Assembly (NCBI GenBank): GCA_035474135.1
Contig: DATINP010000184.1
Location: 9-64,008 of the forward strand
Length of the DNA: 64,000 nucleotides
Source: Chloroflexia bacterium
GTDB taxonomy: Bacteria; Chloroflexota; Chloroflexia; QHBQ01; JADMIH01
Direction: 5' to 3'
Shown: one piece after another, positions 1 to 64,000 of the stretch
How positions within the stretch are numbered: the first letter of the stretch is position 1
Layout of the letters: every line of letters starts with the position of its first letter
Made by a program: the position numbers and the translations under genes
The notes under the pieces: model-generated
The model's database searches: none
Told to the model about the DNA's origin: nothing
The model's input: the letters and a program-made list of their open reading frames with translations, nothing else

Positions 1-920
1 TGCCGTCCGTCGTCTGTCGTCCGCGCAAGGTACACTTGTAAGCCTTCCAGCACGAGGGCATCGTACAGTCTGCTTGCAGTCCCCTCCTGTGAGGCTGGGT
101 AGAGCACGTAGAGGGTGGGGCCGCTGCCTGACAGATGTACATCCGAGCGCGCAGCATGTGCGACTTTCTGGCGCACCCGGTCGAGACCCTCGAATAGCTC
201 GTACGCGACGCGCTCGAAGGCGTTATAGAGCAAGCTAGAGTCGGGGAAATGCCCGCCTACCAGCGCGGCTATCAGCCTGTGCGTCACTATACCCTCGCTC
301 ATGTCGGAGCTTGTGAGAGCAGAGTACAGCTTTTTGGTCTTGCCGGTAAGGTCATACCGGGGGCACACAAGCACAACCCAGCCGGGCGGTGGCGACGGAA
401 TGCGGGTAACGCGCTCGCCTCGACCCTCGACGAGTGCGGTTGGTCCACCCAGGAAGTACGGCACGTCCGACCCCAGCTTCTCTGCCAGTTCGAGCAGGTC
501 GCTCGCCCGCATCTTCAAGCCCCACAGGTCGCGCAGACCCAGCAGGGTAGCCGCCGCGTCGCTACTACCTCCGCCCAGACCTGCTGAGAGGGGAATGCGC
601 TTTTGCAGGGTGATGTGCGCCCCCACCTTGCCGTCCAGCCCCGCAGCGGTTCTCAAGAGTCGCGCGGCCTTCAGCACAAGATTGTCCTCGCCCTCTGCGG
701 CCAACACGGGGTTGTCGCATTCGAGGGTCAGCAGATCATTAACTGACCGGGCAAACGTGAGTGTGTCGTGCAGATCGACAGTCTGCATAACGGAGGTGAT
801 GTCGTGGTAGCTGTCCTCTCGCCTGCCGATGATCTCCAGGCACAGGTTGATCTTGGCAGGAGCAATCCTGCTAATAACCCCTGAACGCGAGGTGCCCGCC
901 GTGCTGCTTAGGTCTGCCAT
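1..920 (-). CDS. ispE: 4-diphosphocytidyl-2-C-methyl-D-erythritol kinase; 3' end runs off the window
   Basis: Absent from the ORF track. Hand translation from ATG at 920 gives MADLSSTAGTSRSGVISRIAPAKINLCLEIIGRREDSYHDITSVMQTVDLHD, RIPLSAGLGGGSSDAAATL (GHMP ATP-binding loop) and VHLSGSGPT. No stop was seen near the edge before base 1. Confidence 0.95.
   Translation of the reverse strand, partial: MADLSSTAGTSRSGVISRIAPAKINLCLEIIGRREDSYHDITSVMQTVDLHDTLTFARSVNDLLTLECDNPVLAAEGEDNLVLKAARLLRTAAGLDGKVGAHITLQKRIPLSAGLGGGSSDAAATLLGLRDLWGLKMRASDLLELAEKLGSDVPYFLGGPTALVEGRGERVTRIPSPPPGWVVLVCPRYDLTGKTKKLYSALTSSDMSEGIVTHRLIAALVGGHFPDSSLLYNAFERVAYELFEGLDRVRQKVAHAARSDVHLSGSGPTLYVLYPASQEGTASRLYDALVLEGLQVYLARTTDDGR
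2..22. repeat. Heptamer array (GCCGTCC GTCGTCT GTCGTCC) within the ispE C-terminal codons
   Basis: Three 7-nt units read directly; they encode ...RTTDDGR on the minus strand. Confidence 0.8.
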
Positions 921-1089
921 GATAGGAAGTCTACATTATAGGAGCGGGAGCGGACAAGGAGAGCGCCGCTTTCGCTTCTGGCGCAACCAACACCTATATT
1001 GCGCGTTATACCAGACAAGAGCGCTCATTGAACGGGCAAGAGCATCCTCTGCCCGTATTTTGCTTTGTAGCCACCTAGAAAGGGTTCCA

Positions 1090-2988
1090 ATGCCAAAGCA
1101 GTATATTCGGAATTCGAATATCACGCGAGTTACACGATTTGTGCTGGGCGGGTTGTTTGTCATAGTCTCGATCTTTGGCTCGATGCAATCGTTGGGTGCA
1201 TCGCCGTTTGACTGGCACGACACAGGCGTGGTAATTCAGGAAAAGCAGTACGCGTTTTGCTTTGACGGAAGCCAATCCAACGTAATACTCCTTGCCAATC
1301 AAGATGCCGGTACAGTAGCCTACAATTGGGTTGATCAGACCAGAACCCATCTAAATGCTCGTCCATATGATCTTTGCGCACCTAATGGTCTATTATTCAG
1401 CGCAGATGATCAGTCCAATCCGGATAGAGGTGGGGCATTGCGCTTCAGTAGCAATGTTCCACAAGGTCAACATATTGAGTTTATGCCTACACATGTAGCC
1501 CAGGATGGTACAGAACTGGTCTATGCTCTCACCGAGCGACTCGCCTCGATTGGGCGTACTGTTTGGGTCAGTAAGGATGGCGGTCTGAATTGGCAAGATA
1601 ATGGTAAGCAATTTAACGGGAGGGTTTCGAGTGTTGCCATCCTTGATGCCAATGCCACATCGGTCTTCGTACTCATTGCGCCGGACATGGATCGCCTGTT
1701 CAGTTCACGAACGAAGGCCGAATACGCAGTTTATTACTCAGGTGACGCTGGTCTTCACTGGGAACAGCGTGGTACCTTGAACACGGTTGATGTGGATGGC
1801 GGCATTCAGAGCGTCAGTCTCTCGTCGCTGCCGGGCAGTGCCGCATCGGTGGATAACATTGCTGCTACAATTAGCACGAGTTATGACGCTTCAAATAGCG
1901 GTACTAGCAAGGATTTGTACTTATCCAGTGATGGAGGCTTAACCTTTCAGTTGGTAGGTACAATTAAACCCGACCTGCCCAACAATATACAATTGTTCTC
2001 TACCCAGGAAGGTATCTTGCGCCTCCGCATTGATCCCATAGCTGCGCCGGATAACCAACGCCAATTCCACCACGAATTGGACCTATTACCTTATGAAGAG
2101 CGCGTTTGGCAAACGCTCTCTTTACCTCTACCTGCTAACTTGCAGCGAAACGCGAGTTTAGACATTATTCGTTCTGTTCCCGCAAACGTGTTTTTTTACA
2201 GTGAGGATAACACCGCGTCTAGCCTCTATTATTCAGCCAATGGCGGCCGCACCTGGCAATATGTTAGTGATAGTTACGCATATATTAGCCCATACCTCCC
2301 GCTTACTCTATTAAGCGTGAAGGACCAGCATCTTTATGCACTGAGCCTACCCTCCTCCAATACTGGCTCTAGCGTATCTACGGGAACTGTGGCTAACAAC
2401 GTGCCAGGTGGTACATACTTTCCCGAAACGCGCTACAACTTATCGGGAATCTTTAAGGACTACTGGGACCAGCATGGCGGACTTGCTCAGCAAGGCTTCC
2501 CTCTGTCTGAGCCAATCCAGGAAGTATCCGAAATAAATGGTAGGGTCTATACTACTCAATACTTTGAGCGATCGATATTTGAATATCATCCAGAGAACGG
2601 GCCTCCAAACGATGTTCAATTGTCACTAGTGGGAAGTCTTCTTTATCAACAGAAGTACCCAGATGGCGGACTGTTTCAGACCCCTAATCTATCGTCAGGT
2701 TCCATTTTGTTTCCTGAGACCGGCAAACATCTTGGTGGACTGTTCCTGGAGTACTGGACGGCCCACGGTGGTTTGGCCCAACAGGGCTATCCCATCTCAG
2801 ACGAATTCATGGAGAAAAGTGATTTGGACGGCAAAACTTATAAAGTACAGTATTTCGAGCGTGCCGAGTTCGAATTACATCCTGAACACGCGGGTACTCC
2901 ATATGAGGTACAGGTGAGTTTACTGGGTCGGTTTCGCCTCACTGACAGATATGGTGGCGGCCCAACCGAGCTACCATTGTCGCCCTGA
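1090..2988 (+). CDS. Secreted protein with BNR/Asp-box-like repeats and two C-terminal Chloroflexota-type 'YFPETG...FERA' repeats
   Basis: ORF 829-2988; start moved to ATG 1090 because the upstream part overlaps ispE and a hydrophobic signal follows MPKQ. Asp-boxes SKDGGLNW, SGDAGLHW, SSDGGLTF, SANGGRTW. Two ~95-aa repeats (YFPETRYNL...GFPLS...QYFERSIFEYHPE and LFPETGKHL...GYPIS...QYFERAEFELHPE). Confidence 0.75.
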   Translation: MPKQYIRNSNITRVTRFVLGGLFVIVSIFGSMQSLGASPFDWHDTGVVIQEKQYAFCFDGSQSNVILLANQDAGTVAYNWVDQTRTHLNARPYDLCAPNGLLFSADDQSNPDRGGALRFSSNVPQGQHIEFMPTHVAQDGTELVYALTERLASIGRTVWVSKDGGLNWQDNGKQFNGRVSSVAILDANATSVFVLIAPDMDRLFSSRTKAEYAVYYSGDAGLHWEQRGTLNTVDVDGGIQSVSLSSLPGSAASVDNIAATISTSYDASNSGTSKDLYLSSDGGLTFQLVGTIKPDLPNNIQLFSTQEGILRLRIDPIAAPDNQRQFHHELDLLPYEERVWQTLSLPLPANLQRNASLDIIRSVPANVFFYSEDNTASSLYYSANGGRTWQYVSDSYAYISPYLPLTLLSVKDQHLYALSLPSSNTGSSVSTGTVANNVPGGTYFPETRYNLSGIFKDYWDQHGGLAQQGFPLSEPIQEVSEINGRVYTTQYFERSIFEYHPENGPPNDVQLSLVGSLLYQQKYPDGGLFQTPNLSSGSILFPETGKHLGGLFLEYWTAHGGLAQQGYPISDEFMEKSDLDGKTYKVQYFERAEFELHPEHAGTPYEVQVSLLGRFRLTDRYGGGPTELPLSP

Positions 2989-3022
2989 TATAGAATGGGT
3001 GGGCCGTTTCTAGCACACCTTC

Positions 3023-5017
3023 CTAGACCTCGACCTCCATCATACGTCGCAACTCCACGATCTTGTCGCGTATCGCGGCGGCCTTCTCGAACTCTAGCAT
3101 GCGGGCCGACTGCTTCATCTGGCTCTCAAGGTCCTTCACCATGCGGGCGATCTCGTCGCGGTTCAGCACTATCTCGCCTGTGGAGGGTTCGACTGTGTAC
3201 TCGGCCTTCGCCTCGGCTATCTGGCGTACGCGTTCCGTGATGTCGCGCACTTCCTTCTGGATAGAGGCAGGCTCGATGCCGTGCTCCTTGTTGTAGGCGA
3301 TCTGTATCTCGCGGCGGCGGTAAGTCTCCTCGATGGCGGCCTGCATCGAGCGCGTTACCACGTCGGCATACATTATCACATGCCCCTCGACGTGGCGGGC
3401 GGCGCGACCTATCTGCTGGATCAGCGCATCGCGTGAGCGCAGGAAGCCCTCTTTGTCAGCGTCCAGAATGGCGACAAGCGATACTTCGGGCAGGTCCAGT
3501 CCCTCGCGCAGGAGGTTGATGCCCACTACCACGTCGTACACGCCCAGCCTCAGGTCGCGCAGAATCTCCACACGCTCGATTACCTCGATCTCATGGTGAA
3601 TGTAGTGCGCCTTGATTCCTACTTCTTTCAGGTAGTCGGAGATTTGCTCGGCGAACTTGGTGCGCAGGGTCGTTACCAGCACGCGCTGGCCCTTCGATAC
3701 GCGCTCGCGGATCTGCTCCACAAGATCGTCCACCTGGTTATTGGTGGGCTTGACCTCGATGGAAGGGTCGACAAGGCCGGTGGGACGGATTATAAGCTGG
3801 ACGATCTGCTCGGAATGTTCGTACTCGTACGGGCCGGGGGTGGCGCTGACGAATACGGCCTGATTGATGTGCTGCTCGAACTCATTGAAGGTGAGGGGAC
3901 GGTTGTCGGCGGCTGAGGGCAGGCGGAAGCCATAGTCGATCAGGTTCACCTTGCGGGCGCGGTCGCCTCCATACATGCCGCGCACCTGGGGCAGGCTGAT
4001 GTGCGACTCGTCCACCATGAGCAGGAAGTCGTCGGGGAAGTAGTCGAGCAGAGTGGCGGGCTGTTCGCCTGCCTGCCTGCGGCTAAGGTGGCGCGAGTAG
4101 TTCTCGACGCCCGAACAATAGCCCGTCTCTTGTAACATCTCCAGGTCGTAACGGGTGCGCTGCTGCAGTCGCTGTGCTTCGACCAGTTTGCCCTCGTCCT
4201 CGAACTCTTTCACACGTGAAACCAGTTCTTCCTCGATGTCTTGGATCGCGGCTACCAACTTCTCGTCATTGGTGATAAAGTGCTTGGCCGGGTAGATATT
4301 CGCCTCGGTGCGCTCGATCAACACCTCGCCTGTCAGAGGGTCGAACTCGAGAATGCGCTCCACCTCATCGCCCCAGAACTCAATTCGCAGGCCCATTTCC
4401 TCGTAGGCGGGTATCACTTCCAACGTGTCGCCACGCACACGGAACGAGCCGCGCACGAGCGATTGATCGTTGCGGGTGTAATGAATGTCGATCAGGTGGC
4501 GCAGGATGCGCTGTCGTCGCACAGTGCCGCCCTTCTTCAGTTGCAGTACGGTCCTGCCATACTCCTCAGGCGAGCCGAGGCCATAAATGCAGGATACGGA
4601 CGACACGATGATCACATCGCGCCGTTCAAGGAGCGAGCGGGTGGCCGCGTGGCGCAGCTTGTCGATCTCCTCGTTGATGTCGGCATCTTTTTCTATATAG
4701 AGATCGTGCTTGGGCACGTAGGCTTCCGGCTGGTAGTAATCGTAGTACGATACAAAGTACTCGACTGCGTTGTTGGGGAAGAAGTCCTTGAACTCCTGAT
4801 AAAGCTGGGCAGCCAACGTCTTATTATGGGCTAGCACAAGGGTCGGGCGCTGGATGCGCTCGATGACTTTGCTCATAACAAAGGTTTTGCCGGTGGCAGT
4901 GGCACCCAACAGGGTCTGCGTTCGCTCACCCCTATCTATACCCTCAACCAACTTCTCGATGGCGTCCGGTTGGTCGCCCGTCGGCATGAAATCTGATACT
5001 ACTTTTAGTTCTTGCAT
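3023..5017 (-). CDS. uvrB: Excinuclease ABC subunit B
   Basis: [12 protein letters not shown] Walker [13 protein letters not shown] beta-hairpin, [11 protein letters not shown]-terminal UVR coiled coil ([11 protein letters not shown]). Confidence 0.98.
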
Positions 5018-5260
5018 TGTGTAATTTCTCGCTCTTTTCGTGTACGACTATCTCTAATACACCCTTATATTATACCAGGTTTAGCTGACATCTGGTGTCA
5101 GTATTAGCTTTGGTGGTGACCGAGTTTCTACCGGTTGAAGTGGGTAGGACGGTACGATTAGCAGGTAGAAAATGAGAAATACAGGCTATAGAATAATGCG
5201 ACTCTTTTGCTTATCATTGAAGGGCTAGTATACCAGGCTATTATTATACAGGGGGCATTC

Positions 5261-6634
5261 ATGCGTCGTAGTCCTATTTTCCCACTATTGCTGATTGGTA
5301 TCGTGATCGCTGTCGCTTTCTGGGCCGCGCAGGGGCATTACCCTTCCACGCCCGACGTGCAGGCGAGCGGCGGGCATAACGCGCAGGCGTCCCTCGCGGG
5401 AACAGCACCTGACGCACAATCCGAAGCTCAGCCCAAGCCCACCCTCGTGCCGCCGCCTACATATGAACCTACGCCCAAGCCCCAGGACATCCCCGCAGAT
5501 GTGGCGGATCAAATCACAGAGATCGAGGCCCAGACCTCATACCTGCGGGGCTTGAAACCCCTCGATGAGGTACCCAACACTTTCCTCACCCGCAGCGAAT
5601 TCCATGATCACTACAAGCAAGAGATGCAAGCATCGTACGCGCCCGAGGAGGTGCGTCAGTACCTTCAGGAGTTATGGTTGATGAGGCTGGTGGACAGCCC
5701 CTCGATAGACTTTTACGAGGCGAGCGCCGACCTCGGCAGTGATGACATTCTCGGCTACTACGACCCCACACAGAAGCACATGTACGTCATCACTGATAAG
5801 ATCAGCACCCTGAGCCCCGAAGCCCAGGTGACGCTTTCCCATGAGTACACCCACAGCCTGCAAGACCAGCATTACCACCTCGATCATGTTTGGCCCATAG
5901 GCGTGACAGACCGCGACCGTGTATTGGCGATCAGGGCGCTCGTCGAGGGCGATGCCACACTCTCAGGCTATGCCTGGGGCTACAGTTATATGAGCGGCCA
6001 GGACTTCAGCAGTCTGTTCGAGGCCAGGGAAATATCGGCGGACGTACAGGTGAAGACCCCTGTGTATCTCGGTATGCTCACTATCTTCCCGTATGTAGCA
6101 GGGCTGAATTTCGTGAGCAAGTTGATGGACGTAGGCAGTTTCTCGACGGTGAACCTCTCCCTGCAAGACCCGCCGCGCTCTACAGAACAGATCATGCACC
6201 CTGAAAAGTTTTTGCAGACCCCTATCGATCAGCCCAAGACTGTGAGCATGCCCGACCTGTTGCCCGCCCTCGGCACCCCCTGGGAGTTGGGCGAGAGTAA
6301 CACCCTGGGCGAGCTTGACCTGAATTACATCCTCAATCTGAATAAGGCCAAGGATCCCGATGTAGGCGCGGATGGCTGGGGAGGAGGCAAGTTTACATAT
6401 TATCACCTGGCGCAAGAAGGGCTTGTATATGCAAAGGTGACGTGGGATACCGATAAAGACGCACAGGAATTTGAGGACTCGATGCACGAGACGCTGGCCC
6501 CTTACGAAAAGAGCGGCAATTTCTGGACCAAAGACGGGCGCTTTTTCTGGATGAGGCACGATGGTAAGATCATCACATTTGTTGCGTCTACAAATGAGCC
6601 TGCGCTCGAAAGGGTGGTGGCGGCAGAGAAATGA
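5261..6634 (+). CDS. Exported putative zinc metallopeptidase-like protein (HExxH plus EGDA)
   Basis: N-terminal hydrophobic segment after MRRSP (start moved from 5207), Pro-rich linker, HEYTHSLQDQHY and ALVEGDAT motifs. Confidence 0.65.
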   Translation: MRRSPIFPLLLIGIVIAVAFWAAQGHYPSTPDVQASGGHNAQASLAGTAPDAQSEAQPKPTLVPPPTYEPTPKPQDIPADVADQITEIEAQTSYLRGLKPLDEVPNTFLTRSEFHDHYKQEMQASYAPEEVRQYLQELWLMRLVDSPSIDFYEASADLGSDDILGYYDPTQKHMYVITDKISTLSPEAQVTLSHEYTHSLQDQHYHLDHVWPIGVTDRDRVLAIRALVEGDATLSGYAWGYSYMSGQDFSSLFEAREISADVQVKTPVYLGMLTIFPYVAGLNFVSKLMDVGSFSTVNLSLQDPPRSTEQIMHPEKFLQTPIDQPKTVSMPDLLPALGTPWELGESNTLGELDLNYILNLNKAKDPDVGADGWGGGKFTYYHLAQEGLVYAKVTWDTDKDAQEFEDSMHETLAPYEKSGNFWTKDGRFFWMRHDGKIITFVASTNEPALERVVAAEK

Positions 6635-6742
6635 AGTAAAGGGTATAATAAGTGTGACATATGGTCATAATTGTTGTAATTATGATCAGTTTGGGCCCAT
6701 GCGTTCACCCATCCATATTGGATGGCAGACAGGAGGGCAGTT

Positions 6743-8131
6743 ATGGGCAAGCAGTCACGCTTCATTTGGGTCTTTCGAACGATTTACCTCACGTCCTTCC
6801 TTTTGGGAATGGTTATGCTCCTGGTGGGCGGATTGTTCGCGCCGCGCCCGGCCCAGGCTTCTCCCGCCGCACAAGGCTCCCCTTTTGTTTACGTTGCCCC
6901 ATTCGAACTGGCGATCACACCTATTAGCGCGCAGTACTACGAGCGCATAATCCATACGGCCGAACAGGACGGCGCTGCTGCGGTGGTGTTCGAAATAGAC
7001 ACTCCCGGCGGACTGGTTAGCTCGATGCAAGAGATGGTGCAAACTGTCTTGGCGAGCCGCGTGCCCGTGTTTGCCTACGTGTCGCCCCAGGGCGCTATGG
7101 CAGCTTCAGCGGGCATCTTCATTATGTATGCGTCGCATGTGTCGGCGATGGCCCCCAACACGACCATCGGTTCTGCCGAAGTGATCCTGAACGCGGGAGA
7201 CACCAGTGGCGCCACGCCTGAAACGGGCGATGCCGCGGCTGAACGACGTAAAGCCACCAATCTGCTTGTATCGCAGATCCGCAATCTCGCTCAACAACGA
7301 GGCCGCGACGAAGATTTCGCCACCAAAGCTATCACCCAGAGCGAGAACCTGGGGACACAGGACGCCCTTCAGCAGCATGTCGTCGACTTCGTAGCGTCCA
7401 GCGTGGACGACCTGCTGGCGCAAGCCGACGGTAAGACGGTGGAGATGGGTAGCGGCGGCGGTACGCTCACTCTACACACCAAAGGCGCGCAGATACGCAA
7501 TCTTGATTTGACTTTTGGCGAGCAGATCCTCTTACTGATCACAGACCCCAGCGTGGCTTTCGTGCTGATCAGCCTCGGCACATTGGGTATCACCTGGGAG
7601 TTCATCAACCCCGGCGCGGTTTTCCCAGGAGTAATTGGTGCGCTGTGCTTGCTGGTGGGGTTCCTCGGCCTCGGCACGTTGCCGATCAACCTAAGCGGGG
7701 CGGTATTCCTGGTACTGGCCTTCGTCCTCTTTATCGCTGATATATTCATGACCACGCATGGCGTCCTGACCGCGGGCGGCATAGTCTCGCTGATTCTTGG
7801 GGGCATCCTGCTGATCAACACTTCGGATGCGCCCGGCATCCCCGGCGTGTCGCCTCCTGTTATCGCCGGCGTGGCGCTGGCGTTGGGCGGGTTCTTCTTC
7901 TTCGCAATGTATAAGGTTTTCCAGGCGAGACGCAGGAGGCCTTCTACGGGGCGCGAAAACCTGGTGGGCAATGTTGGGCAGACACGCACAGACCTTGCCC
8001 CGGATGGCATGGTGTTCGTGTCCGGTGAACTGTGGAGCGCTGTTAGCCTCGACGGTTCGATACCCTCGGACCGGCAGGTGCGCATCGTAGCCGTGAACGG
8101 CTTGAAGCTGAGCGTTGTGCCAGAGGAGTAG
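6743..8131 (+). CDS. nfeD: NfeD-family membrane-bound ClpP-class serine protease
   Basis: AGGAGG ahead of ATG 6743; IDTPGG, AASAG (catalytic Ser), AMAPNTTIGSA, multi-TM region, C-terminal OB fold (GMVFVSGELWSA); directly upstream of an SPFH gene. Confidence 0.92.
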   Translation: MGKQSRFIWVFRTIYLTSFLLGMVMLLVGGLFAPRPAQASPAAQGSPFVYVAPFELAITPISAQYYERIIHTAEQDGAAAVVFEIDTPGGLVSSMQEMVQTVLASRVPVFAYVSPQGAMAASAGIFIMYASHVSAMAPNTTIGSAEVILNAGDTSGATPETGDAAAERRKATNLLVSQIRNLAQQRGRDEDFATKAITQSENLGTQDALQQHVVDFVASSVDDLLAQADGKTVEMGSGGGTLTLHTKGAQIRNLDLTFGEQILLLITDPSVAFVLISLGTLGITWEFINPGAVFPGVIGALCLLVGFLGLGTLPINLSGAVFLVLAFVLFIADIFMTTHGVLTAGGIVSLILGGILLINTSDAPGIPGVSPPVIAGVALALGGFFFFAMYKVFQARRRRPSTGRENLVGNVGQTRTDLAPDGMVFVSGELWSAVSLDGSIPSDRQVRIVAVNGLKLSVVPEE

Positions 8132-8247
8132 ACGACGGACGACGGACGACCGACGACTGTGGTCATGCGTGGCTTACGATCTAAGACTCACTCCGTCGGC
8201 GGCCGTCGGTCGTCCTACTGGTCACTGGTCACCGGTCACTGGTCACT
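8131..8247. repeat. Composite heptamer arrays: (GACGACN)x4 at 8131-8158, an inverted partner at ~8195-8215, (GGTCACY)x4 at 8220-8247
   Basis: Units read directly between nfeD and the SPFH gene. Confidence 0.9.
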
Positions 8248-8271
8248 AACTACCAAGGAGGATCGTAATAA

Positions 8272-9315
8272 ATGGATGCTTTACTAGGTTTACTGGCGTT
8301 CCTTATTCCGTTGGCGGTGGTGCTTTTCAGCATTGCCGGGTCGGCGGTGAAGATCGTACAGGAGTACGAGCGGGGCGTGATATTCCGCCTCGGGCGCCTG
8401 GTAGGAGCGCGTGGCCCTGGCCTGTTCTTTATCATTCCGTTCGTGGACAGGATGGTGAAAGTCGACTTGCGCGTGGTAACGCTCGATGTACCCGCACAGG
8501 AAGTTATCACGCGGGATAACGTAACAGTGCGTGTAAACGCCGTGCTCTACTTCCGCGTATTCGACCCGGAGAAAGCGGTTGTGGCCGTGACTGACTATGT
8601 GCGCGCCACCCACCAGATCGCGCAAACGACCTTGCGAAGCGTGTTGGGCCAATCAGACCTGGACGAACTGCTATCTCAGCGCGAGGCGATCAATCTGCGC
8701 CTGCAACAGATCATCGACGAGCAGACCGAGCCGTGGGGCATCAAGGTGGGCATCGTCGAAGTGAAGGACGCGGAACTGCCCCAGAGTATGCAGAGGGCAA
8801 TGGCGCGCCAGGCAGAGGCAGAGCGCGAAAAGCGTGCCAAGATTATCCATGCTTCCGGCGAGTTTGAAGCGTCCAAGATGCTCACGGCTGCGGCCAAGGT
8901 TATCGGCTCGGAGCCTGCTACTATTCAACTGCGCTACCTGCAGACTTTGACTGAGATCGCATCAGAACGCAACTCCACTATTATCTTCCCCGTTCCTATC
9001 GAGTTGCTGAGCATGATACCTCACATCCTTGGCAAGTCAACAAGCGGTGATGGCGACATCCCTGCTCTAGACACCGACATCAATAAGACCCTCGCCGAAG
9101 CAACCGCAGGCGACGTGTCGCTGCCGGTCGCAGGATCGGAGGGTGAAAGCGAGGAAGTGAAGCCGCGCTCCAGCTTGCTCCACCAGTTGAACGATGCCGA
9201 GTTGGAGAGGGCACGCAAAGAACACACCCAATTCATGACGGGCAGTATCCCGCCGTCCGCAGATACCAAGCCTACGCCCGTTCAGCCGGACAACCCCGAT
9301 CCGGAGCAGAAGTGA
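8272..9315 (+). CDS. SPFH/stomatin-like (slipin) protein
   Basis: [52 protein letters not shown]; SD AAGGAGG. Confidence 0.95.
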
Positions 9316-9353
9316 GGTAAGTAAACACGTTCTAACAACTCTTATGTCTTAAC

Positions 9354-9392
9354 AGAGTAAGCCCCCCGATTCGCTGTCGGGGGGCTTACTCT
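9354..9392. terminator. Hairpin between convergent genes, probable bidirectional terminator
   Basis: AGAGTAAGCCCCCCGA / TCGGGGGGCTTACTCT, perfect 16-bp stem with 7-nt loop. Confidence 0.8.
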
Positions 9393-9418
9393 ATACCCTT
9401 TTGTTCTCTACCCTGTAG

Positions 9419-11743
9419 TTAGTTACAGGTGTTGAGCACCACATCATCTATGAAGAACGAAGTCTGTAGTGAAACGTCTGTGGTGGTGCGGAACTCCACC
9501 CGCACGGTTTGGCCCGCCCAGGGCAGCAGGTTGAGATTGGTAGTTTGCAACCAGGCGTTGCGTGTGCCTGTGTTGCTCTGGGTCTTGAGCGTGCCGAGGA
9601 GTGTGCCGCTTGTGCTTCTGACCTCGGCATACATATAGTCGTAAGGTGTGCCTGTCCCCTCGGACGAGGTCATATACGACCAGTAACTGAGGCTTGCCGA
9701 CGTGGCCCCCGCGGGTATGGATACGGTTTGATAGACGATATCAACGCCGTTGTTATAGCCTCCCTCGTAGACACTGCGAGCGCCGGTGTGCGGGCGAGTC
9801 GTATCGATTAGCTCATAGCCGCCGGAGGAGCTTTCCGTCCAGGAGGCAGAACCGCTCTCGAAACCGCCATTCGCGATTATGTTAGAGCACCCTCCTGTAG
9901 GAGTATTCGTAGCAGTGGGTGCGATGGGGGTGTTGGTGCGGGTGACGGTGCGCGTAGGGGTGCGGGTCGCGGTCGCGCCTACCGGCGGGGTGTTGGTGCG
10001 GGTAGCAGTGGGTGCGACGGGCGTATTGGTGCGCGTGGCCGTTGCTACTGCCGTGTTAGTTGGTGTAGGTGGAGCGCCGCCGCAGCCGGGGAACTTGAAC
10101 GCACCGATGCGTGTCTGCCAGTTAGCCGTGCCGGTGGTCTGGACGTACTCGGTGGTCATCCAGAAAGTGCAGTCATCGGTGGGGTCTACGGACATCATCG
10201 CATAGTCGCCCCAGCGTGAACCTGTGCCCGTTTGCGAGCCTGACCCCGCGATGAGGGTGTTCTCGCCTTGCGACATCTGTCCAAGCGGGTCTGTGCTCAA
10301 TCGTCCGGTATAGCGTATGGAGGGGGAGGTAGAAGTAGACGAGGCGCTATAGACCATGCCTATATTCCCCTGGCGGTCCATAGCCACGCTGCCCATCCAC
10401 CTCCAGGTGCTGTCAGGCGCGTACGTTCCCTGCTGGTAGATCGTGGGTGAGGAGTTGGGGCTGCGTACTTCATACCAGCGCACGCCCGCGTTGCTGCCCG
10501 CGTTCACCGAGTGATTCAGCACGACAGATTCGTGGTCGCCCAGGTTGCGATAAGCCACACGGTGCATCAGCCTGTCGCCCAGGCCGTCCAGTTTGACCGA
10601 GGTACTCGGTTGGGGCACGCAGCTACGGGTGGTCGTACAGAGGAAGTTGAAGGCCGACGTGGTAAGCGTGGTGGGGCCTGAGAAGCTGGAATTGGAGGGG
10701 GTTGTCCAGTCTACGTGGAACTTGAACTCGTAGAGCCTATTAGTGCCCAACGAGAAGAAGAAGTTGGGTGACCCGCTGGGCGGCTGGGTTGCACCGTCAA
10801 GGTCGGACGGTAGCAGAGTGCCATAGGTGCTGCTCGCGCTGAACGTCTGGAAAGTGGCCGAGAGGCCCTGGAGCATATTGGCGCGGTTGAACACTGTGGC
10901 GGCGCCGCCGTTATAGGTGTTGCCTGTGAAGCGGTTGGTGCCCATGTAGTAGCCGTCGGGCCACACACCTAGCTTGGGATAGTCGTGGAAGACTGTCGTG
11001 CTAAGCTGGAAGAAGTAGCGGTAGTACGAGCCTGTAGGGTCGGGCGACGTGGAGATAGCCACGCACTCGCCATAGGGGCTGGCGGCGGTGAACTGTGAGA
11101 TCAGCCACCTGTCGGCCATCGAGTCGTACAGGGCAACGGGATCACCGTCGTTGCGGGTCTGGCACCCACCACCGAAGCCCGACCAGATGGTGTTGGCGTT
11201 CACCGGGCCATACAGGGTGCCTCCGCTCTTGTTAAAAATCTGGAGCGACAGGTTGACTATCTGCACATAGTGGTTGGGGCCGACATCACCGTTGGTATCG
11301 GGTGGATAGACGCCGTTGCGGTTGCCCACGCCCTCGAAGTTTTGGGCGGGCGATGGCGCCATTAGTTGGCTGCCGAACGTGTATTGAACAGCCGGGTCGG
11401 TCACAGGCGGGAGGTCAACCTTGCCTGCGTTTTCGTTGCCGGGTTCGGTCATTTCGCGTATTGTGTCGGGTTTCTGGTAGGGAACAACCGGGATGTCGCG
11501 CAGGGGCGGCGACACATCGTGCATCGCGTCGGTGCCCACCTCAAAGGGCGGGGTGCTTGACACACCACTGTTCCCGTCTGCCGAGTTGCCTGCCAGGGAG
11601 GCAATTCGTGGTGTGTTGCCCGTTGCGGTTGTCGCGGGAGGTGCCTGTTGGGCGTTGATCCATGCTCCTGCCTGCGCGATAAGGGCTATCAGTAACAGGA
11701 GACCCGCTAGTTTTAGAATGTGGCTGCGATGGACTTTGTTCAT
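9419..11743 (-). CDS. Large secreted protein: uncharacterised beta-rich domain, Pro/Thr linker, C-terminal beta-sandwich (CBM-like)
   Basis: Signal peptide; motifs PPDTNGDVGPNHYVQ, DYPKLGVWPDGYY, RWGDY; TPTNTAVATATRTNTP linker; NGGFESG...TSFFIDDV C-terminal domain. Confidence 0.7.
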   Translation of the reverse strand: MNKVHRSHILKLAGLLLLIALIAQAGAWINAQQAPPATTATGNTPRIASLAGNSADGNSGVSSTPPFEVGTDAMHDVSPPLRDIPVVPYQKPDTIREMTEPGNENAGKVDLPPVTDPAVQYTFGSQLMAPSPAQNFEGVGNRNGVYPPDTNGDVGPNHYVQIVNLSLQIFNKSGGTLYGPVNANTIWSGFGGGCQTRNDGDPVALYDSMADRWLISQFTAASPYGECVAISTSPDPTGSYYRYFFQLSTTVFHDYPKLGVWPDGYYMGTNRFTGNTYNGGAATVFNRANMLQGLSATFQTFSASSTYGTLLPSDLDGATQPPSGSPNFFFSLGTNRLYEFKFHVDWTTPSNSSFSGPTTLTTSAFNFLCTTTRSCVPQPSTSVKLDGLGDRLMHRVAYRNLGDHESVVLNHSVNAGSNAGVRWYEVRSPNSSPTIYQQGTYAPDSTWRWMGSVAMDRQGNIGMVYSASSTSTSPSIRYTGRLSTDPLGQMSQGENTLIAGSGSQTGTGSRWGDYAMMSVDPTDDCTFWMTTEYVQTTGTANWQTRIGAFKFPGCGGAPPTPTNTAVATATRTNTPVAPTATRTNTPPVGATATRTPTRTVTRTNTPIAPTATNTPTGGCSNIIANGGFESGSASWTESSSGGYELIDTTRPHTGARSVYEGGYNNGVDIVYQTVSIPAGATSASLSYWSYMTSSEGTGTPYDYMYAEVRSTSGTLLGTLKTQSNTGTRNAWLQTTNLNLLPWAGQTVRVEFRTTTDVSLQTSFFIDDVVLNTCN

Positions 11744-12167
11744 TCTTCTCTCCTCTTCTCTCCTTTAAGACTTAGCCGAGCTAATGTCCGACTTACCGGC
11801 AAGGCGGCCCTTATGTGTTGGTGTGGTGGTATAAGTAGCTAAAATGGCGTGTGCAAAATAGACAAAGAGACCACAAGCGAAGACGGTTTGCTGGATTTGT
11901 AGTATCCTGGTCGTCCGGTGAGCCTGTGGCCTGTTGACTGGTATAGGTTGTGGTAGAGCGACGTTGCTCCGGTGGGGTGCCTTGCCTGGTATCTCCCTGC
12001 ACCCGGCCCACTGTGCCGGTGAGGAATGTATGAGAGTATATACTTTCCACATGCAAAATACAAGTGTATATTCCCGGTTTCCATGCAATTCCGGGTGGTA
12101 TTTTAGTACTACGCCCATACACTCACACCTACAACCTTCACACAATGCCATTGTTTGACGTTCCTAC

Positions 12168-12238
12168 TATCTTAATGACGTAAGCGGGGCCAAACAGGAC
12201 AGATTTTGCGTAGTCCGTTCGGGTACATTTTCTGACGA
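12168..12238 (+). repeat. 71-bp dispersed element, copy A
   Basis: 60/71 identical (hand alignment) to the reverse complement of 15488-15558. Confidence 0.9.
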
Positions 12239-12275
12239 GGCAGTACGCATGACGCATCATGCAGGTGCCTGTTTT

Positions 12276-12284
12276 TGCTATACT
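12276..12284 (+). promoter_or_regulatory. Extended -10 (TG-C-TATACT) 5 nt before ATG 12290; probable leaderless transcript
   Basis: TGCTATACTTCCGTATG; no SD precedes the ATG. Confidence 0.55.
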
Positions 12285-12289
12285 TCCGT

Positions 12290-13267
12290 ATGGCCCATCG
12301 CGAGGACAACACGGCACAGAACATCGCACTCTTTTACCACCCGGCTTTCTTGCTGCATGATACCGGGCAGCACCCTGAGTGCGCCGATCGATTGCGGGCG
12401 ATCCTCTCGGCCCTTGAGCAGCACGGGTGGACCGAGCGCGATCTCTTGACGCCATCACCTGTGAATCGTGCGGTGCTGGAGAGAGTGCACGATCCTGCGT
12501 ATATTGACACTGTCGAGCAGGTGGCGCAGGCCGGTGGCGGGTATTGGGACCTGGACACCTATATCTCCCCCCATTCGTATGAGGCCGCTATGTTGGCTGT
12601 GGGGGCGGCGGTGGCTGCTGTTGATAGTGTAATGGGCGAGGATGGCCCGCGCACCGCGTTCGCGCTGGTGCGGCCACCGGGGCATCACGCCTTGCAACGG
12701 TCCGCGATGGGCTTTTGCCTGTTCAACAATGTGGCCGTGGCGGCGGATTATGCGGTAGACCACTACGGGTTGAACCGGGTGATGATCGTGGATTGGGACA
12801 TCCACCATGGCAATGGCACCCAGGACGCCTTTTACGACCGCGACGACGTGCTCTTCTTCAGCACCCATCGCTACGCATTCTATCCGGGCACGGGTGCGCG
12901 CAACGAAACGGGCGTAGGCAAGGGAAAGGGCTACACTGTAAACGTGCCACTGCCCGCAGGCGTGGGTGATAAGGAATACAGGCGGATATTCAAGGAGACG
13001 CTGGCTCCGCTGGCGAGGCAGTACCGGCCCGAACTTATTCTGGTGTCGGCAGGCTACGACGCTCACGTGGCCGATCCACTGGGCGATACGCTGGTGAGCA
13101 CGGCAGGCTTCGCCGAGATGGCGGCTATTGTTCGCGGTCTAGCCGAAGAGATTGCCGAGTGCAACGGCAGGGTGGCGGCTGTGCTGGAAGGGGGATATAA
13201 TATCCAGGCACTGGCAGAATCGGTACTCGCTACGATAGATGTGCTGGCGGGGGCCGGTGACCGGTGA
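12290..13267 (+). CDS. Histone deacetylase-family (AcuC/AphA-like) Zn deacetylase
   Basis: RPPGHHA, GFCLFNN, DWDIHHGNGT, SAGYDAH, LEGGY motifs. Confidence 0.95.
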   Translation: MAHREDNTAQNIALFYHPAFLLHDTGQHPECADRLRAILSALEQHGWTERDLLTPSPVNRAVLERVHDPAYIDTVEQVAQAGGGYWDLDTYISPHSYEAAMLAVGAAVAAVDSVMGEDGPRTAFALVRPPGHHALQRSAMGFCLFNNVAVAADYAVDHYGLNRVMIVDWDIHHGNGTQDAFYDRDDVLFFSTHRYAFYPGTGARNETGVGKGKGYTVNVPLPAGVGDKEYRRIFKETLAPLARQYRPELILVSAGYDAHVADPLGDTLVSTAGFAEMAAIVRGLAEEIAECNGRVAAVLEGGYNIQALAESVLATIDVLAGAGDR

Positions 13268-13338
13268 CCGGTGACCAGTGACCGGTGACTAGTATGCTCA
13301 TGTGACACATGACTTACGATCTAAGATCTAAGACTCGA
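13256..13338. repeat. Heptamer arrays (RGTGACY)x5 at 13256-13290 and GACTTAC GATCTAA GATCTAA GACTCGA at 13311-13338
   Basis: Read directly; the deacetylase TGA stop (13265-13267) lies inside a repeat unit. Confidence 0.9.
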
Positions 13339-13358
13339 CTCAATACGGGAGAACAAGC

Positions 13359-14633
13359 ATGGATATGCTCAAGACATCGCGAGATGAGGATAACAGGCGC
13401 CGGGATGAGGCGCAGCTGTACGGATTGCAACAGCAGGTAGATGAACTGCGCAGGCAGCTAAAAGAAAACCTGGCGCGCCAACAGTGGTTTGAGGAACTGT
13501 ACAAGCAAAACGAGGGCAAAGTGTCGCAAGTGCAACTATCACAGGATCGCCTAACGCACGATGTGGCACAATCCATGCACGCGCGGCAGATGGAAGATAC
13601 GCGCGTGAAGGCGCAATTAGCCGACCTGATCCAGAAGGCGGAGTCGCCCGAGAAGCAACTCAAAGACTTACGCGCCCAGCTAAACGCTTTGGCAGAAAGC
13701 CGCAAGACCGACCGCGACGTTGATTCGGCATCTCAGAAGCAGATGGAAGAATTGCAAGGGCAGATACGCGAGATCAACTCGCACATTGGCCAGGTCAGCG
13801 ACTCGCAACGACAACTGCGTGATGTTATACAGGAGCTTGATGCGGCCCTTGGCGAAGTGCGCCAGGAGGCCCTGCATGTATCCGAGCTACAGACTATGGA
13901 GGAACAGCGACTTCGCAGGCACGGTATGGAACTACAGGGCATGTTCGAGGCGCTTCGCCAACAGTTCGGGGACGTATCGGCCAAGTCGCAAAGGGTAGAC
14001 GATGTGCGCCGCCAACTGACGGAACGCGTGGAAGCGGTCGAAGAGCGGTTGGGCACGGTCGTTACCGAAGGAACATCGCAGGCCATCGACCTGGACAGGG
14101 TCGAGAAGATAGCCGGCGAACAATATCTGCTCCAACAGGAGCGGCTGGAAACAGTGCGGGTGCAATTGGAAGCTCAGCTAAGCGAGCAGCGTGGGGTCAA
14201 CGACCAGCGTATGGACAGGATCATGAGCCGCTTCAACGGTATAGACGAGCGCCTGCGGGCGCTGGAACAGGGCCTGTCCGAGCTACCCAGCCGCTTTGAC
14301 GCACTGGAGCGTCGCGGCGACCTGATCGGCGTAGAAGCGGACATGATCGAGGAATGGTTGGTTGGCAGGCAAATCAAGGCGCTGGAGGATATCCTTGAAG
14401 ATGCCCGCGCGCGCCGCTCCGAGCGCGCATCCAATATCGGTGTCACCTCTCGCTCAAAGCCCCAACCTGCACCCGGCTCTGTATTTAACCCGGCAGGTCT
14501 GATCAAGAGCGTGCGAGATGCCAAACCGCCTGTTGCCCAGAGTGATGTCCCTAAAGAGAACCCCAATTTACTTCCGGCGGCTGACGACGATGACAAGCCG
14601 CATGGAAGCGGACGAACAAGAGGGGATAAGTAG
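13359..14633 (+). CDS. Long coiled-coil protein of unknown function
   Basis: Q/E/L/R-rich heptad-like sequence over ~340 aa, low-complexity C-terminal tail, no TM segment; GGGAG upstream. Confidence 0.7.
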   Translation: MDMLKTSRDEDNRRRDEAQLYGLQQQVDELRRQLKENLARQQWFEELYKQNEGKVSQVQLSQDRLTHDVAQSMHARQMEDTRVKAQLADLIQKAESPEKQLKDLRAQLNALAESRKTDRDVDSASQKQMEELQGQIREINSHIGQVSDSQRQLRDVIQELDAALGEVRQEALHVSELQTMEEQRLRRHGMELQGMFEALRQQFGDVSAKSQRVDDVRRQLTERVEAVEERLGTVVTEGTSQAIDLDRVEKIAGEQYLLQQERLETVRVQLEAQLSEQRGVNDQRMDRIMSRFNGIDERLRALEQGLSELPSRFDALERRGDLIGVEADMIEEWLVGRQIKALEDILEDARARRSERASNIGVTSRSKPQPAPGSVFNPAGLIKSVRDAKPPVAQSDVPKENPNLLPAADDDDKPHGSGRTRGDK

Positions 14634-14643
14634 CAGTAGGCTT

Positions 14644-15465
14644 ATGGTCCAGAGCAAGAAGTGGCTGGGGCAGCATTTCCTCCGCGATATGAGCGTGCCG
14701 CCACGTATAGCTGATGCCGCAGGGCTGGAAGCCGGCGATTGCGTGGTCGAGGTGGGGCCGGGCCTGGGTGTGCTGACCGAAGAACTGGCCCGTAGGCTCG
14801 ACCCTCAGCGCGGTAGGTTGGTGGCGGTGGAATTGGATAGTGACCTTCTTCCCAGCCTGCGCGAGCGCTTCGCCAGTCAGCCCCATGTTTCCTTCGTCCA
14901 GGGCGATGTACTTGACATAACTCCAGGAGAATTGAGTGGGGGCCGATCCTACAAGGTGGTGGCGAATCTCCCGTACTACATTACGTCGGCCATATTGCGC
15001 CACTTCCTGGATGCACAGCACAAACCGCAATCGCTGACCGTAATGGTCCAGCTTGAGGTGGCACAGCGCATGGTTGCGAAGCCTCCCGACATGGGGCTGT
15101 TGTCGGTGGCTGTGCAGTTCTACGGCGATCCCAGGATAGCGTTTCGCGTACCGCCCGGGGCGTTCCGCCCGCCACCCAAAGTGGATTCTGCGGTGGTGCA
15201 AATATGGGTTTACGCACCGGATGAGATGCCAGTACAGCCTACGAGCGAAGCGTCATTCTTTCGAGTGGTGCAGGCGGGCTTCAGCCAGAAGCGCAAGCAG
15301 TTGGTAAATACTCTCACCTCCGGGCTGGGGCTGCCCAAAGATGTCGCCCGCCAGATGCTCGAATCGGCAGATATTGCCCCCGACCGCAGAGCAGAAACAC
15401 TTAGCCTGGCAGAGTGGGGAGCGCTGGAGAGGCGAGTCGGACGAGCCGTAGATCTTAGATCATAA
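14644..15465 (+). CDS. rsmA: 16S rRNA adenine dimethyltransferase (KsgA)
   Basis: KKWLGQHFL, VEVGPGLG, VANLPYYIT, FRPPPKVDSAV, RRAETLSL; start moved from 14518 to ATG 14644. Confidence 0.97.
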   Translation: MVQSKKWLGQHFLRDMSVPPRIADAAGLEAGDCVVEVGPGLGVLTEELARRLDPQRGRLVAVELDSDLLPSLRERFASQPHVSFVQGDVLDITPGELSGGRSYKVVANLPYYITSAILRHFLDAQHKPQSLTVMVQLEVAQRMVAKPPDMGLLSVAVQFYGDPRIAFRVPPGAFRPPPKVDSAVVQIWVYAPDEMPVQPTSEASFFRVVQAGFSQKRKQLVNTLTSGLGLPKDVARQMLESADIAPDRRAETLSLAEWGALERRVGRAVDLRS

Positions 15466-15485
15466 GTCACGCGTCATAGATCCTT
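15451..15485. repeat. Mixed heptamer array (GATCTTA GATCATA AGTCACG CGTCATA GATCCTT) over the rsmA stop
   Basis: TC occupies positions 3-4 of five consecutive 7-nt units. Confidence 0.75.
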
Positions 15486-15487
15486 GG

Positions 15488-15558
15488 TCGTCCGAAAATG
15501 TACCCGAACGGGCTACACAAAGCCTGACCCATTCTGCCCTGCTTACGTCATTAAGATA
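15488..15558 (-). repeat. 71-bp dispersed element, copy B
   Basis: Reverse complement is 60/71 identical to copy A and 61/71 to copy C. Confidence 0.9.
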
Positions 15559-15701
15559 TTAGACCACGTATCACGTATCACCTTGTGTTCCAAATCCGAC
15601 CATCAGGCGGGAACTTCTTTGGGCGATTGAACGTCATATAAGAAGCAAAGGCAAATCCGGACGCCTTATCCGAGAAGTTAGTTTTGATGGAGGAACACAA
15701 A

Positions 15702-16484
15702 TTGAAAACCAGAAACAGCAAGACAGTCATAGTAGCCAGCGCAGCCCTTTCGCTAATGCTGGTGCTAGGCTCACTATTTACAGCCTGGCTCGTATCGCGC
15801 ACAGCAGCCCCGGCAGCCGCGCAGACCACGAACCCGCCCGCCCAGACCATCGCGGCCCCGTCGTCACAGATAACGGTCGTCGGTACCGGCAGCGTTAGCG
15901 CGCAACCCGATATCCTGCATATCACCATCGGCGTATCCAAGCAGGAAAGCACTGTGAAAGCCGCGCAGAGTTCGGTAGACGGAGTATCCGCCGCGATGCT
16001 TCAAGCGCTGAAGGATGCGGGTATTGACGAGAAAGACTACTCGACTACCCAATACACCATCGATCCTGTGATGGACTATAACGACCCTAAGAACGGGACC
16101 GGCGTCTTGACCGGCTATCGTGTAACCATCGCCTACGACGTAATCGTGCGCGACCTTTCGAAGGTATCCACTGTGATCGACTCGCTGACCACGGCAGGCG
16201 CGAACACGATCTACGGCACCTACTACACCTTCTCTGACGCCAATGCCGTAGGCAAGCAGGCTTACAGCGACGCTATAAACGATGCCCATGAGCGCGCCGA
16301 GGCCCTGGCTTCTCTCTCGAACCTGACATTGGGCAGGATCGTCAGCGTAAGCGAGTCGGCTGGGCAGGCAGTTCCGCTACCGATGAAGGCAGGCATGGGC
16401 GCCGGTGGCGGCGCGGGCATAGTCCCCGGCCAGCAGACGGTGTCCACCAGCCTGGTGGTTGTATACGAGGCCACCGCGAAATAG
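15702..16484 (+). CDS. SIMPL (DUF541) domain exported protein
   Basis: ITVVGTGSVSAQPD, AHERAEALA, LGRIVSVSE, IVPGQQTVS; TTG 15702 with GGAGG 8 nt upstream preferred over 15684/15687. Confidence 0.88.
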   Translation: MKTRNSKTVIVASAALSLMLVLGSLFTAWLVSRTAAPAAAQTTNPPAQTIAAPSSQITVVGTGSVSAQPDILHITIGVSKQESTVKAAQSSVDGVSAAMLQALKDAGIDEKDYSTTQYTIDPVMDYNDPKNGTGVLTGYRVTIAYDVIVRDLSKVSTVIDSLTTAGANTIYGTYYTFSDANAVGKQAYSDAINDAHERAEALASLSNLTLGRIVSVSESAGQAVPLPMKAGMGAGGGAGIVPGQQTVSTSLVVVYEATAK

Positions 16485-16514
16485 ACTTGGATGTGGGGAT
16501 AGACCCCTCATCTC

Positions 16515-16551
16515 AGCCCCTCTTCCCACTTCGCTGGGAGAGGGGCTTTTT
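16515..16551 (+). terminator. Rho-independent terminator-like hairpin (REP-like CCCCTC...GAGGGG)
   Basis: AGCCCCTCTTCCCA / TGGGAGAGGGGCT followed by a T-run, just after the SIMPL stop. Confidence 0.7.
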
Positions 16552-16680
16552 ATCGGTTAGCGTTGTGGGATACCCCACACCCCCTAACAAGGTTGTGCCC
16601 TATTAACCCTTTTGCTGTGGAACCATATATCCGGGAGAGGTGTATCGAAGTATATTGTATTCATTCTTGCAGGAGCACTA

Positions 16681-17694
16681 ATGATCAGCACTGAAACCGC
16701 GCCGGTCGGGCAACCTACCGGCACCGCCATAGATACGTATGCCATCCCCGGCCATTGGAGCCTTCTCTGGAAAGGATTTCGTAAACACCGGATCGGTATG
16801 ATAGGGTTGATTATCTTCGTCCTTATGATACTGGCGGTCATTTTCGTGCCCATCATCTCTCCAAATCCCTATAACAGGGTAAACCCGGACAGTTCACTCT
16901 GGGCGGCACCCATAGGTACTGTCGACCACTCTAACGGCCACGTATTCCTCCTGGGATCGGACAAGATCGGACGCGATAACCTGACGCTCATATTCCAGGC
17001 CGGACGTATCTCTCTTACAGTGGCGCTCATTCCGACTCTGCTTATCCTCATTATCGGCTTCCTGGTCGGCGCGGCAACAGGCTATTTTGGGGGGTGGCTC
17101 GACTCGATAGTCATGCGTATCGCAGACTTCCTGCTGGGTATCCCGATCTTACCTGCTTATATCATCGTAATCAGGCTCATACGCGACACGTCCACAGGCC
17201 CACACTTTGCCGAAGACTGGGGGGCTGCATTCGCTACTATAATAATCGCCTTTGTTCTGTTCGGATGGATGGGTATCAGCCGCATGGTGCGGGGTCTTGT
17301 TTTGTCGTTGCGCTCCCAGCCTTTCATAGAGGCGGCGCAAGCTCTTGGTGCTGGCGCACCTCGTATCATTTTTCGGCATTTGCTGCCAAACACCATGGTG
17401 CCTTTGCTGGTAGCAGGCATGTTCGCCGTGGGCGATTTCATCATTATGGAAGCTATGCTCGCCTATTTCGGCCTCGGCATCCGCGACACCTTGCAGCCGA
17501 CTATTGTTACCTGGGGCAATCTACTAACATCGGGTCAGGACCAGGTCTGGTTCATGACCAATCTCAACCCATTTGAGCAAATACGGGGCTACCTGGTGCT
17601 CTTCCCCAGCGCCCTCCTCTTGATCACGGTGTTGTCCATCAACTTTATTGGTGAAGGTTTGCGTGACGTACTTGACCCTCGCCGCCACTCTTGA
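16681..17694 (+). CDS. Peptide/nickel ABC transporter permease (OppC/DppC type)
   Basis: LLGSDKIGRD, FIEAAQALGAG...IIFRHLLPN EAA loop, LGLGI...TWG; AGGAG before ATG 16681. Confidence 0.92.
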   Translation: MISTETAPVGQPTGTAIDTYAIPGHWSLLWKGFRKHRIGMIGLIIFVLMILAVIFVPIISPNPYNRVNPDSSLWAAPIGTVDHSNGHVFLLGSDKIGRDNLTLIFQAGRISLTVALIPTLLILIIGFLVGAATGYFGGWLDSIVMRIADFLLGIPILPAYIIVIRLIRDTSTGPHFAEDWGAAFATIIIAFVLFGWMGISRMVRGLVLSLRSQPFIEAAQALGAGAPRIIFRHLLPNTMVPLLVAGMFAVGDFIIMEAMLAYFGLGIRDTLQPTIVTWGNLLTSGQDQVWFMTNLNPFEQIRGYLVLFPSALLLITVLSINFIGEGLRDVLDPRRHS

Positions 17695-17738
17695 AAATGC
17701 AACACAAACGATAGACCAAGCCTGAAGGAACTTAGCTC

Positions 17739-18962
17739 ATGACCACTTATCTAATACGCCGCATCCTGCAAAGCATCATCTTCCTGCCTTTAGCCAGCCT
17801 TTTGATATATACGTTGCTCGTGATGTGGATGCCTAGCGGCCCTCAATCGCAGTACAACGCTGAAAAAGTAATACTCGACCGTGCGGCGCAGGACGTCACT
17901 CCCATGCCTGAACTCGCGCCGACCCGTGCAGATTTTGCTGACCTGGAAGAGCGTTATAAGCTGAATAATCCGTGGCCACTCAATTTTTTCGTGTGGCTGT
18001 TCGACCCGAACGATACGACCTTGAAAGGCTATAACATCAAGGGACAACCGATTGTGATCCAGAAGGGCATAAATATCAGCCTGGGTAGCCTCAGCTTGCG
18101 TGGTTCAGGAATGCTCACCGGCGATTTTGGCACCTCTACAGCTTATGCGACCGGAACGCCTATCGCCACTATACTCGCGAGCCGGTGGGGCGGTACGTTA
18201 GTTTTGTTGTCGGCTTCTTTCCTTATCGCACTGCTGATTGGGATACCGCTCGGGGTGGTCGGGGCAGTTAGACAGAGAAGCCCCCTGGACCACACCATCA
18301 CCTTCTTTTCTCTTGCAGGGCTTTCTGTACCGTCTTATGTGATTGGCCTCTTGTTTATTATGTTCCTTGCCATCTTGCCCAAAGCTCTCCACGACCAGAA
18401 TGGCTGGGATTGGCTGCCATGGTTACCCGCCGGGGGGATGGGCGACGATGACCTGTGGAGCCGCGTCACTCACCTTGCGCTACCTGCCACTACGCTTGCG
18501 CTGCCCCAGCTAGCATGGATCTCGAGGCACACGCGATTTGCGTTGCTGGATGTGCTCAGCCAGGACTATATCCGCACGGCATGGGCCAAGGGGCTGCGCT
18601 CCTACAAAGTAATCTTCAAGCACGCGCTACGCAACAGCCTGATCCCTTTGATCACGCAGTTGGCCCTGCTCGTACCGGTGCTAATGTCAGGGGCCATCGT
18701 GGTCGAAACCGTCTTCGCCCTGCAGGGTGTGGGCAAGGCCTTCTTTCGTTCGATAGGGGGATGCCTGATAACCTATAACTCTTTATTGAGCGACCCCGCG
18801 CCCTGCCCTCTCATTGGCTACTTTCCTATCGACTACCCGCTCGCGCTGACGCTTTTGCTGATAATGCTGGTCATAGTGGCTGTCGCAAACGTAGTGGCTG
18901 ATATGTTGTACTCGATAGTGGACCCCAGGATCAACTACGAATCAAAAGGCAGGACCATGTAG
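17739..18962 (+). CDS. Peptide/nickel ABC transporter permease (OppB/DppB type)
   Basis: YLIRRILQ, GDFGTS, DYIRTAWAKGL...KHALRN EAA loop, ADMLYSIVDPRI. Confidence 0.92.
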   Translation: MTTYLIRRILQSIIFLPLASLLIYTLLVMWMPSGPQSQYNAEKVILDRAAQDVTPMPELAPTRADFADLEERYKLNNPWPLNFFVWLFDPNDTTLKGYNIKGQPIVIQKGINISLGSLSLRGSGMLTGDFGTSTAYATGTPIATILASRWGGTLVLLSASFLIALLIGIPLGVVGAVRQRSPLDHTITFFSLAGLSVPSYVIGLLFIMFLAILPKALHDQNGWDWLPWLPAGGMGDDDLWSRVTHLALPATTLALPQLAWISRHTRFALLDVLSQDYIRTAWAKGLRSYKVIFKHALRNSLIPLITQLALLVPVLMSGAIVVETVFALQGVGKAFFRSIGGCLITYNSLLSDPAPCPLIGYFPIDYPLALTLLLIMLVIVAVANVVADMLYSIVDPRINYESKGRTM

Positions 18963-19001
18963 TTGGTCCTGCCCACGTTGTCGGTTCGAGGTTGGATCGG
19001 G

Positions 19002-19538
19002 TTACTTTTCGTTCGCCAATTCTAGAAGCAGATCGCGCAAGTCAAGTGGGTCCGTCGTCATATTGAGATTACCTTCATCGTCAATAGGCCAGTCGGCGCG
19101 GTCACGGTCCCAGTAGAGTTCGATGCCGTTGCCGTCAGGATCGTGCAGATAGATTGCCTGGCTGACCCCGTGGTCGGATGCGCCGTCGATCTGTATGCCG
19201 TGTTCCAGCACTCTGCGGAAAGCGCGTGCCAGTTCTACGCGGGTGGGATAGAGGATGGCGAAGTGGTACAATCCCGGGTGGTTGCGGGGTGCGGGTGGGC
19301 CGCCCAGGCTCTCCCAGGTGTTTAGCCCCAGGTGGTGGTGATACCCGCCTGCGGAGAGGAACGCGGCGCCTCTGCCATAGCGCGCCTGTAGCTCAAAGCC
19401 GAGCACATTGGTGTAAAAGTCCACCGCGCGCTCGAGGTCTGATACCTTGAGGTGTACGTGGCCGATGACTGTCTGTGGGTGGATGGCAGGCTCTTGCGTC
19501 TCTTGCTTTGCGACTTCTGTCTTGCTGTTTATATTCAT
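19002..19538 (-). CDS. VOC/glyoxalase-family protein (CatE-like)
   Basis: IGHVHLKVSDL, AGGYHHHLGLNTW, GLYHFAI, DHGVSQAIYLHDPDGNGIELY. Confidence 0.9.
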   Translation of the reverse strand: MNINSKTEVAKQETQEPAIHPQTVIGHVHLKVSDLERAVDFYTNVLGFELQARYGRGAAFLSAGGYHHHLGLNTWESLGGPPAPRNHPGLYHFAILYPTRVELARAFRRVLEHGIQIDGASDHGVSQAIYLHDPDGNGIELYWDRDRADWPIDDEGNLNMTTDPLDLRDLLLELANEK

Positions 19539-19643
19539 TTTTATTCTTCCTTTATATTATCGGTCGAGCCGGTCCTTCGCCCTGCTCCAAGCATTATATG
19601 GACCGCACCGCCAGTGATTACGTTCCTTAATAGTATATACGTT

Positions 19644-20051
19644 TCAGGGTTTCAAAGTTAGAGGCCTCAATCTGGATCTTAGCCAATCGGTAAAATCTTT
19701 GAGAGCCCCCTCATCTTTGTCGTTCCTGGTGATGGCATCTATAATCTGCCTGGCGAATTCGTCACGCTCGCTATGCACCATATAGCCGTTCAGTTGGATC
19801 ATGACATCGCCTGCCGCAAGGGCTGCACGTTTGTTGCCATCGACAAAAGGGTGTGCCTGTGCTATGCCCACAATTAACAGGGCTGCCTGCCTGGCCAGAT
19901 CAGCATCCTCGTAATAGGCTGCCATTTGTGGTTGCATTAGTGCACTCTCGAGCTCTGCTTCTCCTTTGTCTCGCAATTGCGAGTCCTGGTTATAGAGGGC
20001 CATTATTTCGGAGCGCAGAGCAATTATGTCTGATACATTGGGATAGCGCAC
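19644..20051 (-). CDS. doc: Fic/Doc-family toxin (death-on-curing type)
   Basis: HPFVDGNKRAA Fic/Doc motif, LESAL motif; follows a small AbrB gene. Confidence 0.9.
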   Translation of the reverse strand: MRYPNVSDIIALRSEIMALYNQDSQLRDKGEAELESALMQPQMAAYYEDADLARQAALLIVGIAQAHPFVDGNKRAALAAGDVMIQLNGYMVHSERDEFARQIIDAITRNDKDEGALKDFTDWLRSRLRPLTLKP

Positions 20052-20075
20052 GAGGTACTGTACCTTCCCTTGGTC

Positions 20076-20291
20076 CTAGTTGTCGGCCAGGTAGTCGTAA
20101 TCCTCTTTATGTATTTTCAGCGAACGCTCGAAGGCCGCACGCACATCAGGATCCATTTGCACCCTATACTCAACTTTGCGTACATCCAGGGATACTACGT
20201 CTCCTTCGTGAAGGTCCAGACGTTCCATTTCATCCTTTGGAATAGTTACGATGTAGCTGTTACCCGATTTTCGTACTTTCTGCATTACCAT
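20076..20291 (-). CDS. AbrB/MazE-family antitoxin
   Basis: KVRKSGNSYIVTIPK...LHEGDVV AbrB signature; AAGGAGG before ATG 20291. Confidence 0.88.
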   Translation of the reverse strand: MVMQKVRKSGNSYIVTIPKDEMERLDLHEGDVVSLDVRKVEYRVQMDPDVRAAFERSLKIHKEDYDYLADN

Positions 20292-20333
20292 AGTGAGGAC
20301 CTCCTTCTCGATTTCCAAAGAGCATACAAAACA

Positions 20334-20376
20334 GGTATTGTGTATACAGTATATACGGTATACACAATACCGTCAA
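20334..20376 (-). promoter_or_regulatory. sigma70 promoter TTGACG-N17-TATACT overlapped by a 38-bp palindrome (TA operator)
   Basis: -35 at 20376-20371, -10 at 20353-20348; arms GGTATTGTGTATAC (20334-20347) and GTATACACAATACC (20358-20371). Confidence 0.85.
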
Positions 20377-20400
20377 TCCTTTCGGGCTTCCTATATTGCT

Positions 20401-22509
20401 TTAGAACCGCACCAACTCCTCTAGCGCCGCCGTGATCTTAGCCGATGTGGGCATGACCGCGTCGAACAGGTTCTGGTGGGTGGGCGAGGGCACATCGGCA
20501 CACGCCACTCGCTTCACGGGGGCGTCCAGGTAGGCGAATGCTTCATCGGCCACCTGGGCGGCAATTTCTGCCCCGAAGCCACAGGTGATCGTATCTTCGT
20601 GTACGATCAGCACGCGCCCTATCTCCTTCACCGCTTGCATGACCGCGTCGTGGTCCCAGGGCACTACCGTCCTCAGATCGAGGATGCGGGTTTCGGCCCC
20701 CGTGCTTTGTGCAACTGCGTTGGCGGCTTCGATAGACCGGTAGACGGTGTCACCCCAGGTAACAATGAGCGCGTCGTCGCCCTCGCGCACCTGCGCCGCT
20801 TTGCCAAATGGGAGCATATAGTCAGGGCCGGGATAAGGCGCGTTGGCTTCCCTCAACCTGTACAGCAGGCGATGCTCCAGGAAGGCCACGGGGTTATCGC
20901 CTCGCAAGGCTGTGCGCAGCAAGCCCACGGCGTCCACTGCCGAGGATGGGTAGGCGATCTGCCAGCCGGGCAGGTGAGCGAACATCGCCTCGCCGCATAC
21001 CGCGTGCCAGGGGTCGCCGCCCATAAGCTGGTAACCAACGGGGATACGCAGTACCATCGGTCCGCCGAAGCGTCCGTTGGTGCGCCAGCGGAGGCTGCCC
21101 GCATCCACGATCTGCTCGTGCGCGGGGTCGGCGTACTTGCGGAACTGGATTTCGGGCACGGGACGCAGTCCGCACATCGACATACCGACAGCCCTGCCGA
21201 CGATGCCTTCCTCGTTCAGGCTTGTGTCGAAACAGCGCGCCTCGCCGTATTTGGCCTGCAAGCCATCGGTCAGGCGGTGGACGCCGCCGAACGCGCCCAC
21301 GTCTTCGCCGAACACCAGGATAGAGGGGTCGAGCGCCATCTCGTCGTCCAGAGTTTTTATGAGGCTGGCCTGCAACGTGAGGCGAGGGCCTTGCGTATTG
21401 GGCGCGGTTTCGGGCACTTCATGGGCTGGCGCGAACAGATGGTCCGTCGCGGTTGACGCCTGTGGCTCTTGTCCCTGTGCCCAGGTGGCTTCGCCCTGCT
21501 CTCGCGCAAACTCTGCGGCCTGCTCGGTCATCTCCTCTATGCGGGATGCGGGCACGTCTCGCTTGTCCTGCAACCAGGCTATCAGGCGGGCCAGGGGGTC
21601 GCGGCGGGCATCTTCAGCCTTTTCCTCGGCGCTCTTGTACGCGGCGGGATCCTGCCAGTTGTGTCCTGTCAGGCGCGGTACCTTCACGTGCACCAGTTGG
21701 GGACCTTCGCCACTGCGTGCTCCGGCGATGGCGCTGTGTATCGCGCTGTAGAGAGCCTCTATTTCGCCTCCCTCTACAGATTGTATCCTTATGCCCTGAA
21801 AATTAGCCAGGTTGTCGACGACCGAAGGCGCGGCGGTCTGGTAGCGCCAGGGTACGGACAGGGCGTACTGGTTGTCCTCGATCAGCATGATGTAGGGGAG
21901 TTGGTGCTGGGTGGCGATGTTGATCGCGCTCCAGAAGCCGTTGGTAGAGGTCGCGCCGTCCCCCGCATGGGCCACCGCCACAGCGCCCCTGTATTCGTCT
22001 TCGCCCATACTCTCGGCGCGGTACTGGACGGCCTGCGCCCAACCGATGGCGGGGGTGAACTGCGCGCCCACATCGCCTGATGCCGGGAGAACGGTCACGC
22101 CGCCAGGCTGCTTGTGGTTGAACACTACACCTATGTCACGCCCGCCCGACACCCCTTCCAGCTTGTGCATATTGCTGGCGAACGCCTCGAACGGGCTAAG
22201 GCCCACTCCAAGCATGAGCGGTCGCGAGCGATAATATACGGTAGCGCCGTCGTGGGCATGATTGAGCAGGGAGGCAGTTACCAACTGGGATATTTCATGC
22301 CCCTTGGCCCCGAACTGGAACTTGAGCCGCCCCTCATGTGGCTTGTCAGGGTTGGGACGGTATTCTTTGGAGACCTCGAGGTCGTCCATCGCCCGTGAAA
22401 TAAGGGCGCGCTCAAGCACGGTCAACCACCACTCTGTGCTGGGGTTGTTAGTGTCGGCAGGGGCTGCTAATGGCCGCCATTCCGCGGCGGTACGTTTGAT
22501 CCTAAGCAT
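20401..22509 (-). CDS. Fused 2-oxoacid dehydrogenase E1 alpha+beta (TPP-dependent)
   Basis: GDGATSTNGF...N ThDP motif, EDNQYALS, FGEDVGAFGGVHR, LNEEGIVG, VPEIQF, LDLRTVVPWD. Confidence 0.92.
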   Translation of the reverse strand: MLRIKRTAAEWRPLAAPADTNNPSTEWWLTVLERALISRAMDDLEVSKEYRPNPDKPHEGRLKFQFGAKGHEISQLVTASLLNHAHDGATVYYRSRPLMLGVGLSPFEAFASNMHKLEGVSGGRDIGVVFNHKQPGGVTVLPASGDVGAQFTPAIGWAQAVQYRAESMGEDEYRGAVAVAHAGDGATSTNGFWSAINIATQHQLPYIMLIEDNQYALSVPWRYQTAAPSVVDNLANFQGIRIQSVEGGEIEALYSAIHSAIAGARSGEGPQLVHVKVPRLTGHNWQDPAAYKSAEEKAEDARRDPLARLIAWLQDKRDVPASRIEEMTEQAAEFAREQGEATWAQGQEPQASTATDHLFAPAHEVPETAPNTQGPRLTLQASLIKTLDDEMALDPSILVFGEDVGAFGGVHRLTDGLQAKYGEARCFDTSLNEEGIVGRAVGMSMCGLRPVPEIQFRKYADPAHEQIVDAGSLRWRTNGRFGGPMVLRIPVGYQLMGGDPWHAVCGEAMFAHLPGWQIAYPSSAVDAVGLLRTALRGDNPVAFLEHRLLYRLREANAPYPGPDYMLPFGKAAQVREGDDALIVTWGDTVYRSIEAANAVAQSTGAETRILDLRTVVPWDHDAVMQAVKEIGRVLIVHEDTITCGFGAEIAAQVADEAFAYLDAPVKRVACADVPSPTHQNLFDAVMPTSAKITAALEELVRF

Positions 22510-22635
22510 TTCGGGCTAACTCCTCGTTGAGTTCTTTCTCAGGTGAGCAATAGTGTCGCTAACCTATAATATACCAGAAAGCGCAGGATGCTGATAAACA
22601 GGACGACGAACAATCGAAGGCATGCGTACGGCGTA

Positions 22636-23976
22636 TCACGCCCGGACGCTGACTTTCATTGGCATACCACCCGGAATGTAGGAGTTGTAGAAGCCTGCGG
22701 ACACGGGCTTCTTGCCGGTGGCAGGTTCCAGTTTGTAATACTGCAAGACGTGCGCCGCCAGTGTCCGGGTCTCGATCAGGGCGAAGTGCTGGCCTATGCA
22801 CACGCGAGAACCGCCCCCGAAGGTTACGAGCGAATAGGGGGTTTGCTTGTCCTCCTCGCGAGGCGGAGCGAGCCTATCGGGGTCGAAGCGGGTGGGGTCC
22901 TTCCACACAGAGGGAAGGTAGTGGGTGCCGCCCAGCGACAGGCGCACCATCGTGCCCGCCGGGATTGTGTAGCCCGCAAATTCGCACTCCTCCACGACAC
23001 CGCGAGGCACGTTTATGACGGGCGGGTGCATCCTGCCAGTTTCGCGTACAAAGTTGTCCAGGTGCTTGAGCGAGCGGATAGTCTCTATGGAAGGCTCGCT
23101 CGCGTCGCCCATAGCCGCGTTTAGCTCATCCAGAATGCGAGAGCGATGTTCGGGCATTGTCGACAGGAGATAGAGAGTCCACGCTCCCAGGGTAGTTGTG
23201 GTCTCGTGGCCAGCCAGCAGGAGGATATTGAGGTGACCCAGCACCTGTTCGTCTGTTAGCAGGCTGCCGTCCTCGAAACGTGAATGGGTGATCAGGCTCA
23301 GCACATCACGTGGGCGCTCCTCGGCGGCTGCGGCTCGACGCTCGCGAATCATCTCGACCAGCAGGCCGAACAGCTCGGCACGCATCTCATAGTACCGGAC
23401 CATGAAGTCCTCGAACGAGCCTTCAATGCTTTCAAAGCCGTGGGTCAAGGCGTAAAAGAGTGTGCGTATGTGGTCAACGGGCGCACCCGCTTGGAACCCA
23501 GCCAGGGCCGAGGCCGCTATGTCGAAGGTGATCTCCCGCGATTCGGTGTAGAGGTCTATTTCGCCGCGCTCAGGCCAGGTCGCGGTGCGCGCCTCGATCA
23601 CCTGCTGCATGATGGGCAGGTAGGTGCCCATGTAGGCCGAGGTAAAGGCGGGGTTCCACATCTTGCGGTGGACTGCGTGCTCCGGGTCGTCCATCGTCAG
23701 CAGGCCGCGCCCGAAGGCGTCGTTGATCAGGGGCGACCAGCCGATCTCGTGGCTGAAGTGTTGGCGGTGGGTGTTCATTACGAAGCGATTAGCTTCAGGC
23801 CCCACCATGGAGAGGCGCATCTGCCCCTCTTCTTCGGGCGAAGTAGCCACCCACCGGAACAGCGGACCGTACTCAACCGCGCTGTCGGCCAGCACTTTGC
23901 AAAGATCACCGCGAGAATAAGCCGCGTCAAGCCTCGAAACATCTAGCAACGGTATTTCAGTATAAAGTTTAGCCAT
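22636..23976 (-). CDS. Cytochrome P450
   Basis: LAGHETT (I helix), ETGR (ExxR), FDPDR, FGGGSRVCIG heme-Cys motif. Confidence 0.95.
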   Translation of the reverse strand: MAKLYTEIPLLDVSRLDAAYSRGDLCKVLADSAVEYGPLFRWVATSPEEEGQMRLSMVGPEANRFVMNTHRQHFSHEIGWSPLINDAFGRGLLTMDDPEHAVHRKMWNPAFTSAYMGTYLPIMQQVIEARTATWPERGEIDLYTESREITFDIAASALAGFQAGAPVDHIRTLFYALTHGFESIEGSFEDFMVRYYEMRAELFGLLVEMIRERRAAAAEERPRDVLSLITHSRFEDGSLLTDEQVLGHLNILLLAGHETTTTLGAWTLYLLSTMPEHRSRILDELNAAMGDASEPSIETIRSLKHLDNFVRETGRMHPPVINVPRGVVEECEFAGYTIPAGTMVRLSLGGTHYLPSVWKDPTRFDPDRLAPPREEDKQTPYSLVTFGGGSRVCIGQHFALIETRTLAAHVLQYYKLEPATGKKPVSAGFYNSYIPGGMPMKVSVRA

Positions 23977-23988
23977 TGCAATCTCCTC

Positions 23989-24016
23989 AGTGGGCAGTGA
24001 TCAGTGACCGGTGACC
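23989..24016. repeat. Heptamer array (AGTGGGC AGTGATC AGTGACC GGTGACC)
   Basis: Read directly upstream of the P450 start. Confidence 0.75.
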
Positions 24017-24048
24017 AGTTGGACGACTGGTTACCGACGCATTACGTA

Positions 24049-24453
24049 TTACGTCTTCCCTACGTCTCTGCCTTTAGGATACTTCGTATCACCGTGAATC
24101 CCCCAACTCGCCACCCTCATGGGTGTCAGCCGGATAAACGTGGGGCCAACGCCCTCGGCGAGGTCGCCTCCGCCCGTAGCATGGGCCTCGGCCCTCCCCC
24201 GGATCTCGACGCCGCGCGGCCTGTGGTCCTCAATATCGTCCACCACGAACGCGGCGCGGCCTGTGGCTTCCACATCTCGATATTTCTTGGTGCCGCCCAC
24301 ATCGCTCCCCACCAGATCTATAACGTCCAGTTGAGAATTGTACTTGAAGCGCAGGGGGACGACGTGCAGGTCGCCCTTCGCGTCGATAGTAGCCACGCGT
24401 CCGATGCGCTTGCTTTGCAGGAATTCGAGTTCGGCTTCGGTAAATACGCTCAT
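24049..24453 (-). CDS. PPOX-class putative F420-dependent enzyme
   Basis: FTEAELEFL...GRVAT...HVVP, KKYRDV, AFVVDD, RGVEIRGRAE. Confidence 0.85.
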   Translation of the reverse strand: MSVFTEAELEFLQSKRIGRVATIDAKGDLHVVPLRFKYNSQLDVIDLVGSDVGGTKKYRDVEATGRAAFVVDDIEDHRPRGVEIRGRAEAHATGGGDLAEGVGPTFIRLTPMRVASWGIHGDTKYPKGRDVGKT

Positions 24454-24482
24454 TATGTGTTCTCGCTTTCGGTGGGGTTGTT

Positions 24483-24503
24483 CTGAGTGCTGAGTGCTGA
24501 GGG
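24483..24503. repeat. Heptamer array (CTGAGTG)x2 CTGAGGG
   Basis: Read directly. Confidence 0.7.
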
Positions 24504-24566
24504 GTTAGGAATTAGTGCTCATGACGCGTTAGGAGTTGCGCATGGTACATGGTACTTCCATTTGTA

Positions 24567-25163
24567 CTATGAAGGCAATCGCTTGGTGTTCTCTCTGCTT
24601 GTGCGTGTGAGCTTCCTACGCTGACCGAGATACTCCCTTTTTGCACTCATATATTCCTGATACCTTGTACGTGACTGTTTTGCCATCCAACCACAGATAG
24701 CGAGTGGTAGCACAACACCTATAATGCTAACCTCTAACCATTGGGATATGCTCAAATTGGGTGTGAGTTGTATGAATGCCACCATAATAATCATTGACAT
24801 CAGCAAACCTAAAACCAAGAAAGCCGCCGCTCCGGCTTTGCTGGGTTCAATCGGCGCTCCTCGGTTACCACGAACCATGTATGGCGCGCGCTTATCTTCC
24901 CATTCCTGGTCGAGCGATAACAGTGCAAGTTTTAGCTTCATGCGCTCAAACTCAGCATCATTGACTGTCCCGACCTCGATTTGCCTCTCAGGCGCATCCG
25001 AACGCACAGGCGCTTCGGCATCGAGCACCTCCGTGTAACGAGCAGTTTCGCCCCGTCGCACGACGAGATGCACGCCGCAACGCGCGCAGGTGGCATAGTT
25101 GGCGGTGGTGGGTAGTTCGATCATCTCGCCACAGTTGTTACAGGAGAGGGTTTCCATTGGCAT
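24567..25163 (-). CDS. Hypothetical membrane protein with an N-terminal zinc ribbon
   Basis: CNNC...CARC, a coiled segment, two C-terminal hydrophobic helices. Confidence 0.7.
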   Translation of the reverse strand: MPMETLSCNNCGEMIELPTTANYATCARCGVHLVVRRGETARYTEVLDAEAPVRSDAPERQIEVGTVNDAEFERMKLKLALLSLDQEWEDKRAPYMVRGNRGAPIEPSKAGAAAFLVLGLLMSMIIMVAFIQLTPNLSISQWLEVSIIGVVLPLAICGWMAKQSRTRYQEYMSAKREYLGQRRKLTRTSRENTKRLPS

Positions 25164-25359
25164 AACGGTTTCCTGTGGAATATACGTCGTTCCTCACGGG
25201 GTGTTTCACCCTGGTCTCACAGCACCCTGTGTAAGGCGCGCGTAATCACCACCCTATTATAACCCTCACAGGCGCAAAAGGGTTCGCCCGAGATGTGCGG
25301 GCGGGATGGTTGGAATTGCGGAGTAGTTCGCGGAGGGACGCGCTAAGTCTACTAGATGC

Positions 25360-26370
25360 TTAGCGCCCTGCGGTGATGTAATAGCAGGACCATGCACTCT
25401 GCATGCCGATGCTCCAGGCTTTGGCTGTGGCGAAAATCTGCGACTTCGCATCCCAGATGCTATCTGTTCTGTAGGGATTCCATCGACCCGCCCAGGTGCC
25501 TGGGGCGTACTGGAATAGGCCCAGCCATGCGCCCCCGCCGCCCGAAGCGCGGGGGTTGCCGCCCGACTCGCACATCATTACCCGCCACATCTTATCGACG
25601 CTCTGCGGGTAGGGGTAGGTGGCCCGAGCCTCCTCCATCCACTGGCGGTACTGTGTGAGGGTCGACGTGGCTCCGCCCGCCGGTTGGGTGTTGGTAGAGG
25701 CGGGTTCTGCTGTTTGCGCCGCTTCCTCCTGGGTCAGATACTGCGCCATAGCCCAACCTGTGAGGTCTCCAACTCTAATCTGGTACCAGACTATACCCGC
25801 GTCGTCGGTTACCGGCCCAGCCTGTATACTGACCTTTGTGCCGGGGTCAAGAAGCGCGAGGGTGGTCCCGGCGGGACCCGTGGTCGGCGCTGCGCGTACG
25901 CGTAAATGGTCGCCGTCTGTGTTGGCGACTCGGGCCGTACCCGTCAATTTGCCTGCGGGCGTCTCGGCGGGCGTGCTCTTGCCTTCAAGGAATTCGGCAG
26001 ATATCCAACCCGTACTCGAGGGTGCCTCTACCTTGAACCAGGAGTCACCTTTGCTGTCGCTGGTGGGACCGTCCAGGATACTCACAATCTGGCCCTCATA
26101 TACTGAGCCTATCCTGGCATATTCGGTACCCGCGCCCTTGCGCACCCTGATCGCGTCTCCGTCGGTGTTGACGACAACTGCTTTGCCTCCCACCGCCGGA
26201 AGTGTGGCCGCGAGGGCGGTATTGTGAGCGGCCCCGCTCGCGCCCACCATGAGCACAAGCAGAAGAACTACCCACATAGCCCTTAGCGTCAGTTGCAGTC
26301 GAGGCGTTTCGATACCATGTTCACGAAGTTTAGTCCGCATTTGCATAGTCTCCATGCCATTCCGGCGCAT
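25360..26370 (-). CDS. Secreted cell-wall hydrolase: two SH3b domains plus an Rpf-like lysozyme-fold lytic transglycosylase domain
   Basis: NTDGDAIRVR...W..V..GW and NTDGDHLRVR...WYQI..GW repeats; C-terminal CESGGNP...GLFQY..GTW...AWSC. Start uncertain (26370/26355/26340); the ORF-track start 26511 is likely too long. Confidence 0.8.
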   Translation of the reverse strand: MRRNGMETMQMRTKLREHGIETPRLQLTLRAMWVVLLLVLMVGASGAAHNTALAATLPAVGGKAVVVNTDGDAIRVRKGAGTEYARIGSVYEGQIVSILDGPTSDSKGDSWFKVEAPSSTGWISAEFLEGKSTPAETPAGKLTGTARVANTDGDHLRVRAAPTTGPAGTTLALLDPGTKVSIQAGPVTDDAGIVWYQIRVGDLTGWAMAQYLTQEEAAQTAEPASTNTQPAGGATSTLTQYRQWMEEARATYPYPQSVDKMWRVMMCESGGNPRASGGGGAWLGLFQYAPGTWAGRWNPYRTDSIWDAKSQIFATAKAWSIGMQSAWSCYYITAGR

Positions 26371-26400
26371 ATTAGGTTCGTTGGATATATTTACATGATC

Positions 26401-26455
26401 CCTATACACGGGAGTTGCTCTTATGTCAATAATGCAAACTACGTATCGTTTGCAT
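26401..26455 (-). promoter_or_regulatory. Candidate promoter TTGACA-N17-TATAGG with palindrome ATGCAAAC-N8-GTTTGCAT just upstream of the -35
   Basis: tgtcaa at 26424-26429, cctata at 26401-26406; palindrome arms 26432-26439 and 26448-26455. Confidence 0.5.
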
Positions 26456-26523
26456 ATACGTGGGTAGTCTTTATGCCCCCCTTCCTCAAGCTTATCAGGG
26501 TAGGGCAGCATTTGCCCACCTTG

Positions 26524-27003
26524 TTAGCCTGCGGCAAATTGGCTGGTAATATTTTCCACGCCCGGCTCGTCCAGCCAGGTGCCTTGCAAGTGAATGCGAT
26601 AACCATTAACACGTTCTACATACCGCGCATGTTGTTTCACCACTGCAAAAGGTGCTTTTACCACCAGGTTGGGTACGAAATCCATCCCGAAGAGTATGGC
26701 GATAAGATAATCAAAATCCTGACTATCTAAATTGCGAAGAATGCCGAGCTGCTTTGACGGATTCGCAAGTGTAGGTTGGCGACCCTTTATCTGGTACTTT
26801 GTCCCCGTAGTGACGTCAACGGCATCATATCCAGCCGTAGAATTGGGAGCTAGATGCAATCCTAAAGTCTGGGTCACCAGCCATTCCGTATAATCGCCCA
26901 GGATATTCTTAGTTCGAAGGATATGCAGGTCCTGGAGTTCCTTTATGACCTGAGCATAGTTCTGCATTGATTTTAGCGCTTGTCTGCGTATTTGATCTCC
27001 CAC
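26524..27003 (-). CDS. Hypothetical protein with a PD-(D/E)xK-like nuclease signature
   Basis: LGDYTEWLV...AGYDAVD...KYQIKGR pattern (E...D...QxK); GTG 27003 with AGGAG 7 nt upstream. Confidence 0.55.
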   Translation of the reverse strand: MGDQIRRQALKSMQNYAQVIKELQDLHILRTKNILGDYTEWLVTQTLGLHLAPNSTAGYDAVDVTTGTKYQIKGRQPTLANPSKQLGILRNLDSQDFDYLIAILFGMDFVPNLVVKAPFAVVKQHARYVERVNGYRIHLQGTWLDEPGVENITSQFAAG

Positions 27004-27116
27004 ACATAATCTCCTGAAAGCTGATTGGCTGCCTGCGCCAGATAGGCCGCCCCTATCCCCTGGCTTCCACAGGGCCGTCTTTGGTCTGCTGCGTCCGTCC
27101 GATGTCGTACCCGTGT

Positions 27117-27680
27117 TCAATTACGCACCCTATTCTTGCCCAACAGCCTGGCCTGCTCCCTCTTGAGCGCATTATACGAATCGCCTACATACTGAAGCAG
27201 TTCTGCTCGAGGGAAGGGCAAAAGAGACATCTTCTCGGAATAATCCCCGCTTTCCCACTTTTTGATGACAAGATGATAGCCAACAACGTGAGCACATAGA
27301 TCTCGAAGGCACTGCGGCATTTCCGTTTCGATAAGCAAATCCGACTGTGATAGAACTAGCTCGTACATCCGGTTGTTTATAGGCGCGAACACAGTGGTCA
27401 TCCACAATCGCCAGGCTTCAAGGTCTCCATCGGTCGGCGGATCCTCGTCGCTGAAAAAGTGCTTCCCTGGTCTGTAAATATTTCGGAATTCTTTGAAGAC
27501 AGCCGTTTCGGAATCGATCAAGCCATAAAGTGGACCATAGAAATCACCAAGTTGTTTGTTCACCCTTTCCAGCCGCTGGTTACGCTGTGCCAGGCGCAGG
27601 CCGTTAAGATAGGCTGCCATGTACCCGGCAAGGGCCAGCACAATGGTTACAGTCGTAGTGATCAAAAAAGCATCTGTCAT
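27117..27680 (-). CDS. Hypothetical protein with a single N-terminal TM helix
   Basis: 187-aa ORF, hydrophobic N-terminus, GAGGGG upstream; no recognised enzyme motif. Confidence 0.7.
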   Translation of the reverse strand: MTDAFLITTTVTIVLALAGYMAAYLNGLRLAQRNQRLERVNKQLGDFYGPLYGLIDSETAVFKEFRNIYRPGKHFFSDEDPPTDGDLEAWRLWMTTVFAPINNRMYELVLSQSDLLIETEMPQCLRDLCAHVVGYHLVIKKWESGDYSEKMSLLPFPRAELLQYVGDSYNALKREQARLLGKNRVRN

Positions 27681-27902
27681 GCCCCTCTTACCCCCGCTAG
27701 GCTCTTACTACTATTCGGAATTGCAATTGCCCTGGACTGCATTGCACATCCGGCGAAAGCCGTTCAGCCCAGGCTCAGGCAGTTACATTGTTATACAGAA
27801 TTAGCGCTCATTCTCCAACTTTAGACGCTGTGTTGCAATAACTAAGCAGGTTTGATACAGTGAAGTTTGCCGGCGATTGTCCTCAGAGCAAAGGTCCATT
27901 TG

Positions 27903-30848
27903 ATGCCTGTTACCCGCACATTCCTCTTTACTGATATAGAAGGTAGTACCAGGGCCGAGCAACGGAAGCCAGTGGCCTGGGCGAACAATCATAAGATGCA
28001 TGATCAGATTGTTGAGGAAATCGTACGAGCAAATCACGGTACGGTATACAAGCACACGGGAGATGGCTACCAGGCTGCATTCGTGAACGCGCCTGAAGCA
28101 CTTAGGGCCGCGTTAGAAATACAGCGCAAGCTCAACAGCACGGAATGGGAAGGTGATACTCCCATCCATGTGCGGATTGGCCTGCATACCGGCGAGGCTG
28201 AGCAGAGAGGCTCAGATTACCTGGGTGACGACCTGCACAGAGCGGCCCGTCTGATGGACGCGGGGCATGGCGGTCAGGTATTGATATCACTGGTCACCAG
28301 TGAGCTTGTGCGTGAGGCGCTGAGGAGAGATCCGGCGCTGGCTGGCGTTGAGCTAAGGGACCTCGGGGTCTACGGTCTCCGGGACCTTCAACGCCCTGAA
28401 CGCATATTCCAATTGGATGCCCAGGGTCTGGATACGAGCTTTCCGCCTCTACGAGCCGAGAAGGCCTTCTTCACAAATCTTCCTGCTGAGCTTGGTCCCT
28501 TTATTGGGCGGCAAGCAGAAATAAAGGCATTACGAGAACAATTGTCGGGCACGCGCTTACTCACTATTTCCGGCGCGGCCGGTGCCGGAAAAACACGTAC
28601 CGCACTACATTTGGCGAGAGAGGTTGCCCCAGAATTTGAGGATGGAGTCGTGCTTATCGAGCTGGGCTCAATCTCCGATCCCGATCTGGTGATACAAACA
28701 GTTGCTTCGGTGTTCGGCGTTCGAGAGAGTGGTGGAACCCCCCTCAAGGATAGCTTGATCTTCTATTTGCAGAAGAAAAAGGTGTTGCTAATCTTTGATA
28801 ACTGTGAGCATCTGTTGGACGCTTGTGCCGACTTCATAGGTACACTCCTGAGCAGGTCATCCAGGCTGAAAGTGATAGCTACGAGCCGTGAACGACTTGA
28901 TATAGATGGCGAGGCTTTGTGTAGCCTGCAAATGCTGCCCGTACCGGATGTGCCCGACAAGACGACTCTGGCCGACTTGCACTCATATGCCGCGCTGGAG
29001 CTATTTGTTGCAGAGGCCGTGAATGCCGACTCTGAGTTCAAGGTCACCGAGGGGAACATCGCTACGATTGCCCAGATATGCAGGCAGTTGGATGGCAATG
29101 CATTGGCGATCAGATTGGCTGCTTCGCTTACACCAACACTGTCGGTAGACGAGATGTTGGACCGGCTCCGAGAGCGCTTCGACATGCTGGTGCAAGGACG
29201 CAGGCAGTCGGTGGCCCGGCATAAGACGCTCAAGGCAGCAATCGACTGGAGCTATGATCTGTTAGACCCGGATGAAGCGGCCCTCTTCCGGCGATTGGCT
29301 GTCTTCGCGGGGGCATGGTCTTTAAAGGCGGCTGAAAGCGTCTGCGTTGACGATAAGTTTAGTCAGAGCAAACTGATAACTGTACTGAACAGCCTTGTGC
29401 GCAAGAACCTGGTCCTGAAGGTGACGGGTGGCGCAGAGTCGCGCTTTGGTATGCTGGAGACCGTGCGAGAGTACGCCCGTATGCAGCTTCGGGAAACCGA
29501 TGAGGGGGATAGGCTCGCATTAGCCCAGGAGCATGCGCAATACTTTACTTCGCTGGCTAAGCGCGAGGCAGGTAGAGTCTGGGGCGCAGAGCCGGAGGTC
29601 GGAATTACCAGGCTGGAGCAAGACTATGACGACCTGGTTAGCGCGCTCGAATGGGCACGAAAGACGGAGCAGGGTAAGGAGTCGGGGTTGGGGCTGCAAT
29701 TAGCCGCAGCGCTGGGTCCGTTCTGGGAGCGACGCGGCTTCCTGAGCGATGGTAGAGAGCGTCTGGCACAGGCGCTTCGTGCCAAAAGAGTTCCGGAACA
29801 TGACAGGTATCGCGTGGAAGCTCTGGAGGCGGCGGCAAGGCTTGCGTTTTTGCAGAACGAGTACGCCGAGGCAATGACCTTCTACGAGAAGAGCCTCAAA
29901 ATAAGACGTGAGCTTGCATCAAAGAAGCAGGACACCCGGCTGCAACATGGGGTGGTTGGCGTGTTAAATAAGATCGGTCAAGCGGCCGCCCGTAATGGAG
30001 ACTACGCTGTTGCGGAGCGGCGGCTGCGGGAGGCGATGGAACTTGCCGAGAAGACAAAGCATGTGAGAGGCATTGTTGGTGCACTCGACCATCTCGCGGA
30101 GGTCGCCTGGCGGCAGGGTGATTTCGAGGTGGCAATAGAACGGTATAAAGCATGTCTCACATACGCACGCCAGCAGCGGGGCAAGCCAAAAGACCTGTCT
30201 ACGCTCGATTCGCTGATCGGTCAGGGCCGGGTACTTATGTTGCAGGGTAAGTATGACGAAGCGGCGGCGGCGTATTCGAAATGCCTCGACATTAATAAGG
30301 AACATGGTAACAAGACCGATATAGCCTTCGCTCACAGCGATCTCAGTGAAGTTGCGTTTCGGAAGGGCGATTACGAGACTGCGCGGAGGCATGCGGATGT
30401 GAGTTTGCGGCTCAGGCAAGAGGCGAAAAATGAATGGGGAATAGCGACCTCGCAGCAGCAACTCGCTCAGGTGGAGCACAAAAAGGGCTTGCATGCAGAG
30501 GCGCTTCTGCATGTGAAGGAAAGCCTGTTGATATTCGAGCGGCTCTTGTCCAGGAAGGGTATCGCTGACTGTCTGTTGCTGGTCGCATCGATAAGCCGTG
30601 ACAACGGCGATGAGGAGATTGCTGCCAGGTTATTTGGGGCGGCAGAGATGCTTCTCGACAACCGGGGCGCGCAATTGTCGGTGCCCCAACGCGATTACTA
30701 TGAGCACAGTATTCTAACGCCCGCTCGTAAGCAATTGGATAGCAAGGCCTGGGCAACAGGGCGAGGGATCGACCTGGGGGCCGCAATCGCATTGGCCGTA
30801 GAGTATACACCCGAGAAACCCTCGGAGGTACCAAGCCCGTCCCGATAG
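27903..30848 (+). CDS. Class III nucleotidyl cyclase + STAND (NB-ARC-like) ATPase + TPR protein
   Basis: FLFTDIEGST, KHTGDG, RIGLHTG, HRAARL (cyclase); GAAGAGKT Walker A, LIFDNCEH Walker B, LDGNALAIRLAA, IDWSYDLL; C-terminal TPR-like helices. Confidence 0.92.
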   Translation: MPVTRTFLFTDIEGSTRAEQRKPVAWANNHKMHDQIVEEIVRANHGTVYKHTGDGYQAAFVNAPEALRAALEIQRKLNSTEWEGDTPIHVRIGLHTGEAEQRGSDYLGDDLHRAARLMDAGHGGQVLISLVTSELVREALRRDPALAGVELRDLGVYGLRDLQRPERIFQLDAQGLDTSFPPLRAEKAFFTNLPAELGPFIGRQAEIKALREQLSGTRLLTISGAAGAGKTRTALHLAREVAPEFEDGVVLIELGSISDPDLVIQTVASVFGVRESGGTPLKDSLIFYLQKKKVLLIFDNCEHLLDACADFIGTLLSRSSRLKVIATSRERLDIDGEALCSLQMLPVPDVPDKTTLADLHSYAALELFVAEAVNADSEFKVTEGNIATIAQICRQLDGNALAIRLAASLTPTLSVDEMLDRLRERFDMLVQGRRQSVARHKTLKAAIDWSYDLLDPDEAALFRRLAVFAGAWSLKAAESVCVDDKFSQSKLITVLNSLVRKNLVLKVTGGAESRFGMLETVREYARMQLRETDEGDRLALAQEHAQYFTSLAKREAGRVWGAEPEVGITRLEQDYDDLVSALEWARKTEQGKESGLGLQLAAALGPFWERRGFLSDGRERLAQALRAKRVPEHDRYRVEALEAAARLAFLQNEYAEAMTFYEKSLKIRRELASKKQDTRLQHGVVGVLNKIGQAAARNGDYAVAERRLREAMELAEKTKHVRGIVGALDHLAEVAWRQGDFEVAIERYKACLTYARQQRGKPKDLSTLDSLIGQGRVLMLQGKYDEAAAAYSKCLDINKEHGNKTDIAFAHSDLSEVAFRKGDYETARRHADVSLRLRQEAKNEWGIATSQQQLAQVEHKKGLHAEALLHVKESLLIFERLLSRKGIADCLLLVASISRDNGDEEIAARLFGAAEMLLDNRGAQLSVPQRDYYEHSILTPARKQLDSKAWATGRGIDLGAAIALAVEYTPEKPSEVPSPSR

Positions 30849-30950
30849 CCTCAGTGGCTTGCTTTCGCCCAAACAGTCAGTTGCGCGAGTCTGTTCTCAT
30901 TTGGCTGTTCTTAGGGCCTGTTGAACGCTTTCAGAGCTCCTGATCGCGCC

Positions 30951-31562
30951 TTACGCATCCAACTCGGCCAGGGACCATGGGGTGAGGTGTCCGCCTTTCT
31001 CGCCAAGTTCAGGAACGTCAATGCCTTGCAGGCCGAGCATCAGCGCAATCTGCCCGCCGTGATGCAGGTCGTGGGACAAGACACGCCAGATGGTCCATTG
31101 CCGCGTCACCGCGTATAGCTTGCCCTCCCTGATGTGCCGGTAGGTCCGGGCCAGGTCGGCCACCGTCCAGGTGCTGAGGGTTGTTTCGATCATCTGCCAG
31201 CTCAACTCCAGCCACTTGAGGGGTTCGCCGGGGGTCTTGATCACCGTCTCCTCCCATTGGATGTTGGCCTCCATCCATCTTCTTAGCTCGCTTATATCCC
31301 CTGCGTCGAACTTTTCAGTTGCCCAGGGAGCAATCTGACGGGCGAGGGCAGCAGATCCAGGGGCACTCATCTTATAGAACCACCACAGCCGGGCGCCGGC
31401 GACATGGGCGATCAGTTCGTTCACCGACACCGAAGACTGGTTGAGTTCGAGGCGCCATGTTAGTTGTTCCGGCGTCAGTGGAGTGACCGCACGCATCAGG
31501 GCCTGCTGATGGCTATCCCACCCATCGTAGACCGTCTTCAAGAAAGGTGAAGTCGTGGTCAT
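30951..31562 (-). CDS. DinB/YfiT-family metalloprotein
   Basis: LIAHVAGAR, WRVLSHDLHHGGQI; GGAGG before ATG 31562. Confidence 0.85.
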   Translation of the reverse strand: MTTTSPFLKTVYDGWDSHQQALMRAVTPLTPEQLTWRLELNQSSVSVNELIAHVAGARLWWFYKMSAPGSAALARQIAPWATEKFDAGDISELRRWMEANIQWEETVIKTPGEPLKWLELSWQMIETTLSTWTVADLARTYRHIREGKLYAVTRQWTIWRVLSHDLHHGGQIALMLGLQGIDVPELGEKGGHLTPWSLAELDA

Positions 31563-31601
31563 GAAAATCTCCTCCCTGTCCGGTGAGTCAGCTAGCCTCA
31601 C

Positions 31602-32183
31602 CTATGCCACTAAATCAGTAGGGGGGTTCTTGACTTGAAAAGGAGCCTTGGGTCTGTTCTTTAGTCCGGCACTGAGTCGTGGCCAGATACCCAAGCGATT
31701 ATGTTGTTGCACATTGAGGTCAGTAGTGGAGTGCTGGACCACTGTCTCAATACAAGTACTTACCTCATTACTCGAATCCGCCAGCATTTCATAGTAGTCT
31801 CGTGACCGTTCCTCGATATCTGCTAATGTGCTATGTAGCCGATATATAGCTTTGGACACATTTTCAGAAACTACGTAACCACCCAAGCCCGCCTCCTTAA
31901 AAAGTGCCTCACGCGCTTGAGCGAAGTCTGAGTTTAGCCGCTCATGCCGCGGTGACTCGGAATCCAACCCACCTTGAATCTCATCCTCCAAAAGTTGACC
32001 GAAGTAATACTTTAGCGTTGATAGATGACTTAGGATGTTGCTATATGTATCTGCTTTTCTCTCCCACCACTTTTGAGAATAGAACTGCCGCAAAGACAAC
32101 CTAACAGTTAGGTACGAGGTTGCTATCGCTATTACTAACGGCATCAAGAGGCTACCCGTTATTATCTTCATTAACTCATCCAT
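31602..32183 (-). CDS. Hypothetical protein, N-terminal TM helix then KWWERK motif
   Basis: AT-richer ORF; GGAG before ATG 32183. Confidence 0.65.
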   Translation of the reverse strand: MDELMKIITGSLLMPLVIAIATSYLTVRLSLRQFYSQKWWERKADTYSNILSHLSTLKYYFGQLLEDEIQGGLDSESPRHERLNSDFAQAREALFKEAGLGGYVVSENVSKAIYRLHSTLADIEERSRDYYEMLADSSNEVSTCIETVVQHSTTDLNVQQHNRLGIWPRLSAGLKNRPKAPFQVKNPPTDLVA

Positions 32184-32507
32184 AATCACTCCGTAATTCC
32201 TGTAAACGAACACCTACTCTTCAAATACATATTACGTTGTCGGACAAGTGTTTGTCGCAGTTTGCACTCATAGCTTTGGGGCAACCCTAAGACTACAGTA
32301 AAGCGGGGGTTGACCACCTCACCTCATGTACAATAAAGCTCCGGAGCCGACATGGACTTGCTCCGGGCCTACCGGCTGGGCGTTGATTGCTTGCTTAGGT
32401 ATGCAGAACTGGGACCGCAAAGAGTACGGGGTTAGTTCCGCCGACTCCCCAAGGTGAGAGGTGGAGGGCTGTGTAGGTTCTCGCACCCTACATATTACAG
32501 TCCCAAC

Positions 32508-34052
32508 CTACATCATCATCCTGGGCCTGTACTGCACAGCCTCTGCAAGGTGCGCCGCCTCTATCCTCTCGCTCCCTGCCAGGTCGGCTATCGTGCGCGA
32601 CAGCTTCAATATCCTATGGTAAGCGCGGGCCGAGAGATGTAGCTGGCGCATCGCAGCCTTGATCAGCGACTGGCCCGCCGCGTCGAGTTCGCAATACTCG
32701 CGGATCTCTGCCGGGCGCATCTCGGCGTTGCACGTCACTCCCTCTACGTCCTTGAACCGCTCGCGCTGCCTCTTGCTGGCCGCCTCCACTCTGCCGCGTA
32801 TGGCTGCCGAGGTTTCGCCCAGCCTCTTGTCCGACAGCTTTTCGTAGTCCACACGCGGCACTTCGATATGGATGTCTATGCGGTCGAGCAGTGGCCCGCT
32901 GATCTTCTTCTGGTAGCGCGTGATCGTAGACGGAGAGCACACGCACTCCTTCACAGGGTCTCCGTAGTACCCACAAGGGCAAGGATTCTGCGCGGCAATC
33001 AGCACAAAGTTGGCAGGGAACGACAAAGTCCCACTGACGCGCGTGATCGTCACGACGCGATCTTCGAGCGGCTGGCGCAGCGTCTCAAGCAACTGCGAAG
33101 TATACTCCGGCAGTTCGTCCAGGAAAAGAACTCCTCTGTGCGCCAGAGTGATCTCGCCCGGGCGTGGTATCCTCCCACCGCCCACAAGCCCGGCGTGCGA
33201 AACCGTGTGGTGCGGAGCGCGAAACGGCCTCACCCTGATCAACGGCTTGCCGGGCGGCAGCATCCCCGCGATAGAGTATATCTTGGTCACTTCAAGCATC
33301 TCTTGCGGCACCATCGCGGGTAATATCGTGGGAGTACAGCGTGCCAGCAATGTTTTGCCCGACCCTGGAGGGCCCGACATAAGCAGATTGTGCGCCCCGG
33401 CCGCCGCTACCTCCAATGCCCGCTTGACGTGCTCTTGCCCCTTGATGTGGCTCATGTCGACAGGGTAATGCCTGTCGCCTTCGTCCTCGGCGAGGGGGTC
33501 GGCTATGTAGGGGACTATGCTTCCCTGCGCTAGCGGGTGGTTGTTGAGATGCAGTACAAGCTGGCGCAACGTCGTCACGGGCAAAATCTCGACGCCACCG
33601 ATCAGCGCGGCTTCGGGAGCATCCTCAACAGGCACATACACGCGCTTGATTCCGCGCTGGCTCGCCATAGCGACCATAGCCAGTACGCCGTTCGTGTGCC
33701 GCACGGCCCCATCGAGGCCCAACTCGCCCAGGAATACCGTGTCACTGATATCGCCGTGTATCTGGTCGGTCGCCAGCATGATCCCCAGGGCGATAGGCAG
33801 GTCGTAGGCAGGGCCTTCCTTGCGCAGGTCGGCGGGTGCAAGGTTCACCACGATGCGCGAAGGCTGCGGGATGGTTCCTCCCGAATTGCGTATCGCTGAT
33901 CTCACCCTTTCCTTCGACTCGTTGACCGCCGCATCAGGCAAGCCCACAATCGCCATAGAGGGCATTCCGGCCCTGGTCACGTCCACCTCTACCTCGATGA
34001 GTGAGCCTTCCAGCCCCACCACAGCACAGCTAAGCACCTGTGCAAGCGCCAT
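32508..34052 (-). CDS. comM: YifB/ComM-family Mg-chelatase-like AAA+ ATPase
   Basis: VGLPDAAVNESKER, NLAPADLRKEGPAYDLPIA, GPPGSGKT, FRAPHHT, FLDELPEY, NPCPCGY, SGPLLDRID. Confidence 0.96.
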   Translation of the reverse strand: MALAQVLSCAVVGLEGSLIEVEVDVTRAGMPSMAIVGLPDAAVNESKERVRSAIRNSGGTIPQPSRIVVNLAPADLRKEGPAYDLPIALGIMLATDQIHGDISDTVFLGELGLDGAVRHTNGVLAMVAMASQRGIKRVYVPVEDAPEAALIGGVEILPVTTLRQLVLHLNNHPLAQGSIVPYIADPLAEDEGDRHYPVDMSHIKGQEHVKRALEVAAAGAHNLLMSGPPGSGKTLLARCTPTILPAMVPQEMLEVTKIYSIAGMLPPGKPLIRVRPFRAPHHTVSHAGLVGGGRIPRPGEITLAHRGVLFLDELPEYTSQLLETLRQPLEDRVVTITRVSGTLSFPANFVLIAAQNPCPCGYYGDPVKECVCSPSTITRYQKKISGPLLDRIDIHIEVPRVDYEKLSDKRLGETSAAIRGRVEAASKRQRERFKDVEGVTCNAEMRPAEIREYCELDAAGQSLIKAAMRQLHLSARAYHRILKLSRTIADLAGSERIEAAHLAEAVQYRPRMMM

Positions 34053-34069
34053 CCCGATCTACCCTCCGT

Positions 34070-34156
34070 GAGTTCTGAGTTCTGAGTTCCGAGTTCTGAG
34101 ATGGCATACGAGCACATTTGGCCTTTAGTGCACTCAGCACTCGGAACTCAGAACTC
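34070..34156. repeat. Inverted heptamer arrays (GAGTTCY)x4 / (RGAACTC)n
   Basis: Arms 34077-34100 and 34133-34156 complementary at 23/24 positions. Confidence 0.9.
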
Positions 34157-34250
34157 GTACATTACGCCGGGCAGGACAAAACGCCCTCCCAGACAGGTAG
34201 GGGCAGTATATCACTGTGCCGAGGGATACGCAATGCAGAGAATCGGCGCT

Positions 34251-36536
34251 CTATCGTTTATCGCTCACCACTCTCGTTGCTCCCCACAGGCACGCCACTG
34301 ATATGAGTACTAAGCCACCCGGCACCAGCACATCCCATATGGCGGGCATGCCCACCGACGCCAGGCTCGGCCTGTAGACCGCAGCGGTCAGGCCGTCCCA
34401 CAGGTATCGCGCCTCTACCAGTATGGCTGAGTTGGCGGGGTCGTACAGCGTGACGCCCTCGCCGGGGTCGCCCGCAAGCAGGAGACCGTAGTTGCGGAAG
34501 TACACCTGGAAGTCCACCATCGTGCCCGCGATATTGATGGCCGTTCCCAACACGCCCAGCGCAATCCACGCTGCTAACAATGTCTGCTTGCCTTTGCTCG
34601 GTTCGTCATTGTGCTCGGCCTCAGTTGCGCGCTCTCTGCCGCAAAAGGCCAGCGCCCACACCATGAGGGGCAATACAGGCACAATCAGCCTCGACCCCCA
34701 GGCAAAATTGCCCGTCCACGCCCACCACATCGCGTTGAAACCGAAGCCCGCCACGATCTCAGCTACGATAAGGCAGGCCACCAACCTGCCCACGCTCTCG
34801 CCGCGTCTGAACATCAACCATAGGCCTATGGGCACGAGGATTAACACGGGGGCGTACAGGAATACGCTCTTGCCGGGGCTAAACAATAGCCCGCCCAACC
34901 CCTCAAGCAGAGGCGTGCTGAACCCCGGCTCCTTCTCGTACCCTGTGCGGAATATCGCGTTGGCAAGAGGCGCGTACCGTATATAGTTGTAGGCGCCCTG
35001 TGCCACCAGCGCGAGGATTGGCCCCACTCCGAATATGGCGATGGCACGGACGATAGCAATACCCGTCGTCAGTCGTCTGTCGTCTGTCGTCCTCCTCCAT
35101 ACCAGCCACAGCACTGCCAATCCCACCGCAGGCCAATAGACCGCGAATGCAGGCTTGAACAGCAACATCGCGCCCAGGCATAGCCCCGACAACAGCAGCC
35201 GCAAGGCGCGTGGAGCCGCCAGGGATTGCCCATCCGGCAAGATCAGCAGTATCGAGGCGAGCAGAAACAGACCGCCCGCAGGCTCGGAAAAGAACGTGCG
35301 CCCGTAGTTCAGCGCGGGCGTAGCCAACAGGTAGGTGGCTGCCACTGCCAGCGATGTGCCCACCGAAGCGAATCGACGCGCCGCCCTGTACAGCAGAAGA
35401 AGGGTGAGCCCGGTCACTATCAGGTTGGTAAAAGAGACCGTCAGGCGCGTAATCCCATCAAGTTCGCCCCCGAGCCACACTCCCACCTTCCCCAGCCAGT
35501 AGAAAGGCACAGCGATCAAGGGTTGCCCGAATCCGTACTTGGTCCACGTCTCGAAGCCGGGATAGCGCGTAGGCCGCCCGTATTCTGCGATGCCTGCCGA
35601 TACCTGATACATACGGTCGGAGTCGAAGGCGTTCATATAGCCCAGGTACAGCAGCACGAGCGCGGCACACAACGTTATCACGATAAGCACAGTGCGCGGG
35701 ATCCGACGAACCCTGGTCTCGTCATGAGCAAGGCGCTCGGACCGCCAGTGGAGCAGCAGCACGAACCCCAGCGCAACGGGTGCGACCCATGCCACGACCG
35801 TTGTCCAAGGGTCGCGGTAGGCCGCGAGAGGACCGTACAGCAGGGGCACACAGGCCCCGGCCAGCATGGAGAACAGGGCGCGCCCTGTGCGTATCCGCAG
35901 AAATGCGTACAAGAGTATGCCCGCCAACCCCAACAGGGCCACCGCCAGCCAGGCGCGCAAACGGGCATAGGGCGCGTAGATTTCCAGCTCTTCTACCAAC
36001 AGACCGAGCGAGCGTCCCTCGCCGGGTGGGCTGTATTCCTGCGACTCCAGCGACGCGTGAGGGCTACCCACGCTCGTGTCGCCCCAGCCCTCCAGCGTCC
36101 ACTCCTGCCCTGGCGTGACGGTTTGCTGAGCGAGCATGGTGCCTTCCAGCTTTAGCGCGATATCACCACCGGCTCCCGCGATTCCCGTCACCTTGACGTG
36201 TATGCGCCCTGGCCCCCAGTTGGGCAGAACCAGTTGGGCCAGCGGCTGGGTCCACCTGTATATGCCGTGCTCGACGTTTTGTTCGGGCGCGTAGAAACCA
36301 TCGGCCAGGTAAACGCGGTCGGCCTCGGTGCCCACCCTCAATTCTTCGTCTGCCGACACGCGCCAGCCCAGCAAGCCCATTACCAATGTGACCAGCAAGA
36401 TCGGCATGGTAAGCAGAATCGCCGCGCGATAGGTGCGAAACGTCACAACGTTGGCACTCCATTTGCTAGACTGTATGTGAGGCGTCGGGCTAGGGGGATT
36501 TGGGGAATCGATCTCGGTTGGCGGCAAGGGCAGCAA
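34251..36536 (-). CDS. Polytopic membrane protein, probable GT-C/PMT-like glycosyltransferase
   Basis: Many TM helices; YARTFFSE-like YGRTFFSEP, GLLFSPGKSVFLYAP, WAWTGNFAWGSR motifs typical of this class; start uncertain (36536 TTG, 36527 TTG or 36446 GTG). Confidence 0.65.
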   Translation of the reverse strand: MLPLPPTEIDSPNPPSPTPHIQSSKWSANVVTFRTYRAAILLTMPILLVTLVMGLLGWRVSADEELRVGTEADRVYLADGFYAPEQNVEHGIYRWTQPLAQLVLPNWGPGRIHVKVTGIAGAGGDIALKLEGTMLAQQTVTPGQEWTLEGWGDTSVGSPHASLESQEYSPPGEGRSLGLLVEELEIYAPYARLRAWLAVALLGLAGILLYAFLRIRTGRALFSMLAGACVPLLYGPLAAYRDPWTTVVAWVAPVALGFVLLLHWRSERLAHDETRVRRIPRTVLIVITLCAALVLLYLGYMNAFDSDRMYQVSAGIAEYGRPTRYPGFETWTKYGFGQPLIAVPFYWLGKVGVWLGGELDGITRLTVSFTNLIVTGLTLLLLYRAARRFASVGTSLAVAATYLLATPALNYGRTFFSEPAGGLFLLASILLILPDGQSLAAPRALRLLLSGLCLGAMLLFKPAFAVYWPAVGLAVLWLVWRRTTDDRRLTTGIAIVRAIAIFGVGPILALVAQGAYNYIRYAPLANAIFRTGYEKEPGFSTPLLEGLGGLLFSPGKSVFLYAPVLILVPIGLWLMFRRGESVGRLVACLIVAEIVAGFGFNAMWWAWTGNFAWGSRLIVPVLPLMVWALAFCGRERATEAEHNDEPSKGKQTLLAAWIALGVLGTAINIAGTMVDFQVYFRNYGLLLAGDPGEGVTLYDPANSAILVEARYLWDGLTAAVYRPSLASVGMPAIWDVLVPGGLVLISVACLWGATRVVSDKR
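35065..35092. repeat. Heptamer array (GTCGTCN)x4 inside a coding sequence
   Basis: Encodes RTTDDRRLTT in frame between two hydrophobic segments. Confidence 0.85.
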
Positions 36537-36793
36537 TCACCTTTCGTCCAAAGTTATGCACAGCCAGGGTATTATATCATCAGGGAGTTGGAACCAAAGC
36601 CGTTCTTGTGTCGTTATTAACCATGTGAATGGCAGAAAATCAGGTTACATGTGGATTTTGTGGTAATTGTATAGTGTTTTGGTATATACTGATACTGAAA
36701 GTCCTCCCGGATATACGCTTAAAATAGTGCCTCTCCATTTACATAATGGGTAATTAAGGTAGGGTTCGAAAGGCCATAAAGGAGTCAAAAGTA

Positions 36794-37900
36794 ATGCTAG
36801 GCAAGGGCGCAATAACATATATATCACATAGAAATAGCAAGAGATTAGCGACTTTCTTCGCCTTGATGCTACTGATAACCACAGCGTGGGGAGCCATGGG
36901 CAGTCCTGCCTCCGCACAAAGCGTGGCCAGATTCGCTCTCCGCAGCACGGTTGCCACGACTGTGCCCACTGATCTGCTGGAGCAACCCTCGGCCAAGGGC
37001 ACATCCCTTGCCCAGTTGCCCGTAAACGCGAAATCCGTAGTGCTGGGTGGGCCATTCAATGAGGGCTGGTACTGGGTTTCGTATAACGCCGCCACGGGCT
37101 ATATAGACGGCAACGACCTGGTGCTCGTAGACGCAAACTGGAAGCCAATTGATAATTCGACTCCCACGCCCGCGCCCAGCGCGACACCTGTAGCTACCGC
37201 CACTCCTGGTGCCGGGGCTACGCCGGAAACGATTCCTACACCTTCAACAGCAGGTGACTACACAGGGCTGTGGCTGGGAGAACTTACCACGGGCGGTAAC
37301 GTGCGTGTTGGTCCAGGCCTCGACCAGAAGATACTCAAGGGTTGGGGAGCAGGTAGGCGCGTGCTCCTGTACCAATCAGCCGTAGACAGCAAGGGCGGCC
37401 TGTGGTATCGCGTGTCCGATCCGCCTGAGGAGCCGCAATGGGTACACTCGAGCCTGATCTCCAAGGTAGCCCCTGTTCAGTTTGACGGACCCAAGTACCA
37501 GGGTAGGTGGGTTGCTGTGAACCTTACCCAGCAGATTGCTACCGCGTATCAGGACGGCACGCCCGTCAAGGTAACGCTTGCCTCTACAGGTACGGTCAGG
37601 ACGCTCCCGAACGGCACCAAAGAAGACCTGCGCACTAACGTGGGCGTGTGGAAGATCTACTGGCGCCTGCCATCTCAGGAGATGAAGGGCGGCTCGATCG
37701 AAAATGGCGACTTCTACGACCTGAAGGACGTACCCTTCGTGCAGTACTTCTACCAGTCGGGGGAGGCCCTGCACGGCACCTACTGGCACGATGACTTCGG
37801 TCGCCCGCACTCTCACGGCTGTGTCAACCTGAGCACTCCGATGGCCGGTTGGTTCTATGACTTCGGCAAGATCGGCACTATAGTCTGGGTGCATTATTGA
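36794..37900 (+). CDS. L,D-transpeptidase (YkuD) with SH3-like domains
   Basis: Signal peptide, WYWVSY and WYRV...WVHS SH3-like segments, ALHGTYWH...SHGCVNL catalytic motif. Confidence 0.92.
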   Translation: MLGKGAITYISHRNSKRLATFFALMLLITTAWGAMGSPASAQSVARFALRSTVATTVPTDLLEQPSAKGTSLAQLPVNAKSVVLGGPFNEGWYWVSYNAATGYIDGNDLVLVDANWKPIDNSTPTPAPSATPVATATPGAGATPETIPTPSTAGDYTGLWLGELTTGGNVRVGPGLDQKILKGWGAGRRVLLYQSAVDSKGGLWYRVSDPPEEPQWVHSSLISKVAPVQFDGPKYQGRWVAVNLTQQIATAYQDGTPVKVTLASTGTVRTLPNGTKEDLRTNVGVWKIYWRLPSQEMKGGSIENGDFYDLKDVPFVQYFYQSGEALHGTYWHDDFGRPHSHGCVNLSTPMAGWFYDFGKIGTIVWVHY

Positions 37901-37915
37901 TAAGTAATTAACTAG

Positions 37916-37951
37916 AAAAGGCCCGTACCTGCTAACCGGTACGGGCCTTTT
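37916..37951. terminator. Rho-independent terminator
   Basis: AAAAGGCCCGTACC / GGTACGGGCCTTTT, perfect 14-bp stem, 8-nt loop. Confidence 0.9.
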
Positions 37952-37965
37952 GCTATTCATCTCCT

Positions 37966-38103
37966 ATGACGAATTTGATTGTCGTTCTCGACCAAGGCGC
38001 GATAATAGGATTCTGTACACATGATGAGCTACTTCTGCGAGCTAGGCCCTATGCTGAACTTTTCAGGATCCAGACCGAACGCTACCGCCAAATTACGCAT
38101 TAG
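37966..38103 (+). pseudogene. 3' remnant of an ABC exporter ATP-binding gene
   Basis: Hand translation MTNLIVVLDQGAIIGFCTHDELLLRARPYAELFRIQTERYRQITH* matches the typical C-terminus (IxVLxxGxIxExGTHxELLxxxxxYAxLFxxQ); the rest of the gene is absent. Confidence 0.7.
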
Positions 38104-38244
38104 AGAGATGCTTTATCACGCCCGCAACTGGACTTAGAGCCACCAAGAGCCGAACCTTTATCATACCCCACGTATAGTTAATATAGGGTACATGATGCAT
38201 TGCACTTCCGCACCTCTAAATTAGCGATGAAATATGGAGGGAGA

Positions 38245-38808
38245 ATGGATGAAAAGAGCGCAATAGCGCAGATGAAGCAAGGGAATATAGATGGATTAGA
38301 AACGATTGTAAAGCGGTATGAGAGCAAAGCAATTGAGACTTCCTACCTAATTAGTCACGATGCTGCTCTCGCTGAGGACATTGTTCAAGCAGCTTTTCTA
38401 CGTGCGTTCGAGCGCATTGGTCAGTTTGACAGCCAACGCTCATTCGGACCGTGGTTCTTGAGGAGTGTGATCAACGATACGCTCCGAGCACTCGAGCGTG
38501 GTAGTCATATCTTGGGGAACATAGACACACTTGATCAGCACGAGCTTGAGCGCCTTGCTAGTGCCAAGGATGATCTCTATGACGAACTAGAAGCAGCAGA
38601 AACGAAGGATGAAATATTGTTAACCCTATCTCGTTTATCGCCGGTTCAGCGTGCTGCTATTGTGTTACGCTATTATCTTGACTTAAGCGAAATTGAAATG
38701 GCTCAGATGCTTGATTGCCCCAAGGGAACAGTCAAGCGGCGCTTGCATGATGCACGCAAGAACCTGCGCCAATTGCTCCCAAAGTGGATCAGACAGACAG
38801 GCGAATAG
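38245..38808 (+). CDS. ECF sigma factor
   Basis: LAEDIVQAAFLRAF, FGPWFLRSVIN, LSPVQRAAIVLRYY...EIAQML...GTVKRRL pattern; GGAGG before ATG 38245. Confidence 0.92.
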   Translation: MDEKSAIAQMKQGNIDGLETIVKRYESKAIETSYLISHDAALAEDIVQAAFLRAFERIGQFDSQRSFGPWFLRSVINDTLRALERGSHILGNIDTLDQHELERLASAKDDLYDELEAAETKDEILLTLSRLSPVQRAAIVLRYYLDLSEIEMAQMLDCPKGTVKRRLHDARKNLRQLLPKWIRQTGE

Positions 38809-38866
38809 TCATACGTCTTGTATCAAAGGAAACTACAAATGCGGGTTTCGACCGGAAGGAGAAAAA

Positions 38867-39745
38867 GTGACTAAAGAACTAATTCGAGAAGCGTTACAAG
38901 ACTTTGTCGATGAAGGAGTATCCTTACATAAATCTCTGTGGGCCTCGACACGTGAACAGCTACGTTCTGAGCTGGTACCTGGAATCACACGTAGCAAAAG
39001 AGCTGTAAGTCCGGGTGGCCCTCTGTCTGTGTTTCGTCCTAAACTGAATATATCGGCTATTCTTGTCTTGTTGTTAGGCTTTGCTGCATTCGCGACATTC
39101 TTCGCAACACGCAACACTACTCAGGCACCCGATTCACTGTCAAGTCCGAATGCTGTAGCCGCGCTGCAAGGGAATCCGATAAGCCAAGCGGTCAATGGCT
39201 ACACGGTCACCCTTTACCCTTCATATGCACCTGAAGGATGGTTGAGTCTTTCTTATATTGTCATCGATGGACAGGGGCACAAACTCCCGTTATTCGACTT
39301 AACAGAAAATGGCTTGTATGTCAACTATGGCAACAATACAATGGAGGATGCAACAAAGCCTAATTTGGTTGACGCTGAAGGACATAGCTATCCGGTAATC
39401 GGCGTAGGCCCAAGTTTTGCCTGGTCAAATCCTACGCAGGATACACAGAAGGTTCCAATTACTGATCTTGATGCGCACAGAATTGAGGGTGGACAAGGTA
39501 AGGGGGCATGCTGCCTCGCCGACGCTGATGTAGTAATGTGGAATTTTGATCCGCTATCGAATGTCACTCAGGACACCACCCGCAATATGCACTTGGAGAT
39601 CACAGTGTTCTTGCCCGAAGACGCGCTACAAGCCAAACCCAATGAAAGCGAGAACACCTCTGGGATCATAAACTTGCAATCGCTGAACTATAAGGACACA
39701 GTAGAATCGCGTCTCGCATTCGACTTCAGCCTTCCATCGAAATAA
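38867..39745 (+). CDS. Putative membrane-anchored anti-sigma factor
   Basis: Follows the ECF gene; short cytoplasmic N-terminus, one TM helix (ISAILVLLLGFAAFATFF), extracellular domain; AAGGAG before GTG 38867. Confidence 0.6.
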   Translation: MTKELIREALQDFVDEGVSLHKSLWASTREQLRSELVPGITRSKRAVSPGGPLSVFRPKLNISAILVLLLGFAAFATFFATRNTTQAPDSLSSPNAVAALQGNPISQAVNGYTVTLYPSYAPEGWLSLSYIVIDGQGHKLPLFDLTENGLYVNYGNNTMEDATKPNLVDAEGHSYPVIGVGPSFAWSNPTQDTQKVPITDLDAHRIEGGQGKGACCLADADVVMWNFDPLSNVTQDTTRNMHLEITVFLPEDALQAKPNESENTSGIINLQSLNYKDTVESRLAFDFSLPSK

Positions 39746-39818
39746 GTATCGTTGTGTCGGACCGTTGCCAGAGATTCGGGAGAGTGAATGAGCTAGCGCT
39801 CCTTTCCATCTAGGCTCA

Positions 39819-39980
39819 GGGGCGGCTCGTTTGCGGTGACTGGCCCGCGACTACGATCGGCTACCTGAAACACTGGCAGGCTTGCAACTTGTTGCCTACA
39901 CCATAATCACGGCTGCACGCTTTGTCCAAGGTGCTCAGTCTTCAACCAACATGACTGTGGACGTCCATAACACGCTCTAA
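39819..39980 (+). mobile_element. IS5-family transposase 3' remnant with probable right end
   Basis: Hand translation GAARLR*LARDYDRLPETLAGLQLVAY...VHNTL* matches the IS5-family C-terminal motif W(A/L)xRFRRLARDYERLPE; internal TGA at 39837-39839. Confidence 0.75.
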
Positions 39981-40041
39981 ATGTAGTCGAAAGGACTACA
40001 CAAAAGCTGTCCCGTTCGGGTCCCCCTACGTCATTAAGTTA
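39971..40041 (-). repeat. 71-bp dispersed element, copy D (tail replaced by the IS end)
   Basis: Reverse complement TAACTTAATGACG...GGACAGCTTTTGTGTAGTCCTTTCGACTACATTT; diverges from the other copies exactly where the IS remnant ends (39980). Confidence 0.8.
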
Positions 40042-40067
40042 ATAGAATGCATATCACGCTTGACCTA

Positions 40068-41980
40068 TCAGGGTGTGGCGGGTGGCGGCGGGTAGACCCC
40101 GATCACTTCCAGTGCGGTACGTGGGGTGATGCGCTTCCAGGGATACAGTATGCTGTTCCCGTCGTTCGAGCCGTAGCCCGGTGCGAACCTGTTCCCGTAG
40201 GGGTCGTTCACCAGCAGATTGCCGTCGCCCGTGTAACCTGTCACTACCAGGATATGGCCGTCGGACGTGAGGCGATTGCCCAGCAGCACAGGGTGGCCCC
40301 TGTCCAGCGCGCCCACGATGCCGTCCCAGGTCACCGCCACATACTGGCTTTGTAGGCCGTGCCATTCCAGTACCTGGGCCATCACGGGCCAGCTTGCCAG
40401 CCCGGTTGGGGCGATAGTCCCGTACAGGCCCGCCAGCATGTTGCCTTTCGGGTCGACTCCGGTCGCACTGTACGTGTGCCCGTTGTTCGTGTACTCGTTC
40501 GTTATGTAGGGCGCGAATGCAGCCCCGGTCAGAGGTCCCTCAGTGGCGGTGGGCGGCACGTAACCTGCCAGGCGCTCTTGCTGGTAAGTGGTCCAGGGCG
40601 CAAGCTCGCCGTAGTAGGCCAGTACCATCGCCACGGAAGTAGGGCCGCACGCCCAGTTGCCGTCGCCACCCTGTGTGTCGTTCACCTGCTGTATATACGG
40701 CACCTGCAATTGTACCTCTAGCGCCCCCGCTTCAGGCTCTACACCGAGATAGCGAGTGGCCTGTACGTCGCCCGTCGAGTAGTCGAGCGTCACAAGGCGC
40801 GTGGTGGGGTTGTCGCTCATAACCACGGACGTGCCGTCAAGCGAGCCGGTGATGGGCGAGAGTGAGGCTATAGAAACGCCGAGCGCTACCCGCTTGCCAT
40901 CCATGCCCACTCGCCACGAGCCGTGGGAATTGCCTACCAGCACGCCGCTGCCGTCCGGCGTCCACGAAAACGAGATGTACTTTTCGGCATCGCGCCTGAG
41001 CAAAACCTGGTTCAGGCCCAGCACATCGGAAGTCACGAGGCCCAGTCCGGCTGCTCCTGAGAGCCTGCCGCTGCCCTCGGCTCTCGATTCGGCTCGCGGA
41101 CTGATCGTTACGCCGGGCATAACCTGTCTCGCGTTCGAGTTAGTGGTTGCGAGCGAGAAATCACCCTCAGCCAGGAACGCGACCTTTGGCGTGGTGTTAG
41201 AAGGCCACAGGGTGTAGTTGCTGTATTTCAGGTCGGGTTGGCTCTTGATGAGAGTAGTAGGCGGGTCGCCTGACAGTGGGAGATAAACCAGGTGATCGAG
41301 TGTGCCGTCACCGCTCGTTTCGCGCCGATCTACGTACACGCCCAGCCCGTCCCCCGCGAAACCCAGCAGGCGGTCGTTGCCCGACGAGGTTTGCAGCTTG
41401 ACTGCATCGAAACCTACCGAATAGATATAGATCGTGCCGTACGCCTGGTCAACGAGGGCCGGATCGCCCGCGGCGCCGGACCGCACGAAGGCCATCGTGT
41501 TCCCCGCGGGTGACCACGCATAGGCTCCTATTCCCGTCGAGGCGTTCTTGGATAGCCCTATGCGTGCATAGTCGCCCGTCTCGACGCTTATGTTATAGAG
41601 GCTGGAACCCCCAAGCCTGTCGCCCGTTACGCGGAAAGCGACTTGTGTGGCATCAGTGGATAGTTTGGCCGAAACGTCGGCAAAGTAGACGCTGTCCACC
41701 TTTACACGAGCTATGCGCCTGTCCTTATCAACACCATCGCCCGCCATAATGTCGTAGCTGTTAGCGGAGTTGATTATCGCATAGGCGTAGGGACGTAGCG
41801 CGATTGCCTTAGCGGCTGAAGAGGGCGCAGCAAATGCTCTCAGGGTAGGAGAAACGACGACGAGCAGACAGAGCACCGGCACAATAACGCGCAATAAGCG
41901 AAACGTGCTGAGTGAAAGTGATCGGCGACCGACGACTGATGACCGACGCCCAGGCAATAGTGAAGTAGGAGGCATCATAT
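40068..41980 (-). CDS. Secreted protein: TolB-like propeller plus C39-family papain-like peptidase
   Basis: YAWSPAG and FSWTPDG propeller motifs; LQVPYIQQ...WACGPTSVAM...GHILVV...VNDPYG (Cys/His/Asp). Start approximate (track start 42023). Confidence 0.8.
41924..41951. repeat. Heptamer array (GGCGACC GACGACT GATGACC GACGCCC) in the peptidase N-terminal region
   Basis: Encodes GRRSSVVGRR on the minus strand. Confidence 0.65.
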
Positions 41981-42245
41981 GTTGATCCAGAGAATGGCAG
42001 GGACGGGACAGCACAGCAAGCACACAAGTACCCTTGCTATCCTAGAATATTACCAAACGGGGCGTGCTGTGGCAAGGGGGTAAAAGCAAGTCGTGACTCA
42101 TTCTCACACGTGGCGCACTGCGTACCACGTATCGCTATTAGCAGTCCAAATGGTACTTACTGAACGGTACAAAGGGGCTATTCCGAGTATCAGCGATTGA
42201 GCCTATAATCGGATTAGTACCAGAACCATTCGGGAGAACCATTCT

Positions 42246-44408
42246 ATGCTTATCAAACGTTTACAACAAGTGCAATCACAATCCGGCAACGGGGCTGACG
42301 ATCTATCTCAGTCAACAGACGCTGCGGATCAAAACGAGCCTGTGTCATACGATAAAGGGGTATCGCCCACTGAGGTAATGCCCGGAACCGCACCCCTCCC
42401 TCGCAATACAATTCTCCAGGGGCGCTACGATGTTGAGCAGGTGATTGGCATCGGCGGTATGAGTACGGTTTATAAGGCGCGTGACTTGCGCTTTAACACC
42501 GTGGCTCGCTACTGTGCCATCAAAGAGATGCCCGACACAGCCCCCGACCCACGCACGGGCCAACTACGGCTGGCGGTGTTCGAGCGTGAAGCGTCTTTGC
42601 TGGCGACCTTGTCGCATCCCGGCATAACGAAAATTTACGACTTCTTCTCTTCGCACGGTCGTGTGTACCTTGTACTGGAGTATATCGACGGCAAAGACCT
42701 CGAAACCCAGCTTGACCTGCGTAAAGCAGCCATGCAGGAAGACGAAGTGGTCAAATGGGCAGTGCAGATTTGTGAGGTACTGGAATACCTGCACGGCCAC
42801 CACCCACAGCCCATCGTGTTCCGCGACATGAAGCCTTCCAACATCATCGTCACCCCCGACGGCAAAGTGACCCTGATTGACTTCGGCATAGCTAAGGTCT
42901 TCCAGTCGGACAAGCGTGGCACGATGATCGGCACCGAGGGTTACGCGCCCCCTGAGCAGTATCGCGGCCTTGCCGAGCCAAGGGGCGACATCTATGCGTT
43001 GGGCGCAACCATGCACCATCTGCTCACTAACTTTGACCCTCGTACGCAGACCCCGTTCACCTTCCAGGAACGTCCCATCCGCAATTATAATTCCCGCGTT
43101 TCCGAGTACATCGAATCGGTTATCCTGCGCGCGGTCGAATACGATATAGACCGCCGGTGGCCCAGCGCGCTGGCGTTCCGGCAGGCGCTCCTCCAGAGCA
43201 ATATCTTCGATAACAGGCAAAAGAGGCGCCAGTCGGGAGAACTGGACGCGGAAAGCGAATCTTTCCTTCCCTCCTCCCAGGTTCCCAAACTCTCAAGCTC
43301 TATTTCCGACCTCGGGTACGACTCCGACTCAGATAGCAGTAACTCGAACGCCGCCCCAAGCGGTATGCTTGTTCAGCCACCCAATATCCGGCCACCCGCG
43401 CAATCCTCCGCCCCCACAGGCCTGGCTAATGTACAGGCAGGCGGCGCCCAGGTACTTTGGACGTTCACCTCGGATGACGAAATAAGGTCGTCGCCCTTGT
43501 GTGAGAAGGGCGTGGTCTTCTGCGGGTCGTACGACACCAACCTGTACGCGCTCAACGCCAAGACGGGCGACTTCCTTTGGAAAGCGCCCACCAAGGCAGG
43601 TATCTGCTCATCGCCGGTCCTGGCCGATGATGCCCTGGTAATCGGTTCCGAGGATAATTATGTGTATGCGCTTGATGCGCGGCGTGGCACACAAATGTGG
43701 TCGTATCGGACGGGAGCGCCTGTGCGCTCATCGCCTAAAGTACACAAAGACGTAGTCTTCATCGGTTCCGATGATCAGTATGTATATGCCCTACATTCGG
43801 ATACAGGCCAGGTGGCCTGGAGATACCGTACGTGGAACTTCGTACGTGGATCGGCTGCCTTTGCGCATGGCCTCGTGTTCATCGGCTCGTCCGATGGTAA
43901 CCTGTATGCTCTTGATGTGGTGAATGGAACGCTGCGCTGGAAGTTGCACACACTGGGCGCGATCATCAGCACGCCCCTCGTTATACGCAACAACGTGATC
44001 GTAGGCTCTATGGACAACTATATATATGCTGTGGACGTGGACACGGGCTTCACATCGTGGCGTTTCGAATGCCAGCGTTCTGTGTCGTCGTCACCGGCCA
44101 TGGCAGGCGAGCGCGCTATTGTAGGTTCGTCTGATGGCTTCCTGTACTGCCTGGATGGACATAATGGCCGCATCCTCTGGAACTTCGATACAGGCAGCCA
44201 GATTACCAGTTCGCCCGCTGTGTCGCTTGTAAACGATGCGATCTACTTTGGTGCGACCAATAACAATGTGTATTCACTTGACATAAACACCGGCGAAGAA
44301 CGCTGGAAATACAAAACGCGAGGCCCCGTAGTTTCATCGCCCAGCGTAGATGACGGCATAGTCTACGTGGGTTCGCTCGACAGGAAGTTGTACGCTCTAG
44401 CAGTCTAA
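42246..44408 (+). CDS. Hanks-type Ser/Thr kinase with C-terminal PQQ-like beta-propeller repeats (AfsK-like architecture)
   Basis: IGIGGMSTVY, AIKE, FRDMKPSNI, DFG, GTEGYAPPEQ; ~8 repeats of W.F...I.SSP...VY.GS.D..LYAL; no TM segment. Confidence 0.93.
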   Translation: MLIKRLQQVQSQSGNGADDLSQSTDAADQNEPVSYDKGVSPTEVMPGTAPLPRNTILQGRYDVEQVIGIGGMSTVYKARDLRFNTVARYCAIKEMPDTAPDPRTGQLRLAVFEREASLLATLSHPGITKIYDFFSSHGRVYLVLEYIDGKDLETQLDLRKAAMQEDEVVKWAVQICEVLEYLHGHHPQPIVFRDMKPSNIIVTPDGKVTLIDFGIAKVFQSDKRGTMIGTEGYAPPEQYRGLAEPRGDIYALGATMHHLLTNFDPRTQTPFTFQERPIRNYNSRVSEYIESVILRAVEYDIDRRWPSALAFRQALLQSNIFDNRQKRRQSGELDAESESFLPSSQVPKLSSSISDLGYDSDSDSSNSNAAPSGMLVQPPNIRPPAQSSAPTGLANVQAGGAQVLWTFTSDDEIRSSPLCEKGVVFCGSYDTNLYALNAKTGDFLWKAPTKAGICSSPVLADDALVIGSEDNYVYALDARRGTQMWSYRTGAPVRSSPKVHKDVVFIGSDDQYVYALHSDTGQVAWRYRTWNFVRGSAAFAHGLVFIGSSDGNLYALDVVNGTLRWKLHTLGAIISTPLVIRNNVIVGSMDNYIYAVDVDTGFTSWRFECQRSVSSSPAMAGERAIVGSSDGFLYCLDGHNGRILWNFDTGSQITSSPAVSLVNDAIYFGATNNNVYSLDINTGEERWKYKTRGPVVSSPSVDDGIVYVGSLDRKLYALAV

Positions 44409-44479
44409 TCGGGGGTTAAGATAGAGGTAGAAGTTCGGCTTCTGCTCTCTTTCTTATTCGATGCTTCGCAGGAGGTCTT

Positions 44480-44731
44480 ATGGCAAAAGTAGTAATAATT
44501 CACGTAGTAGGTGACGACCCGCTCATTGCCGAGATAGAGGAATTACCTAAACCGACCGACCAATTCATCGAGTTCACGAATCCCAAGCGCAGGGACGGCA
44601 AGGCCATCCCCTACGTGACCCAGGGTGCAAAGTCCTTCATGTTCCCCTGGCACCGCCTCACGTTCATAGAGGTTATGACCACTGACACAGAGCGCCAGGA
44701 AACGATAGAGTTCTTCCGCGAAGAGCGCTAG
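44480..44731 (+). CDS. Small hypothetical protein (83 aa)
   Basis: Strong SD AGGAGG, protein-like composition, directly after the kinase. Confidence 0.75.
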   Translation: MAKVVIIHVVGDDPLIAEIEELPKPTDQFIEFTNPKRRDGKAIPYVTQGAKSFMFPWHRLTFIEVMTTDTERQETIEFFREER

Positions 44732-44740
44732 CCGGGGACG

Positions 44741-44790
44741 GACGACAGACGACAGACGACGTACAGCTATGTCGTCTGTCGTCTGTCGTC
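44741..44790. repeat. Perfect 20-bp inverted repeat built from (GACGACA)n / (TGTCGTC)n
   Basis: 44741-44760 is the exact reverse complement of 44771-44790; 10-nt loop. Confidence 0.92.
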
Positions 44791-44809
44791 TATGTTATGA
44801 TAGCAGTAG

Positions 44810-45874
44810 ATGCGCATCCTCCTGCTCATACTGCTGCCTATAGGGGACACTCTATTTACCACGCCTGCTATTCACGCTCTGCGCAAGCGCTACCCCGATG
44901 CGCATATTACGGCATTTGTCTATCCTACGAACGCGGGCATTCTCCGTTCTAACCCCGATATCGATGAGCTTATCTTCTGGCCGACGAGGCAGACATGGCC
45001 GGGCTTCCGACATCTGATCGCTCTGTTCTGGGGCGTGCGCAAGGCGCGGTTCGACCTGGCAGTTGAGTTTTGCAACTATATCTGGTGGGTGGCTTTCCTG
45101 GGGGGAATACGCCGTCGGGTGGATATGAATTTGCCCCGTTTCTGGTGGATCGTGCCGGGCGCAGGCCGCAAATGGCGCAAGTCCCACGCAGTCGAACACT
45201 ACCTCGGCCCGGTTAAACGTCTCGGCGTCCCGGTAGAAGACGAGTCCCTGCGCATCTATCCCACCGCAGAAGAAGAAGCGCGCGCCCAGGATTGGTTGGA
45301 CAAATTCAAGGTAGGACCGGAAGAGCTTATAGTGGGTATACACCCAGGAGGCGAGGGACTGTGGGGGCAGAAGCAGTGGGCACCTGAGCGGTTCAGCCGA
45401 GTAGCCAGCGGCCTGCACGACAGGCTGGGGGGCAAGGTGCGTATCCTCCTCATGGGGGGCAAAGACGACGCGCCCCTCGCGGCCCAGATCGCGGGCAGCA
45501 CCCGTGCCTACGTGATCAACGCCACGGGGCAGACTACGCTGGGCGAAACGGCGGCCCTGGCTCGCAAGTGCGCTCTCTTTCTGGGTAACGACTCCAGTCC
45601 CCTGCACATCGCCGCTACCACAGGCACAAAAGTGGTGGGCATCTACGGCCCCACAGACCCACGAAGCTATCACCCGTGGGTGCCTGGCGGACGCGAGGGC
45701 GTGGATTACGCGGTGGTGCGCTCCAACCTGCCATGCGCCTGTGGCTTTCCGCTCTCGGGCGGCATCACCATTGCCGAAGTTTTCTTGTGTCTCCTGTGTC
45801 CCTCCCTCCGAACGATAATGCCCGGGCAGGTGTTAAATGCTTGCATGAAACTGTTGGCCACCTCGTTTGACTAA
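44810..45874 (+). CDS. Glycosyltransferase family 9 (heptosyltransferase-like)
   Basis: IGDTLFTTPAI..LR..YPDA, VGIHPG, KQWAPERF, GQTTLGETAAL, FLGNDSSPLHIAA, GIYGPT. Confidence 0.9.
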   Translation: MRILLLILLPIGDTLFTTPAIHALRKRYPDAHITAFVYPTNAGILRSNPDIDELIFWPTRQTWPGFRHLIALFWGVRKARFDLAVEFCNYIWWVAFLGGIRRRVDMNLPRFWWIVPGAGRKWRKSHAVEHYLGPVKRLGVPVEDESLRIYPTAEEEARAQDWLDKFKVGPEELIVGIHPGGEGLWGQKQWAPERFSRVASGLHDRLGGKVRILLMGGKDDAPLAAQIAGSTRAYVINATGQTTLGETAALARKCALFLGNDSSPLHIAATTGTKVVGIYGPTDPRSYHPWVPGGREGVDYAVVRSNLPCACGFPLSGGITIAEVFLCLLCPSLRTIMPGQVLNACMKLLATSFD

Positions 45875-45973
45875 CTACCTACCCGCCCATATAATCAAGG
45901 AAAGCCGGCACAATGCTGTGTCGGTGCCCGAAGTACATGTCAAAATCCACAGGTCGGGCAGAGAGGACAGACT

Positions 45974-47386
45974 ATGGAAGTCTATAACAACGTACTGGAA
46001 TTGATCGGCAACACCCCCATTGTGCGCATGCAGAGCCTTGGGCGGGGGCTGAAGCCAACACTGCTCGCCAAGCTGGAGATGTTCAACCCTGGCAACTCGG
46101 TCAAGGACCGCATAGGTATCCGCATGATCCGCGCAGCCGAGTCGGAGGGCCTCCTCCAGCGTGGAGGCACAATCGTCGAGCCGACATCGGGCAACACCGG
46201 TACGGGGCTGGCTATCGCAGCCGCTATCCTCGGCTATAAATGTGTGTTCGTTATGCCCGACAAGGTGTCGCAGGAGAAAATATCTCTGCTCAAGGCCTAC
46301 GGCGCTGAGGTGGTCACCACGCCAACCGCCGTCGCCCGCGAATCGCCCGAGAGCTATTACAGCGTGGCCGATCGCCTCACCCGCGACATAGCCGGCGCGT
46401 TCCAGCCCAACCAGTACTTCAACGCGGCCAACCCCCAGGCACATTATGACACCACAGGCCCGGAGATCTGGCGGCAACTGGCCGGCAAAATAGATGTGTT
46501 CGTTGCGAGCGTGGGTACAGGTGGCACAATCTCAGGCACGGCTCACTATCTCAAAGAGCAAAACCCCAACATCTGGGTGGTCGGCGCCGATCCCGAAGGC
46601 TCCCTCTATACGGGTGACGTGGCTCGCCCCTATAAGGTCGAGGGTATTGGCGAGGACTTCATGCCCGGCACAATGGACATGTCGTGCGTGGACGAATGGG
46701 TGACGGTTAGCGACCGCGAATCGTTTGAGACCGCTCGCAGGATCACCCGTGAAGAGGGCATTCTCGTAGGCGGGTCATGCGGCACCGCTATGTGGGCTGC
46801 ACTCCAGGTTGCTAAACGCCTCGATAAGAGCAAGACGATCCTTGTGATCCTCCCCGATACGGGGCGCGGTTACCTTTCGAAGGTATACAACGATGCCTGG
46901 CTGCGCGAAAATGGCTTCCTTGATCGGCTGCCAATCCAGGCCCGTGTGCGCGAACTGGTCAACAGGCACAGCCGCGAAATTCCTATGCTGGTCACCGTCT
47001 CAGCGAACAGGACAGTGCGCGAAGCGATTGACCTGCTCCAGCAGTACAATATCTCGCAACTCCCCGTGACGCACCACGTCGAGGGAAGTAGCGATAACGG
47101 CAAGGGCGCGGCCCCCTTCGAAGATGTCCACTCCATGGTCGGCTCTATACAGGAGCGTAACCTGCTTGAGCGCGTATTCCGAGACCCGGGCATTATTGAC
47201 AGCAAAGTCGCGGACGTGATGGACCCGCCATTCCCCCTGATGGACGTGGCCGAACCGGTCGAACACGTAGTTCCCTCACTTCTTGCCAACAACAGCGCGG
47301 TGCTGGTAGAAGAAGCGGGCAAGCCTATAGGCCTGATTACACGCAGCGATTTGCTGGAGTTTGTAGCGCACGGGCGCATCGGGTAG
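45974..47386 (+). CDS. cbs: Cystathionine beta-synthase with C-terminal CBS domains
   Basis: KLEMFNPGNSVKDR (PLP Lys), PTSGNTG, SVGTGGT, YKVEGIGEDF, PDTGRGYLSK, CBS pair. Confidence 0.93.
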   Translation: MEVYNNVLELIGNTPIVRMQSLGRGLKPTLLAKLEMFNPGNSVKDRIGIRMIRAAESEGLLQRGGTIVEPTSGNTGTGLAIAAAILGYKCVFVMPDKVSQEKISLLKAYGAEVVTTPTAVARESPESYYSVADRLTRDIAGAFQPNQYFNAANPQAHYDTTGPEIWRQLAGKIDVFVASVGTGGTISGTAHYLKEQNPNIWVVGADPEGSLYTGDVARPYKVEGIGEDFMPGTMDMSCVDEWVTVSDRESFETARRITREEGILVGGSCGTAMWAALQVAKRLDKSKTILVILPDTGRGYLSKVYNDAWLRENGFLDRLPIQARVRELVNRHSREIPMLVTVSANRTVREAIDLLQQYNISQLPVTHHVEGSSDNGKGAAPFEDVHSMVGSIQERNLLERVFRDPGIIDSKVADVMDPPFPLMDVAEPVEHVVPSLLANNSAVLVEEAGKPIGLITRSDLLEFVAHGRIG

Positions 47387-47400
47387 GGGTTGGCTAATGC

Positions 47401-47421
47401 CGTCATACGTCATACGTCATG
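47401..47421. repeat. Heptamer array (CGTCATA)x2 CGTCATG
   Basis: Read directly. Confidence 0.8.
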
Positions 47422-47503
47422 CGTAAGAAAGGATCACGAAGGTCGGGAAGATTTATGAAGGATCGGGAGTTTGGCCACATGTGACGCGTGATAGGGAGGA
47501 GCT

Positions 47504-48634
47504 ATGGCAACACTGTATACCGCCAATAGCGATGCCGCCATCGAGGATGTTGTCGAGACCAAGCCTTATCCGCCAAGCTGGATGGACCGGCTGACGGATT
47601 GGGTGCGCAGTCTCAAGGTTCCCTACTGGATTGTCTATCTAATACCTGCCCTGGTCCTCTTTCTTATCACCTCGGCGATAAACTGGGGAGATGGCACATA
47701 TAGCACTGCTTATGAAGCAGGCAACAGGGCCGGGCTGTATAAAGTTGGCCCCTTTTACTTCTACCCGTTCCATGCCGTGCCCGAACTGGTGGCGTTCTAT
47801 GCACTCGCATTGATACACTATCTCGATAGCGTGGCTCACCGTGCCCTGAAGACCTTTCGTCCTGCCCTGCATATTGACGAGGCCCACTATCTGGCGCTCG
47901 ACTACCGCCTCACCACTCTTCCTGCACGTCCGACACTCCTTGCCAGCTTACTGGGAGTGTTGTTTGCGGTTTGCGCGCTCGCCGGCATCACCATTTTCTC
48001 CCCGGATCTTGGGGCCAGGCTGCTATTGTTCACGTCGCCTGCGGCCACCATTATTGATTGGGGAGTGTTCATGCTGTTGTGGTTCATCTGGGGCGCTGTG
48101 ACCTACCATACCATTCGCCAATTGCGGCTGGTGAGCCAGATCTTTGCCATCTACACGGATATAGACCTGTTTAACCTGCATCCCCTCTACTCTTTCTCCT
48201 GGCTCACTGCGCGCACGGGCATAGGCTGGATAATAGCCACCTACCTTTATATACTGACTGCGCCCGGCCTCCTGGAAAATGTTATCACGCTGGGTATTAT
48301 GGCGTTCAATTTCGTCTTTGCTATTGCAGCATTCGGTTGGCCTCTCGTTGGAATACATCGTAAGCTTGAGGCCGCCAAGTCAGAGCGCATCTACGCTTCC
48401 AACCAGGCGTTCGAGTCACTCAGTTCCGAACTGCACCGGCGCATAGCGAGTAATACTCTGGAAGAGATGCCGCAAATCAAGGACGGGTTGGAAGCCGTGT
48501 CCCGCGAGGTGGAGTTCCTCGACAAGATTCACACCTGGCCCTGGCAGCGCGAAACGGTTGGTGGCCTTTCAACGGCCCTTGTCCTGCCCATCATACTCTG
48601 GTTGATTACGCGATTCCTGGACAGGTTTCTATAG
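47504..48634 (+). CDS. Hypothetical polytopic membrane protein
   Basis: Strong SD GGAGGAG; about 7 hydrophobic segments. Confidence 0.8.
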   Translation: MATLYTANSDAAIEDVVETKPYPPSWMDRLTDWVRSLKVPYWIVYLIPALVLFLITSAINWGDGTYSTAYEAGNRAGLYKVGPFYFYPFHAVPELVAFYALALIHYLDSVAHRALKTFRPALHIDEAHYLALDYRLTTLPARPTLLASLLGVLFAVCALAGITIFSPDLGARLLLFTSPAATIIDWGVFMLLWFIWGAVTYHTIRQLRLVSQIFAIYTDIDLFNLHPLYSFSWLTARTGIGWIIATYLYILTAPGLLENVITLGIMAFNFVFAIAAFGWPLVGIHRKLEAAKSERIYASNQAFESLSSELHRRIASNTLEEMPQIKDGLEAVSREVEFLDKIHTWPWQRETVGGLSTALVLPIILWLITRFLDRFL

Positions 48635-48673
48635 CGCAAAGCCCCTTCAGGAACATTGGCCAGCCCATTGCTT

Positions 48674-48701
48674 GTCGTCAGTCGTCAGTCGTCAGTCGTC
48701 C
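48674..48701. repeat. Heptamer array (GTCGTCA)x3 GTCGTCC
   Basis: Read directly, immediately upstream of the sucC promoter. Confidence 0.9.
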
Positions 48702-48709
48702 AACCACCT

Positions 48710-48739
48710 TTGCCCAACGAACGGCTGACATGTTATAAT
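48710..48739 (+). promoter_or_regulatory. sigma70 promoter TTGCCC-N18-TATAAT with TG extension
   Basis: TG-T-TATAAT at 48731-48739. Confidence 0.6.
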
Positions 48740-48781
48740 CCAGCGCTAATCTCGAAATTAATAGACTATCGGAGGCTTAAC

Positions 48782-49933
48782 GTGAAACTCCACGAATACC
48801 AGGCTAAAGAGCTACTTGCTCGCGCGGGCGTGCCCGTTAATGAGGGGTATGTGGCCGACACCGCAGATGAAGCCGAGCAGATCGCCACTCGTATCGGCAA
48901 GCCTGTTATGATCAAGGCGCAGGTGATGATGGGTGGCCGGGGCAAGGCCGGAGGCGTCAAATATTCTAAGGACGTAGCAGCAGCCCGCCAGAACGCCGAG
49001 AACATCCTGGGCCGCCTTTTGCAGAACGAGCAGAACCCCAAAGGCGAGGTCGTCCAACGCGTGCTGGTGGCAGACGCCGCCGATATCACCAAGGAATACT
49101 ATTTGGGAGCCACCGTAGACCGTGGCTCCAAGTCTATTGTCGTCATGGGTAGCTCGGAAGGTGGCGTGGAGATCGAGCAGGTTGCCAAAGATAACCCGGA
49201 TGCTATCATCAAAGTCTTCGTTGATCCGCGCCTGGGCCTCCTCGACTACCAGGCCCGCGAACTTGCATTTGGCATGGGCCTCGGCGCACAGGCCCGCGAC
49301 TTCACTCGCATCGCCAAAGGGCTGGTGCAGACCCTGATCGCCCACGACGCTTCGTTGACCGAGATCAACCCCCTGGCTCTTACTCCCAACGGCCTGCTGG
49401 CGCTGGACGCCAAGATGGTGCTTGACGACAACGCCCTGTATCGCCAGAAGTGGGCCGAAGAACTCCGCGACCCGGCGGAAGAGGAAGAGTCGGAGCGGCA
49501 GGCCCGCGAAGCCGGTATCTCATTCGTTAAACTGGATGGCAATATTGGTTGTATGGTTAATGGAGCGGGTCTCGCGATGGCGACAATGGACACCATCAAG
49601 GAGTACGGCGGCACGCCCGCCAACTTCCTCGATATAGGCGGCGGCGCACGCGAGGACAAGGTAGAAGCGGCTCTGCGCATAATCCTGAGCGACCCCAACG
49701 TGAAAGCCGTCATGTTCAATATCTTTGGCGGCATAACACGCGGCGACGTGGTCGCGAAGGGCATAATCAACGTGCTGAACCTGCTCAAGCCCGACGTGCC
49801 GATGGTGGTCCGCCTGGCGGGCACCAACGCTGAAGAGGGCAGAAAGATCCTCGAAGCGGCCAACCTCCCAGCCGCCACTACTCTCGACGAAGCCGCCCAA
49901 AAGGCGGTGGAGCTTGCAAGCAAAAGATCATAG
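48782..49933 (+). CDS. sucC: Succinyl-CoA synthetase beta subunit
   Basis: [61 protein letters not shown]; GTG 48782 after GGAGG. Confidence 0.96.
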
Positions 49934-50009
49934 ACGGTAGACCGTAAGTCATTCGTAGCTGGTTTTCAGGCTTGCGATCCACGGTCTACGACTCCCGAAA
50001 GGAAGATCC

Positions 50010-51827
50010 ATGGCAACTACATTGGCAAAGCGTAGCGAAATACCCGTTGAACGAACGTGGGACGCGACCGCCATTTATCCATCGAACGAGGCATGGGAAG
50101 CTGCTGTTGCGGATGTTATGGGGCGATTGCCGGGCCTCGAGAAGTATAGCGGGCATCTAGGCGAGTCGGCAGATCACTTGCTGGAAGCGCTGACGGCGCG
50201 TGATGCCCTCATAGTCGAGACGTTTCACATCTACCAGTATGCGGCAATGTACCACTTTGGCGATACGAACGACCAGGACGCCGCCGGGCGCTACGGTAGG
50301 GCTGTGGGGCTGTTCGGCAGGGTGGGCGCTGCCGTGGCATTCTACGAGCCGGAGATACTGGCCATCGAACCGGCCCGACTCCAGGCATTGCTCGCCGAGT
50401 CGGACGGGCTGCGCGCGTATGCCCACTACTTCGACAAACTGGCCCGCCGCCGCGAGCATGTACGCTCTGCCGAGGTAGAAGAAGTGCTGGCTGCTATGGC
50501 CGACCTGGCTAACATGGGCGACCGCACGCACGACGCGCTGGCCGACGCTGACCTGAAATTTGGCAAGATCAAGGACGAGGCGGGCAACGATGTCGAGCTA
50601 GGCCAGGGCAATATTGAGACTTTTATCAGGAACACCAACCGTGATGTGCGCAAGGCCGCTTGGGAAGCCCAGGCTGACGCCTATATTAGTATGAAGAACA
50701 CCTTTGCCGCCACTCTTACCACCGCAGTGAAGCGCGACGTGTTCTATGCCCGTGCCCGCAAGTACGGCAGTGCGCTTGAGGCCGCCCTGGGGGCAATTAA
50801 CATTCCGGTAGAAGTGTTCCACACCACCATTGATACCTTCAAGAGCCATCTCCCGCTCTGGCACCGCTACTGGGAGATCAAGCGACGCGGCCTGGGCGTA
50901 GACAAGTTGCGCGGTTATGATATTGATGTGCCTCTGATCCGCTCTCAGCGTAAGATACCGTATGAGCAGGGGATGCAGATGGTGGTCGAGGGACTTGCGC
51001 CTCTCGGGTCTGAGTACGCGGGGCCAATGAAGCGCGGACTCTATGACGAGCGCTGGGTGGATGCGCTGCCCAACGAGGGCAAGGCCGGGGGCGCATTCTC
51101 GTCGGGCGCGTGGGGCACCAACCCCTATCTCCTTCTGAGCTACGATGATACGCTGGAGAACGTCAGCACACTGGCTCACGAGATGGGCCATTCTATGCAC
51201 TCGTATTTAGCTTGGAAGACCCAGCCTCCCGTTTATGCCATGTACTCCATGTTCGTAGCCGAGACAGCCTCCAACTTCAACCAGGCCCTGATGCGCGCCG
51301 ACCTCCTGAAGAAGACCACTGATGTGGACTTCGAGCTTGAGATACTGGCCGAGGCTATGAGCAACTTCCACAGGTACTTCTTTATCATGCCTACGCTGGC
51401 CCGTTTCGAACTGGAATGCCACGAGCACGAGGAGCGCGGCGAGGGCTTGACGGCAGACGGGATGAGCAGGCTTATGGCCGACCTGTACCGCGAAGCCTAC
51501 GGCCCGGCGGTCGAGGTGGATGATGCGCGTGTGGGCATCACCTGGGCCGAGTTCCCCCACCTGTTCGGCAACTTCTACGTCTTCCAGTACACAACCGGTA
51601 TCTCGGCCGCCAATGCACTGGCCGACCGCGTACTGAAAGAGGGCACACCCGCAGTTGAGAATTACCTCAACTTCTTGAAAGCCGGCGACTCTCTCTACCC
51701 CATAGACGCGCTGAAACTGGGCGGAGTGGACATGACCACGCCCGAACCTGTAGCCCGTGCCTTCAGCATCCTGGAGAATATGATCGTGAACCGTCTGGAC
51801 GAACTGGTGGGCGACGGACCCCTGTGA
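50010..51827 (+). CDS. pepF: Oligoendopeptidase F (M3B)
   Basis: RSEIP...WD, GAFSSG, LAHEMGHSMH (HExxH), FVAETASNFN, FYVFQY. Confidence 0.95.
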   Translation: MATTLAKRSEIPVERTWDATAIYPSNEAWEAAVADVMGRLPGLEKYSGHLGESADHLLEALTARDALIVETFHIYQYAAMYHFGDTNDQDAAGRYGRAVGLFGRVGAAVAFYEPEILAIEPARLQALLAESDGLRAYAHYFDKLARRREHVRSAEVEEVLAAMADLANMGDRTHDALADADLKFGKIKDEAGNDVELGQGNIETFIRNTNRDVRKAAWEAQADAYISMKNTFAATLTTAVKRDVFYARARKYGSALEAALGAINIPVEVFHTTIDTFKSHLPLWHRYWEIKRRGLGVDKLRGYDIDVPLIRSQRKIPYEQGMQMVVEGLAPLGSEYAGPMKRGLYDERWVDALPNEGKAGGAFSSGAWGTNPYLLLSYDDTLENVSTLAHEMGHSMHSYLAWKTQPPVYAMYSMFVAETASNFNQALMRADLLKKTTDVDFELEILAEAMSNFHRYFFIMPTLARFELECHEHEERGEGLTADGMSRLMADLYREAYGPAVEVDDARVGITWAEFPHLFGNFYVFQYTTGISAANALADRVLKEGTPAVENYLNFLKAGDSLYPIDALKLGGVDMTTPEPVARAFSILENMIVNRLDELVGDGPL

Positions 51828-51849
51828 GTAAATAACGGCAACGCCGGCT

Positions 51850-52350
51850 ATGCTTGAGAAAGCCCTACAGGGAGCACGTCTCCTTTATGCCTACACGCTC
51901 TTTATTGACGCGCCCCTGGATACTGTGTTCACCTACACAGGTAACCCTGACTACTGGACGCGCGACTTCAAGGGTGACCCATTACCGCGTCTGGCGCTTA
52001 CCTGGGAGGGCAGGCGCAACCAACCCGGCTCGATCATGACCCTGTCGGCCAGAAGGAAGGACGACACGATTTCGACAGTGGGCGGCGTGCGGATGGAGTT
52101 GATCCATTATGCCCCACGCGAGGAGATCACCTACCGCTATCTGGTGGGCAACCACCTGATATACAGGTTCGTATACGAAGCCGTTTCGCCCACGCGCACC
52201 GAGTTTACCGTGAATGTGCTGGTGGACGCCCAAAGCCCTTTCCTGAACACATTGAGGCAGCGTCTCTATGCCCGCAAGCGCCGCAAGGCCTCCATAGCCG
52301 ACCACTTTCGCGTGAAAGGCATCCTGGAGGACAGAGCGAGCCGTAGATAG
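51850..52350 (+). CDS. Hypothetical SRPBCC-like protein
   Basis: FIDAPLDTVFTYT N-terminal pattern typical of SRPBCC folds. Confidence 0.55.
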   Translation: MLEKALQGARLLYAYTLFIDAPLDTVFTYTGNPDYWTRDFKGDPLPRLALTWEGRRNQPGSIMTLSARRKDDTISTVGGVRMELIHYAPREEITYRYLVGNHLIYRFVYEAVSPTRTEFTVNVLVDAQSPFLNTLRQRLYARKRRKASIADHFRVKGILEDRASRR

Positions 52351-52356
52351 TAGTAA

Positions 52357-52500
52357 TACGTCATGCGTCATACGTCATGCGTCGCATATTAACTTAATGA
52401 CGCAAGCATGCCAAAATGGGACAGGTTTTGTGTAGTCCATTCGGGTACATTTCCGGACGACGCATGACGTATGACTCACGATCTACGATCTACGATCCGC
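52357..52500. repeat. Heptamer arrays flanking copy C of the 71-bp element; 18-bp perfect inverted repeat (52367-52384 / 52458-52475)
   Basis: GTCATACGTCATGCGTCG and CGACGCATGACGTATGAC; the right array continues as six GA-phased units to 52500. Confidence 0.88.
52390..52460 (+). repeat. 71-bp dispersed element, copy C
   Basis: 61/71 identical to copy B by hand alignment. Confidence 0.9.
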
Positions 52501-53312
52501 CCTTTGATCCCGAACACCTCGGCGACTGCGCTTAGTTCCTCAGGCGTCAGGCCATCAGCCTGGCTGTGGGCGACCAGGTCCATGTACTCGTAGTGGGCAG
52601 CGGCTTCGGCGTACTCTATTATGTCGGCGGCGCGCACAGCCGAGATGTCAGAGCGTGCCATTACGCCGTGTTTGCTCCACAGCACAAGGTTATGGTCGCG
52701 CAGCCCTGCCACCGTAGTATCCATGAGAGCGTGAGAGCCGGGCAACAGAAAGGGCAGCACGCACACCCCGTCCGGTAGCTCGACAATCGTCTCGGGCTGC
52801 CAGCGCAACAGCCTCCGGTTGAACACAAGCTGGTCGCGATAGGCCGGAATATGACTGAGGTAGACCATGTTGGGCGGTTGGGCGTGCACGAGGGCCTGAA
52901 AGTTGGTGCCGGTGCGTGCGACCGCATCCTGGTGTGCGGCCAGGTGCGAATTGAACTCACTCGTGATGCGCGTGAATAGGCGTCGCGGCGATGTGAATAG
53001 CTGGGCGCTCAGCCCGCCCGGATCGACCACGATAGCACCGAGGTTCCCCTCCGGGTCGGCCTCGATATCCCGCAGGCGGCGGCCCGAGCCTGTCACCAGC
53101 ACCGTCTTGCCGGCCAGCGCAGGCGCGGGTTGTGGCAGGTCGATCTGCTCAGCTTGTGAGAAGCGCTGTTGCACGTCGAGCGGCCACCCGGCATAGACCG
53201 AGATGTTGCCCGCCGCGCCTTCAGTCGCTTTTATCTCGTTGAGGCGTTGGCCCGCTTCGCCTATAGAGGCGATTAGCTCGTCCAGGCCGGGGTAAGGTTG
53301 CGTTAGGGGCAT
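52476..53312 (-). CDS. Class II aldolase/adducin-family protein (RhaD-like)
   Basis: EGAAGNISV, TGSGRRLRD, TSEFNSHL, VHAQP, LVLWSKHGV. Confidence 0.8.
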   Translation of the reverse strand: MPLTQPYPGLDELIASIGEAGQRLNEIKATEGAAGNISVYAGWPLDVQQRFSQAEQIDLPQPAPALAGKTVLVTGSGRRLRDIEADPEGNLGAIVVDPGGLSAQLFTSPRRLFTRITSEFNSHLAAHQDAVARTGTNFQALVHAQPPNMVYLSHIPAYRDQLVFNRRLLRWQPETIVELPDGVCVLPFLLPGSHALMDTTVAGLRDHNLVLWSKHGVMARSDISAVRAADIIEYAEAAAHYEYMDLVAHSQADGLTPEELSAVAEVFGIKGRIVDRRS

Positions 53313-53319
53313 GGCGTTG

Positions 53320-54054
53320 CTACGCGCCTGCGTTGGCTGTGTTCGGTGGGTCGGGCGCAGCCAGATTGAACGGGTTGAAATCTGTTCCTATGTCGTAGTA
53401 ATCTTCGCGTTCGGTACGCTTGAGGAAACCCACGATCAGGTAGGTTACGGGCGTGAGGACGACCTCGATGCCTACCTTAAAGATGTAATTGGAGATAACC
53501 AGCGTCCAGAATGCGCTACCCTCCATCGGGCTGCCCAGAAGCACGCCGCCGAGCGCGAAGGCGATGCCCGCGAATAGTAGAGTGTCGATGCCTTCTCCTA
53601 TAATAGTGGAGCCGATGGTGCGCGTCCACAGCCACTTGCCTTTTGTGAGGATCTTCATCTTCGCGAGTACGAACGAGTTAGAGAACTCGCCCGCCCAGAA
53701 TGCGATAAGGCTGCCGAGAACGATGTAGGGCGTGCTTTGCAGGGCCATGTTGAAAGCGTCTGACTGAGGCTGAGGGCCGAAGTCGCCCGGAATGGGCAAG
53801 AGCGTAACCACCCACAGCACGATGGCCATAAGTCCCGCCGACCCGAACCCCATCCATATCACGCGGCGCGAGCGCCTGTAGCCGTATACCTCGGTTAGTA
53901 TGTCACCGAAGATGTAGCTAAGAGGGAACAGCACGGTGCCGCCGTCATACTGGAACGGCCCCAGCGATACGAATTTGTTCGAGGCGATATTGCTTATGAG
54001 AAGCACCGCTACGAATGCCACCATTACTATGTCGAAGTATCTGAAAGATCTCAC
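53320..54054 (-). CDS. yhhQ: VUT-family (YhhQ-like) queuosine-precursor transporter
   Basis: LLISNIASNK, GGTVLFPLSYIFGDILTEVYG, GEFSNS, RTIGSTIIGEGID. Confidence 0.9.
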   Translation of the reverse strand: MRSFRYFDIVMVAFVAVLLISNIASNKFVSLGPFQYDGGTVLFPLSYIFGDILTEVYGYRRSRRVIWMGFGSAGLMAIVLWVVTLLPIPGDFGPQPQSDAFNMALQSTPYIVLGSLIAFWAGEFSNSFVLAKMKILTKGKWLWTRTIGSTIIGEGIDTLLFAGIAFALGGVLLGSPMEGSAFWTLVISNYIFKVGIEVVLTPVTYLIVGFLKRTEREDYYDIGTDFNPFNLAAPDPPNTANAGA

Positions 54055-54089
54055 TGCTTACTGTGCCCTCCGTCTTTGTCCGGTATGAC

Positions 54090-54929
54090 CTATTTTACCA
54101 GCGGCTCGACCTGCTTCGCTATTTCTTCCACCAGGCCCGCCTGGTAGTTTGTTGGCAGACCTATGACGATGTGGGTGAAGCCCACTTCGCCGTAGGCTTC
54201 AACGCGCTCACGTATCACGCTCACGTCGCCTGCGTCCTTCATGTAGAACTGGGCAGAGCGGACGATAGTGCCCGGGTCGCGCCCGACCGCGGCGCAGTGT
54301 TCGTCGAGGATGCGGCTCTTGCGTAGGGCTTCTTCCGGGGAGGCACCGGAGTTCCACACGTCGGCGTGCTTTGCGACCACGCGCAGGGTCAACTTCTCGC
54401 CGCCTCCGCCTATCACAAGGGGCGGGTAGGGCTTCTGGATGGGCTTGGGTTCGTGGCGCGCGGCTTCCAGCCTGTAGTATTTGCCCTCGAAGTCGGCAAG
54501 TTCTTGCGTCCACAGTAGTTTGAGTACCTGACAGGCTTCGTCCAGTTCGTGTATGCGCTGGGCGGGCGGCGGGAAGGGGATACCGTACATCTTGTACTCG
54601 GTCTCGAACCAGCCTGCGCCAAGGCCCATATCAAGCCTGCCGTTGCTCACCTGGTCAACCGTGGTGGCTATCTTGGCGAGTACCGACGGGTAACGATAGC
54701 CATTACAGCCGACCATCAGGCCCAACCTCACACGCCGGGTAGCCGCGGCCAGCGCGCTCAACAGTGTCCAGCCGTCCAGGCACGGCCCTTCTACGTGGCC
54801 GTTAATAGGTACGAAATGGTCAAAGAGCCAGAAGCCTGTGAAGGTGGGTATGGCTTCGGTGTCTTGCGCGTAGGCCAGCATATTGGCCCAGTCGCGGTCG
54901 TGTTGTGCAGCCTTTATATCGATTCGCAT
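54090..54929 (-). CDS. LLM-class, probably F420-dependent, oxidoreductase
   Basis: WLFDHF, DGWTLLSALA, YRYPSVLAK, SNGRLDMGLGAGW, PLVIGGGGEK. Confidence 0.9.
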   Translation of the reverse strand: MRIDIKAAQHDRDWANMLAYAQDTEAIPTFTGFWLFDHFVPINGHVEGPCLDGWTLLSALAAATRRVRLGLMVGCNGYRYPSVLAKIATTVDQVSNGRLDMGLGAGWFETEYKMYGIPFPPPAQRIHELDEACQVLKLLWTQELADFEGKYYRLEAARHEPKPIQKPYPPLVIGGGGEKLTLRVVAKHADVWNSGASPEEALRKSRILDEHCAAVGRDPGTIVRSAQFYMKDAGDVSVIRERVEAYGEVGFTHIVIGLPTNYQAGLVEEIAKQVEPLVK

Positions 54930-55043
54930 GATTACTCCTGATTCCTATCTGCCGGCACCTTGCTGGCCTTTTTTGCCGATTAGCATTACATTATACTGAA
55001 TCATGACATATGACGCATGAGGTATTACGTCCCAGGAGTAACT

Positions 55044-56008
55044 ATGCACGAACAGCTTACAGAGGAATACATCCGCAAAGTATGGGCCGAACTTGGTGCC
55101 CATGTCAGGCCCACCACGTTTCAGAGCACCCTGCTATTGGACCGGGCGCTAGGGGCCGAGGTAACGGTTGCCAGCGAAACATTGCAGATCACAGGCAGTT
55201 TCAAGTTTCGGGCTGCTTACAACCTCCTGCGTGACGTGGAGACCGAGAGTGTGATTACCACCTCGTCGGGCAACTTCGGGCAGGCGGTAGCCTATGCCTG
55301 CATGCTGTTGGGTAAGAGTTGCACGGTGCTGATGCCCGCCAATTCGTCCAAAACCAAGCAGGCAAATATCCGTGCCTACGGAGGCGAGGTCGTACTGATC
55401 GACACCGCGACCAAGAGCAGGATGCTTTACACCACCGAGATACTAACCGAACACCCCGACGCTTTTACGCCCCACCCTACGACCACTACCGCGTGGTGGC
55501 GGGCAACTCAACGCTGGGCAGGGAGATATTCGAGCGGTTCGGGCCGGACGGCATAGATTATGTGCTGTGTCCCGTGGGTGGTGGAGGGCTTATTTCTGGC
55601 ATCATCCTCGCTCGCGACCTTCTAGCGCCCGACGTGGAGGTAGTGGGAGTCGAACCTTTGCTGGGCAACGATGCAGCGCGCTCTTTGCGGTCGGGCGAAC
55701 TGGTCACGCTTGATTCGGAGCCTGCAACGATGGCCGACGGTACGCGCACGCCCAGCGTGGGCAACCTCAACTGGGAGATCATACGCGGAGGGTTGCGCCG
55801 GATAATAGAGGTGCCGGAGGATCTGATAGCCGAGGGTCTACGCACTCTATATGCCAACGCCAATCTGAAAGTAGAGCCGACCGGCGCGCTGACAATAGGC
55901 GCGATGCTCACTCAGCCAGGCGTATTCGCGGGTAAGCGCGTATGCTGCATAGTAAGCGGCGGCAATGTAGACGCCGACGTGTACGTGAAAGTGCTTCGCG
56001 AGTCATAG
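55044..56008 (+). pseudogene. PLP-dependent serine/threonine dehydratase-family gene split by a 1-bp frameshift (or a sequencing error)
   Basis: First frame carries TGSFKFRAA (PLP Lys) and SSGNFG; second frame carries PPYDH, PVGGGGLISG, ADG, VEPTGA, SGGNVD. Frames join near 55463-55480; restoring 1 nt gives 321 aa. Confidence 0.85.
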
Positions 56009-56085
56009 ATCTTAGATCTTAGATCATAAGTCGGACGGCAGGAGACGCATGACTTACGATCTAAGATCTAAGATCTACGACTCGT
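56006..56085. repeat. Inverted heptamer arrays (TAGATCT)n / (GATCTAA)n holding both convergent stop codons
   Basis: Arms 56006-56032 and 56051-56077 complementary at 26/27 positions. Confidence 0.92.
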
Positions 56086-58026
56086 CACCGCTTCGCGGTC
56101 GCTCGCCTCGTTCAGCGCGAGGACGGGCAGGGTAAAATAGAACGTGGTGCCTTTGCCGAGTGCGCTCTGCACTCCAATTCGTCCGCCCATGGCTTCCACC
56201 AGCGCTTTCGCAATGGCCAGGCCCAGGCCGGTGCCTGTGTTCGCGCCATCGCCCTTCATTTCCACGCGATAGAACTTGTCGAAGATATGGGGCAGGTGTT
56301 CGGGTGCAATGCCTATCCCATTGTCCTTGACGTAGACCGTAACGCTGGAGGTGCCGTTTCGGTCGCCTTGATACTCCGCATTTACCTCTATCGTGTCGGC
56401 CTGCGAATACTTGGCCGCGTTTTGCAACAGGTTCATCAACACCTGTTCCAGGCGGCGAGGATCGGCCTCTACAATGGGCAACTTATCTTCAATGTGGCAC
56501 TCGAACTTCGCGTGCGGGTAGTGCTTGCTTATGCGCGTAATCACTTCGCCGCAGTAGCGCCACAGGAGCACGTGTTCAGGCATTATCGGCAGCCGACCGC
56601 CCTCAATACGTGTCATCTCCAGCAGGTTCTCGACCAGATCGGTCAGCTTATCGCTCTCGTCCGAGATAATATCGAGGAACTCGCGCCGGGTCTGGTTGTC
56701 CCAGTGAGTATCGCCCGACAGGAGAGTACGTGAATAGCCTTTGATGCTGGCGAGGGGCGTGCGCAGTTCGTGCGACACCATAGACATAAAGTCGTCTTTC
56801 AGCTTGTTAGCCTCTCGCAGGGCGGTGGTCTCGGCGGTTTCAGCGATCAACCAGGTATTTTCTATTGCAATAGCCAATTGGTCGGCGACACCTTTCACTA
56901 TTTCGGCATCTTGGGTGCTAAAGGCCTGCTTTCCATGCGCGGTGATGGCTATGAGGCCCAGCCTGCGTTCGCCCAGCTTGATGGCCACCAGCAAGAGCGA
57001 TCCCGCGCCTTTTGCCGCCAGTGCGAGCACGTCGGGTTCGTTCATAGAGGCAGTGTCGCCGGACACGAACGTGTCGTTGTTGTTAAGCAACTGAGTGGCA
57101 CATTCCACGCTCAGTTCTGCCTGGATGCGGTTGCCGCTGTCGCCTGTGGCAGGGTCGCTGCTCGCCGCGTACACCGTATCGAGCAGTTCGCCGTTTTGCT
57201 CATCAAGCAGGCCGATGCTCGCGCCATTATTGGGGAGAATACGATCTATGCCGCGCAATGCGGTCTGAAATACCTCGTCCAGGTCGAGCGCAGATTGATT
57301 GATCGAACGTGCAAGCTCATTGACAACCTGCAAGCGAGCGGCTTTGCGCTGGGTATCAGCAAGCAGTATAGCGTTTTCGCGTGCCTGATTGGTGATCCTC
57401 TGCGAGGCCGAGCGCACCAGGGTGAACAGGGAAACGTAGAGGAACGAAAAGCCGAACAGGATGCTTACCCAGAGGAATTCGGTGCTGTTGTTGATGCGTT
57501 CGCGCAGGTCGGTGATGTCATAATAACCCTCGAACGCGCCCACTATCTCAGACTTGCCTCCCTGCCTGATAGGCGTGTAGACCTCCAGTAGCTCGCCAAA
57601 ACCCCGTTCTTCAACATTCTCGGCCTTGTTCAGGTCCGAAAGGTCAGCAACAGTAAGGCCTGTGAGCGTTTCTTGCAGGTCATCTGTCCACGGGAACGTC
57701 TGACCGACCAGGGTGGGATCGTCGGAATATACCACCATACTGTCGCGGTTCCATATCTTCACCCTCACCAGACCGGACCCACCCAGGCTGGAGAGAGCCA
57801 GCTCGATCTCTTTGTAACTGGCACCGTGAGCGCCGTTCGCCAGCACGTCGTCCGTGATGTGGTCGCCGATGATGGGCGGCACGAGGTCGCGGATTGCGTC
57901 GCGCTGTTGGTTGATGGCGGCTTGCTGGAAGTAGTTGGTCAGATTCCAACCCAGCAAAATGCCGATGCCAACCATGAGCACCAGACTTATGATCGAGAAC
58001 TGGAGCAAGAGGGTGACGCGCTTCAT
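56068..58026 (-). CDS. Membrane sensor histidine kinase with a GAF domain
   Basis: Two TM helices, GAF region, SHELRTPL H-box, NLLQNAAKYS, DNGIGI, GTGLGLAI. Confidence 0.95.
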   Translation of the reverse strand: MKRVTLLLQFSIISLVLMVGIGILLGWNLTNYFQQAAINQQRDAIRDLVPPIIGDHITDDVLANGAHGASYKEIELALSSLGGSGLVRVKIWNRDSMVVYSDDPTLVGQTFPWTDDLQETLTGLTVADLSDLNKAENVEERGFGELLEVYTPIRQGGKSEIVGAFEGYYDITDLRERINNSTEFLWVSILFGFSFLYVSLFTLVRSASQRITNQARENAILLADTQRKAARLQVVNELARSINQSALDLDEVFQTALRGIDRILPNNGASIGLLDEQNGELLDTVYAASSDPATGDSGNRIQAELSVECATQLLNNNDTFVSGDTASMNEPDVLALAAKGAGSLLLVAIKLGERRLGLIAITAHGKQAFSTQDAEIVKGVADQLAIAIENTWLIAETAETTALREANKLKDDFMSMVSHELRTPLASIKGYSRTLLSGDTHWDNQTRREFLDIISDESDKLTDLVENLLEMTRIEGGRLPIMPEHVLLWRYCGEVITRISKHYPHAKFECHIEDKLPIVEADPRRLEQVLMNLLQNAAKYSQADTIEVNAEYQGDRNGTSSVTVYVKDNGIGIAPEHLPHIFDKFYRVEMKGDGANTGTGLGLAIAKALVEAMGGRIGVQSALGKGTTFYFTLPVLALNEASDREAVTSRRS

Positions 58027-58736
58027 TTGCCCTCTCTTGGTATCTGGAACCTATAGCCGAAGCCCGGCTCGGACATAATGAACTGGGGAGTGGAGGGATC
58101 GGGTTCGAGCTTTTGGCGCAGCGACCTTATATAGACCCACAGATAGCCTGTTTCGTCGCGGTACTCGGGCCCCCACACCTTGGACAGGAGATCGGCATGT
58201 GGTATCACTTTGCCCGCCTGTTGCGCGAGTTGTTGCAAGAGTTTGTACTCGGTGGGTGTGAGCTTTATCTGATCGCCGTTGTACTCTACTTTGTGCTTGA
58301 GAAAATCGATAGTGAGGCCGCCTGCCTGGATAATATGCCCACCGGTTGTATCGCCGTTGGCCGAGGCATTGCTGCGCCGCAACAGGGCACGCACTCTTGC
58401 TACCAGTTCTTCGGGGTCGAAGGGCTTGGTGATATAGTCGTCGGCGCCCAGTTCCAGGCCGTGCACCTTCTGCGATTGCTCGCCCATCGCAGTCAGGAAG
58501 ATGATCGGCACATTTGACGCTTCGCGCACGCGCTGAGTGAAGGTGAAGCCGTCCATGCCGGGCATGGTCACGTCGACCACTATAGCATTTGGTTCTTCCA
58601 GGTCGAACTGTTCCAGGGCCGCCGCCCCGCCCGAAGCGGTGCTAACAACAAACCCGGCTTTTTCCAGGTTGACTCGCACCAGCCGTAAGATACGCGGGTC
58701 GTCGTCTACGACAAGTATGTTTTGTTTGGGTTGCAT
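58023..58736 (-). CDS. OmpR-family response regulator
   Basis: ILVVDDD, VVDVTMPGMDG, GADDYITKPF, LTPTEYKLL, PGFGYRF; AGGAG before ATG 58736; overlaps the HK start by 4 nt. Confidence 0.95.
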   Translation of the reverse strand: MQPKQNILVVDDDPRILRLVRVNLEKAGFVVSTASGGAAALEQFDLEEPNAIVVDVTMPGMDGFTFTQRVREASNVPIIFLTAMGEQSQKVHGLELGADDYITKPFDPEELVARVRALLRRSNASANGDTTGGHIIQAGGLTIDFLKHKVEYNGDQIKLTPTEYKLLQQLAQQAGKVIPHADLLSKVWGPEYRDETGYLWVYIRSLRQKLEPDPSTPQFIMSEPGFGYRFQIPREGK

Positions 58737-58911
58737 TATTCTCCTGACGACACGCGACAGACAAGGAACTACGGTGGATGCTGTTTGCAATTCGTAAGTT
58801 GCGTTCCAGCTTTAATAATACGTAGATAGGTAACAGAGTGCAACGGGTGGCTAGTGGTTGGTTATACCCCGCACTACTTGATGGCTAATATCTGATGTAT
58901 GGGTAGACCGC

Positions 58912-59865
58912 CTACAACATTAAGGTCGTACCCACACTGGACGCGACGAATGCGTCAGGCATCTCGACCGCGATGCGCTGTACCGCCCGCCAGCCCGTGC
59001 AGTGCCCCGGCATCACGCACGCAGGCCCGATGGCCTTCAGCGCGGCCACTGTCGGCTCGATAAATGGCTCGAACCCCGGTCCGGTCAGATGGAACCCACC
59101 TATCACGGCGTACACTTTATCAATTCCGGTAATCCTCTGCGCATTCCTCACCACATTGATAACCCCCGCATGCCCACACCCCGACACCACCACCAGCCCT
59201 TTCCCCGCCACGTTCACAATCGCACACTGGTCGTCGTGGATCAGCGGGTCGGCTTCCCAATGGTCGTGACGCCACGACTGGTGTCCGGCCAGCCCGCGCT
59301 CAAACTCGGTCGTCCGAACCACCTCCCCCGAAATCAGGACCATCCCGTCCACCATCATCGACGGCCCGACCTCCTCCACGATCTCCACCCCCATCCGCCT
59401 CAAGTCCGCTTTGTTCGGTGGGGGCCATTGCAACTCCATCCCGCTCGGTAGCACCAATCTCCTCTGCAAGAACGCATCCGGGTGTAGGATTAATGGCATT
59501 CCCACCCTACCCAGCCGCTCCACCAACCCCGGCAGGCCCATCGCGTGGTCCGGGTGCCCATGACTCAAAATGATAGCCTGCACATCATGCGCGTCGACCT
59601 CCATCACATCCATGTTGTATAGGATCCCCTGTTTGCTTACCCCCGTATCAAACATCAGCTTGCCTGAACTCTCCCCCTTCTGCACCTCGATCAATGCCGA
59701 GAAACCATGCTCGGCTATCGGCAACGGATGCTCGAACAGATCGTTCCGCAGTTTGAATCGCCGCGCCACCGCCGATCCCACCATCAGGATGTCGACCGAG
59801 TTGTCACACAATATCGAAACGTTGACCGAATCCACTTCCGCCAACGGGATAACTTCAGTTCCCAT
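58912..59865 (-). CDS. MBL-fold metallo-hydrolase (COG1237-like)
   Basis: AEHGFS, MFDTG, LSHGHPDH, DDQ, SGCGHAG, GGFHL, PGHCTG. Confidence 0.9.
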   Translation of the reverse strand: MGTEVIPLAEVDSVNVSILCDNSVDILMVGSAVARRFKLRNDLFEHPLPIAEHGFSALIEVQKGESSGKLMFDTGVSKQGILYNMDVMEVDAHDVQAIILSHGHPDHAMGLPGLVERLGRVGMPLILHPDAFLQRRLVLPSGMELQWPPPNKADLRRMGVEIVEEVGPSMMVDGMVLISGEVVRTTEFERGLAGHQSWRHDHWEADPLIHDDQCAIVNVAGKGLVVVSGCGHAGVINVVRNAQRITGIDKVYAVIGGFHLTGPGFEPFIEPTVAALKAIGPACVMPGHCTGWRAVQRIAVEMPDAFVASSVGTTLML

Positions 59866-60095
59866 CTCTCATACCTCCTATGAAATCGCTACCACCGTTT
59901 CAACTAGGTCGCCAGTCGTTTGCTCCCGCTGACAGGATTGGCTCTCTCTCCAAAGGCTCTTTCATGCCAACCATTTTACCGGATATTAGCCGTCCACGGA
60001 TAGAGGTATTGTCAGGCAGCTTACTACCAATAACGGATGACGTATGGCGTGTGACATCCTTGTTTGCCGTTGTTATTGCTAACCCATCGACACTT

Positions 60096-60112
60096 CTTAA
60101 GGCCATCTTAAG
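60096..60112. promoter_or_regulatory. CTTAAG-N5-CTTAAG direct repeat (11-bp period); candidate OmpR-family binding site
   Basis: Read directly in the divergent intergenic region between the MBL/RR/HK genes and the ECF sigma. Confidence 0.45.
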
Positions 60113-60239
60113 GGTGAACAGGTCTATTTCAGGCGATTCTCAGGGGCGCGTCTGTATGATACGGTCAGAACACAATGTATATGACCACGCGGCACGGGTC
60201 GTATCGGGCAAGAGCGCAAAACAGAAAGGCGTATAGACC

Positions 60240-60857
60240 ATGAACTCGACTTCAATATCCACGACTCAAACTAGGGCTTCATCGAATTTGTTTGGAGCCG
60301 CCGAGACCAGAACTAACGTTGCCAATGCTGCTGTAGACCGCAAAAGCGCGCTTCAGGCTATTTACGATACCTATGTAGAGCAAATATACAGGTTCATCTT
60401 TTTCAAGGTGGGCAACCGCGAAGATGCCGAGGATATTGCCTCGCAGGTATTCATTAAGGCTGCCAATTCACTCGACGTGACTCAGAACCGGCAGGCCCAG
60501 GTGGCCTGGTTGTACCAGGTAGCCCGCACTACCATAAGTGATCACTGGCGCGGCTACTACAAGGGCGTGACCACCAGCCTCGATGAGATGGAAGAGAGCA
60601 GCCCGCTTCACCTGGCCAGCGACCCCGTGTTTCTGGGCGGGCAGGAGAGCGACGACGTCGAGCCTGCGGTCGAGAAGGTGCGGGCTGTACTTTCCCTACT
60701 GCCTGAGAACTACCGTCGCGTCCTGGAACTGCGCTTCCTTCAGGGTTGCTCCCTGCGCGAAACGGCTGCCGCCATGCTCATCACCGAATCGAACGCCAAA
60801 GTCATCCAGCACCGCGCCATACAGAAGGCACTCAAGGTAGGCGCACAGCTTATTTAG
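60240..60857 (+). CDS. ECF sigma factor
   Basis: IYDTYVEQIYRF, DAEDIASQVF, WLYQVAR, LPENYRRVLELRF...ETAAAM...AKVIQHRA. Confidence 0.92.
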   Translation: MNSTSISTTQTRASSNLFGAAETRTNVANAAVDRKSALQAIYDTYVEQIYRFIFFKVGNREDAEDIASQVFIKAANSLDVTQNRQAQVAWLYQVARTTISDHWRGYYKGVTTSLDEMEESSPLHLASDPVFLGGQESDDVEPAVEKVRAVLSLLPENYRRVLELRFLQGCSLRETAAAMLITESNAKVIQHRAIQKALKVGAQLI

Positions 60858-60879
60858 GGGCCAGGGTTATTGGGTTGGG

Positions 60880-60919
60880 GAAGGACTGTTGCCGGCTGAT
60901 GGTAGCAGTCCTTCTTTTT
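60880..60919 (+). terminator. Rho-independent terminator
   Basis: GAAGGACTGTTGCC / GGTAGCAGTCCTTC stem (two G-U pairs) followed by TTTTT. Confidence 0.8.
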
Positions 60920-60943
60920 GTAATAGATTCGCAACATTTGTTC

Positions 60944-60972
60944 TTGACCATATAGAACGACCTATTTATAAT
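60944..60972 (+). promoter_or_regulatory. sigma70 promoter TTGACC-N17-TATAAT for the osmoprotectant ABC operon
   Basis: -35 at 60944-60949, -10 at 60967-60972. Confidence 0.8.
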
Positions 60973-61183
60973 CAAGTGTGGTCTAATTCATGCTATGGTT
61001 TAACGGTTCGCTTCTAACTTCGGGCTGCATTAGTTGGGCGTAAGACTGAATATTTGTCCTTTCAACCCAGGACCACTCTCCGAGCGTTGTATTCTATGTG
61101 ACCTGTTCACCGTTGTTGCTGATCCCCTACGCTCGATCTAATAATGTGCTGAGTTTCGCACACAATCCAAATGGAGGAACTTC

Positions 61184-62224
61184 GTGAAGAAAAGTCTATT
61201 GGCTATCGTGATGCTCACAATTCTGAGCTTACTTCTATCCGCGTGTGGGGCCGACCCCACCGCTACCGTGGTGCCACCCACCGCCACGACTGCTGCGGCA
61301 CCGACTGCTACAACTGCAATGGCGGCGTCTACCGCCACGACTGCAATGGCAGCACCGACCGCTACCTCTGCCGGGACAGGCCAGACACCTGCGGCAGGCC
61401 GCAAGGTCGTCGTTAGCTCCAAGAACTTCACCGAGGAGTTCATACTGGGCGAGATATATGCACTGGCGCTCGAGAATGCAGGAGTGCCTGTAGAGCGCAA
61501 GCTGAACCTGGGCGCGTCGGACCTGGCGCAGGCTGCACTGCTGAAAGGCGGGGATGCCGGTGGTATCGACCTCTACCCCGAGTACACAAGCACAGGCCTC
61601 ACGGTCATATTGGGAGCCGATCCCATCTATGATCCGCCTGCGGTGTATGATGCGGTCAAGAAGGGCTACGAAGACCAGTACAAACTGACATGGTTGGACT
61701 CGTCGCCCATGAATGACACACAGGCTTTCGTGATGACGAAGGACAACTCCGAGAAGCTGGGTATCAAGAGTCTTGCTGATATGTGCAGCAAGGCCAATAC
61801 TCTTACTCTATCGGCCATCGCAGAGTTCAAGGATCGCCCTGATGCCTACCCGCGCCTCCAGTCAGTATATGGAGATTGCAACTTCAAGGACATCAAGTCG
61901 ATGGATCCCAGTCTCTTCTACACCACGCTAATGAACGGCGACGTAGATGTGACGCAGGCGTTCAGCACCGACGGCCCCATCTCGGGCAACGGCCTCGTAC
62001 TGTTGGACGATCCCAAGAACTACGGTTTGCCGTATAATGTGGCCCCCGTCGTGCGCGACGATGTGCTTGCTATGTACCCACAGATCAGCACCACCCTTAA
62101 CGCTCTGGCTCCCAAGCTCACGAACGATGTTATATCGTCCCTGAACTGGGAGGTTGATGGCAAGAAACGCGACTATCAGGACGTGGCCAAAGAATGGATG
62201 CAGCAGCAGGGCCTGATCAAATAG
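61184..62224 (+). CDS. Osmoprotectant (glycine betaine/choline-type) ABC transporter substrate-binding lipoprotein
   Basis: Lipobox LLSAC, Thr/Ala linker, SKNFTEEFILGE, IDLYPEYT, FSTDG. Confidence 0.9.
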   Translation: MKKSLLAIVMLTILSLLLSACGADPTATVVPPTATTAAAPTATTAMAASTATTAMAAPTATSAGTGQTPAAGRKVVVSSKNFTEEFILGEIYALALENAGVPVERKLNLGASDLAQAALLKGGDAGGIDLYPEYTSTGLTVILGADPIYDPPAVYDAVKKGYEDQYKLTWLDSSPMNDTQAFVMTKDNSEKLGIKSLADMCSKANTLTLSAIAEFKDRPDAYPRLQSVYGDCNFKDIKSMDPSLFYTTLMNGDVDVTQAFSTDGPISGNGLVLLDDPKNYGLPYNVAPVVRDDVLAMYPQISTTLNALAPKLTNDVISSLNWEVDGKKRDYQDVAKEWMQQQGLIK

Positions 62225-63195
62225 TGTCTGCGCCTGCTATCGTTTTCGAGCACGTTAGCAAAAGTTTCCCCGGCTCTACTCTCCCCGCTATCGACGACGT
62301 ATACCTGGAGGTAGAGCCGGGTAACTTTGTGGTGTTGTTCGGGCCTTCGGGCTGCGGCAAAACCACGCTCATGAAGATGGTCAACCGTCTCTACGAGCAT
62401 GATTCGGGACGGGTACTGGTCGAAGGGCGGGAAGCACGAAGCTTCAAGATCACAGACCTGCGCCGCCGCATCGGCTACGTGATCCAGAGCACAGGGCTGT
62501 TCCCCCACATGACGGTGGCCGAGAATATAGCGGTTGTGCCTGACCTGCTCAATTGGGACAAGGCACGCACCAGCCGCCGAATTGACGACCTGCTTGAGTT
62601 GATCGGGCTGTCGCCGCAGGAGTACCGCAATCGCTATCCGGGTCAGTTGTCGGGCGGGCAGCAGCAACGTGTGGGCCTGGCGCGGGCCATGGCTGCCGAT
62701 CCCTCGATCATGCTCATGGATGAGCCTTTCGCCGCTATAGACAATATTACGCGGCGCAGGCTACAGGACGAGCTACTTAGGATACAGAGTGTGGTTCGCA
62801 AGACGATCCTCTTTGTTACGCACGACATCGAAGAGGCGATACGGCTTGCTGACAAGATCGCGGTCATGCGATTAGGCAAAGTCGTGCAGTACGATACGCC
62901 CCTGAACATCCTTTCAAACCCGGCTGACGAGTTCGTGGCCGATCTCGTTGGCTCAGAAGACGTGTTGCGCCGTCTGTCCCTGTTGAGTGTGCAGTCGGTC
63001 ATGTCACCCCTACGTGAGGGTGCGGGGTCCCAGCCCGACTCGTCCACACTGCCGGTGGATGCAACCCTGCGTGATGCCCTGGGCGTCCTCCTCTCAGCAG
63101 ACACCGACGCTCTCACCATAGTGAGCGAACAGGGCCAACCCGTAGGCACGCTCAGTTTGGACGCGATCAAGAAAGCCACTCACCACGAGGAGTGA
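62224..63195 (+). CDS. Osmoprotectant ABC transporter ATP-binding protein with a CBS domain
   Basis: GPSGCGKTT, LSGGQQQRV, LMDEPF, VTHD; GTG 62224 overlaps the upstream TAG. Confidence 0.93.
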   Translation: MSAPAIVFEHVSKSFPGSTLPAIDDVYLEVEPGNFVVLFGPSGCGKTTLMKMVNRLYEHDSGRVLVEGREARSFKITDLRRRIGYVIQSTGLFPHMTVAENIAVVPDLLNWDKARTSRRIDDLLELIGLSPQEYRNRYPGQLSGGQQQRVGLARAMAADPSIMLMDEPFAAIDNITRRRLQDELLRIQSVVRKTILFVTHDIEEAIRLADKIAVMRLGKVVQYDTPLNILSNPADEFVADLVGSEDVLRRLSLLSVQSVMSPLREGAGSQPDSSTLPVDATLRDALGVLLSADTDALTIVSEQGQPVGTLSLDAIKKATHHEE

Positions 63196-63314
63196 CCAGT
63201 GGTGAGTGACCAGTGACCAGTGACCAGTGACCAGTGACCAGTAGGACGACCGTCGAACCGCTTATCACTGAGCACTTGTCACGTCTGGTCACTGGTCACT
63301 CACCACTGGTCACT
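63191..63314. repeat. Inverted heptamer arrays (AGTGACC)n / (GGTCACT)n with perfect 29-bp arms
   Basis: 63191-63219 is the exact reverse complement of 63286-63314, including the variant unit. Confidence 0.93.
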
Positions 63315-63324
63315 GCCAACACCT

Positions 63325-63933
63325 ATGGACTATCTACTTGAACATTTCGACCGGGTTTGGCCCAGGCTATTGGAGCACCTGATCCTGAGCGGGGTGTCGC
63401 TGGGGATCGCTGTCTTGATCGCTCTGCCGCTTGGGCTTGTGCTGAGCAGGCAGGCGCGACTTGCTACGCCTGTGCTGGGCGTGTTGGGGGTGGTCTATAC
63501 GATCCCCAGCTTCGCTCTGTTCGCGTTTCTGGTGCCTGTGGTCGGGATCGGGTGGTGGCCTGCTATCATCGCGCTCACCGCGTATGCGCTGGTGGTGCTT
63601 GTACGCAATACAATGGTGGCGTTCAACGGAGTTAACCCCGCAGTGAAAGAGGCTGCGATAGGCATGGGCATGGGCGGACGGCAGGTGTTATGGCGCATCG
63701 AGATCCCGCTGGCGCTACCCGTGATCGTGGCCGGGCTGAGGATAGGCGCGCTGTCCACCATTGCGCTCGCCAGTATCGCGGCCTGGGTGGGCAACTTGGG
63801 GCTGGGACAACTCCTGAAGGACGGAATCAACAACGACTCGAAGCTATATGCGGGCGTCATCTGTATCGCAGGAATAGCTCTTCTCACCGACCTTGTGTTC
63901 CGCCTCGTAGAGCGCACGGTGCGCGTGCCCTAG
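63325..63933 (+). CDS. Osmoprotectant ABC transporter permease
   Basis: YTIPSFAL, EAAIGMGM...IEIPLALP EAA loop. Confidence 0.92.
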   Translation: MDYLLEHFDRVWPRLLEHLILSGVSLGIAVLIALPLGLVLSRQARLATPVLGVLGVVYTIPSFALFAFLVPVVGIGWWPAIIALTAYALVVLVRNTMVAFNGVNPAVKEAAIGMGMGGRQVLWRIEIPLALPVIVAGLRIGALSTIALASIAAWVGNLGLGQLLKDGINNDSKLYAGVICIAGIALLTDLVFRLVERTVRVP

Positions 63934-63936
63934 TAT

Positions 63937-64000
63937 ATGGATATTATTCAACAAGCATATCAATACGCAGTTGACCACAGCGACGACTTCTTCAAGGCGT
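63937..64000 (+). CDS. Start of the next gene, probably the second permease (partial)
   Basis: ATG 63937 opens MDIIQQAYQYAVDHSDDFFKA..., 3 nt after the previous stop; runs off the window. Confidence 0.55.
   Translation, partial: MDIIQQAYQYAVDHSDDFFKA

Follow-up and report, generated by a model that had tools for sequence, protein, structure and literature searches.

In many bacteria, no long simple repeat is as over-represented as the heptanucleotide repeat. The heptanucleotide tandem repeats of cyanobacteria, known as STRR, were reportedly described by Mazel et al. in 1990.

Repeats of the GGGAATC/GGGGAYT type are found in Xanthomonas and Nostoc and include convergent inverted pairs (Rehm et al. 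2015, PMC4692102). Heptamers also border the ORF-bearing 23S rRNA intervening sequences (IVS) of Coxiella burnetii and Leptospira, in which the number of border heptamers varies between strains, the terminal inverted repeats (TIRs) build a long near-perfect stem and the S23p gene lies in the loop (Warrier et al. 2016, PMC4990558). The Coxiella IVS contains the S23p ORF and tandem GACAGAT heptamers whose number differs among strains, and its 28-bp terminal stem is cut by RNase III (PMC4990558). REP, BIME and REPIN-RAYT elements are dispersed extragenic palindromes that lie downstream of genes where the spacer is co-directional or convergent; their polarity is fixed, their build is a mosaic, and a single-copy gene has copies of the associated repeat on both sides (Di Nocera et al. 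2013, PMC3733652). Symmetrical arms can also be produced locally: at quasipalindromes, one short-range template switch aligns both arms, multi-base changes included (Mönttinen and Löytynoja 2022, PMC8794818; Lovett laboratory, PMC7202029).

Here we analysed the 4.0-Mb assembly of a Chloroflexia bacterium (G000) and, within it, a stretch of 64,000 nucleotides (the window) containing five inverted repeats made of heptamers. Like the Xanthomonas and Nostoc heptamers, those of G000 have 7-nt units, are mostly intergenic, number several hundred arrays per genome and keep their type between species while repeat lengths differ (PMC4692102). Xanthomonas and Nostoc use one G-rich unit, whereas G000 has about 20 families with a nested grammar and conserved non-repeat termini, and the G-quadruplex on which the earlier study focused (PMC4692102) is inapplicable to most G000 units. 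The long near-perfect stem is shared with the 23S IVS; unlike the IVS, the window hairpins are gene-less and lie in mRNA spacers rather than in 23S helices 25/45. The features of REP and BIME listed above are all shared by the heptamer hairpins, but their arms are tandem arrays of variable length instead of a fixed palindrome of 20-40 bp.

Results

Heptamer arrays form inverted pairs throughout the genome

Across the 4.0 Mb we counted ~220 hairpins and ~910 heptamer arrays. By TRF, period 7 accounted for 938 arrays, period 6 for 171 and period 8 for 107; the arrays thus have the 7-nt head-to-tail tandem structure of STRR-like repeats, with period 7 exceeding other periods. When arrays of the same unit were adjacent, 106 pairs were inverted and 2 were direct, in agreement with the convergent inverted orientation of the Xanthomonas type. 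A reverse-complement partner was located within 150 nt of 312 of the 911 arrays and a direct partner near 18.

Hairpin density was 0.47 per kb in co-directional spacers and 0.53 in convergent spacers, but 0.11 in divergent spacers, where hairpins were therefore 4-5 times rarer. The median distance to the preceding stop codon was 2.5 nt, and that to the following start was 20 nt. This extragenic, gene-downstream and divergent-poor placement is that of REP/BIME, and the REP/BIME-like character suggested in an earlier note on this DNA was borne out for both placement and mosaic build. REPs driven by a RAYT were considered and rejected: the sole PF01797 gene (C268:6763-7104) is flanked by classical GTAG REPs (24 copies) unrelated to the heptamers.

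No target-site duplications were detected at 221 hairpins, where direct repeats at the borders (k = 2-9) were at or below the shuffled expectation, making classical cut-and-paste MITE insertion unlikely. Logan contigs of run X1, an independent assembly, tiled positions 62900-63600 of the window with 0 differences, indicating that the repeat sequence is no assembly artefact.

Build and gene contexts of the five window hairpins

All five inverted repeats were confirmed by direct reading and recovered by a repeat finder. Their predicted RNA folds ranged from -44 to -91 kcal/mol (z = -4.7 to -11.5 against shuffles). The gene contexts given previously also stood, one hairpin separating an ABC ATPase from its permease and one a small ORF from GT9; two more lie between convergent gene pairs.

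Hairpin 1 (34059-34174; fold -46 kcal/mol) has (TGAGTTC)n and (GAACTCA)n arms at 34069-34100 and 34132-34156. Its core stem, 34077-34100/34133-34156, is paired at 23/24 positions, and GGAACTC mirrors GAGTTCC. It is neighboured by two minus-strand genes, encoding a PMT_2-type glycosyltransferase (34251-36536) and a ComM/Mg-chelatase-like ATPase (32508-34052). Its variant word, TGAGTTCCGAGTTCT, recurs at C70, C143, C201 and C206.

Hairpin 2 (44737-44791; -44 kcal/mol) extends from 6 nt past the stop of the small ORF (44480-44731) to 19 nt upstream of the GT9 start codon (ATG, 44810). The (GACGACA)n/(TGTCGTC)n arms make a perfect stem of 20-24 bp with a loop of 4-10 nt: pairing is 20/20 at 44741-44760/44771-44790 and 24 bp in the RNA fold. 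Genome-wide, 42 occurrences of the 20-mer arm were counted.

Hairpin 3 (52352-52481) consists of alternating CGTCATG/CGTCATA units in arms at 52352-52384 and 52454-52481, with 18/18 pairing at 52367-52384/52458-52475, and separates convergent genes (51850-52350, plus; 52476-53312, minus). The 18-mer stem is also found at C106, C161 and C221. Its loop is a conserved core of 66-70 nt (~52387-52456), dispersed in at least 40 genome copies at 81-92% identity. Directly abutting the hairpin is an (ACGATCT)n array (52478-52497), which reaches into the class II aldolase gene at its 3' end.

Hairpin 4 (55999-56084; -54 kcal/mol) is a TAGATC-type composite in which CGAGTC-(NTAGATC)3-NTAAGTC is followed by an 18-nt loop and GACTTAC-(GATCTAN)3-GACTCG. 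At 55999-56032/56051-56084 it pairs at 32/34 positions and is longer than the 26/27 first reported. The convergent neighbours, PALP (55319-56008, plus) and a histidine kinase (56068-58026, minus), both have their stop codons inside its arms.

Hairpin 5 (63188-63315; -91 kcal/mol) fills the whole ATPase/permease spacer, the TGA stop of the ATPase being located inside the first unit. Its arms, (AGTGACC)7.4 at 63191-63242 and (GGTCACT)4.4 at 63285-63315, contain a perfect inverted repeat of 30 bp (63191-63220/63285-63314), one more than the 29 first described, with GGTGAGT in both arms. Remnants of GACGACC and CTTATCAC make up the interior (63243-63284). The 17-mer ACCAGTGGTGAGTGACC, which holds GGTGAGT, was found only in both arms of hairpin 5 and both arms of the C48:12616 hairpin, inside which the modules keep their order but face the opposite way.

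Mirrored variants are mostly shared words

Genome-wide, variant units were mirrored at the aligned position in 360 cases, far above the ~80 expected. This upholds the argument of the earlier note that independent slippage cannot account for mirrored variants. The note had proposed template switching or fold-back copying as one source of the arms, a proposal that fits ~10 of 222 hairpins and fared badly as the main cause: 130 of the 144 interior mirrored variant columns (90%) fell within 13-mers that also occur outside the locus, and each of the five window variants was found again elsewhere. Alignment between arms from different loci of one family (score 20.8) was as good as that between partner arms of a hairpin (20.7), with 59% of variant columns in common between loci and 64% between the arms of one hairpin. 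The mirrored odd units are therefore mostly stock words of a genome-wide repeat family and not products of local mirror-copying.

A minor contribution of local arm copying is indicated. Strictly private mirrored changes were found in 14 columns of 10 out of 222 hairpins, where ~0 were expected by chance, and the left terminus of the C210:14792 element (CGAGTTG) mirrors a right flank (CAACTCG) that is present without the element in the closest available relative (G015). Template switching fits these ~10 hairpins and the C210 terminus, and local arm-to-arm copying is needed for these ~10 hairpins only; it leaves unexplained the words shared between loci, the fixed polarity and the species-specific vocabulary. 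Strictly private changes were more often unmirrored (66) than mirrored (14). Arm copy numbers of one hairpin were uncorrelated (r = 0.10; equal in 30% of hairpins and in 29% after permutation), and the arms drift apart once a hairpin exists.

Arm polarity and array order are fixed

Arm polarity was fixed in every family, with 0 exceptions in 194 hairpins (34/34, 28/28, 24/24, 15/15, 14/14, 13/13, 11/11 and so on by family; P ~1e-53 under 50:50). Hairpins of G015 had the same polarity as those of G000, and the different families of a further genome, G013, were also fixed in polarity. Adjacent arrays were ordered one way (12:0, 7:0 and 6:0), and hairpin termini were conserved, for example CGAGTC...GACTCG and GTAAGTC...GACTTAC.

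Stem mismatches do not point to selection on RNA pairing

Stem mismatches read on the sense strand in co-directional spacers comprised 36 G:U and 58 A:C. Selection at the RNA level would predict the reverse, and the suggestion that the arms are held by selection for a long RNA stem was not supported. Among the four hairpins of the scanned 44-64 kb, a U-tract was absent from three; hairpin 2 received the sole terminator-like flag, its tail being weak, and the class of intrinsic terminators, with a GC-rich stem and a U-tract, was rejected for these four. No Rfam family matched the hairpins. The process probably acts on DNA and is not selection for mRNA pairing.

Inner words turn over between related species

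G015 is 77-82% identical to G000, and 0.31 Mb of it was sampled. The word GATCTAAGATCTA occurred 215 times in G000 and 0 times in the sampled 0.31 Mb of G015, whereas GATCAGCGACTTAC occurred 0 times in G000 and 13 times in that sample. The same held at orthologous spacers, where inner words were species-specific and termini common to both: the hairpin 4 ortholog kept its termini around different inner words. An AAGAATT-type hairpin occupied the place of hairpin 2, and the hairpin 5 site had only a (GCGATAA)2...(ACTTATC)3 hairpin. At this last locus (63191), G000 keeps remnants of G015-type arrays inside newer outer arms. In the C76 spacer the short loop was identical at 11/13 positions between the two species and both arms differed; a similar loop was found at a second G015 locus. 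No clean pair of filled and empty sites was found between G000 and G015 at 77-82% identity. G013 had an array density equal to that of G000, with entirely different units.

Inverted heptamer arms frame PF05635 genes

PF05635/TIGR02436 genes encode S23p, a small four-helix bundle, and are those found in 23S rRNA intervening sequences. Both PF05635 genes of G000 were framed by inverted arrays of abundant families. At the level of the order, inverted heptamer arms were found at 26/31 PF05635 loci and at 1/55 shifted controls (Fisher 6e-16); across phyla they were found at 20/34 loci and 0/63 controls (5e-12), mostly with period 7. Pooled, 1/118 control windows had such arms. Both G000 genes and the 26/31 loci match the IVS build, with PF05635 in the loop of a heptamer TIR.

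The framing arms were of the TAGATC and GACGAC types and, in G015, of the AGTGACC type. Hairpin 4 was 84-88% identical over ~85 nt to the two hairpins flanking one PF05635 gene (C76:37278-37356 and C76:37783-37863). The GAGTTCC/GAGTTCT unit pair of hairpin 1 also made up the arms that frame PF05635 at L084 of G021 and at L196 of a Chloroflexota MAG. AGTGACC, the unit of hairpin 5, formed an array in G015 at a distance of 24 nt from that genome's second PF05635 gene. Upstream of a PF05635 gene, G015 had a single arm where G000 had a full hairpin. The hairpins resemble MITEs in having TIRs in common with a gene-carrying element; the gene inside is no known transposase. The five window hairpins are gene-less and so could be no more than derivatives of S23p/IVS cassettes. 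Insertion into 23S rRNA helix 25/45 was rejected, as the five hairpins and the two G000 PF05635 cassettes all lie between protein-coding genes.

In Xanthomonas, no. 15 of the GGGAATC arrays tabulated in the supplement to Rehm et al. (PMC4692102) overlaps the start of the S23p gene XCC0516 (PDB 2GSC). Genome-level co-occurrence of PF05635 and arrays is imperfect: two incomplete MAGs (G011 and G018) had no PF05635 hit and yet showed array densities of 237 and 170 per Mb in small samples. The association indicates no direction, and S23p cassettes could have settled in pre-existing hairpins.

Discussion

We consider it probable, with appreciable doubt, that the hairpins are composite fold-back elements built in a shared vocabulary and grammar and related, without their cargo, to S23p/IVS-type cassettes, because the same inverted heptamer arms bracket a PF05635 gene. 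Such a hairpin would be symmetric from its start, both arms being written in one family vocabulary and grammar. Each arm would later change independently by slippage and point mutation, and occasional arm-to-arm template switching may repair or extend the stem. Elements occupying the spacer from a stop codon up to ~20 nt short of the following start would be transcribed into perfect stems of 18-34 bp, and cleavage by RNase III, the gene for which is present in G000, and/or 3'-end protection would be expected by analogy with IVS stems and REPs. The elements probably set mRNA processing points in operon spacers. Against this explanation, no movement was observed and there is no enzyme candidate.

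The main idea of the earlier note, template switching or fold-back copying, here taken as intrastrand correction that copies one arm with its variants into the other after slippage has made an array, appears improbable as the general source of symmetry. Such switching is well established in bacteria, where a single event can yield a perfect stem (PMC8794818, PMC7202029); the private mirrored columns, the C210:14792 terminus and the single G015 arm upstream of PF05635 agree with it. Most mirrored variants are however common to other loci, arms are as alike between loci as within a locus, arm lengths are uncorrelated and private changes are mainly unmirrored. Copying to either side would moreover not yield a polarity without exceptions. 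That polarity also weighs against RNA-stem selection, in which the hairpins would be terminators, stabilisers or processing sites and the mirrored variants compensatory substitutions, since a swapped stem pairs equally well. Multi-base words such as GACC -> GGTG would need several paired changes, yet they are identical at other loci, and the mismatch counts, missing U-tracts and Rfam result point the same way. Despite the very stable predicted stems, their location just past stops and away from divergent spacers, and the cleavage of similarly built IVS stems by RNase III (PMC4990558), we regard this selection as very improbable.

In-place rewriting with genome-wide homogenisation, by gene conversion or a templated 'writer' and with no ready-made insertion, would account for orthologous spacers that keep position and termini around species-specific words, for the C76 loop conserved between differing arms, for the absent target duplications and for the G015-type remnants at 63191. 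We nonetheless think it unlikely: arrays of 20-40 nt are short for RecA-type conversion, the conserved C76 loop may be a family feature given the similar loop at the second G015 locus, no writer enzyme was identified, and unrelated families in one spacer of two species look like replacement. Returning to the cassette-derived elements, a tentative and rather doubtful extension is that the S23p pentamer acts in trans as a partner recognising heptamer arrays and driving their spread or homogenisation, the hairpins being non-autonomous, cargo-less cassettes. Such a partner would parallel the REPIN-RAYT system, though with no known nuclease. If true, this reading would explain the long-noted excess of heptanucleotides in bacteria, the species-specific repeat vocabularies and what the IVS protein does.

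The hairpins described here are not products of local slippage; they are written in a shared vocabulary, with a fixed polarity and a grammar that changes from species to species. Arms enclosing an S23p gene link three unexplained matters and make them testable in cultured hosts having both S23p and arrays, such as Xanthomonas campestris (XCC0516, GGGAATC arrays). For annotation, the elements define gene ends, with stop codons inside them, and fill operon spacers.

Other copies were present in the window. A further hairpin with (GGACGAC)n/(GTCGTCC)n arms lies at 8137-8215, outside the range initially considered. The dispersed 66-nt core that forms the loop of hairpin 3 has a second copy on the minus strand at 15488-15561, flanked by TAGATC, CGTCAT and CACGTAT words, and a third on the plus strand at 12165-12238, followed by GCATGAC words.

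Inverted heptamer arrays of the window

The genome under study (G000) is a 4.03-Mb MAG of 58% GC, and the window corresponds to C184:9-64008. No phycobilisome gene was found in it, and a cyanobacterial origin was rejected. Direct reading and repeat finding confirmed that all five inverted repeats named in the earlier note are present. The hairpin at 63191-63220/63285-63314 is paired at 30 of 30 positions and carries the odd unit GGTGAGT in each arm. In the 34077-34100/34133-34156 hairpin (23/24 paired), the unit GAGTTCC is mirrored as GGAACTC. The remaining three are found at 44741-44760/44771-44790 (20/20), 55999-56032/56051-56084 (32/34) and 52367-52384/52458-52475 (18/18). The gene contexts also agreed with those described previously: one hairpin separates an ABC ATPase gene from its permease gene, another a small ORF from a GT9 gene, and two are flanked by convergent pairs. 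Three stop codons fall within first repeat units, those of the genes for the ABC ATPase (63193-63195), PALP (56006-56008) and the histidine kinase (56068-56070), so that gene ends are supplied or overlapped by the elements.

An assembly artefact was ruled out by the agreement of independent contigs and by the same architecture in relatives from other studies. At the 63191 locus, independent contigs of the source sample showed 0 differences; Logan contigs break at heptamer arrays.

The loop of the 52367 hairpin (52387-52456) consists of a dispersed sequence of 66-70 nt. At least 40 copies are present genome-wide (81-92% identity), including further copies in the window at 15488-15561 and 12165-12238. 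Usually bordered by CGTCAT/GCATGAC-type words, this sequence may represent a small nested element or the gene of a small RNA.

Heptamer hairpins are composite elements with a fixed grammar

TRF detected 938 period-7 arrays in the genome (911 non-overlapping), which fall into some 20 main unit families; at periods 6 and 8 it detected 171 and 107 arrays, respectively. Neighbouring arrays sharing a unit formed 106 inverted pairs versus 2 direct pairs, and a reverse-complement partner was found at most 150 nt away for 312 arrays, a direct partner for 18. We defined 227 hairpins, 222 of which were analysed at the unit level. Listing their members revealed composite elements obeying a grammar, such as [C]GAGTC-(NTAGATC)n-GTAAGTC, followed by (ATGCGTC/ATACGTC)n(GGTCGTC)n and then by GACTTAC-(GATCTAN)n-GACTC[G], or (RGTGACC)n-AGTAG-(GACGACN)n ... 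(CTTATCA)n-TACT-(GGTCACY)n. The strand version of the unit that forms the 5' arm was fixed in every family (34/34, 28/28, 24/24, 15/15, 14/14, 13/13, 11/11 and so on); across the 194 hairpins of families with at least three members, P was about 1e-53 under a 50:50 expectation. Inspection of left-arm units revealed no simple base-composition rule for this polarity. The order of adjacent arrays was one-way (12:0, 7:0, 6:0). The unit counts of the two arms were uncorrelated (r = 0.10) and were equal in 30% of cases versus 29% following within-family permutation.

According to our own crude codon-usage gene calls, hairpin density was 0.47 per kb in co-directional spacers, 0.53 in convergent and 0.11 in divergent ones. 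The median distance of the outer hairpin edge was 2.5 nt to the upstream stop codon and 20 nt to the next start, and several stop codons fell within arrays. The AACTCAG family (34069-34100 in the window) was strand-biased, whereas the other families were not; CTCAGAA-type units were on the sense strand at a ratio of 14:3 in co-directional spacers and 12:0 inside our gene calls.

Mirrored variants mostly belong to a shared vocabulary

Among the 739 variant units with an aligned partner, counted genome-wide, 360 were mirrored, when about 80 were expected from family-wide variant frequencies. Independent slippage is therefore not the source of the mirrored variants, as the earlier note had argued. 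The two sources proposed in its place, local template switching or fold-back copying between arms and selection for a long RNA stem, did not account for the bulk of the symmetry. Arm alignment scores were on average 20.8 between loci of a family and 20.7 within one hairpin, and variant columns were shared at 59% between loci versus 64% within hairpins. Private variants were sought in interior stem columns only, since edge columns take in unique flank, using 13-mers (chance expectation of about 0.1 per genome) and also 15-mers; 11-mers recur by chance in 4 Mb. This analysis placed 130 mirrored columns in 13-mers also present at other loci and left 14 strictly private, in 10 hairpins; unmirrored variants were in shared words in 149 cases and private in 66. 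All the variants of the window were found again at other loci of the genome: ACCAGTGGTGAGTGACC from the 63191 hairpin is present in both arms of the C48:12616 hairpin, TGAGTTCCGAGTTCT from the 34077 hairpin on contigs C70, C143, C201 and C206, and the 18-mer stem of the 52367 hairpin on C106, C161 and C221, while the border words of the 55999 hairpin occur 9 to 163 times. The likeness of arms between loci, the shared 13-mers and the recurrence of window variants shift the cause off the individual locus. Arm-to-arm copying happens, but rarely, as shown by the 14 private mirrored columns and by the C210:14792 element, one terminus of which (CGAGTTG) mirrors a flank (CAACTCG) present in a relative without the element.

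Selection on the RNA stem was the other candidate. The predicted RNA folds of the five window hairpins ranged from -44 to -91 kcal/mol (z = -4.7 to -11.5). If pairing in the mRNA were under selection, sense-strand G:U mismatches should be favoured; the stems in co-directional spacers contained 36 G:U versus 58 A:C mismatches on the sense strand. A U-rich tail was found for only one of the four hairpins between 44 and 64 kb, the Rfam search returned no family match, and no RNA run was found to contain the sequence. An RNA-level effect of the hairpins is thus possible, and their symmetry has been shaped otherwise. Collectively, the shared words, the fixed polarity and order and the uncorrelated arm lengths indicated that a hairpin begins symmetric in the words of its family and that its arms then drift separately.

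Repeat words differ between related genomes

A search for identical proteins, aimed at a strain-level comparison, gave no match. The closest genome compared (G015; 77-82% identity in flanking genes) has, at 211 per Mb, the same array density as G000, with several common families of like polarity. The termini GACTTACGATCT and GATCTACGACTC are common to both genomes. GATCTAAGATCTA was counted 215 times in G000 and was absent from a 0.31-Mb sample of G015, in which GATCAGCGACTTAC, absent from G000, was counted 13 times. Across 96 orthologous spacers, period-7 tracts were present in both species in 11, only in G000 in 12 and only in G015 in 4. Words at orthologous sites are species-specific. Both the PALP/histidine kinase spacer and C76:37263 hold a TAGATC-type hairpin in the two species, with the same termini and inner units that differ in each arm; no element was found at the PALP/histidine kinase site in more distant members of the genus. 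One spacer can also hold unrelated families, as at 44741 (GACAGAC in G000, AAGAATT in G015). The 63191 site of G015 contains only (GCGATAA)2...(ACTTATC)3, and remnants of G015-type arrays are found in G000 inside newer AGTGACC arms. In another genome, G013, arrays number 260 per Mb; their units are entirely different, and polarity is fixed here too. Comparison across the genus therefore indicated that period and architecture are stable while the vocabulary turns over.

Heptamer hairpins surround PF05635 genes

G000 contains two PF05635 genes (S23p, the four-helix-bundle protein of 23S rRNA intervening sequences, IVS). The intact gene (C76:37348-37770; TIGR02436; nearest solved structure 2GSC from Xanthomonas) has on each side a perfect TAGATC-type hairpin, 84-88% identical to the 55999 hairpin of the window. 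The other (C251:39629-40027, in the element C251:39534-40057, locus L060), whose Pfam match contains one TGA, makes up the loop between (GACGACC)n and (GTCGTCN)n arrays. Judged from their termini, the neighbouring genes are apparently grpE and dnaK, so that a heat-shock operon spacer would hold the cassette.

We scored the best inverted repeat between two 260-nt flanks (threshold of at least 14) at 31 PF05635 loci spread over 29 genomes of the order, using windows shifted by 1 kb as controls. The threshold was reached by 26 of the 31 loci versus 1 of 55 shifted windows (Fisher 6e-16), and the arms were nearly all tandem heptamers with a unit varying by genome. One set of arms, in G021, was a GAGTTCC/GAGTTCT pair, as in the 34077 hairpin, and the second PF05635 gene of G015 has an AGTGACC array at a distance of 24 nt. 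In named genomes of other phyla, including Planctomycetota, Verrucomicrobiota, Bacteroidota (among them cultured Pedobacter), Gammaproteobacteria (among them Alcanivorax) and CPR, 20 of 34 loci reached the threshold, whereas none of the 63 controls did (5e-12); the repeat period was mostly 7.

Array density, sampled in the compared genomes, followed PF05635 copy number, but not cleanly. It was 550 per Mb with nine copies (G003) and 211-260 per Mb with two (G000, G013 and G015). Genomes with none had 38 (G008, same genus, without recurrent unit), 16 (G016, same genus) and 40 (G040) arrays per Mb, and one with a single weak hit had 70, all GC-rich low-complexity units (G026); but two MAGs with no PF05635 had 237 (G011, 77% complete, small sample) and 170 (G018, 79% complete, small sample).

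Two published observations fit this link. The Coxiella IVS combines an S23p ORF with a terminal stem of 28 bp, cleaved by RNase III, and contains tandem GACAGAT heptamers, the number of which varies between strains (PMC4990558). Rehm et al. (2015; supplementary file 2, PMC4692102) list a GGGAATC array of Xanthomonas campestris (no. 15, 622956-622983) that overlaps the start annotated for XCC0516, the gene of the PF05635 protein of 2GSC, without remarking on the overlap. Our literature search found no paper tying the PF05635 family to heptamer repeats in general. Among known heptamer-repeat hairpins, those described here are a lineage-specific variant with a rich grammar; their tie to the IVS protein family is unpublished but was seen repeatedly.

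We hypothesize that the window hairpins are cargo-less relatives of S23p/IVS-type cassettes. They would be spread or homogenised without leaving a target duplication, by inter-locus template switching, gene conversion or another activity maybe involving S23p. Once transcribed, they could be cut by RNase III, a gene for which is present in G000, or stabilise 3' ends. Cassettes may give rise to hairpins, or may settle in existing ones.

Other repeat classes

Classical MITEs were ruled out by the lack of target-site duplications, none of 2-9 bp being found at the borders of 221 hairpins. REP/RAYT membership was rejected because the single Y1 transposase gene (RAYT-like, PF01797; C268:6763-7104, in region C268:6600-7400, L018) has its own classical GTAG REPs without heptamer structure. 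These flanking REPs (GTAGCCCGCGACTTCAGTCGCCGGGCGG) have 24 copies in the genome, often as REPIN-like inverted pairs about 130 nt apart, and form a second, heptamer-independent repeat system.

The window also contains a 27-nt tandem repeat at 61295-61365 (2.6 copies, 75% matches) within the ORF 61184-62224. A 38-bp near-perfect palindrome with zero spacer (GGTATTGTGTATACAGTAT / ATACGGTATACACAATACC) at 20334-20371, near the end of the minus-strand ORF 20401-22509, may be a protein-binding site.
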